Shown piece after piece: positions 1-64,000 of a DNA stretch of 64,000 nt. The first letter of the stretch is position 1. Each line of letters starts with the position of its first letter. Below the pieces are notes generated by a model. That model was not told the origin of the DNA, searched no databases, and was given only the letters and a program-made list of their open reading frames with translations. Location: assembly GCF_003918875.1 (NCBI RefSeq), contig NW_025767186.1, forward strand, positions 620,001 through 684,000, read 5' to 3'. Origin of the DNA: Haliotis rubra (Eukaryota). A program made the position numbers and the translations under genes.

Positions 1-1320
1 AGTCAGAGGGTAGGCTTGACACAGTTACAGTCAGAGGGTAGGCTTGACACAGTCATAGTCAGAGGGTAGGGATTATTACAGTCAAATGGTAGAGTTGACA
101 CAATCAGAGGGTAGGGATAACATAGTCACAGTCAGAAGGTAGGGTTGACACAGTCATAATCAGAAGTTATGGTTTACATAGACACATTCGGGAGGCAGGG
201 TTGACACAGTGAGAGGGTAGGGTTGACACAGTGAGAGGGTAGGGTTGACACAGTGAGAGGGTGGACTTGACACAGTCACAGTCAGAAGGTAGGGTTGACA
301 CAGTCATAGTCAGAAGGTATGGTTGAAACCGTAACAGTCCCAGGGTAGGGTGGACAGAGACAAATTCAGGAGGCAGGGTTGAAACAGTCACAGTGAGAGG
401 GTAGGGTTGACACAGTCACAGTGAGAGGGTAGGGTTGACACAGTCACAGTGAGAGGGTAGGGTTGACACAGTCACAGTGAGAGGGTAGGGTTGATATAGT
501 CAGTCAGAAGGTAGAGGTGGCACAGTCACAGTGAGGGGGTAGGGTTGATATAGTCAGTCAGAAGGTAGGGTTGAAACAGTCACAGTGAGGGGGTAGGGTT
601 GATATAGTCAGTCAGAAGGTAGGGGTGGCACAGTCACAATGAGAGGGTAAGGTTGATAAAATCAATCAGCAAGGTAGGGTTGAAACAGTCACAGTGAGGG
701 GGTAGGGTTGATATAGTCAGTCAGAAGGTAGGGGTGGCACAGTTACAATCCGGTGGTAGGGCTGAAACAGTCATAGTGTGAGGGTAGGGTTGATATAGTC
801 AGTCAGAAGGTAGGGGTGGCACAGTTACAGTGAGAGGGTAGGGTTGATATAGTCAGTCAGAAGGTAGAGCTGAAACAGTCATAGTGTGAGGGTAAGAGTC
901 GACACAGTTACAGTCAGAAGGTAGGGCTGAAACAGTCATAGTGTGAGGGTAAGAGTCAGAAACAGTCATAGTGTGAGGGTAAGAGGGTAAGAGTCGAAAC
1001 ACACAGTTACAGTCAGAAGGTAGGGGCTGAAACAGTCATAGTGTGAGGGTAAGAGTCGACACAGTTACAGTCAGAAGGTAGGGCTGATACAGTCAGAAGG
1101 TAGAGCTGAAACAGTCATAGTGTGAGGGTAAGAGTCGACACAGTTACAGTCAGAAGGTAGGGCTGAAACAGTCATAGTGTGAGGGTAAGAGTCGACACAG
1201 TTACAGTCAGAAGGTAGGGCTGAAACAGTCATAGTGTGAGGGTAAGAGTCGACACAGTTACAGTCAGAAGGTAGGGCTGAAACAGTCATAGTGTGAGGGT
1301 AAGAGTCGACACAGTTACAA
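1..1320. repeat. Minisatellite, about 28-bp unit (cacagtcacagtgagagggtagggttga) turning into a 57-bp (28+29) dimer at the right end
   Basis: Tandem repeat seen directly; the ORF at 1071-1364 has 19-aa periodicity. Confidence 0.95.
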
Positions 1321-1715
1321 CTACACAATATTGAGTTGATGCTGATCTTGTTAAGGTTCGGCATGGAATCATGGAATCAAGGAATCAAGGAATCAAGATA
1401 TCCTGTCCAGTTTTCAAACGTCAATTCTTGTCACAGCCAATGTTATGGAATACAATGTTCGTTAAAATATAAAATTCGCCCCTGCCATCTAAGTGTGTAT
1501 CTATGGTAACATTCCTGCTGACAACAACGCCGCACCTGTCTCGCAGGATGTTCCTGAATACGATTTGAACTACGCTGTCAAAGAAAAACGTCCGTCGATG
1601 ATGCAGTACCAACATTATTGTTTAGGGTGTACAACGTAATGCACCATCTTTGTCCGACACTGAATCAACCCAACCCCGTTCAGGTTATCTGGAACATGTA
1701 CAAATGCACACTCGC

Positions 1716-1934
1716 CTTCAACTGAGGGTCGCTTTTCACATACTCTGCCTTGCTTCGTCAAACACTTCAGCCCCATGTATCTCCCGTGTACCGAGGACAT
1801 AGCCAGACAACGTTCTTCTTTACTGGACTTCTTGGGGGAAACGTACGGATTCACGGGCATCTTGCTCAGCCACATCCAGCTGCCGGGGTCCACAAACCTA
1901 CTGCCCCCGATGTAGTAATCAGTGGATCGGTAAT
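1716..1934 (-). CDS. Exon: C-type lectin-like domain, second half ([25 protein letters not shown]...[32 protein letters not shown])
   Basis: TTGCAG acceptor at 1935. YIGG (WIGL-like), WxW, CxxM and C...CEK pattern. 3' end is either a GC donor (AAG|GCGAGT, intron from 1715) or read-through to the stop at 1615. Confidence 0.75.
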
Positions 1935-4900
1935 CTGCAAAGTGGGAATAATATTACAACAAAGTCCAAAATGGAAACAGTGGTGGCTTAATCGAAAACA
2001 ATGAACAATATCCAAGCAATGGAAGACGCGCTTTTAAGTCTGCAGTTTTAAGCGGTTCCTCATAGTTCCTCGGCCACTGATTCGCGCACGAGTAACAGCT
2101 TACTTGTTGAGGAGTACTGTTTGTGTATATATTTTTTTAACTATATAACTATATATATTTTACCACCATTGACCATATACGTACTTTCAAGGCCCTGTTC
2201 AACTGGTTATCTGGTTCCTCATTACAATACATCGTACATGGGCTTTCAAGTATAGCGCTCTGTACAACTTTATATACTGTCTGGTTTTCACTAAATTTTC
2301 GCACCTTCTTTGCTCTGTACAGCTTCATGGACCGCCTGTTGTTTCTTTGTCGTGTTGAGTTCAGCCAGAACTCCATCTGGTGTGGCGGCACACGCTTTCA
2401 CGGCCTCATACCATGATGTTTGCCTTGTCTCCAACTTGAAACAGAAGTCTTCTTCTAAAAGGTAGAAATATCCTTCGTCCACAGGGCAGTGCCATGGCAG
2501 CTTTTTAGGGGCTGTGAACACACAGAAATATTCAACACTTGATCACACGCAGACACACTGGACAAATAAATGTCCATTCTTAAAAAGATCATGTTAATTT
2601 GACTTGGTCACAGACCTATCAGCTATAACTGTGTGGTTAAGAAAACAGATTTTGTCCTACATGCATAACTGTAACTATATATGTTTGCTGTTTCACGCCA
2701 CACTCTAGTCTGGTCCAGAAAATCCACTGATACATCAGCGCAGTTGCGATTCTATGCCATGCATCAGCCGAGATCTCCAGAGTCACAATCCAGATAACTG
2801 TATCTATAAGCACCACGTTGTTATCAAAATATACAGTCAAGATGTATGAATAAGGTTTTCCCTTGAGTAGGACATACAAAATTAAAATTAACTGTTCCCA
2901 CATAACCAACTTGTTTTGTTCTGAGATTTCCAAAAGTAAAGAGAACCCTTCGAGTGTTTGACAATCCACTGAACTGAACTTGGTGGTAGACGTCTCTGAG
3001 TCACAACAATTTATCTGTCTTTGTGTGCATTATTGTGGAACTTTAAATCCAGGAGACATAATACATACTGATTCATAGGTGGCGCTGCACGTCGGTGACG
3101 CCATCGTAAATTGTGCTCTCGTCATTTTGCTTGTTTTTGTGTGTTTTAATGCCGCATAAGTGCTCATTTTGAACATAAAGACTAACGAAGTATGTCTGAC
3201 AAGATATTGCTGAGAACTGTCTGTGTGGTTTCAACACTTCTGTTGATTTTTGACCACTTCAGTGGTGTATGTTAACCATGGACAGTCATGGAGGTCAACA
3301 ATGGCGGACCAAGCCAGACGCTAATACTCTCTTATGAACGGGCAGAACTCCTGAAACTCCGGAATTACACTGATATCAGCTCACTAAGACTGGATATACC
3401 ACCGGAATGTGACACTGGAAATTCACAGAGAACGCGGAAAAGAGGTAAGAGGGGTGGAGTGAGACGCCGGGTTAGGGCTAGACAGCACAGACCCCCTCTA
3501 CCTACACTAGTATCGCTAACATACGCACTCTACGGAAACAATTTACGGAGCGTGAAGCATGTGTAACGTATCTACATCGATATAAAGACAGCTGCCTTCT
3601 TTGCTTCTCGGAAACATGGCTAACGGACAGTATTGATAGTGCAAGTCTTTGCCTCGATGGATTTGGTACCCCGATACGGCTGGACAGAGATGAAGTGGCA
3701 ACCGGTAAATCTAGTGGAGGCGGCGTATGCATGTATGTCAATTCTAAATGGTGCCCTAATTATGTTGTTCGAGATACAGTGTGTACACCCGATATCGAAC
3801 TCTTAACTGTGTCTTTCAGACCGTTCTATCTACCAAGGGAATTCGGGCAAGTGTTTATAACTGTTGTGTAAATTCCACCTGATGGAAATGATAAACGTGC
3901 TGCGGATGTTTCATGTGATTCTGTTAATAAACTGGACATGCTATCGGCGGATGCTCCCAAATTCATCCTTGGTGATTTTAATAGTCATCACTACCACACC
4001 TGTATCAGTATGTGAACTGTAAAACAAGAGGCGAGAAGACAATTGAACTTTGCTATTGGACAATCAAGAACGCCTATAAATCATTTTGCAAGCCACCTAT
4101 CGGAACTTCTGACCATAACGCAGTTTACTCAATCCCAGCTTACAAACAGAAACTTAAAACTGAGAAAACAGTGACAAAATCAGTGAAAGTCTATGCTAAA
4201 GAATCCATTGATGAGTTAAAAGCGTGCTTTGATGGTACAGCTTGGGACCTATTCGAGCAGGACTCCGATAGTGTTGACGAATTGTGTGAAGTTGTGACCT
4301 CTTACATAAACTTTAGCGTGGACTCCATCGTACATAATAAAACAATCAAGATCTTCCCGAACAACAAACCATGGGTGACAAAGGAGTTGAAAGCCCTACT
4401 TAGTGACAAGAAACGTGCATTGTGTTCTGGGGACAAGGTGAGAGTTAAATCAGCACAGAAGGACATATTACACTGTTCTCAGGAGTGTAAGCTCAAGTAC
4501 AAAGAAAGGATTGAATCAAAATTTCGGGAAAATAATCTTCGGGATGGATGGAATTGTGTTAAAAATATTCTTGGAACCAATCGGAAACAAAAGGAGATTA
4601 ACGTGAGTGACAGTCTAAAGTTTGCTGATGAATTGAACATTTTCTATTCTCGTTTTAATGAACATGACTTTTCAGAGGAAATGAAATCATCTTTTGGGAA
4701 ACCTTTCATTCTGCGAAACTCCAGTAATCTCCACTGATGACGTCAAAGAGTCGTTTCGAAGATTAAACTGTCGCAAGAGTGCGGGCCCCGATAATATCAC
4801 TTGTGCTATTCTCAAGGAGTGCCGTCATCAGTTAAGTGGTGTCTTTCAACAACTTTCCCAAACTACCCTGCTATACAATCATATACCCACTATGTGGGAA

Positions 4901-7900
4901 ACATCTAACATTGTACCTCTCCCGAAAAGGCAAAACCCGAAAGTGCTAAATGACTATCGCCCCGTTGCTCTGACATCGGTAGCCATGAAGTGTGTTGAAC
5001 GCATTGTGAAAAGGCTACTTATGCGCGAGGTTGAAGAACATCTAGACCCACTCCAGTTTGCTTACCGGCAGAGAAGAGGCACAGACGACGCCACATTAAC
5101 CCTCCTGAATCTTATCTATAAACGTTTGGAACAAAATGGATCATATGTGAGAATCCTGTTCGCTGACTTTTCCTCCGCATTCAATACCATTCAGCCACCT
5201 TTACTTCTGTCAAAACTGACAAACTTAAGTGTGAACAGCAATCTGATCAGATGGATAGACTCTTTCATGACTGACAGACCTCAGTATGTTACTGTTAATG
5301 GAATCAGTTCCTCGGTTACCAACCCGTCCACTGGAGCTCCACAAGGATGTGTTTTGTCACCCATATTGTTCATCATTTATACCAACGATTGTATCTGTAA
5401 AGCTGTTTCATTATCAAGTTTGCCGATGACGCAGCAATTGTTCACTTCTGAAATCTGCTGACCTTGATTACAAAAATGCAGTCTTGAATTTTACTAACTG
5501 GTGTAAAGATAACTTTCTGGTTTTAAATGCTAAGAAAACAAAAGAAATGATTATAGATTTCAGGAAATCATCTAACTCTTTGAACCCTATTGTAATCAAC
5601 AACGAGGAAATTGACATTGTGAGAAAATACCAATATTAAGGCACTGCCATTGATTGTAAGCTTAATCGGAATGACAATGTTACCTGTACAAGAAAGTCCA
5701 GCAGAGATGGTACTTCCTACGTCGTTTAAACAACTTTAACATTGATTGTTCTCTTGTGGAACTGTTTTACAAAACATTTATACAAAGCATTTTAACTTTT
5801 AGCCTTTTTTGTTGGTTTGGTAAACTGTCTGTTCAAAATAAAGCTAAAGTTAACAAAATTGTTAACCAAGCACGCAAACTCATTGGCACTGAGTCAATAA
5901 CAACTATCGGCCTAGTTAATGAGCAGCAATCATAAAAAAGTGCGGAAAATTGTAAGCGACAGCTCTCACATCCTTTTTTACGATTTTGAATTTCTTCCAT
6001 CAGGTCGTCGTATGCGCATGCCGATAGCTAGAACAAACAGGTTCCGTCATTCTTTTGTACCAGCCGGTATTCATTATTTTAACAACATTTAATCTTAAAT
6101 ATTTATTTTCACCTAAACCTCTTACCATCATGTATACCATTTCACACCACTGCGTTTTTACCTCAACATTTCAGTTCATTATGTCCTCACCCGTTTTAGT
6201 GCTCTCATCTATTTATTTGTTTACTATGTCAGTGCTTACTGAAATGTGATATGTTGCGATTCCTTGTTTTGTTCTGTCTTACGTGTTTTACGATGTAACC
6301 AAAATTTCCTTCGGGATAATAAAGTATTATCGTATCTTATCTTATCTTTTCTTATCTTAACTAACTACGGAATCCGTCCGTGGGAGTACTATACAATATG
6401 GAAAATGATGGTAGTTTTCACCTCTCGGCAACACTTATCCAAAATTATGTGTAGGCCAGAATATCCCAGGGTGATCACATACAACAGGGTTGTAGCATGC
6501 CACTGACCAACACTGACAAACGCGTGTAAAAGTCTTTTAACAGTTGAAACACTGTTGCACAAGGTATGACACTGCCTCATAATCCTAAATGCTCGAAACA
6601 TGGTGAATGTCACCAATACTTTTCTTGTGCCAGTCCTTTCGTGCAATGTATTCCTTTAGAGTAGTTGATTGGACAAAACAAGACATCCAAAGTCTTGACC
6701 GCCTGACCAGAAGGATCATGTCTGATAACAGAGCCCACCACCCTCGTTCCTCTCTAAAATCGTTTATATAGGCCAGTCAGTTCGGGAGGTCTGGGTTTGA
6801 TTAATGTGGAGGCTCTTCGTGATAGAATTTGTTGTGCACATATTTATTTATCGGATGATCCTCTGGTGATGCATGTCAAGACTCATGATGAAAGTAAGGA
6901 ATTCCACAGCTATTTTAAGCGTGCCAAGGTTGTTGGACAGAATCTGAAATTTGAGGTTGATTTTGTTGATGGCGATGTACTTCTGGAAGATACATCGATG
7001 GGAGTAAACCAGGTGAAGTTATTCACCAAGTCTGCCCAGAGTCGGTCATTTGTGGAAAAACTTTCCGAGAAGCCATTGCGTCGTGTGTACATGCAGTGTG
7101 TGGAACAGAACAGTAATCCCACCGACTCCTTCGCCTGGATGAAGTCGGCTGGTCTTAATGTCAAACTGAGGGCTTTCTATTTGCTGCCTAAGACCAGTCA
7201 CTTCCCACTCGCAAGTTTCTTAAAGAAAATATTTGCATGAAATGTCGACTGTGCAATGAATTTACAGAGACTGTCCAACACCTTGTCAGTAGTTGCTCTT
7301 CCTTGGCACAAACAGCATATATTAAACGACATGATGGCATGGTTCGTCGCTTTCACTACCCTCTTCGCCATGCCTGTGGCTTTGACTCTGAGGTCCATCC
7401 GTGGTACGACCCTGAACATGTCCAGTGCGTCATGGAAAATGATGCTTTCAAACTTCTTTGGAATAGGGCCATACAGCCTGAGAAGAATTCCAGCCAACAA
7501 ACCTGATCTTGTCCTTATTGATAAAGCCAATGAATATATTTATATCATTGCATTTTCTGTCCCTTTTGACAGCAACATGATTGGCAAGATTCACAAAAAG
7601 CATGCTAAATATGCGGACCTCGCCTTTGAAATGTCTCGCTTGCATCCCAAGTACACTGTCGCCAGGCTCGCCATTGTTCTCGGTGCCCCTGGTTTGGTAC
7701 CTCCTGATCTCTTGGCGCAGATCAGTTCTGTTGTAGTTTTACCTGTTCAGCTGGGGAACCCCTTTTTGACAGATTATCTCTCTTACGTATGCCTGACAAA
7801 AGTCTCTCATTTGAAATCCAACTTTCAACTTCCTTTCTAAAGCTAAGAAAAGAAGTCTCCTTTTCTTCATGATGTTTTCTCTCACAATCTCTATCTGACT

Positions 7901-10900
7901 CAGAACCAATTTGCTCACAATAGGTGGCAAAGTAAGTGTGATACTGTTAACACAAATACAAAACAAAACTTCACTGAACGTAAACCGTGACTACCACTGT
8001 TCAACATCAATCTGGAAAGTTCTCGTCTTCGTTAAGGCTGAATGCGCTACAACCTGTCGATTCTTCAACCCTCGTAACCTTTCAACGTTCTCAGACTGTT
8101 CAGGCAATGTCAAATCACATGTTTTATCCTGTACATCAGACACATCGTCCCTTGCCGTTGCCATCGTAGCACGTTAAATAAACTATTTAAAAAATACAAA
8201 CAAACAACCACCAGTCACAAAACAGAAATATAGACTTGCTAAGTAAATAACGTCAAAACTAACAATTACAAAATTAATGATTAAAATATACATTAAACAA
8301 AACCTTTAAATAGTATTCCCTTATTATGCATTAAAATACATTATAATAACAAACAATGCTGCTTACATTTGTGTTCTTGCCTAACAAAGAGCTGCTATCT
8401 CCAACATGGAGGCGGTGAAAACCATGTGGTCTGTGATGAATATCATTAACAGTAAGGGGAGGCAATCTAGTCCTGACAATCATGATAATACCTTATGGAA
8501 AGTAATAACAGTTATAGCCTTGCTAGACTTTCTGAACATCTTATGAACTAAATTTTACAATGAAAAATTATCACACTATTTTAATACTTTATTACTTTGC
8601 AACATAAAAGTATAACCTTTGACAAAAATAGCTCTAAAGCATGAAATTATAAACTAATTGAAATAAACACTTTTTTTGCATCAACACCTAACATTAAGCC
8701 ATTATTCCATCAAGTGCTTCTAAATTCCACAAAGGACTGAAACCTAAGAACCCCTGAACTGACCCCCTTATCACATTTGTAAGAACTCCCTGAGATTCAG
8801 GATGATATGCACTCGACTTAATCTGAGATAAGTTAACCTGCTTTGTCTGCTGGACGACACCTGACATGAAGATGGATAGTCTTAGGTTAGTCAAATACGT
8901 AGCAAATAACTTCACCAAAGCCTCGATGATGACCTGAGATGAATTAACTGTAAAGGAGTAGCCTCTGGAAGTCTAGTGGAAGGACACCTTTAGTTAGCAT
9001 GTACTTCTTACTTAAGTTCAGGCATCAGGCAAAGGACCAAAGTAATCAATGATGGCACTGCTGAAAGACGCTTAAAAAACTGGAATGGGTTTCAATTTCG
9101 CACCTCATGTTTTCTGATTTGAGTTGCCCACCATTTGATACATATGGCGGGTTTTTGAAAAACCAGTTAAATCATGCCGGTAATGAGGCCAAATGACATG
9201 GGATAACATTTTGATAAAAGCTTTGTTCTCACCTAAATGACCTGCCAAAAGAGTGGCAAACGCAAAACATGTTTTCGATAGGAATTTGGAAGAACAAACT
9301 GATGAAAAACACTCCATGAATTATCAGCAGGTACATCTTGCAGTCTCAAATTCTTCATCGAATGCTATCCTTGGAATAATAGCAAACTGCAGCCTTCTTC
9401 TAAAGAGAGTGCCCAACTGGAATGAATCTGAGTTCTGGGTCTTCTCCCTGTAGCTTCGGAACTGAGTCCTCAACTGCCAATTTGTCAGCAGTTTAAGTAC
9501 TCGTTTAAGTACTTTAGACAGGTCCAGGGAATGATCCATGAAAGCGTCATAACTGGATTTCAGTACTTTCCGAAGTGCTAGGTTCATGACAAACATCAGG
9601 ATCAATGGGGAAAGACTGACTGTTTTCAAAGCGAACTTTCTAAACTCCTAAATTATATGGCTCACGGCATTATCTCCAAGATGGATCGGTTATTTTGAAC
9701 CAACCGGAATAGAACTTGAGCTTTTGTCAACAAACTCAGAACCAGACTTTGAAATGGTTGAATGAGAACTAGGAGAGGTTGAACTATCCTTACCTGGTTT
9801 ATAACGCTGTGAACTCCTGCCTGAAACCCTGACTGACTAAAACAAACCTAAGACTTAGTGATTGATCGTCTGTCAAAGCATCAGCCTGGTGTAATAGATC
9901 AGCAAACTGCTCGTCAATATAGATCTGAATATCTCCTAAGAAAACCGCTTAAAATCTTGGAGCAGAAGCAACAGTCTCAAACTGTCACAATTACCATTAC
10001 CCTCTTTTGAAGCAACCATTTATTAAGCAAAGTTTCCTCCTCCCTACCAAACTCAACAAAAGTAGTGCGGAATACACTTCCTGGGCTTCCTGGACCTTTC
10101 CCCTCAATACACTCCCTGGGCTTCCTGGACCTTTCCCCTCAATACACTTCCTGGGCGTCCTGGACCTTTCCCCTCAATACACTTCCTGGGCTTCCTGGAC
10201 CTTTCCCCTCAATACACTTCCTGGGCTTCCTGGACCTTTCCCCTCAATACACTTCCTGGACTTCCTGGACCTTTCCCCTCAATACACTTCCTGGACTTCC
10301 TGGACCTTTCCCCTCAATACACTTCCTGGACTTCCTGGACCTTTCCCTCAATACACTTCCTGGGCTTCCTGGACCTTTCCCCTCAATACACTTCCTGGAC
10401 TTCCTGGACCTTTCCCCTCAATACACTTCCTGGACTTCCTGGACCTTTCCCCTCAATACACTTCCTGGGCTTCCTGGACCTTTCCCTCAATACACTTCCT
10501 GGACTTCCTGGACCTTTCCCTCAATACACTTCCTGGGCTTCCTGGACCTTTCCCCTCAATACACTTCCTGGACTTCCTGGACCTTTCCCCTCAATACACT
10601 TCCTGGGCTTCCTGGACCTTTCCCCTCAATACACTTCCTGGACTTCCTGGACCTTTCCCCTCAATACACTTCCTGGACTTCCTGGACCTTTCCCCTCAAT
10701 ACACTTCCTGGACTTCCGGGACCTTTCCCCTCAATACACTTCCTGGGCTTCCTAGATTTTTCCCCTCTATACACTTCCTGGGCTTCCTGGACCTTTCCCC
10801 TCAATACACTTCCTGGACTTCCTGGACCTTTCCCCTCAATACACTTTGCAACATTGTTAGCCACCCTTTCAAAATGTGAGGAAAACTTCTAAATGCCGTT

Positions 10901-13900
10901 CAAAGACTCTAATTTTCCGAGGTTTTAAATTTATATCTCTGAGAGGTAACGTGAGGTGGTGGTGGTGACATAGTTTTAGGGCGACTTTCGCCCAAGACAT
11001 TAATTGAAGTATCGTAAGTATAAGTAGGCCTACTGCAAATGTTTATATATATTTATCAAGCAAAAAAATGTTTTCACTATCTAGATATGTTCATGAAATG
11101 ACAGGATCTTCTGCTTAATAATATGTATTAAAACATCAAGCAACCAATTTGTTTGTGATCTAACATGAGATGAGAGGGAAGTGTTACCTCCCCTTATATA
11201 CCTCTCATATGCTGGAATGAAGTCAAGTTCTTGAAAGGCATCAACGTTTTTTGGATAACAACTAAGTTTTATTGTTTGTACGACGTTTCAGAGCTGATTG
11301 CTGCTCCTTCATGATGCTATCCATAACACGTGGAATGGAATAAGGTCCTTCTAGTTTTGACAGATCATTCTACACCGTTCCCGTCACCACTTGGGAGGCA
11401 GGGTATGGCACTGCCTCATAGCACATGAACATTTGTTAAGGCTTCAGAGTCACATTAAAAGTTGATGCCAGGATTCCCCCTCAGGTAACAGGTAACAAGC
11501 AGTCATTCACAACTAGCACGTTTCTCCCTAGATCCTCCACAATGTAAGTTCAGTTAAGTGAACGAAGAGGCACCATTGATAGCGTTTACCCTGCCAGTCC
11601 CTATGTGCCCAGCTCTTTAGCCAGATACATGTTTCATCAGGATTACACCCACAGGACCTGTAACAGCTGATCACACAAGGCAGAATCGGATCTTTGTCCG
11701 CCATTGCGGTCACATTGTGTGCGATCATGTTCCTATCTTACTTGTAACGGCCACCGTGTGTGAGATCATGTTTCTCTCTTACTTGTAACGGTCACAGTGT
11801 GTGAGATCGTGTTCCTCTCTTACTTGTAACGACCACAGTGTGTGAGACCATGTTCCTCTCTTACTTGTAACCGCCACAGTGTGTGAGACCATGTTTCTCT
11901 CTTACTTGTAACGGTCACAGTGTGTGAGATCATGTTCCTCTCTTACTTGTAACGGTCACAGTGTGTGAGATCATGTTTCTCTCTTACTTGTAACCGCCAC
12001 AGTGTGTGAGATCTTGTAATGTTTCTCTCTTACTTGTAACGGTCACAGTGTGTGAGATCATGTTTCTCTCTTACTTGTAACGGTCACAGTGTGTGAGATC
12101 ATGTTCCTCTCTTACTTGTAACCGCCACAGTGTGTGAGATCATGTTTCTCTCTTACTTGTAACGGTCACAGTGTGTGAGATCACGTTTCGCTCTTACTTG
12201 TAACGGTCACAGCGTGTGAGACCATGTTCCTCTCTTACTTGTTACGGTCACATTGTGTGAGATCATGTTCCTCTCTTACTTGTAACGGCAACAGTGTGTG
12301 AGATCATGTTCCTCTCTTTCTTGTAACGGTCACAGTGTGTGAGATCATGTTCCTCTCTTACTATTAACAGTCACAGCGTGTGAGATCACGTTTCTCTTTT
12401 ACTTGTAACGGTCACAGTGTGTGAGATCATGTTCCTCTCTTACTTGTAACACAGTGTGTGAGACCATGTTTCTCTCTTACTGAGACCATGTTCCTCTCTT
12501 TACTTGTAACGGTCACAGTGTGTGAGATCAACTTGTAACAGTCACAGTGTGAGACCATGTTCCTCTCTCTTACTTGTAACGGTCACAGTGTGTGAGGCCA
12601 TGTTTCTCCCCTGACTTGTAACGGTCACAGTGTGTGAGACCATGTTTCTCCCTGACTTGTAACGGTCACAGTGTGTGAGATCGTGTTCCTGTCTTACTTG
12701 TAACGGCCTCTTTGTGAGAGACCATGTTTCTCTCTTATTTGTAACGGTCACAGTGTGTGAGGCCATGTTTCTCTCCTACTTGTAACGGTCACAGTATGTG
12801 AGATCATGTTTCTCCTTGACTTGCAACGGTCATAGTGTGTGAGACCATGTTTCCCTCTTACTTGTAACGGCCACAGTGTGTGAGATCATGTTTTTCTCTT
12901 ACTTCTAAAGGTCACAGTGTGTGAGATCACGTTTCTCTCTTACTTGTAACGGTCACAGCTTGTGAGACCATGTTCGTCTCTTACTTGTAACGGCCACGGT
13001 GTGTGAGATCATGTTTCTCTCTTACTTGTAACGGTCACATTGTGTGAGGTCAAGTTTTTCTCATACTTGTAACGGTCACATTGTGTCAGATCATGTTTCT
13101 TTCTTACTTGTAACGGCCACAGTGTGTGAGATCATGTTCCTCTCTTACTTTTAACAGTCACAGTGTGTGAGATCACGTTTCTCTCTTACTTCTAACGGTC
13201 ACAGTGTGTGAGGTCATGTTTTTCTCTTACTTCTAACGGCCACAGTGTGTGAGATCGTGTTTCTCCCTGACTTGTAACGGTCACAGTGTGTGCTATCATG
13301 TTCCTCTCTTACTTGTAATGGTCACAGCTTGTGAGATCACGTTTCTCTCTTACTTGTAACGGTCACAGTGTTTGAGACCATGTTCCTCTCCTACTTGTAA
13401 CAGTCACAGTGTGTGAGACAAAGTTTCTCCCTGACTTGTAACGGTCACAGTGTGTGAGATCGTGTTCCTGTCTTACCTGTAACGGTCACTTTGTGAGAGA
13501 CCAAGTTTCTCCCTAACTTGTAACGGCCACAGTGTGTGAGATCATGTTTCTCCAAACTGACTGAAGTATCAAACAATGTCGATGGCAATGTTTCGCACAG
13601 AAAATAGTGGTGAGTTTTACTTGCCTCTACATGTTGCTGGTCGTCTATTCCACTTTCCATTCAACTGGCACACGAGCGAGGTATGTCCAATCGGCCTGTA
13701 GTTGTTGTAGCAACCAACGCGTAGTCTTGTTCCCACGGATCGAGATGTGTCTCCGACCCGCAGTCTGTTCAGGTTGTCTCTGTTGAAAAGACCTGGCGGC
13801 AGACGGTTATCTTCTAAGGGAGGACAAGCTGGAAAACATATGCTTAGTTGGTGAATACACAGCTCATGACAAGTAAAGTTGAGTCTATAGTACTAAATAC

Positions 13901-16900
13901 TAGTGTGTGACAAACTAACTAAATCTACAGTGTGTGGTTAGGAGGTAAATCAAAGTGCGTGATCAGACGATAACATAGCAAAGCTCTATGAATGCTCTCG
14001 TAGGTTTGTGTGAACCTAACAGCACTCTACAAATGCTCTTGGTACCGAGAACTATACACATACGGGTCTGCCAATGCTCTCGTTACTGAAGATTATGCAG
14101 GCAAAGCTGTACAAAGCCCTCGTTACTTAACGCCAAACAAAAAAGGTTCCACCTATACTCTCGTCAGCGAGTACCATCGACACAACGCACTACCAATGCT
14201 CTCTTCACTGACGACAACACCAATCACATTCTACGAAAGCCTTCGTCAGTGAGGACGATATACACGACGCTCTACCAACGCCCTCGTTACTGAAAACCAC
14301 ACTAACATCGTTCTACCAAAGTCCTCGTCACTGAGTACCATACACGTAACGATCTACAAATGCCCTCGTCATTGAGAACCACTCTAACAACGCTCTACCA
14401 ATGCTCTCGTCACTGAGGACCATACAGACAATGCGGTACCAATGCTCTCGTCACTGATGCCCATACACACAACGCTCTACCAATGCTCTCGTCACTGAGG
14501 ACCATACACCAAACGCTCTACCAATGTCATCGTCACTGGGTTCCATACACACAATGCTGTATCAATGCTTTCGTCACTGAGGATCATACACACACGCTCT
14601 ACCAATGCTTTCGTCACGGCGGACCATACATGCAAGGCTCTAAAAATGCCCTCGTCACTGAGGACCATACACACAAAGTTCTACCAATGCCCTGGCCACT
14701 GAGGACCATACACACAACACTCTGCCAATGCCCTCGCCACTGAGGATCATACACACAAAGCGGTACCAATGCTCTCGGCTCTGAGGACCATCCACACAAC
14801 GTTCTACCAATGCCCTCGTCACTGAGGACCATACACACAATGCGGTACCAATGCCTTCGTCACTGCGGACCATACACACAGAGCTCTGCCAATGCCATCG
14901 TCACTGAATACCACACTAACAACGCTCTACCAATGCCCTCGTCACTGCGGACCATCCACGGAGCGCTCTACCAATACCCTTGTCACTGAAAACCATACAC
15001 TAACAACGCTCTTCCAATGCCCTCTTCACTAAGAACGATATAACACAACACTCTACCAATGTCCTCGTCACTGAGGACCATACAAACAACGCTCTACAAA
15101 TGCCCTCGTCACTGAGGACCATACAAACAACGCTCTACCAATGCCATCGTCACTGGGTTCCATACACACAACGCTCTATCAATGCCCTCGCCACTGAAGA
15201 CCATACATACAAGGCTCTACCAATGCCTTCGTCAGTGAGGACCATACACACAACGGTCTACCAATGCCCTTTTCACTGAAGACCATACATACAACCCTCT
15301 ACCAATGCCGTCGTCACTGAAAACCACACTAGCAACGGTCTACAATTGCCCTCGTCACTAAGGACCATACACACAACACTCTACCAAAGTTCTCGTCACT
15401 GAGTACCATACACGCAACGGTCTACAAATGCCCTCGTCATTGAGAACCACACTAACAACGCTCTACCAATGCTCTCGTCACTCAGGACCATACACACAAT
15501 GCGGTGCTCTCGCCACTGAGGACCATACACCAAACGCTCTACCAATGTCATCGTCACTGGGTTCCATACACACAACGCTCTATCAATGCTTTCGTCACTG
15601 AGGATCATACACACACGCTCTACCAATGCCTTCGTCACTGTGAACCATACATACAAGGCTCTACCAATGCCCTCGTCACTGAGTACCATACACACAACGC
15701 TCTGTCAATGCCCTCGTCACTGAGGATCATACACACAACGCTCTACCAATGCCCTCGCAACTGAAGACCATACATAGAACGCTCTACCAATGCTCTCGTC
15801 ACTGAGAACCATACACACACACTCTACTATTGCCCTCGTCACTGAGGATCATACACACAACGCTCTACCAATGCCCTCTTCACTGAAGACCATACATACA
15901 ACGCTCTACCAATGCCGTCGTCACTGAAAACCACACTAACAACGCTCTACCAATGCCCTCGTCACTAAGGACCAGACACACAACACTCTACAAATGCCCT
16001 CGTCATTGAGAACCACACTAACAACGCTCTACCAATGCTCTCGTCACTGAGGACCACACACCAAACGCTCTACCAATGTCATCGTCAATGGGATCCATAC
16101 ACACAAAGCTCTACCAATGCCTTCGTCACTGAGGACCATACACACAGCGCTCTACCAATGCCCTCGTCACTGGGTTCCATACACACAACGTTATATCAAT
16201 GCCCTCGTCACTGAGGACCATACACTAAAAATGCTCTACCAAAGCTTTCGTCAATGAGGACTATACACACAATGCTCTACCAATACTCTCGTCACTGAGG
16301 ACCATACGCACAACGCTCTACGAATGCCGTATTCACTGAGAACCGTACACAGAACGCTCTACCAATGCGCTCGTCAGTGAGGACCATACACACAACGCTC
16401 TACCAATGGTCTCGTCACTGAATACCATACAAACAAGGCTCTACCAATGCCCTCGTCACTGAGTACCGCACGAACAACGCTCTACCAATGCTCTCGTCAC
16501 TGAGTACCATACACACAACGCTCTGCCAATGCTTTTGTCACTGAGGATCATACACACACGCTCTACCAATGCCATCGTCACTTACAACCACACTAACAAC
16601 GCCCTTCCAATGCCCTCGTCATTGAGAACCTTACATACAATACTCTACCAATGCCCTCGTTACTGAATACCACACTAACAACGCTCTACTAATGCCCTCG
16701 TCACTGAGGACCATACACAGAGCGCTCTACCAATACCCTTGTCACTGAAAACCATACACTAACAACGCTCTACCAATGCCCTCTTCACTTAGAACGATAT
16801 ACACAACACTCTACCAATGCCCTCGTCACTAAGGACCATACAAACAACGGTGTACCAATGCCCTCGTCACTGAGTACCGCACGAACAACGCTCTACCAAT

Positions 16901-19900
16901 GCCATCGTCACTGGGTTCCATACACACAACGCTCTAGCAATGCCCTCGTCACTGAGGATCATACCCACAACGCTCTACTAATGCCCTCGCCACTGACGAC
17001 CATACATAGAAGGCTCTACCAATGCCCACTTCACTGAAGACCATACATACAACGCTCTACCAATGCCGCCGTCACTGAAAACCACACTAACAACGCTCTA
17101 CCAATGCCCTCGTCACTAAGAACGATATACACAACACTCTACCAATGCCCTCGTCACTGAGGACCATAAAAACAACGGTCTACCAATGCCCTCGTCACTG
17201 AGAACCACACTTACAACGCTCTACCAATGCCATCGTCACTGGGTTCCATACACACAACGCTCTAGCAATGCTCTCGTCACTGAGAACCATACACCAAACG
17301 GTCCACCAATGTCCTCGCCACTGACGACCATACATAGAAGGCTCTACCAATGCCCACTTCACTGAAGACCATACATACAACGCTCTACCAATGCCGCCGT
17401 CACTGAAAACCACACTAACAACGCTCTACCAATGCCCTCGTCACTAAGGGCCATACACACAACACTCTACCAAAGTCCTCGTCACTGAGTACCATAAATG
17501 CAACGGTCTACAAATGCCCTCGTCATTGAGAACCACACTTACAACGCTCTACCAATGCTCTCGTCACTGAGGACCATACACACAACGCTCTACCAATGCT
17601 CTGGTCACTGAGAACCATACACCAAACGGTCCACCAATGTCATCGTCACTGGGTTCCATACACACAAAGCTCTATCAATGCTTTCGTCACTGAGGACCAG
17701 ACACACAATGCTCTACTAATGCTTTCGTCACTGAGGACCATACACACAACACTCTACCAATGGTCTCGTCACTGAGGACCATACACACAACACTCTACCA
17801 ATGGTCTCGTCACTGAGGACCATACACCCAACGCTCTACCAATGCCCTCGTCACTGAGGACCATACACTAACAACGCTTTATCAAAGCCTTCGTCACTGA
17901 GGAGCATACACACAACGCTCTACTAATGCATTCGTCACTGATTACCACACTAACACCGCTCTACCAATGCCCTCGTCACTGAGGACTATACACCTGGCGC
18001 ACTACCAATGCCCTCGTCCCTGAATACCACACTAACAACGCTCTACCATTGCTCTCGTCACTGAGTGCCATACACACAATGCGCTACCTATGCTCTCGTC
18101 ACTAACCTTTTCGGGCTTGCTTCCTTCCTATCACCATCACCTCACAGAGAGAGAGGTGATGGCTGTATTTTCTGACCCGAACGTACCGGCCAACAACATT
18201 AGGTTTGCATCTGATTATCACAGTGTGGCCACAGAGAATCGGCATCTGCCGCATGGCACACACTGTACCCGTTGATCTGGGGTTGCGGGGAGTAATACCC
18301 TCACCGTACACGATCACTTGTACGCCCTGCATGTTCCTACCTGTTCAAACAGTAGAGAATGGACGTGCTGGTTACCTGGTATGTTGCCTGTTTTCATCTT
18401 AGCAAGCTACATGCTCAATACAATATTGACTTGATCTGAAATACACTTTGATTCACTCAAGTTAGACTAGCTTTTCTCAGACCGACTGTCTTAACATGTA
18501 GCGAACATTATGCTTAGGATAGACTGGATAGTCCAGCAACTGTCATCATGGCATGACTAGAGTGACAGCAATTATTGTCAAGGCTAGACAAGATTAATAG
18601 ACAACGGGCATCATATGAAGGCAAGACTAGATTAACTTACAGCGAGTATCATGTCTGTTGGTGATGATGACTGTCTGGATCATGTAGATATCCTGTAGGT
18701 CGACCTGCCACCAGGGACTGGAGTCGTGCTGGTGGGACATGGAGCAGGCACTGCCAACAAAACTGTGGTCAAAGACCCCATCATTCGCCCTGGACGCAGA
18801 GTGTTTGTGTAACTGCTGGGCAGAGCTCAGGTAGGCGCGCTTGTTTATGGCTAGATTCTCCCTAGTGTCTGGAAGTATTTCACACCGACATTTCAGCAAC
18901 GACATTTCAGCAACAGCCATACCGTGGATACATGTAGTGGGTAGGTACACGTGTAGTGGGTACAGCTGTGTGTGACTGGGACGTGTAGTGGGTACAGCTG
19001 TGACTGGGACGTAGTGGTGGGTACAGCTGTGTGTGACTGGGGAGCTATGTGTGTAGTGTGGGTACAGCTGTGTGTGACTGGGACGTGTAGTGGTGTACTG
19101 GGCGTGTGTGTGTGTGACTGGGAGGGTAGGTACAGCTGTGTGTGACTGGGGCGTGTAGTGGGTACAACTCTGTGACTGGGACTGGGAGCGTGTAGGACGG
19201 TACAGCTGTGTGTGACTGTGACGTGTAGTGGGTACAGCTGTGTGACTGGGACGTGTGCACAGCTGTGTGTACTGTGACGTGTACAGCTGTGTGTGACTGT
19301 GGCGTGTAGTGGGTACAGCTGTGTGTGACTGGGACTGTGACGTGGTACAGAGTGGGTACAGCTGTGTGTGACTGGGGCGTGTAGTGGGTACAGCTGTGTG
19401 TGACTGTGACGTGTAGTGGGTACATCTGTGTGTGACTGGGACGTGTAGTGGGTACAGCTGTGTGTGACTGGGACGTGTAGTGGGTACATCTGTGTGTGAC
19501 TGGGACGTGTAGTGGGTACAGCTGTGTGTGACTGGGACGTGTAGTGGGTACAGCTGTGTGTGACTGGGGTGTAGTGTGTACAGCTGTGTGTGACTGGGAC
19601 GTAGTGTACAGCTGTGTGTGACTGGGGCGTGTAGTGGGTACAGCTGTGTGTGACTGGGACGTGTAGTGGGTGCAGGTTTGTGTGACTGGGACGTGTAGTG
19701 GGTACAGCTGTGTGAGACTGGGACTTGTAGTGGGTACAGCTGTGTGTGACTGGGACGTGTGATGTTTGTAGCTGTGTTTGACTGGGCGTGCAATGGGCAT
19801 GTGAGGCTACGGATATATACTCACCAAGACACATGGGGAGCGGCTTGTTCCATTTGCCACCCGGCAGACATTTGAGACGTTTCGCTCCAGCAACGGCGAG

Positions 19901-22900
19901 TCCATTGGTGCATTTGTTAATTGTGACGCGAGATCCTTCCTTCGTGTTGAATGATGACAAAACGTACTGTGTTCCTCCAAGGGACGGGCATTCTGAAACG
20001 GGTGCGATCACTCATGACACTTTTAGTTCTCTTAGTTGTATTTCTCTTATGGTCTGAATAACAAACAGGTACATAACACGTTTTGTTACTATGTATTATT
20101 TCATTATTTCGATCTTTTCGGCAAAACAATACTGATTTCAGTACTGTTCTCTGTGGGTGAGGTCTTCTTCGCAATGAACGTATGAGATGTAATTGAATAT
20201 GTTTATACATTCAAAGCATGCATGCTGTTTCTTTATTGATAAAGACATTTTTCCATGTAAAATCCGGGGAAAGTGGTGCGCTGTAAAAACGTATATATGG
20301 TTTTCTAAGGAGAGTTCTTTCTTGTATAAAAAGTGTCAGTGTGTCTATTATACATTTAACGCTGGCGTCCCAGGTGACAGAAACGCCATATGCTAGCGAT
20401 ATACACGTCCGTTAAACTGGCAGAAGAGAAGGGTTTAAATATATATACGTCAGTTAAACTGACAGAAGAGAAGGGTTTAAATATATATACGTCAGTTAAA
20501 CTGACAAAAGAGAAGGGTTTAAGCATATACATGTAAGTGTGACGTACCAGCTTTTTGCTTCGTGCCAGTCACCAGCACCTCGCACAGAACGAGAGATGGG
20601 CTGAGCTTCTCTATGACGACCTCACGGCCGACAATACCCTCACTACACCGGAAACGTTCTGTTCCACCACAACCTTTCACCTCAACGTTTTTAATGCAGT
20701 ATCTCGTAGTCTTTGCTCTCGTTTTCCGATCTTCGTTGATAACTTTGATGTTGAAACGACCTTGGCCTGAAATATGCCAAATTTGCAGACCTGTATAATC
20801 ACACTGCTTCACCATTTTATATCAAACCGACAGATCACAGGTATGGGTGTTTAACGCTACACGTTATCAGTTACCACACAGAAATCTACCAGTTCTTGGC
20901 CGGCGTTCTGTAAGTGAACTGGTTGACATACAGCCGATCGACATAAAGAACATCGATCTACGCAATGGGATGCAATGGCATCAACCTATCAGCGATGATG
21001 ACGACCCTATTTTAGAAGTAATCCCTAAGCATGTGGCAGTTAAAACCTGTATTCTCGCATTGTCACGGGGCAACGCTGTGTGTCCACCAACGATTTTGAT
21101 ATTTAACGCACATGTATCCTTGTCGTTCACGACAACGACGGTATTGATGGTGTGTACAGCACGGAGGACGACGCGCCACCATGGTCGCTTGTCGGCTGGT
21201 TGAGTTCTGGCACAGCGGGAAGGCGTCCTCCCTCCAGGGAACATTGCGTCCACGGCTAGACGAGCGGTATTGGTTCCCAGAGTACTTGACAGAACCGAAA
21301 GTCTCCGTAAAGCAACATCCGACTTCAAATCTGAGGGGAGAAGGGGAAAGGAGAAACCATGTGATACAGACTTCATGTTGTAACTCTGCACATCAATGGT
21401 TACAGCGTTACCTCATTGTCACAGGATGAACAGGGCAAACCCTTTCTCTGAAGAGTGATAGAGCTGGTATCAACACAAACTCGGTATATTGGGGGAACTG
21501 CTTTTGGAATTTTCTTTTAAAGGACCGATATGGGCAAACGTTCATTGTGCATGGCAGTAACAGCGGAGGCCACGGACTGGGTGTGAAGTGACTAACACCA
21601 GCTGCAGTCTCCTGGATGGGTGAGTTTATCTGTGCTTTAGTCAGTTTCAAAAGGTTGGGTGAGTTTATTTGTGTTTTAGTCAGTTTCAAAAGGTTGGGTG
21701 AGTTTCTCTGTGCTTTAGTCAGTTTCAAAAGGTTGGGTGAGTTTCTCCGCTCAGTTCCCTAAGCTTGGGTAAGTTTCGCTGAGCTACGGTCAGTTTTCTA
21801 AAGATAGACTTTCCCCGAGGCAGGGCGCAGTTTTCCAATATTGGCTGAGTTTTAAAAGTTTACGAAATTTGACATGGGAATAAGAGTAGTGTTGGTTCGA
21901 TATGGTCATTCTGGGAATGAGGGCACCGACGATCATACTGTGTTCTGTACGTGGTCTTGTCTAAGATCTCCACATTTTGGTGAGACACACATTGCTGTGG
22001 GTACACCCGTCAAACAGTATAGTAACCTCGCCATGTCTGTATGTGTAGTGTTGCGGAAACAGCCATGGTGTGCACACAACTGAATGAAATGTCCGAAGAT
22101 AACCGATGTGGTCGTATTGAATATATCGGTCTTCGCCACCAGCTTAGAGCCATGTTCTGATGCTGCAATGTGTTGCTACTGTAACCGGGCAACTGACAGG
22201 CTAAATACGTACGCCTTTGCTTAGATTATAAAGTTAGATTGGTTAAGTGACTTTAAACTGCAACTTTCGTTTGAAGGCGGGCACAGGTCAAGTCACATGG
22301 GTACTGACAAAGACTGAATAAGTGAGTGAGTTTATATATAGTTTTACGCCACACTCAGCAATATTCAAGCTATATGGCGGCGGTCTGTAAATAATTGAGT
22401 CCGAACCAAACAATCCAGTGATTAACAGCGCAATTGGGAACCGATGACATGTGTGAACCAAGTGAGCGAGCCTGACCACCCGATCCCGTTAGTCGCCTCT
22501 TACGACAAGCGTGGGTTACTGACCCTGACCTTCACGGGTCACTGACAAAGGGACCTAGATCAGTAGACATGTGAACATATAGACCTACCAATACACATTG
22601 GTGCAGATGTACCTAATAGTAGACATGGATAACAAAACACCTGTCAATATACCTGTACATAGCTGCACCTACCAATAGATGTACTAACAGTACATTTGGG
22701 TACAGATGTACTAAAAATACATTTAGGTACAGATGTACAAACAATACATTTGGTACAGATGTACAAACAATACACTTGGGTACAGATGTACAAACAATAC
22801 ACTTGGGTACAGATGTACAAACAATACACTTGGGTACAGATGTACTAACAATACACTTGGGTGCAGATGTACTAACAATACACTTGGGTACAGATGTACA

Positions 22901-25900
22901 AACAATACACAAAGGAGAAGATGTAATAACAATACACTTGGGTACACATGTACAAACAATACCTTTGGTACAGATGTACAAACAATACACTTGGGTGCAG
23001 ATGTACTAACAATACACTTAAGTACAGATGTACAAAACAATACACTTGGGTGCAGATGTACTAACAATACACTTGGGTACAGATGTACAAACAATACACT
23101 TGGGTACAGATGTACAAAACAATACACTTGGGTGCAGATGTACTAACAATACACTTGGGTACAGATGTACAAACAATACATTTCGGTACTGATGTACAAA
23201 CAATACACTTGGGTACAGATGTACAAACAATACACTTGGGTACACATGTACTAACAATACACTTGGGTACAGATGTACAAACAATACATTTCGGTACTGA
23301 TGTACAAACAATACACTTTGGTACTGATGTACAAACAATACACTTGGGTACTGGTGTTCTAACAATACATTTGGTACAGATATACGAAGAATACACTTGG
23401 GTACTGATGTACAAATAATACACTTTGCTGCAGATCTACAAACAATACACTTGGGTACAGATGTACAAACAATACACTTTGGTACACATGTACAAACAAT
23501 ACACTTTGGTACAGATGTACAAACAATACACTTGGGTACAGATGTACAAACAATACATTTGGGTACAGATGTACAAACAATACACTTGGGTACACATGTA
23601 CAAACAATACACTTGGGTACAGATGTACAAATAATACACTTGGGTACTGATGTAGAAATAATACACTTGGGTACTGATGTACAGACAATACACTTGGGTA
23701 CAGATGTACTAACAATACACTTGGGTACAGATGTACAAAGCAATACGCTTGGGTGCAGATGTACTAACAATACACTTGGGTGCAGATGTTACAACAATAC
23801 ACAAAAGAGCAGATGTACTAACAATACACTTGGGTACACATGTACTAACAATACATTTGGTACTGATGTACAAACAATACACTTGGGTACAGATGTACAA
23901 AGAATACACTTGGGTACAGATGTACAAACAATACATTTGGTACAGATGTACAAACAATACATTTGGGTACAGATGTACAAACAATACACTTGGGTACACA
24001 TGTACAAACAATACACTTGGGTACAGATGAACAAACAATACATTTCGGTACTGATATACAAACAACACACTTCGGTACTGATGTACAAACAATACACTTG
24101 GGTACTGGTGTTCTAACAATACATTTGGTACAGATAAACGAAGAATACACTTGGGTACAGATGTACAAATAATACACTTGGGTGCAGATGTACAAACAAT
24201 ACACTTGGGTACACATGTACAAACAATACACTTTGGTACTGATGTACAAATAATACACTTGGGTACTGATGTTCTAACAATACATTTGGTACAGATGTAC
24301 GAAGAATACACTTGGGTACAGATGTACGAAGAAGACACTTGGGTACAGATGTACAAACAATACTCTGAGGTACAGATGTACAAACAATACACTTGGGTAC
24401 TGATGTAGAAATAATACACTTGGGTACTGATGTACAAACAATACACTTAGGTACTGATATACAGACAATACACTTGGGTACAGATGTACTAACAATACAC
24501 TTGGGTACAGATGTACAAAACAATACACTTGGGTGCAGATGTACTAACAATACACTTGGGTACAGATGTACAAACAATACACAAAGGAGCAGATGTACTA
24601 ACAATACACTTGGGTGCACATGTACTAACAATACATTTGGTACAGATGTACAAACAATACACTTGGGTACTGATGTACAAACAATACACTTGGGTACAGA
24701 TGTACAAACAATACACTTGGGTACTGATGTTCTAACAATACACTTGGGTACAGATGTACAAACAATACACTTGGGTACAGATGTACTAACAATACATTTG
24801 GGTACAGATGTACGAAGAATACACTTGGGTGCAGATGTACTAAAAATACATTTGGGTACAGCTGGACCTACCAATGCACAATGGTACTGGGTTATCCCAG
24901 TGTCCAGAGCTGAGGCACTTGAGAGTTCTGTTTCCTGTGATGATTGACCCCGGTGTACACATCGTTGTGACCTCGCTGCCAGGACGTCTCTGTAGGCTGC
25001 TAAACATTACAGGCGGGAAGCCCTTCTCCACAGGTGGCGTGACGAGGGGAGGACATTCTATACATACAACACAATCCATGTATTCACCACACGACCCAAG
25101 ACTTCCAGGCATAGTGCTGTGTATTATAGTCTCCCGGTACAAATAATGCATGACGTCACTGTCAGTTCTAAGTAAGTGATTGAATTTAGTTATCCGTTGG
25201 ATGATTTCAAATTCTCAGAGAGGTCAAATGTGTATTGTATACCCCAAAATATAACTTCCTGGTGTATAATTGTTTATTGACAATGTCTGATAGGATGGCG
25301 TGTACCTTTGGCCCTAACTTCCTTTCCCTGAATGACGACCTCGCATAGAGTGAGGGTTGGGGAAGGCTTGTCTATGTACACACGGCTTCCCATGGTGTGC
25401 AGTGGGCATGAGAAGGAGCGCATCTCTCCACAGGCGAACTCCGGGGTGTTGGTGCCGCAGACAACAGGGGGGCGTCCACCCTCCTCAACCGCGATCGTGA
25501 TGTTAGAGAGGTGGTGGCCTGTTTAATAAGACAGCAAAGCTCATATTCAAAGTAATCAGCATTCTGATCCTAAGAAGACTAGGTATGACAACGAATTACG
25601 TTGTTCTGTATATCACAAAACAAAGTTGGTGATACGAATCAAACCAGAGCTCACAGCAGCAGTCGCGGCGGTTGACGACGATGACAGTAGCGACGCTGAA
25701 GCGCCCGCCCAGATCAACCGTCCACCGCGGGGTCGTGTCCAATGGTGCAGTAGTAGAGCAGGAACGGCCGTAGAGGCCTACCTCTCCGTCAACAGCATTC
25801 TTGGCTTGAGCAGGTTCCAGAGTGGAGGATTGGCTTGCCATCTTCAAGTATGCCAGGTTGGTTTTGATGTTTTCTACGAAACATGAAATCGTCATTTTTG

Positions 25901-28900
25901 TTTGTTCCAATCCGTTGATTGTTGAACGGACACACTTGTGTAGGCAACCACGTGTATCACAAAAACAAATGTACGTACTGACGTTTATATTGTATGTAAC
26001 TATGGTCACTGAAGGTGGAACTACTCCAAACGCTAATTTGATGAAGGGGACTCTGGAAACACGAACTTACTGCATGTGATTATCTCCCACCCTACTAGAC
26101 ACAACGTAGGCCAATAGTCTACTAACCAATGCAGATAGGTACGGGATTATCCCACTGAAGGTTGGGTAGACATTCTAGGTTTCTGGCGCCCATCAGAGTC
26201 CGTCCTTCCACACAGTCACCGACCTTCACCTTTGTCCCCACACTTCGCTTGTGTGTGGAAAAGGTTGGCAAGAAGATCTTCGAAGGGAAGTTATTGTTCT
26301 TCAAGACTGGGCACTCTGTAGAACAAGTTGACACGCAGCTCGTTTATCCAGGAAAAGTTGGATGTTACATGCAGTAGGAGTTTCTAACATGCAGTAGGAG
26401 TTTCTAACATGCAGTAGGAGGTTCTAACATGCGCCTTTAACGTCGTAATGTAGTGTCTATGTAATACACTATTACAAATAATCCAAGCTGACATTAGACT
26501 TTTAATTAGGAGCGGGACTGTCTTTAGAACAGGGGCTGATTCACACGATATTTAGGCGTTTGACTAGGTAAATGATGGCCAGTTAAATGACGAAATCTAT
26601 GGCCATCTTAAGTCTAACGACTAATGCAAATCTCCTTCAGGTGTCTTTGTTACACTGTTAACATTTTAATGTCATTTCGGAAATAAATATTAACAGTTGT
26701 GACACATCTGACTGTATAACACCAACGGTTATAATCGTGTAGTAAGATGACTTTGAAATGTCAATTGATTGGGGTTATTTGCCATGGTCTTGGTTCATCG
26801 GTGCGAGACTGGTCATTGTGTCCCGATACATACATCTACACATTCATTGTTATATCTACAGATGTACAGACACATACACCCCGAACTACTTGCTGCTGAG
26901 TCCCGTTCCTCAAAGCAATCGTAGCACTAAGATGATCGTAACTCCCACTTTAACCGAGCCTTACGACTGTCGTAGCGCTACGATCGCTTCGGGAACAAGA
27001 GGAACTGCTCTAACAGCTTTCTTCATCAATACCAGTAAGTAAAAATACTGGTCTACATGCTCGGTAAAAACTGATCATTTCATAAATACATGGCTTGCTG
27101 GAAGCAGTGCCCTCACAATGGATACATTGCTTGCTGGAAGCAGTGCCCTCACAATGGATACATTGCTTGCTGGAAGCAGTGCCCTCACAATGCATACATT
27201 GCTTGCTAGAAGCAGTGCCCTCACAATGCATACATTACTTGCTAGAAGCAGTGCCCTCACAATGGATACATTGCCTGCTGGAAGCAGTGCCCTCACAATG
27301 CATACATTACTTGCTGGAAGCAGTGCCCTCACAATGCATACATTGCTTGCTGGAAGCAGTGCCCTCACAATGGATACATTGCCTGCTGGAAGCAGTGCCC
27401 TCACAATGGATACATTGCCTGCTGGAAGCAGTGCCCTCACAATGGATACATTGCTTGCTGGAAGCAGTGCCCTCACAATGCATACATTACTTGCTGGAAG
27501 CAGTGCCCTCACAATGGATACATTGCTTGCTGGAAGCAGTGCCCTCACAATGGATACATTGCCTGCTAGAAGCAGTGCCCTCACAATGGATACATTGCCT
27601 GCTGGAAGCAGTGCCCTCACAATGCATACATTACTTGCTGGAAGCAGTGCCCTCACAATGGATACATTGCTTGCTGGAAGCAGTGCCCTCACAATGGATA
27701 CATTGCCTGCTGGAAGCAGTGCCCTCACAATTGATACCACTGCTAGTATGGACGATATATCAGCTGTACATGTACCTGTTCCTGTGACCAACTTGCCGTA
27801 GATCTCCACTTCACACAGTGCCAACCCAGGTATGGGCTGCTTTATCCACACATACCGACCCCACGTATTGAAACCACATCGCAACACTCGCTTCTCGCCG
27901 CAAGAGAAGGGTCGAAACGCAACGTCGCAGTTTCTGACTGAGTCATCATCTTCCTCTGGGACGTCTCTGTCCTTGCTGTCGACATCTATCGTGACGCCCT
28001 GGAGTCTCCCACCTTGAACAATAACATAGATGCTTTGTTAAGGAAAGGAATGCACATACGTATCTATATTTTGCATGACGTGAAAACTCATTACGATAAG
28101 CGTATGACTCGGTGTTTGGCCATATTCTACCACCGGAGGATTATTATTAGCATTAGAAGATCCGTGACAATACAGGTTATGATACAGTTACACACAGCTC
28201 TGTGTTCACAGCCAACAGCAACATCTTGTGTTTGCAAGAGAGGAGTTTACAAGAAAACAAGAGATGAATGCGCGGTTATGGTCCGGGAAAGCGAAACCTG
28301 GACCAAACCTCCTCAATTTAGGTGTCGCTTTTGCGTGAACGGTCAAGCTACAGTGAACCCTGAATTTAGCGTTTCCGGGACTCTCAATACACAAGAAAAA
28401 CCAAGAAATGTGACTCGTCGTCTGATACCGTAGTCATGGTAGAAAGGTAACCCTGACCTGCGCATTTGCCATTTTGATAAAGAAAAACACCGAGAGCTCT
28501 TTATATAGGGCATTTCAATCTCAGTTAATCTCAGTTAACAGGCTTCATAACTAAAATATTTAATCTTTAATTACCTTAATTGTTTGATCAAGAGGTACAG
28601 ATAAGCTGCGTATCTGCGTAAATTACGCAAACATGTATTTGAAAACTCAATTCCTTTCAAGTCTGTTGCGTACAAGTATGCTTGAATTTTTGTAAATACT
28701 CAATACATTTGATCTAACATGCGTACTGTAACGTTCAGCACACCTACTAGAATTTGAAGTAAGCAGACCCACGTGCTACAGATGGAGGTTACTGAGGATA
28801 GATAAAATAACTGAGGTACATTGAGGGGTTCTATTTCAGCACAAGAACTTGGCAACTTGCAGTCTTTCTTATCGTTTCTCATATTACAGATCAAATATAA

Positions 28901-31900
28901 ATAACACACACCTTAACCAACATTTAACTTTATTCTATTTTCACAAATAATGGAAAATGGCAAAATACCCAATTGAGTTTGAGTGAGGTGGGTATAATTC
29001 ATTTGGTTACTTAAAGGAAAATTAGCATACCAAGCTACTACATAACTCAATGACGCAAAAGTCATCTGTAGCTCTGTTGATCTTTGTTAGACAATGTCAC
29101 ATGTAAAGGAGCCCGACTTATCCATTTATTGTATTTATAAGGTAGCAGGAAACTTCATCTCAGTTAAGAGGCTAACAGATCGAGTATTGGGGTCGCTCGC
29201 TTATCTGAAGTACGGTAATCCGATGTTTTCATAGCAATTCGCTTTGGTGGCACTTCTAGCACAACTTGGGTTTTCGCTTTACCGGGAATAGGGAATATTG
29301 AAATTTCGCTTTCCTGGGCCGACACCGAATGCACATTTTAAAAGAGATGGGTGGTAATGGGTGAAACTGATGGATGTCAGCTTCTATGATATGGGTGACA
29401 CAGACTACAATCTGACTCCTTCGTCAGGGGAAGAATACTTTGAAGCAAATAACTGTATGTGAACTTGACAGTGGACAAAGGGAGGTAACCGAATGGAAGC
29501 CAGTACAAATATCAAATTAATAAGGCCTAAGAGCTAGGAGTGTTCCCTGGTCACCGTTGATAGCTGGTTGGGATCTGACGTCAAGCTTCCTTTGACGCCA
29601 GTTGCTGTTGTTGGCACGCAGGACGTTAGTGCCTTTCTAACATGTTGGTGTGATGTTGGTTCTTGCTGATGTGTTCGAAACTAGCGGATACCTATCCGTG
29701 CTTGATTACTTATAGGAAGTATTTACCCTGGATTAACTCCTGGCTTCCAATTGTCCGTTGCCAATTTCATTCATCACCAAATAACCATAAGCTTCCTTTG
29801 TAAAGTGCCAACCATTGTCTTATCAATGTACTTACATGTACTTACTTTCACTTGTACTTACCAGTATATAGCTTCCTGCATCCTACTTTTCTTCAACGGA
29901 TGAAGGAATGAGAATATACTCCGGAACGGCGTGTCCCTCACGGACACACGGTATTAGTTCTAAATGCCATTCAAAGACTGGATGAGTTTACAGTTTAGAA
30001 CAGATGAGAGTACTTTGTGCAGGAGACAAACTAGAAACAACTGCTATAACATTTGCTTGTCACGGGGTGTCTGTTTGGGAAGGTATACGTGTAGGAGACG
30101 CTTACAGCAGCAGTCTTGTCTGTTGAGGATGACGACGGATGTTATTGTGTAGATCCCCTGCAGGTCTACACGCCACCAGGGGCTGGCCTGGCTGGGATCT
30201 GTGTGACTGCAGTCCGCTGTATCCGTTCCGTTGTTACCGTCATTAGCCTTCATCGCCTCCCCGCCTGCCACCGTGCTGCTCAGCCGGGACGGTTTGCCCA
30301 GAGCCAGGTTACCTGCAGGCAGATTACCTTCAGTACTCTCGGCGTATCTGCATCAGTTGAACTAGTAATACTAAGATGTACGCGTTTACTTTAAAGGTCA
30401 CATGCAACCAAAAAATCAAACATAATTAAAACACAATTATCACTTATTCATGACATATAATATACATTGCTGGTTATGAAAAAACATATAAACAAAATTA
30501 TAAACAAAATTATAAGCGTACAATCGCAAATCAAAAGTGCAATAGTGTACTTGGGTTTACTTCCCTCGAAACGAAGCAGCCGGGATACCGAACCCAGTCA
30601 GAGCGGGTGGGTGTGCACTCAAGTGTAACGGCTGGTTCATTTGCAGATGCCCTCACGGCTCATTGTGTGTGTATATATAGAGATGTTGGGTTTTGTAAAT
30701 ACATGCTCATTTTTGTGTATAACATTTTGCAATCAACAAACATCATAACATGTCATGTGTTCAAGTATCACACCTGCCTGTCTGTGTAATTACATAATGT
30801 AACAGAGACCGAACTCGGGCCATAAATCAATGCATTTTGTTTATGGTGTATAGCCTGATTGGTGTTAAGTTCAAATTGCATGTGGTCAGTGATCGCAGTT
30901 GCGTATTGAATAGTGTCATTAGCAGACAGGCAGGCAGACACACAGGTGTCAATAAAACAAGACATTGAGTTTTGTCTGTGACAACGACATATCTATATCA
31001 CAGTTAGAAATTCTGTCAACGATAAATAATGACACTGCTTTTAAGTATCGAACTGAGAAAGTGACTCGGTAAGAAGAACGTGTGGTGAAATAGACAAATG
31101 AAATTATATAAACAGTTTATTTACTGTCATAACATATAAAAAGCTCGCGCCTGTGAGATATTAAAACAGAACATTAGAAAAATAGCTCACACCAAAGCCT
31201 TCACCGAGTATTCATCCGACATCCCGCTTCCAAGTTGCGCGAACCTATTTCACTGCGCACGTGCTATGAGCGCAGCCCAGCTGTTGAAACCAGTTTTCCC
31301 CCGGAAAGTCGGGGGACAATTAGTGAATCGTTTGAACTCCGATTTCGCGCGGTTTTTTTCATCGCGTTATTTTTCAACTTTATAAGTTGAATTTGCATTT
31401 TTGATGATTTGTTTCGGTAAGTCCATACCAAAAGGTATCAGAATCTGCAAAGTTGTGTTTTACGTTGCATGTGACCTTTAAGTTTGCTTACCTTTGGATT
31501 GGTCAAGTAGGACGGTTTCATTAGATACGGGCCTGGATTCGTTGGATCTCGAGCTTATTGGCTGGGAATGTTCGGAGTTATTAAGCCCCTGACTATTGGG
31601 GTCAGTAGTTGTGGCTTCCGTGGTACGGCGTGGTATTGTCAATGATGGGTAGATCCCAGCAGCAGTTGTGACGTTATCCGAGGTTTGGCTCTGGGTCGTG
31701 ACGTTATCCGAGGTTTGGTTCACTGTTGTAACGTTATCCGAGGTTTGGTTCACTGTTGTGACGTTATCCGAGATTTGGTTCACTGTTGTAACGTTATCCG
31801 AGGTTTGGTTCACTGTTGTGACGTTATCCGAGATTTGGTTCAGTGTTGTGACGTTATCCGAGGTTTGGTTCACTGTTGTGACGTTATCCGAGGTTTGGTT

Positions 31901-34900
31901 CAGTGTTGTGACGTTATCCGAGGTTTGGTTCACTGTTGCGACGTTATCCGAGGTTTGGTTCACTGTTGTGGGAGGTGGACCGACCTCTCCATCGGTTGTC
32001 ACGTTTCCCGGAGAGGTCAATGTTCCTGGCGTGCTGCCTACAGAACACACGGTGTCACATGGTCAGTGGTATCTGAATTAACACCGAGCTACATAAGTGA
32101 CCTTACATCCATACATGCAAGAACATATATGGATACAAAGGTTAAAATACTGTGCTGTGTAGGGGTACACAATGTAGAATATCGTGATATCTTACATACA
32201 CATACGCAGTGTGAGATGTTGCTGCTGCATATAATACTCACTGTGGATCATAGCGTTGTGTTGTGTAAGAATTACCAGGCCGAGTATAGTGGCACGTTAC
32301 ATACAGGAAAATGATGATAAAAACTCATCTCTACCAGATTTTTTAAAAGATGATGTTTGTTTAACCCGATAATCAAAAGATAAAACAGTAAATACCTATA
32401 TAAAGAAGTTGTTAAATTTCTGCATTGGTAATGATATGCACATTGTTAATGGTCGAGGTGGCTCTGATCGTACCAAGGGTGAATATACGCATGTTTCCAA
32501 GAATGGAAGTAGTGTTATCGATTATTTCATTGTTTCATCAAATCTCTTTAATATTGTTTCAGATTTTGCAGTGGACTGTCTGATCATCTTCCAGTGCGTA
32601 TGGAGATGTGTTGTACTATTCCTGGTTATGTACCACCTTATCCTACTGGTGTGACTCATGTACCACCTTATCCTACTGGTGTGACTCATGTACCACCTTA
32701 TCCTACTGGTGTGACTCATGTACCACCTTATCCTACTGGTGTGACTCATGTACCACCTTATCCTACTGGTGTGACTCATGTACCACCTTATCCTACTGGT
32801 GTGACTCATGTACCACCTTATCCTACTGGTGTGACTCATGTACCACCTTATCCTACTGGTGTGACTCATGTACCACCTTATCCTACTGGTGTGACTCATG
32901 TACCACCTTATCCTACTGGTGTGACTCATGTACCACCTTATCCTACTGGTGTGACTCATGTACCACGTTATCCTACTGGTGTGACTCATGTACCACCTTA
33001 TCCTACTGGTGTGACTCATGTACCACGTTATCCTACTGGTGTGACTCATGTACCACCTTATCCTACTGGTGTGACTCATGTACCACCTTATCCTACTGGT
33101 GTGACTCATGTACCACCTTATCCTACTGGTGTGACTCATGTAGTGAGGAGTTTACTTCAATATTGTTTTATAATGTTGAATTATTATTTGATCCATTTTC
33201 AGCTTTCATTGAAAACGGGGAGATAACAGAGGCTGTACATTTGGTTAACAATGCTATACTAGAGCCTGATGAGTCTATGAGAAAACAAATATCGTTTAAA
33301 AAATCACACAACCAGTGTGGTTTGATAACGAATGTAGAGAAGCTAAACAAATTTAGTGTCCAAGTCTGCATAGATTTCGTAGTTCAAATAATAGGGAAGA
33401 TCTTCCTACATATATTAAAAACAAATTACACTGTAAAAAAGAAAATCCACAGGGAAAATGAAAATATAGATGAATTGTTTGAATCTTTTTCTGATAATAC
33501 CGTATTTTGGGAAACTGTGAAAACAATTCAGCCAAAGGAAAAAGCACATCTAATCCCATATCCATGGAAGTTTGGAAAGAACACGTTGAGGATTTATTTA
33601 AAAGTGTAGATTGCAATGACATAAACTATAATAACAACGGTGAGGAAATTGACGACATTTCAGACTTAATCTTAAATGGTAACATAACTGAAGAAGAATT
33701 AAGAAAGGCCATTTCAAACTTAAAGCGAAATAAGTCCCGAGGGAGAGATAACTTATTACCAGAATTCTTCCTTCCCAGTGTAGAAATACTGTCCCCGATG
33801 TTGATTACATTATTTAACAGAATATTAGAAATTGGTCATTTTCCAGATGGATGGTCAAAGTCAATAATTGTTCTATTTACCTCAATAAAATGAAACAGAC
33901 TTAGTATGTGGGTACAGACTTACAATAAAGTAGTGGAATCGCAGGCAGGTTTTAGACAAGGCTATTCTACAATTGACCATGTATTTATTTTAAACGCAGT
34001 TGTTGAGAAATGTACTAAAAAGAAAAATGGTAAATTATATATATTTATAGATTTTAGGAAAGCTTTTGACACTGTTAATTTCCCCAAGATGTGGGAAATA
34101 TTAAATAGAATAGGAGTTAAGGTGTTCAAGGTGATTAGGAGTATCTATACTAACATAGCGGCAAGTGTTAGAAGTGATGTAGCTACTCTGGTATGTTAGA
34201 TTGTTGTAATGGTCTAAGACAAGGATGTACTATGAGTCCTATTATGTCCTCGTTAATCAACCAGCAGAAAATATTGAAACATCAGATTGCGTCGGTATCC
34301 AGATGTTCCCCGATATCATAAAAAAAATTCTACTACTTTTTGCTGATGATGATGTCCTTATCTCTGATATAATAAAAGGCCTACAAAAACAATTAAACCT
34401 TCTGTCAACATTCTCATTAGAAGATGGGCTAACGGTTAATATAGATAATCTAAGATTATGGTGTTTAGGAAAGGGGGGCCGATTGCTAAAAAGAGGAAAT
34501 GATTTTATAACTTAAAAGAACTAGAGATAGTGCCGAAATATAAATATCCTGGTGTTATGCTTACCCCTCAGTTATCCTGGACAACAACAACAAATCAAAG
34601 GGCGTTATATGCAAATAAGACGTTAGGTAGTATAGTTAAATCCATAAAAATATTATCAGCATTGCTTATAAGGTGTTTTTTATAACGTTCGATACAAACG
34701 TGTTACCAATCCTATGTTATAGGGTCACAGAAAATATGAGATGCTGAAAGAATACATATTCAAGCATGTTAGAGATTTATGCAGGTTCCTCAAATTATTA
34801 GGGGAGTGCGGGCAATACCCCGTAGTAGTTTATACATGTAAAAGAACAGTAAAATATTGGTTAAAAGTAAAGAGATTGCCTGATTACAGATATGTTACAA

Positions 34901-37900
34901 CATGTTATAATATACTGCGGGTTAACGGTAACCCTGGTGAGGTAAACTAGTATCTGCCGTAAGATGTCTTTTGTTGTTGTAACGGTTGGGGTGTTGAATG
35001 GGGGAGTTGAGAATATAGAATGTTTCTTGTTTGAATTTGTACAAAGGATGAGAGCTGTTTTTATTACAGAATGGTTTTCCGGCGTAGAAACTTCTTCAAA
35101 AGTATGTACATTTAGGCGTTTTAAATAATATTTGAACCAGAACGATATTTAAATGTTGTAAAGATACAGAGGTATATAATATTATTAGCAAGTTTAAGGT
35201 GTGGAGTTTTACAGTTAGAAGTAGAAACCGGGAGGGCTAACGGTATTATCAGGGAGGAAAGATCTTGTCAACTTTGTAAAAACGGTAAAATAGAAGGTGA
35301 AATGCTCTTTATGTTAGAATGTAAATCTTTTAATAATATTAAACCGAAATACATACCAGAAACATTTCTAAAATTACCAGTAAGACATAATTTTATATCA
35401 CTAATGGCCTCTAATAATGATGGATTATTGGTCAACGCTTGGAAATCTGCACATTCTTTATAAATTTTTAATTTCATCGACTGCTTGACATGGAAATTTA
35501 AGAATTTTCCCAGCAATCAGTTGTAAATGTCTCCTTAACGAGCATCAACCAACCAGAGGGCTTGCTTCGACCACCACCACCTCCCACCACCCCGTTTTGT
35601 GCGGATATATCATCATCCATTTGTGTCAAGATCGTTTAGTTGAGAGTCAAAAGTGGATTCCAATCGACTTGCAGAAATAACAATAAATAATTGGTAGGTG
35701 TCATGAGTGGTGCTCGATAGGCCAATCATCCATAATTATGTTTAATCGATTGCATGCGATGGTAGCGTAGCGATCGGCAAAGCGGGCGGGTGGGGTGCAC
35801 CCAAGTGTCCGGCCTTGTCATGATGTATTGTACTGTGAAGTATTTCGAGTCGGGGGTCATCTCAAATTTTTATATATTCTTTTTAAATCTTTAATCCTCG
35901 CAAAGATACGAGGGACTGTGCTATACCATAGGTAACTAAACTAGTCGTGGCTTACCTTTGTTACATAATCCACACGACATTTTGCAACCATTTCCCACAG
36001 ATCGAGAACAATACTTTTCTTTCTTGATAAGTTCCGAACAGAGTGTCCAGGGCAAGTTGTCACTACAGGTAGCGTCTGAAATCAGGAATAACACAAATGC
36101 TGACACATGTCTACAAGATGTGGTGTGTTGTGCATGGCTTGGTTGTCTTGTTGTGTTGTGGTGTAGCGTGGTGTGACATGTTTTGTGTTGTGGTGCAGTG
36201 TAGTATGACATAGTGTTGTGTGCCATATTGTGTATCTATACCCCTCTACATGTGGTTGTAGTCACTTTCAGCTTGATAACGATGTAAGAATCTACATCGA
36301 AACGTCGCTCTATGCAATAAATAAGAAGTTGTCATCCATAAAGTTGTATGTTTCATTTCTGGCATAGTGTCGTGTGTTGTGGTACAGTATGGAGTTGCAT
36401 GGTGTGATATCGTGTGTGGTTTTGCAGCCTTATTGAGTGTTGTGTTGTATGCTCTGGTGCAGTGTGGCGTGGTGTTGTATATCCAGTTGAAGCTATTGGT
36501 ATGGTTGGGTTGAAGCTATTGGTATGGTTGGGTTGAAGCTATTGGTATATTCAGTTGAAGCTATTGGTATATTCAGTTGAAGCTATTGGTATATTCAGTT
36601 GAAGCTATTGGTATATTCAGTTTATAAACATAACCGAAATATTGCATAAATTTTGTCAATTGAATCAGTTGTAAATTTCAGCTATGTTACACAATGATTG
36701 CGCCACACACAGGTCGAAGAAAAATGTTCCATCCTCAGCTTTGATTCATTGATGACAACACATTTGACGTTGTATGTGACATTTGGCATTTATCATACGC
36801 TGATATTTACTCACGAATCGTCAAATTGCCAACAGACGTTAATGATTATCGTCGATATACTTGGCACTTCTTTGATAGGCGTTGTGGTTTTGTGGGACGT
36901 TGAAATTGACGTGAAGCCACTGTTAACCTGAGCCACTGAGACTTCGTGACAATCTGTCGGTGTCTGAACGAACCCACTCCATATGTTGATACTTACGACA
37001 GACTCCACAAGTCAGTTTACACTGATTGTTGGCGTTTATAGGATCACAGTAACTGCGATTGTCCTTGATGATGTCTGCACACTCCTTCAGGTCATCCTTG
37101 CAGGTGACAGGCTCAGCGGACGTGTCTGAATGTGTTTCTACAAACAAACTCATACATTACCGCAGTCTCATTTATCCAGCTTTCATGATGTTGATACAAA
37201 CGACATACATTATCGTAATCTGAATGTGTTTCTGCAAACAAACTCATATCACCAGAACTGAACTTTATTCACTCAAGCTGCAAACTGAGGCACATAAGTA
37301 ATATTTACATTGCTACAACATAGACGGTATATACAGACGGTATGATAGGTGCAATGTACATCGAGCAGGTTACACATCAAGTTATTGAAATTATTTTTTA
37401 AATAAAGCCATAATTAGTTTACAAAAAATTGAAAGTATTCTTAAAGTTCCTAGCTTATTGGTGTTAAATAGGATATTCATTTTATACATATTTGGTCTAA
37501 TATAATAATACTTCTGAATACATTTTTCTCTTTCTATTTCTAATTTGGGACATATAAATAAATAATGAATTCGTCACCAATATCATTTAGGTTAATTTAG
37601 TTAATCGGCTGCTTAAAATAGATGCGAAAAGTTTTCCAAAACAGCTTAGTAGTGTTATTGGTAGTTTCAGGGGTTTTAGGATCGCCTTTATTTTTATAAA
37701 TTGGTTTGATGATACAAGTTAGCCACTTATCTGGGAAGATACCAGTGTCAAGTACAATGTTAAAAGGTTTACATAAATATCATAATATATCAATCTTAGT
37801 ATTCATTTACAGCATAATCAAAATCAATTCCAGGGGCTTTATTATTTTAAGATTTTTAACACATGATATTATTTCATCATTAGTTTCTTTCAGAGTTAAG

Positions 37901-40900
37901 TATAGTACTATTCCCAGTGTCGACATGAGGAAGGTTATCATCATAATTTAAAGGTGGCTCTTCATTTTGCGATTTAAAAAAGTATAACAATAGAATCAAT
38001 TTGTGGGTAATGTTCTGAGACCGTTTCTGCTTTACATTTTTGTAGTATTTTCCAGAAGGAATGTAGATCATTATTCCGAGGTTGTGATAGTGTTACCTGA
38101 ATGGATTTAGTATGTTTATTAGAAAACTTTACAAGACATTTTTTGTAATGTTTACTGGCATTTTGCAATCGAGATTTATTCTGAGATAATTTACAATTTT
38201 GGGATATCCTTTTCGCTTCAAAGTATTTTCCCAGTGAAAGTTTGCATTGTTTGCCAAACCAAGGTTGATTGGTACGCTTTTTTAAGGATTGTCAACGCGA
38301 TTTATTTTTGCACTTAAAACCAAAAACCTTACCTGCTGTAGAGACAAGCACATTGCTTATGGCATCATTAACATGAGTGATGGAGTGGGTCATCAGAACC
38401 CTCATTAAGAACATTGACAATAGATTGTATAACTAAATCTGATTTACCAACAGCTTCAACGTACTCACTCGCACGTGCTTAGTTCCACCTCCTGATCTCG
38501 GGAGTTTCATTACGTACAATGGGAATGGTATTTTTATTTACAACAAAAGGCTTTGTATAAAAGGATACAGAAACTGGTGACTGAATATCAGAAAACAATT
38601 GTTCAAACTCGTGCACTTTAAAACCAGCGACAGTCTGACAAATAACTGCGCCTGCTATGGCGTAATCAAGCACGCTTGCACCTTTACATGTAACACTACC
38701 TATCCCTTTATCCTCTCCAATCCGACAATTAAGAATATACAAATTGTTATTTTTAAAAAAATCAAGGAGTTTATAACTATGTGAATTTACTTAACATTGT
38801 CTTCATTACATCTATGGATTGGAGTACAGTATGATTGTAGTTTATCGACATCTTTCAGAAAATCACAATTCTAATGAAAGCAGCCTCGTTTTTCCAGCCT
38901 TCATGATGACACAAACAAACATGCATTATGACAACATCTTTTATCCACCTTTCATGTTGCTTAGACAAACAGACACACATTATCGTAATGTCCTTTATTT
39001 AGCTTTCATCGTGATGGCTATTGGTTGCTAGAAAATGAGAAGAAAACCCATATCCAAAACTTCGCTTATGCACCTTTCACAGTACTTACATAATCTAAGC
39101 CTCGTTTATTCAGCGCTTCAAATGTTACAACAAACAGACTTTATCATAAACACATTCTTCCCACATTTATGATGCTTGGACAAACAGATACAAAATACCA
39201 TCCACCGTCAGCATACTTGCTCTGTGTTATACAGATGACGTCACACGATGCTTTTGCTAATCACAGATGACATCATACAATGCCTGTACATGGTCTTGCA
39301 AAGTCAAACACATCCCTACAAGCACACCTATGCACACAATTGCCTTCAATGCAATAACCTATCACGACAATATGGCCTACAGACATTTTGAAAGTGTTCA
39401 GCTGTGTCTACAGACATTGAAGGAAGGCACTGACTACTACTATAGATTTCACAGGAAATGATTGATAACGGGATACTTACCACAAAGGCCACAAGACATT
39501 TTACACTGATTGTTTGTGTTTGTTGAGTTACAGTAACTTCCATTAGACGTAATGAGATCCATACATTCGTCCGGTCCCACCTCGTCACTACACGGGGCAG
39601 AGGTACTCTCTCCACCTGAAGATAATTCAACAAAAACACAACTGTCAAGAAGACATCGAGACTACATCGGAACTTCCAGGACTACGAAACACTGACTCTG
39701 TGATTTGTGCAGCTATTCGTACGTAACACTGGGACAAAAACAGGAATAAACATATATGCAACATGAAGAGAGACAGAAACATTACACCTTGGCATACACA
39801 CAAACAGTGTTTGGTTTGTCACAAGTATCGCCTTGACAGAAATGCAACCTTGACACACATGTAACTAGGACCTGGATAGACAAACAATACAAAACAGACA
39901 TAATTAAAACACAGGGGACAACACATACACAACACTTTCATACGAACCGTTTCCCATACACAGAAAGTAACAGCTGAACAGACACACAAGATAACACATA
40001 CATACACGAAGACCATCTTGACAGACACAAGTACCTACACCTGGACAGAAACAGGTAACATATGGTATGTTTGACTGGCGTCTCAGAAGGCGAGAAGGTC
40101 TATGAAAGATAAGACACTTTCTGGATGACAACGTCTTTGTTATATCATGATGCCACGTTTTGGTTGAGATTCTTATGCCGTTGTCAAAAAGGAGTGAAAT
40201 ATTACCGATGATGATTTGGAGATTTCCGACATAATGCGTATTTCACACACAGAGAAGTACTACAGCACAGAACAAACTTATATATATCATGCAGGAATTG
40301 GAGTGGAGGGGTAGCCCAGTGGTTAAAGCGTTGGCTCGTCACGCTGAAGCCCAGGGTTCGATACCCCACATGGGTACAATGTGGGAAGCCCATTTCTGGT
40401 GTCCCCCGCCGTGATATTGCTGGAATATTGCTAAAAACGGCGAAACATTTATTTCACACACTCACTCAAACAGGAATTAACCAAAACAACATGATGATAG
40501 GCACGAAGGGGATTTAAAACAACAGCAATAACAACAACAAAGGGTATTGGCAAGTAAGTACAGTAACTAGTGGAGGAAGTCAACTGTACGTGAGGCGGAA
40601 CAAAATATACACAGCTAATGAGATCTATAAGGAATGGTGGTTGCAGTGCTCTATTGTTTCAACAGTTGATTGTAAGCGGATGGGATGAGACATCATTAGT
40701 CTATGTTAATAGAGGACTTGTGTTGACGGATTTGAACTGCGTCAGTAGGTTTTCTTTAGTGACCTTTTTTACAGTATTTTTACTTTGTCCTGCTTGATGT
40801 TGTTGTTGGGGCAGTTGATGATGTGGTCTTGAATGGCTGATTTGGTGAAAGATATAAACTGTTCTTTGATACTGACATTTCTATCTACATCGAACTCGCC

Positions 40901-43900
40901 AGAGTGACAGCTGGTGAGGAGAGATTGATGGTTTGTCTGGTGAGGGTGGAGATGATAACAGTTTTTCTTCTCAAGGGGGTGTTTGGATTCAGAATGCACG
41001 TATTGGTTTCTATCGTGAACTGGACACGCGGGTGTTGTTGGTTGAGGTGTTGCAGGAGGATGGCTAGGTCATGTAGAATTGAGGGTCGTGTTGAGGGACG
41101 TTGAATTAACGTCAAGGTACTGTTACCTGAGAAGTCACAATGGACTTGGTGGTACATCGGTTAAGGTGTCGTCACTGTGTCTTAACGAACCCACTCCACA
41201 TTTTCGTTACTTTGATTACTCCATGGCAAAACAATGCCATTATATAAAATACGGTGATACTTACGACAGACTCCACAAGTCAGTTTACACTGATTGTTGG
41301 CGTTTATAGGATCACAGTAACTGCGATTGTCCTTGATGATGTCTGCACACTCCTTCAGGTCATCCTTGCAGGTGTCAGGCTCAGCGGACGTGTCTGAATG
41401 TGTTTCTACAAACAAACTCATATATTACCGCAGTCTCGTTTATCCAGCTTTAATGATGTTGATACAAACCAACATGCATTATGACAACCTCTTTTATCCA
41501 GCTTTCATGTTGCTCAGACAAACAGACATACATTATCGTAGTGTCTTTCATTTAGCTTTCATCGTGATGGCTATTGGTTGCTAGAAAATGAGAAGAAAGG
41601 CCTTTTCCCAAACCTCTTTGATCAACCTTTCACAGTACTTTACATAATCTAAGCCTCGTTTATTCAGCGTTTCCAAGGTTACAACAAAGAGACATAATCA
41701 TAAACTGATTCATCCCACATTCATTATGCTTGGACAAACAGATACAAAATACCATCCACCGTCAGCTTACTTGCTCTGTGTAATACAGCTGATGTCACAC
41801 AATGCTTTGTTATTTGTTAAACACAGATGACATCATACAATGCCTGTACATGGCCTTGCGAAATCAATCACATCCCTACAAGCACACCTATGCACACAAT
41901 TGCCTTCAATGCAATAACCTATCACGACAATATGGCCTACAGACATTTTGAAAGTGTTCAGCTGTGTCTACAGACATTGAAGGAAGGCACTGACTACTAC
42001 TATAGATTTCACAGGAAATGATTGATAACGGGATACTTACCACAAAGGCCACAAGACATTTTACACTGATTGTTTGTGTTTGTTGAGTTACAGTAACTTC
42101 CATTAGTCGTAATGAGATCCATACATTCGTCCGGTCCCACCTCGTCACTACACGGGGCAGAGGTACTCTCTCCACCTGAAGATTATTTTCAACTAAAACA
42201 CAATTATCAAGAAGACATCGAAACTACATCGGATACTTCCAGGACTACGAAACACTGACTCTGTGATTTGTGCAGCTATTCGTACGTAACACTGGGACAA
42301 AAACAGGAATAAAAATATATGCAACATGAAGAGAGTCAGAAACATTACACCTGGACATACACACAAGAAGGATTTGGTTTTTCTCACAAGTAACATACAC
42401 ACACACATAGACTCCTGGGCATACACACAAACAGTGTTTGGTTTGTCACAAGTATCGCCTTGACAGAAATGCAACCTTGACACACATGTAACTAGGACCT
42501 GGATAGACAAACAATACAAAACAGACATAATTAAAACACAGGGGACAACACATACACAACACTTTCATACGAACCGTTTCCCATACACAGAAAGTAACAT
42601 ACACAAGATAACACATACACAACACTTTCATAAAGTACACAGAAAGCTGAACAGACACACAAGATAACACATACACAACACTTTCATACGAACCGTTTCC
42701 CATCAGAAAGTTGACAGACACACAAGATAACCATACACAACACACCTGTTTCCCATACACAGAAAGTAACAGCTGAACAGACACACAAGTACAAAGTGGT
42801 TTATGTTTGACTGGCGTTTCTACACAGAAAGTAAAGCTGAACAGAGAAGGTCGTTTCCCATGAAAAGATACAGACACAAGATAACACATACATCACGAAG
42901 ACCATCTTGATAACAGGTAAAAAATGGTATGTTTTTGAGAAGGCGAGAAGGTCTATGAAAGATAAGACATGATGACAACGTCTTTGTTATATCATGATGC
43001 CACGTTTTGGTTCAGATTCTTATGCCGTTGTCAAAAAGGAGTGAAATATTACCGATGATGATTTGGAGATTTCCGACATAATGCGTATTTCACACACAGA
43101 GAAGTACTACAGCACAGAACAAACTTATATATATCATGCAGGAATTGGAGCGGTGGGGTAGCCCAGTGGTTAAAGCGTTGCCTCGTCACGCCGAAGACCC
43201 GGGTTCGATTCCCCACATGGGTACAATGTGGGAAGCCCATTTCTGGTGTCCCCCGCCGTGATATTGCTGGAATATTGCTAAAAACGGCGAAAAACTTATT
43301 TCACTCACTCACTCAAACAGGAATTAACCAAAACAACATGATGATAGGCACGAAGGGGATTTAAAACAACAACAACAACAACAGCAATAACAACAACAAC
43401 AACAACAACAAAGGGTATTGGCAAGTAAGTGCAGTAACTGGTGGAGGAAGTCAACTGTACGGGAGGCGGAACAAAATATACACAGCTAATGAGATCTATA
43501 AGGAATGGTGGTTGCAGTGCTCTATTGTTTTAACAGTTGATTGTAAGCGGATGGGATGAGACATCATTAGTCTATGTTACTAGCGGACTTGTGTTGACGG
43601 ATTTGAACTGCGTCAGTAGGTTTTCTTAAGTGATCTTTTTACAGTATTTTCACTTTGTCCTACTTGATTTTGTTGTTGGGGCAGTTGATGATGTGGTCTG
43701 GTATGGCTGATTTGGTGAAGTCAGTCAGTCAGTCAGTGATTTGGTGAAAGATATCAACTGTTCTTTTATACTGACATTTCTATCTACATCGAACTCGCCA
43801 GATGGTTTGTCTGGTGAGGGTGGAGATGATAACAGTTTTTCTTCTCAAGGGGTGTTTGGATTCAAAATGCACGTATTGGTTTTGTATGGTGAACTGGACA

Positions 43901-46322
43901 CGCGGGTGTTGTTGGTTGAGGTGTTGCAGGAGGATGGCTAGGTCATGTAGAATTGAGGGTCGTGTTGAGGGACGTTGAATTAACGTCAAGGTACTGTTAC
44001 CTGAGAAGTCACAACGGACTTGGTGGTACATCGGTTATGGTGTCGTCACTGTGTCTTAACGAACCCACTCCACATTTTCGTTACTATGATTACTCCATGG
44101 CAAAACAATGCCATTATCTAAACATATGTTGATACTTACGACAGACTCCACAAGTCAGTTTACACTGATTGTTGGCGTTTATAGGATCACAGTAACTGCG
44201 ATTGTCCTTGATGATGTCTGCACAGTCCTTCAGGTCATCCTTGCAGGTGTCAGGCTCAGCGGACGTGTCTGAATGTGTTTCTACAAACAAACTCATATAT
44301 TACCGCAGTCTCGTTTATCCAGCTTTAATGATGTTGATACAAACCAACATGCAGTATGACAACCTCTTTTAATCCAGCTTTCATATTGCTCAGACAAACA
44401 GACATACATTATCGTAATGTCCTTCATTTAGCTTTCATCGTGATGGCTATTGGTTACTAGAAAATGAGAAGAAAACCCGTATCCAAAACTTCACCCATCC
44501 ACCTTTCACAGTACGTTACATAATCTAAGCCTCGTTTATTCAGCGCTTCCAAGGTTACAACAAACAGACATAATCATAAACTGATTCATCCCACATTTAT
44601 GATGCTTGGACAAACAGATACCATCCACCGTCAGCATACTTGCTCTGTGTAATACAGCTGATGTCACACAATGCTTTGTTATTTGTTAAACACGGATGAC
44701 GTCTTACAATGCCTTTACATGGCCTTGCGAAATCAATCACATCCCTACAAGCACACCTATGCACACAATTGCCTTCAATGCAATAACCTATCACGACAAT
44801 ATGGCTTACAGACATATTGAACGTGTTCAGCTGTGTCTACAGACATTGAAGGAAGGCACTGGCTACTACTATAGATTTCACAGGAAATGATTGATAACGG
44901 GATACTTACCACAAAGGCCACAAGACATTTTACACTGATTGTTTGTGTTTGTTGAGTTACAGTAACTTCCATTAGTCGTAATGAGATCCATACATTCGTC
45001 CGGACCCACCTCGTCACTACACGGGACAGAGGTACTCTCTCCACCTGAAGATAATTCAACAACAACACAACTGTCAAGAAGACATCGAGACTACATCGGA
45101 ACTTCCAGGACTACGAAACACTGACTCTGTGATTTGTGCAGCTGTTTGCAACTATCCCAGGGACAGTCACTGGGCTTTGATACAGTTATTACCTCTGGAG
45201 AGTCAAAATAAATAACAGACAAAAACACAGTTGTCAAGAAGACATCGAGACTACATCGGAACTTCCTGGACTACGCAATACTGACTCTGTGATTTGTGCA
45301 GCTGTTTGTACCTAACGCAGGGAAAATCACTGGACTAGATACATTTATAACCTCTGGAGAGACAAAACAAATAACAGATCTGACTAAGGGATGAGTAACA
45401 CCATGGTGGTGGTGGTGGGTGATTGGTGGTAGTGGTGGGTGATGGTAGTGTTGGTGGTGGGTAATGGTGGTGGTGGTGATGTGGGTGGTGGTGGTGTTGG
45501 TGGTGGGTAATGGTGGTGGTGGTGATGTGGGTGGTGGTGGTGTTGAAGGTCGGTCGGTGTTTCTACAAACAAACTCATATATTACCGCAGTCTCGTTTAT
45601 CCAGCTTTAATGATGTTGATACAAACCAACATGCAGTATGACAACCTCTTTTAATCCAGCTTTCATATTGCTCAGACAAACAGACATACATTATCGTAAT
45701 GTCCTTCATTTAGCTTTCATCGTGATGGCTATTGGTTACTAGAAAATGAGAAGAAAACCCGTATCCAAAACTTCACCCATCCACCTTTCACAGTACGTTA
45801 CATAATCTAAGCCTCGTTTATTCAGCGCTTCCAAGGTTACAACAAACAGACATAATCATAAACTGATTCATCACATTTATGATGCTTGGACAAACAGATA
45901 CCATCCACCGTCAGCATACTTGCTCTGTGTAATACAGCTGATGTCACACAATGCTTTGTTATTTGTTAAACACGGATGACGTCTTACAATGCCTTTACAT
46001 GGCCTTGCGGAAATCATCACATCCCTACAAGCACCCTATGCACAAATTTGCCTTCAATGCAATAACCTATCACGACAATATGGCACAGACATATTGAACG
46101 TGTTCAACTGTGTCTACAGACATTGAAGGAAGGCACTGGCTACTACTATAGATTTCACAGGAAATGATTGATAACAGGATACTTACCACAAAGGCCACAA
46201 GACATTTTACACTGATTGTTTGTGTTTGTTGAGTTACAGTAACTTCCATTAGTCGTAATGAGATCCATACATTCGTCCGGACCCACCAACGTCACTACAC
46301 GGGACAGAGGTACTCTCTCCAC
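1716..46322 (-). CDS. Multi-exon gene (partial) for a mosaic secreted/surface protein: ShKT x7-8 / N-glycosylated Thr-rich stalk / (F-type lectin-CCP) x4 / C-type lectin-like domain
   Basis: 23 exons reconstructed manually. Each is bounded by AG and GT (two by candidate GC) and has a length divisible by 3 in phase 1; the exception is the 136-bp noisy copy at 46187-46322. Junction codons give no stops. About 4.5 kb of coding sequence. 5' end and 3' end not identified. Confidence 0.85.
2305..2511 (-). CDS. Exon: C-type lectin-like domain, first half ([68 protein letters not shown])
   Basis: CACAG acceptor, AAG|GTGCGA donor, 207 bp. CP...CFK...SWYEA...C...G.LA is the CTLD N-terminal pattern. 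Confidence 0.88.
3078..6358 (+). mobile_element. Near full-length Rex1/Babar-type LINE (APE + RT), inactivated by frameshifts and stops
   Basis: APE motifs FSETWL, RLDR..GGGVCMY, GDFN, SDHN. RT motifs [38 protein letters not shown]-terminal LPSGRR...[18 protein letters not shown] followed by a (TATCT)n tail. Confidence 0.88.
6650..7760 (+). mobile_element. 5'-truncated non-LTR retrotransposon with restriction-like endonuclease (R4/Dong/NeSL-like)
   Basis: [24 protein letters not shown] knuckle [37 protein letters not shown], spread across frameshifted ORFs 6797-7840. Confidence 0.82.
8690..10900 (-). mobile_element. Heavily deleted Gypsy LTR-retrotransposon relic (Gmr1-like gag/SCAN-like and integrase remnants)
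   Basis: gag-like [45 protein letters not shown]. Integrase-region LAGHLG..K..WP and [10 protein letters not shown]. Confidence 0.75.
10070..10846. repeat. Minisatellite, 35-bp unit (ctttcccctcaatacacttcctgg[g/a]cttcctggac), about 22 copies, inside Gypsy gag
   Basis: Tandem repeat seen directly. Confidence 0.97.
11240..11320 (-). mobile_element. Penelope-like pLTR relic with a degenerate hammerhead ribozyme
   Basis: Minus strand ATCATGA-A-GGAGC..GCTCT-GAAAC-GTC-G, then AATAAA..AGTTGTTATCCA. The tail resembles the copy at 36270. Confidence 0.6.
11705..13552. repeat. Minisatellite, 41-bp unit (cttacttgtaacggtcacagtgtgtgagatcatgtttctct), about 45 copies
   Basis: Tandem repeat seen directly. 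Confidence 0.97.
13625..13828 (-). CDS. Exon: CCP/Sushi domain 4 ([67 protein letters not shown])
   Basis: TTTTCCAG acceptor, 204 bp, 4 Cys plus G.W...P.C. The phase-1 donor is GC (AG|GCAAGT). This frame is absent from the ORF track. Confidence 0.85.
13975..18103. repeat. Minisatellite, 41-bp unit (ctctaccaatgccctcgtcactgaggaccatacacacaacg), about 100 copies, degenerate at the left end
   Basis: Tandem repeat seen directly; fills almost the whole FTL4b-CCP4 intron. Confidence 0.97.
18107..18340 (-). CDS. Exon: F-type lectin domain 4, second half ([10 protein letters not shown]...[46 protein letters not shown])
   Basis: AACAG acceptor, AAG|GTTAGT donor, 234 bp. GRYV and LSLCEV motifs. Confidence 0.9.
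18641..18868 (-). CDS. Exon: F-type lectin domain 4, first half ([15 protein letters not shown]...ASRANDG...[35 protein letters not shown])
   Basis: TTCCAG acceptor, T|GTAAGT donor, 228 bp. NLA..K.A..SS, A.DG, PWW.VDL and ITNR motifs. Confidence 0.92.
18930..19790. repeat. Minisatellite, 32-bp unit (gtagtgggtacagctgtgtgtgactgggacgt)
   Basis: Tandem repeat seen directly; fills the CCP3-FTL4a intron. Confidence 0.96.
19825..19992 (-). CDS. Exon: CCP/Sushi domain 3 ([55 protein letters not shown])
   Basis: TTTCAG acceptor, G|GTGAGT donor, 168 bp. 4-Cys/Trp CCP pattern. Confidence 0.9.
20400..20522. repeat. 42-bp unit x3
   Basis: gttaaactgacagaagagaagggtttaaatatatatacgtca repeated. Confidence 0.85.
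20548..20766 (-). CDS. Exon: F-type lectin domain 3, second half (QGRFNIKVI...[46 protein letters not shown])
   Basis: TTTCAG acceptor, G|GTACGT donor, 219 bp. GR.V and L.LCEV motifs. Confidence 0.88.
21112..21330 (-). CDS. Exon: F-type lectin domain 3, first half ([28 protein letters not shown]...[34 protein letters not shown])
   Basis: CTCAG acceptor, T|GTGCGT donor, 219 bp. Divergent F-type motifs (VAL, SST, AVD, PWWRV.L). Confidence 0.85.
21617..21790. repeat. 39-bp unit x3-4
   Basis: ggtgagttt..tgtgctttagtcagtttcaaaaggttg repeated. Confidence 0.85.
22321..22540 (-). mobile_element. Mollusc-type SINE (core GCTTGTCGTAAGAGGCGACTAA, Meta/MESC-like), 5'-truncated, (ACTC)n tail
   Basis: Core motif recalled from molluscan SINEs, not searched. 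The 3' part GAATATTGCT..GGCG.AAA..CACTCACT is shared with the SINEs at 40.3 and 43.1 kb. Confidence 0.7.
22582..24871. repeat. Minisatellite, 27-bp unit (aacaatacacttgggtacagatgtac[a/t]), about 85 copies
   Basis: Tandem repeat seen directly, starting at the CCP2 donor. Confidence 0.97.
24872..25057 (-). CDS. Exon: CCP/Sushi domain 2 ([61 protein letters not shown])
   Basis: TATAG acceptor, G|GTAGGT donor, 186 bp. Confidence 0.9.
25306..25518 (-). CDS. Exon: F-type lectin domain 2, second half ([64 protein letters not shown])
   Basis: AACAG acceptor, AAG|GTACAC donor, 213 bp. LTLCEV motif. Absent from the ORF track. Confidence 0.88.
25655..25873 (-). CDS. Exon: F-type lectin domain 2, first half ([29 protein letters not shown]...[35 protein letters not shown])
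   Basis: CGTAG acceptor, T|GTGAGC donor, 219 bp. NLA..K.ASQSS, AVDG, W.VDLG and NR.DCC motifs. Confidence 0.92.
26127..26315 (-). CDS. Exon: CCP/Sushi domain 1 ([62 protein letters not shown])
   Basis: TACAG acceptor, G|GTTAGT donor, 189 bp. Confidence 0.9.
26905..26996. mobile_element. Small palindromic MITE / hairpin
   Basis: The arms gttcctcaaagcaatcgtagcactaaga and tcgtagcgctacgatcgcttcgggaac are imperfect reverse complements. Confidence 0.65.
27085..27735. repeat. Minisatellite, 36-bp unit (cattgcttgctggaagcagtgccctcacaatggata), about 18 copies
   Basis: Tandem repeat seen directly, about 40 bp into the intron after FTL1b. Confidence 0.97.
27776..28012 (-). CDS. Exon: F-type lectin domain 1, second half ([12 protein letters not shown]...[46 protein letters not shown])
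   Basis: TTCAAG acceptor, CAG|GTACAT donor, 237 bp. GRYV and [10 protein letters not shown] motifs. Confidence 0.88.
30106..30312 (-). CDS. Exon: F-type lectin domain 1, first half ([68 protein letters not shown])
   Basis: CTGCAG acceptor, T|GTAAGC donor, 207 bp. Canonical NLALGK, ANDG, CSHT, PWWRVDL and NR.DCC motifs. Confidence 0.93.
30395..31477. mobile_element. Non-autonomous DNA transposon, Kolobok-type (TTAA TSD, 14-bp TIR AGGTCACATGCAAC)
   Basis: ttaa|AGGTCACATGCAAC at 30391-30408 and GTTGCATGTGACCT|ttaa at 31464-31481. Purine-purine termini favour Kolobok over piggyBac. Confidence 0.8.
31492..32037 (-). CDS. Exon: Thr/Asn/Ser-rich stalk with 10 copies of [10 protein letters not shown] (30-bp coding minisatellite, about 31665-31970)
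   Basis: TTCTGTAG acceptor, AAG|GTAAGC donor, 546 bp, phase 1-1. Open frame with non-repetitive S/T/P-rich flanks. Confidence 0.85.
32310..35500 (+). mobile_element. Degenerate APE-RT LINE (RTE-X/Daphne-like; clade uncertain)
   Basis: [60 protein letters not shown]. Many stops and frameshifts. Confidence 0.85.
32628..33142. repeat. Near-perfect 30-bp minisatellite (atgtaccaccttatcctactggtgtgactc) x17 inside the LINE
   Basis: Only two copies differ (C>G). Confidence 0.98.
35956..36075 (-). CDS. Exon: ShKT domain type C ([39 protein letters not shown])
   Basis: TTTCAG acceptor, AAG|GTAAGC donor, 120 bp. Six Cys, C.D start, CxxxCxxC end. Confidence 0.88.
36270..36309 (+). ncRNA. Minimal type-I hammerhead ribozyme (U3-A8 variant) in a Penelope-like solo pLTR
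   Basis: AGC-UUGAUAA-C-GAUGUA-agaauc-UACAUC-GAAAC-GUC|GCU. Stem I is AGC/GCU, stem II is 6 bp, stem III is palindromic ACGU. AATAAA at 36316. Confidence 0.72.
36484..36621. repeat. 22-bp unit x6 (gttgaagctattggtatattca)
   Basis: Tandem repeat seen directly. Confidence 0.9.
36997..37125 (-). CDS. Exon: ShKT domain type B, copy 1 ([42 protein letters not shown])
   Basis: TTCAG acceptor, GTAAGT donor, 129 bp, six-Cys ShK spacing. Confidence 0.88.
37253..38870 (-). mobile_element. Internally deleted LINE relic, present in only one copy of the ShK duplication unit
   Basis: [48 protein letters not shown], and an AATAAAGTTCAGTTC tail. Absent from the paralogous introns at 41394-42040 and 44269-44909. 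Confidence 0.8.
39481..39615 (-). CDS. Exon: ShKT domain type A, copy 1 ([44 protein letters not shown])
   Basis: CTTCAG acceptor, G|GTAAGT donor, 135 bp. The ORF track shows a different frame. Confidence 0.88.
40115..41070 (-). mobile_element. Penelope-like element relic (RT + GIY-YIG fragments + degenerate hammerhead at 40151-40189)
   Basis: [16 protein letters not shown] (PLE RT), [18 protein letters not shown] (GIY-YIG region), and TTGACAA-C-GGCATA-AGAATC-TCAACC-AAAAC-GTG followed by GTTGTCATCC. Confidence 0.75.
40300..40467 (+). mobile_element. tRNA-derived SINE with 8-bp TSD caggaatt
   Basis: A box TAGCCCAGTGG, B box GGTTCGATACC, (ACTC)n tail; caggaatt at 40292 and 40471. Confidence 0.88.
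41265..41393 (-). CDS. Exon: ShKT domain type B, copy 2 ([42 protein letters not shown])
   Basis: Same boundaries as copy 1, 129 bp. Confidence 0.87.
42041..42175 (-). CDS. Exon: ShKT domain type A, copy 2 ([28 protein letters not shown]...)
   Basis: 135 bp, AG/GT intact. Confidence 0.87.
42968..43950 (-). mobile_element. Duplicate of the Penelope-like relic (degenerate hammerhead at 42998-43036)
   Basis: Near-identical to 40115-41070. Confidence 0.75.
43147..43314 (+). mobile_element. tRNA-derived SINE (duplicate, same TSD)
   Basis: A box TAGCCCAGTGG, B box GGTTCGATTCC; caggaatt at 43139 and 43318. Confidence 0.88.
44140..44268 (-). CDS. Exon: ShKT domain type B, copy 3 ([26 protein letters not shown]...)
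   Basis: 129 bp, AG/GT intact. Confidence 0.87.
44910..45044 (-). CDS. Exon: ShKT domain type A, copy 3 ([28 protein letters not shown]...)
   Basis: 135 bp, AG/GT intact. Confidence 0.87.
45312..45353 (-). CDS. Candidate 42-bp linker micro-exon ([13 protein letters not shown])
   Basis: Strong TTTTGTCTCTCCAG acceptor and AG|GTACAA donor (GTAC donors occur elsewhere in this gene). Phase 1-1 and open. Confidence 0.35.
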
Positions 46323-46740
46323 CTGAAGATAATTCAACAACAACACAACTGTCAAGAAGACATCGAGACTACATCACCGGAACTTCCAGGACTACGAAAC
46401 ACTGACTCTGTGATTTGTGCAGCTGTTTGCAACTATCCGGTGATAGTGGTAAGGGACAGTCACTGGGCTTTGATACAGTTATTACCTCTGGAGAGTCAAA
46501 ATAAATAACAGACAAAACACAGTTGTCATCAAGAAGACATCGAGACTACATCCGGAACTTCCTGGACTATGGTGGAGTGCAATACTGACTCTGTGATTTG
46601 TGCAGCTGTTTGTACCTAACTGGGTGGTTGTGCTTGGTTGTGGTGTTGCAGGGAAAATCACTTTGGACTAGAATACATTTTATAACCTCTGGAGAGACAA
46701 AACAAATAACAGATCTGACTAGTGGTGGTAGGGGATGAAG
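45557..46740. repeat. Noisy duplicate of 44275-45400
   Basis: Same diagnostic variants as unit 3, plus scattered indels and GGT-type intrusions. Confidence 0.8.
46187..46322 (-). pseudogene. ShKT type A copy 4 with a +1 frameshift; possibly a redundant assembly copy of copy 3
   Basis: 136 bp (ccaccaacgtc vs ccacctcgtc). Shares copy-3 diagnostic bases; flanks carry many small indels. Confidence 0.55.
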
Positions 46741-46744
46741 TAAC

Positions 46745-64000: not shown

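What the first reader, a model, noticed from the sequence alone, without database searches (positions are those of the whole stretch)
1716..46322. Hidden 23-exon mosaic gene: ShKT array + N-glycan brush + (F-type lectin-CCP)x4 + C-type lectin
Seen: the ORF track shows only fragments, but splicing the minus strand gives one continuous frame of about 1,500 aa. It has 7-8 ShKT domains, a repeat stalk, four strictly alternating FTL/CCP pairs and a CTLD. Known: FTL+CCP+CTLD combinations exist (e.g. Drosophila furrowed/CG9095-type proteins), and ShKT domains occur on metalloproteases, tyrosinases, peroxidases and secreted mucus proteins. I do not know of a described protein combining a tandem ShK array with FTL-CCP repeats and a CTLD. 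Inference: a lineage-specific mucus, immune, adhesive or gamete-surface protein coupling multivalent glycan recognition to an ShK effector or interaction array.
Basis: partly seen in the sequence, partly recalled or inferred. Interest (0 to 1): 0.88.

Follow-up and report, generated by a model that had tools for sequence, protein, structure and literature searches.

The report
Abalone ShK-fucolectin-Sushi mosaic gene
A real abalone gene, with no matching predicted protein found for this genome, encodes a very large, probably secreted protein made of toxin-like ShK knots, a sugar-coated stalk, four fucose-lectin/Sushi pairs and probably a C-type lectin domain; the same layout (without the C-type lectin) is already predicted, unnamed, in two other abalone species, so it is a lineage-specific variant of mosaic lectins, not a new kind of thing.

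Summary
The exon chain is real. Twenty-two minus-strand exons (45044 to 1716) have AG acceptors and GT donors (two GC). Every one is a multiple of 3 and in phase 1-1. Spliced, they give 1480 codons without a stop. No start or signal-peptide exon lies in the window.

- **Domains:** 7 intact ShKT-like domains, a 182-aa stalk with 20 N-glycan sequons, four F-type lectin/Sushi pairs, and one CTLD.
- **Orthologues:** RefSeq "uncharacterized" 1455-aa models XP_071107976.1 (Haliotis cracherodii) and XP_048256753.1 (H. rufescens LOC124150393). Both show signal peptide, 6 ShKT, stalk and (FTL-CCP)x4, so ShK and FTL exons are one gene there. About 60% identity to the window model; dS about 0.55; dN/dS 0.16-0.6 per exon.
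- **CTLD:** both models stop after Sushi-4, and H. rufescens puts the CTLD in a second 851-aa model. A GC donor conserved in three species, the phase-1 CTLD acceptor, no poly(A) signal and a minisatellite-filled gap make one gene more likely (about 65%). Further ShK exons follow the CTLD in the relatives, so the gene probably runs off the window.
- **Binding residues:** only FTL domain 1 keeps the fucose-binding triad. The CTLD lacks EPN/WND, so "multivalent glycan recognition" is not supported.

Verdict: lineage-specific variant of mosaic F-type lectins. Function untested.

The parts
46187..46322 (-). A' : extra copy of the type-A ShKT exon, 136 nt, out of frame, first Cys lost (pseudo-exon or assembly error)
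   Evidence: identical to A1 except one substitution and a one-base length difference
44910..45044 (-). ShKT-like exon A1 (135 nt, phase 1-1)
44140..44280 (-). ShKT-like exon B1 (141 nt, phase 1-1)
   Evidence: (Pfam ShK E 0.088, full-length 1-37/37)
42041..42175 (-). ShKT-like exon A2
41265..41405 (-). ShKT-like exon B2
39481..39615 (-). ShKT-like exon A3
36997..37137 (-). ShKT-like exon B3
35956..36075 (-). ShKT-like exon C (79% aa identity to the last N-terminal ShKT of the H. cracherodii orthologue)
31492..32037 (-). stalk exon: 10-aa repeat ([10 protein letters not shown]-like) x about 10, 20 N-glycosylation sequons in 182 aa, 35% Ser+Thr
30106..30312 (-). F-type lectin domain 1, first exon (keeps His and Arg-x-Asp of the fucose motif)
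   Evidence: (PDB 3CQO E 3.7e-20, 1K12 E 7.7e-13)
27776..28012 (-). F-type lectin domain 1, second exon (supplies the last Arg of the triad)
26127..26315 (-). Sushi/CCP 1
   Evidence: (21.3 bits, cut-off 20.7)
25655..25873 (-). F-type lectin domain 2, first exon (His replaced by Thr)
25306..25518 (-). F-type lectin domain 2, second exon
24872..25057 (-). Sushi/CCP 2 (dN/dS about 1.08, the fastest exon)
21112..21330 (-). F-type lectin domain 3, first exon (His to Arg, Arg to Asp)
20548..20766 (-). F-type lectin domain 3, second exon
19825..19992 (-). Sushi/CCP 3
18641..18868 (-). F-type lectin domain 4, first exon (motif shifted, non-canonical)
18107..18340 (-). F-type lectin domain 4, second exon
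13625..13828 (-). Sushi/CCP 4; ends at AG|GCAAGT (GC donor) at the same place relative to the last Cys as the donors of CCP1-3; if unspliced, stop after 2 codons
   Evidence: (28.7 bits)
2305..2511 (-). C-type lectin-like domain, first exon; phase-1 acceptor, no in-frame ATG upstream
   Evidence: dN/dS 0.28
1716..1934 (-). C-type lectin-like domain, second exon; ends at a phase-1 donor position (GC here, GT in H. cracherodii), so more exons probably lie beyond the window's left edge
   Evidence: (24.1 bits, cut-off 22.6)
36980..46620 (-). tandem duplication zone: two-exon A+B units of 2.5-2.9 kb, 90-96% identical in introns, 98-99% in exons

Best explanation
The window holds the middle of one large, conserved abalone gene on the minus strand. 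It is the orthologue of RefSeq LOC124150393 (H. rufescens) and XP_071107976.1 (H. cracherodii). Every coding exon is a phase-1/phase-1 cassette that carries one domain or half a domain.

The product is a large extracellular mosaic. Secretion is inferred from the orthologues' signal peptide. In order, it has an N-terminal array of ShKT-like six-cysteine knots, a stalk carrying about 20 N-glycan sites, four F-type-lectin-fold domains each followed by a Sushi module, and then, most likely through a conserved GC-AG intron, a sugar-motif-less C-type lectin-like domain. Further ShK exons probably follow to the left of the window.

Shown here: the exon chain, the domains, orthology, purifying selection on every exon class, recent tandem gain of ShKT exons, and a different stalk repeat unit in each lineage.

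Inferred mechanism: a secreted scaffold or adhesin with essentially one canonical fucose site, on FTL domain 1. The other three FTL domains and the CTLD would keep the fold but bind other ligands or none. Sushi modules would act as spacers or protein-binding units. The ShKT arrays would act as disulfide-stabilised interaction or cross-linking modules, as in nematode mucins and limpet pedal-mucus proteins, not as channel blockers.
For: Exon chain: 22 exons, all multiples of 3, 1480 codons without a stop, with canonical splice sites.

Orthology: the 1455-aa RefSeq models have the same order of ShKT, stalk and (FTL-CCP)x4, about 60% identity over roughly 1360 residues. The loci are colinear, including a shared intronic minisatellite.

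Selection: dS about 0.55. dN/dS is 0.23 for ShKT, 0.38 for FTL, 0.43 for CCP and 0.40 for CTLD.

Domain calls. ShKT support comes from the six-Cys register; the three best full-length matches in a PDB profile search are ShKT-type peptides, namely OspTx2b, Hui1 and aurelin; the only two Foldseek PDB matches are ShKT peptides; and hhalign gives 90% probability, E 1.5e-6, against downstream ShK exons of the same locus, one of which passes Pfam ShK at 22.8 bits.

One gene including the CTLD:
- AG|GCAAG is conserved at the end of CCP4 in three species, at the position where CCP1-3 have GT donors.
- The CTLD exon 1 acceptor is conserved in phase 1, and the window has no upstream ATG.
- There is no AATAAA or ATTAAA after the CCP4 stop.
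- The CCP4-CTLD gap in H. cracherodii is about 1 kb, of which 858 nt is a 32-nt minisatellite.
- No signal-peptide exon candidate lies in the 11-kb gap here.

Binding residues. ShKT in gastropod mucus and the missing Lys-Tyr dyad: PMC7333891.
Against: There is no transcript evidence of any kind for this genome.

Both RefSeq orthologue models end after CCP4, and H. rufescens has a separate Lectin_C model. The conserved GCAAG could equally be the codons Gly-Lys of a true C-terminus.

The 5' end is missing. No start exon lies in 18 kb upstream. The most upstream ShKT copy is frameshifted. The upstream region is about 14 kb of GGT-rich simple repeat with two N runs, so this copy could be 5'-truncated.

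The ShKT assignment never reaches Pfam's threshold on the window's own domains. The AF2 model is mediocre (pLDDT 77) and the Foldseek E-values are about 10.

Function is inferred from domain content only. In H. cracherodii even FTL domain 1 lacks the last basic residue of the triad.
Confidence: 0.6

Rival explanations
1. Two adjacent genes. The ShKT-stalk-(FTL-CCP)x4 gene ends two codons after Sushi-4, as in the RefSeq models. The CTLD exons open a separate downstream gene (CTLD plus ShK array, 851 aa in H. rufescens).
For: Both RefSeq models stop after CCP4. H. rufescens has a second called gene with Lectin_C starting 125 nt downstream. A stop follows the CCP4 boundary within 2-4 codons in all three species. 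In H. cracherodii an in-frame Met with a hydrophobic stretch directly precedes CTLD exon 1.
Against: That Met is absent in the window, where a stop codon lies in frame upstream of the exon. The second model's ATG is inside a minisatellite unit and meets a stop after 5 codons. No poly(A) signal follows the first gene. There is no promoter-sized unique sequence in the 1-kb gap. The CTLD exon keeps a phase-1 acceptor that matches the phase-1 boundary of CCP4. A predictor that accepts only GT donors would produce exactly this split.
Confidence: 0.3
2. This genome's copy is a decaying or 5'-truncated pseudogene. The intact exons are a recent relic.
For: A' is frameshifted. No start exon or D-type ShKT exons lie in the window, although the orthologues have them within 7-8 kb upstream of their first type-A ShKT exon. 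About 14 kb of simple repeat with assembly gaps replaces that region. No predicted protein from this locus was found in the protein collection.
Against: 4.4 kb of coding sequence in 22 exons has no stop, no frameshift and intact splice sites, at a divergence of dS about 0.55 with dN/dS well below 1. The duplicated ShKT exons are better conserved (98-99%) than their introns (90-96%). The 5' exons may simply lie beyond 64 kb or in the N runs.
Confidence: 0.15
3. Gamete-recognition protein of the oyster-bindin kind: an F-lectin repeat protein on sperm or egg, evolving fast under sexual selection.
For: Mollusc F-lectin repeats serve as bindins (PMC5712786). Divergence is fast (about 60% identity between abalone lineages). 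Repeat number and unit turn over in both the ShKT array and the stalk, and one exon has dN/dS about 1.
Against: The mean dN/dS of 0.2-0.5 is purifying rather than positive. Oyster bindin is F-lectin repeats only, without Sushi, ShKT or CTLD. There are no expression data. The fucose triad is lost in three of four domains.
Confidence: 0.1

Closest known systems
RefSeq XP_048256753.1 (LOC124150393, Haliotis rufescens) and XP_071107976.1 (H. cracherodii), both 'uncharacterized protein', 1455 aa
   Same: Same exon order and phases. Signal peptide, ShKT array, N-glycan stalk and (FTL-Sushi)x4. Colinear loci. About 60% identity.
   Different: They have 6 ShKT domains (three of a type absent from the window, two of type A, one of type C), against 3 A + 3 B + 1 C plus a broken copy here. 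Their stalk repeat is 60 nt x12, against 30 nt x10 here. Their models stop before the CTLD.
Drosophila furrowed / CG9095 and insect 'SVEP1-like' proteins (CTLD + F-type lectin domain + Sushi repeats + TM)
   Same: They combine FTLD, CCP and a CTLD whose sugar-binding residues are missing. Some FTLDs have lost the basic triad (PMC5712786). Domain-level hits at E about 1e-19 to 1e-21.
   Different: Domain order and number differ: one FTLD and a run of CCPs rather than strict FTL/CCP alternation. They have a transmembrane anchor, no ShKT and no glycan stalk. Similarity covers only about 20% of the query.
Limpet pedal-mucus protein P-vulgata_14 (Patella vulgata; PMC7333891)
   Same: [quoted passage not shown] Its ShKT also lacks the Lys-Tyr dyad. 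This matches the CTLD-then-ShK order seen downstream in the abalone loci.
   Different: It carries an astacin protease, ApeC, CUB and Kringle domains, and has no F-type lectin domains and no ShKT array.
Toxocara canis mucins Tc-MUC-1 to 4 (ShKT/SXC domains flanking glycosylated Ser/Thr-rich cores), as cited in PMC7333891
   Same: ShKT domains are joined to a heavily glycosylated repeat region in a secreted, non-toxin protein.
   Different: Their core is an O-glycan mucin rather than an N-glycan sequon repeat. They have no lectin or Sushi domains. They are nematode proteins.
Oyster bindins and fish tandem fucolectins (AAA 1K12, MsaFBP32 3CQO)
   Same: FTL domain 1 aligns with 1K12 and 3CQO, including C-x-H, PWWRVDL and NRxDCC. 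FTLDs are repeated in one chain.
   Different: Those are FTLD-only proteins with the binding triad mostly retained. Here three of four domains have lost it and each is separated by a Sushi module.

Membership tests
F-type lectin domain (FTLD) | Sequence/profile match to the FTLD fold | tested here: met
   PF22633 hits on the first exon of all four domains (E 7e-13, 2.2e-7, 3.5e-5, 2.6e-7). FTL1 against PDB 3CQO E 3.7e-20 and 1K12 E 7.7e-13.
F-type lectin domain (FTLD) | Fucose-binding motif His ... Arg-x-Asp-x4-Arg/Lys (PMC5712786) | tested here: not met
   Met only in FTL domain 1 of the window (CSH ... NRQDCCCGR, with one extra loop residue). Domain 2 has His>Thr and last basic>His. Domain 3 has His>Arg and Arg>Asp. 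Domain 4 has a shifted register. The H. cracherodii domain 1 lacks the last basic residue.
F-type lectin domain (FTLD) | Cation-binding motif h-h-D-G-x | tested here: inconclusive
   ANDGN (domain 1), AVDGE (domain 2), AVDAM (domain 3, Gly lost), ANDGV (domain 4). Domains 1 and 4 have Asn where a small hydrophobic residue is expected.
F-type lectin domain (FTLD) | Fucose binding | not testable with these tools
   Needs recombinant domains and a glycan array.
Sushi / CCP | Pfam PF00084 above the gathering score; four Cys and the conserved Trp in one exon | tested here: met
   21.3, 21.6, 21.1 and 28.7 bits against a cut-off of 20.7. The C...C...C..W...C pattern is visible.
C-type lectin-like domain | Pfam PF00059 match and cysteine framework | tested here: met
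   Exon 2 scores 24.1 bits (cut-off 22.6) on profile positions 33-107. Exon 1 covers profile positions 2-36 (E 0.025). The two halves abut in the profile. The H. cracherodii exon gives the same result.
C-type lectin (Ca-dependent carbohydrate-recognition domain) | EPN/QPD and WND motifs of Ca site 2 | tested here: not met
   Neither motif is in the spliced domain. The closest solved sequences, all weak, are NK-type CTLDs CLEC9A and CD94 (E 0.45-0.7).
ShKT / SXC domain | Six cysteines in the ShK register ending C-x3-C-x2-C, with Asp after Cys1 | tested here: met
   Invariant C, D, C, C, C, C, C across 13 domains from two species. Seven intact copies in the window.
ShKT / SXC domain | Pfam PF01549 above the gathering score (20.9 bits) | tested here: not met
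   Best window domain scores 13.8 bits, E 0.088. Five of 13 aligned domains match at E 0.035 or weaker. A downstream exon of the same locus in H. rufescens does pass (22.8 bits).
ShKT / SXC domain | Profile or fold similarity to known ShKT peptides | tested here: inconclusive
   The three best full-length PDB profile hits are OspTx2b, Hui1 and aurelin, at E 0.15-9.8. The only two Foldseek hits are ShKT peptides, with TM 0.43-0.51 and E about 10, on a pLDDT-77 model. hhalign to the Pfam-passing downstream ShK exons gives 90% probability, E 1.5e-6.
ShK-type K+ channel toxin | Lys-Tyr functional dyad between Cys3 and Cys4 (as cited in PMC7333891) | tested here: not met
   No Lys-Tyr pair lies in that loop in any A, B or C domain.
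furrowed / CG9095-type receptor | CTLD + FTLD + run of CCPs + transmembrane anchor | tested here: not met
   No TM segment lies in the 1480-aa model (by eye). Domain order and number differ. Similarity is domain-level only. The true C-terminus lies outside the window, so an anchor cannot be excluded.
Single transcription unit including the CTLD | Spliceable, phase-compatible junction conserved across species | tested here: met
   AG|GCAAG in three species with a phase-1 acceptor.
Single transcription unit including the CTLD | Transcript spanning the junction | not testable with these tools
   No RNA data are reachable. The public models split here.

The most novel reading that the evidence does not exclude
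The locus is one gene of more than 2,000 aa that public annotation splits at a GC-AG intron. Its layout would be ShKT array, N-glycan stalk, (FTL-Sushi)x4, CTLD and a second ShK array. Every exon is a symmetric phase-1 cassette, and the ShKT cassettes have been duplicated recently. The gene could therefore produce many isoforms by cassette skipping, which would make it a diversified extracellular recognition molecule peculiar to abalone.
Probability: 0.15. Interest if true: 0.65.

Novelty: new variant of a known kind. Interest (0 to 1): 0.42.

Why it matters
The finding adds a domain combination to the mosaic F-type lectins that is not described in the papers I could search: an ShKT array and an N-glycan stalk ahead of strictly alternating lectin/Sushi pairs. 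As far as these searches reach, the combination occurs only in abalone.

It shows exon-cassette evolution at work. ShKT exon pairs have been gained recently, the stalk repeat unit has been replaced, and the sugar-binding residues have been lost in three of four lectin domains.

It also flags a probable annotation error in two RefSeq genomes, where a gene appears to be split at a GC donor. The gene seems to have no predicted protein in this genome. For abalone biology it is a candidate secreted adhesion or recognition protein, but nothing here shows which.

Tried and rejected
- **Start exon in the window.** ATG/hydrophobic/donor scans of 45-64 kb, tblastn with the orthologue's N-terminus and sensitive blastn with its first exon found nothing credible. 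A candidate at 46529 has the wrong phase.
- **Coding reading of the P/T/H-rich 'ORFs' at 46.5-54.6 and 58-64 kb.** Rejected. They are open in all three frames because the strand lacks G, and they are degenerate (GGT)n. They have no counterpart in the H. cracherodii locus.
- **Comparative loci through the search for related loci.** Not used, because its genome collection is bacterial and archaeal only.
- **This genome's own protein model, or transcript fragments bridging CCP4 to the CTLD.** Three protein searches covering 310-2546 aa returned only the American abalone models.
- **Independent first exon for the CTLD in the 11-kb gap.** No credible candidate.
- **Further exons right of 1716 to the window edge, or conserved with the H. 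cracherodii tail.** None found.
- **H. laevigata shell-matrix 'fucolectin/Sushi' protein (PMC6003135).** A different mosaic with chitin-binding and galectin domains.
- **Spliced protein in the remote tools.** The halves were tested separately.

Full report
**What is in the sequence**

The window is metazoan DNA. Its introns are full of minisatellites. Stop-free minus-strand segments between 46.4 kb and 1.6 kb carry recognisable domain pieces.

Reading each piece with its flanks gives an AG acceptor and a GT donor for every exon. The two exceptions have GC donors.

Locating the boundaries by script gives 23 exons. Twenty-two of them (45044 down to 1716) have lengths divisible by 3 and all sit in phase 1-1. 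Spliced, they give 4443 nt, or 1480 codons, without a stop. If lengths were unconstrained, 22 of 22 divisible by 3 has a probability of about 3e-11.

The remaining exon is the most upstream one (46322-46187). It is 136 nt long and matches its neighbour A1 except for one substitution and a one-base length difference. That shifts the frame and removes the first cysteine. It is either a pseudo-exon or an assembly error.

**Domains**

- **F-type lectin.** Pfam finds the N-terminal half of the F-type lectin (F5_F8_type_C_2) fold on four exons. The first of these also matches the solved fucolectins MsaFBP32 (3CQO, E 3.7e-20) and eel agglutinin (1K12, E 7.7e-13), with C-x-H, PWWRVDL and NRxDCC aligned.
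- **Sushi.** Four exons score above the Pfam gathering threshold.
- **CTLD.** Lectin_C is split over two exons that cover abutting parts of the profile.
- **Stalk.** One 546-nt exon holds a 30-nt in-frame repeat of about 10 copies. It has 20 N-x-S/T sequons in 182 residues and 35% Ser+Thr.
- **ShKT-like domains.** There are seven intact single-exon, six-cysteine domains of three types (A x3, B x3, C x1).

The ShKT domains do not reach Pfam's ShK threshold (best 13.8 bits against 20.9). The assignment rests on four observations:
- the invariant C-D-C-C-C-C-C register;
- a profile search of PDB sequences whose three best full-length matches are ShKT-type peptides (OspTx2b, Hui1, aurelin; E 0.15-9.8);
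- an AlphaFold model (pLDDT 77) whose only two Foldseek matches in the PDB are ShKT peptides (TM 0.43-0.51, E about 10);
- a profile-profile match (90% probability, E 1.5e-6) to ShK exons lying downstream in the same locus of related species, one of which passes Pfam ShK (22.8 bits).

The Lys-Tyr pair used by channel-blocking ShK toxins (as cited in PMC7333891) is absent from the Cys3-Cys4 loop of every copy.

**Relatives**

An exhaustive HMMER search with the first FTL exon returned 4384 FTL proteins at E up to 0.001, of which the best 150 were listed. One of these, P0013 (1455 aa), has the same build: a signal-peptide-like N-terminus, six ShKT-like domains, a 20-aa N-glycan repeat stalk and (FTL-Sushi)x4.

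P0013 is RefSeq XP_071107976.1, 'uncharacterized protein' of Haliotis cracherodii. Its 90% cluster also holds XP_048256753.1, LOC124150393 of H. rufescens.

The window model is about 60% identical to both over roughly 1360 residues. The loci are colinear exon for exon, and the minisatellite after the second exon of FTL domain 4 is alignable between them.

Three word-indexed searches covering lengths of 310-2546 aa found no other close relative and no protein marked as the window's own. An HMM of the ShKT-like domains hits only P0013 among 237 collected FTL proteins.

Earlier notes of this scan name the genome as blacklip abalone. I did not verify the species beyond these Haliotis orthologues.

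**Selection and turnover**

Codon alignments against H. cracherodii give dS of about 0.55. Per-exon dN/dS runs from 0.16 to 0.60, except Sushi-2 at 1.08. Pooled values are ShKT 0.23, FTL 0.38, CCP 0.43 and CTLD 0.40. All exon classes, the CTLD included, are constrained coding sequence.

The ShKT array differs between lineages. The American species have three 'D' copies, two A copies and one C copy. The window has A', then three A+B pairs, then C.

The A+B pairs lie in 2.5-2.9-kb tandem units that are 90-96% identical in introns and 98-99% identical in exons.

The stalk repeat unit is 30 nt here and 60 nt in H. cracherodii, around a shared NQTS.N.TT core.

**Binding residues**

I checked the motif given in PMC5712786 against an alignment of the eight FTL domains from the two species. 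Only domain 1 of the window keeps the pattern His ... Arg-x-Asp-x4-Arg. Domains 2-4 have replaced one or more of these residues in both species. In H. cracherodii, domain 1 also lacks the last basic residue.

The CTLD has neither EPN/QPD nor WND. Its nearest solved sequences, all weak, are NK-type CTLDs.

The protein is therefore not obviously a multivalent sugar binder. At most one canonical fucose site is visible.

**Where the gene ends**

*5' end.* No start exon lies in the window. Upstream of A' there are about 14 kb of degenerate (GGT)n with two N runs. This stretch is open in all minus frames for compositional reasons only, and H. cracherodii has nothing like it.

*3' end.* Both RefSeq models stop 2-4 codons after Sushi-4. 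H. rufescens has a second 851-aa Lectin_C model starting 125 nt later. I think this split is an artefact, for six reasons:
- The boundary after Sushi-4 reads AG|GCAAG in all three species. It sits where Sushi-1 to Sushi-3 have GT donors.
- CTLD exon 1 keeps a phase-1 acceptor.
- In the window, a stop and no ATG lies upstream of that exon.
- No AATAAA or ATTAAA follows the supposed last exon.
- The 1-kb gap in H. cracherodii is almost entirely a 32-nt minisatellite. The second model's ATG lies in the first unit of the corresponding array in H. rufescens and meets a stop five codons later.
- No signal-peptide candidate lies in the 11-kb gap here. That gap is inflated by a reverse-transcriptase fragment and by minisatellites.

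A predictor limited to GT donors would produce exactly this split. The alternative, a true terminal exon in which GCAAG encodes Gly-Lys, is not excluded. I put one gene at about 65%.

The CTLD's second exon itself ends at a phase-1 donor position (GT in H. cracherodii, GC here). Similarity between the species stops there. In the relatives, ShK exons in phase 1 follow 1 kb and 6 kb further on. The gene therefore most likely continues past the window's left edge.

**Reading**

This is a conserved, fast-evolving abalone gene for a large extracellular mosaic protein. Its domain content is closest to three groups:
- the mosaic F-type lectins (furrowed/CG9095, sea-urchin SpCRL; PMC5712786);
- gastropod mucus mosaics that join Sushi, CTLD and ShKT (limpet P-vulgata_14; PMC7333891);
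- ShKT-flanked glycoproteins of nematodes.

I propose a secreted scaffold or adhesin with one fucose site, degenerate lectin folds, Sushi spacers and ShKT interaction modules. This is inference from anatomy, and no expression or binding data exist.

The architecture is not described in the papers I could search. It does already exist as unnamed RefSeq predictions in two congeners, so I rate it a new variant of a known kind, of moderate interest.

Noticed in passing
window 14160-18103, 18949-19797, 22677-24861, 27086-27737, 11707-13552; L001 39550-42297, 30626-31628, 36842-38050, 45409-46266: Nearly every intron of this gene has its own minisatellite (units of 20-41 nt, up to 96 copies) that begins 0-150 nt after the 5' splice site. 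This holds in both abalone lineages. The array after the second exon of FTL domain 4 starts 3 nt after the donor in both species and is still alignable between them (68-70% identity).
   Followed up: partly
window 46400-54600 and 58000-64000: About 14 kb of degenerate (GGT)n-type simple sequence with GC skew about 0.95 and two N runs (47110-47336, 50546-50728). On the minus strand it is open in all three frames and translates to Pro/Thr/His-rich pseudo-proteins. It is absent from the orthologous H. cracherodii locus.
   Followed up: partly
window 4694-5461 (+), with neighbouring ORF 4012-4737 (+): A reverse-transcriptase fragment (RVT_1, E 1e-24) of a retroelement lies inside the 11-kb interval between Sushi-4 and the CTLD. 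That interval is only about 1 kb in H. cracherodii.
   Followed up: partly
L002 43570-53445 (H. rufescens); L001 51633-51776; L002 48116-48259 and 52921-53025: Downstream of the CTLD the American abalone loci carry further phase-1 ShK exons. One passes Pfam ShK and has a Lys-Tyr pair before Cys4. RefSeq places them with the CTLD in a separate 851-aa model whose start codon lies in a minisatellite.
   Followed up: partly
window 32628-33142: A 30-nt tandem repeat (17 copies, 99% identical) sits in the intron just upstream of the stalk exon. It has the same period as the coding 30-nt stalk repeat but a different sequence. It gives spurious plus-strand tblastn hits to the orthologue's stalk.
   Followed up: no
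window 24872-25057 (Sushi-2): This is the only exon with dN/dS near 1 (1.08; 47% amino-acid identity to H. cracherodii), while its neighbours are at 0.16-0.5.
   Followed up: no
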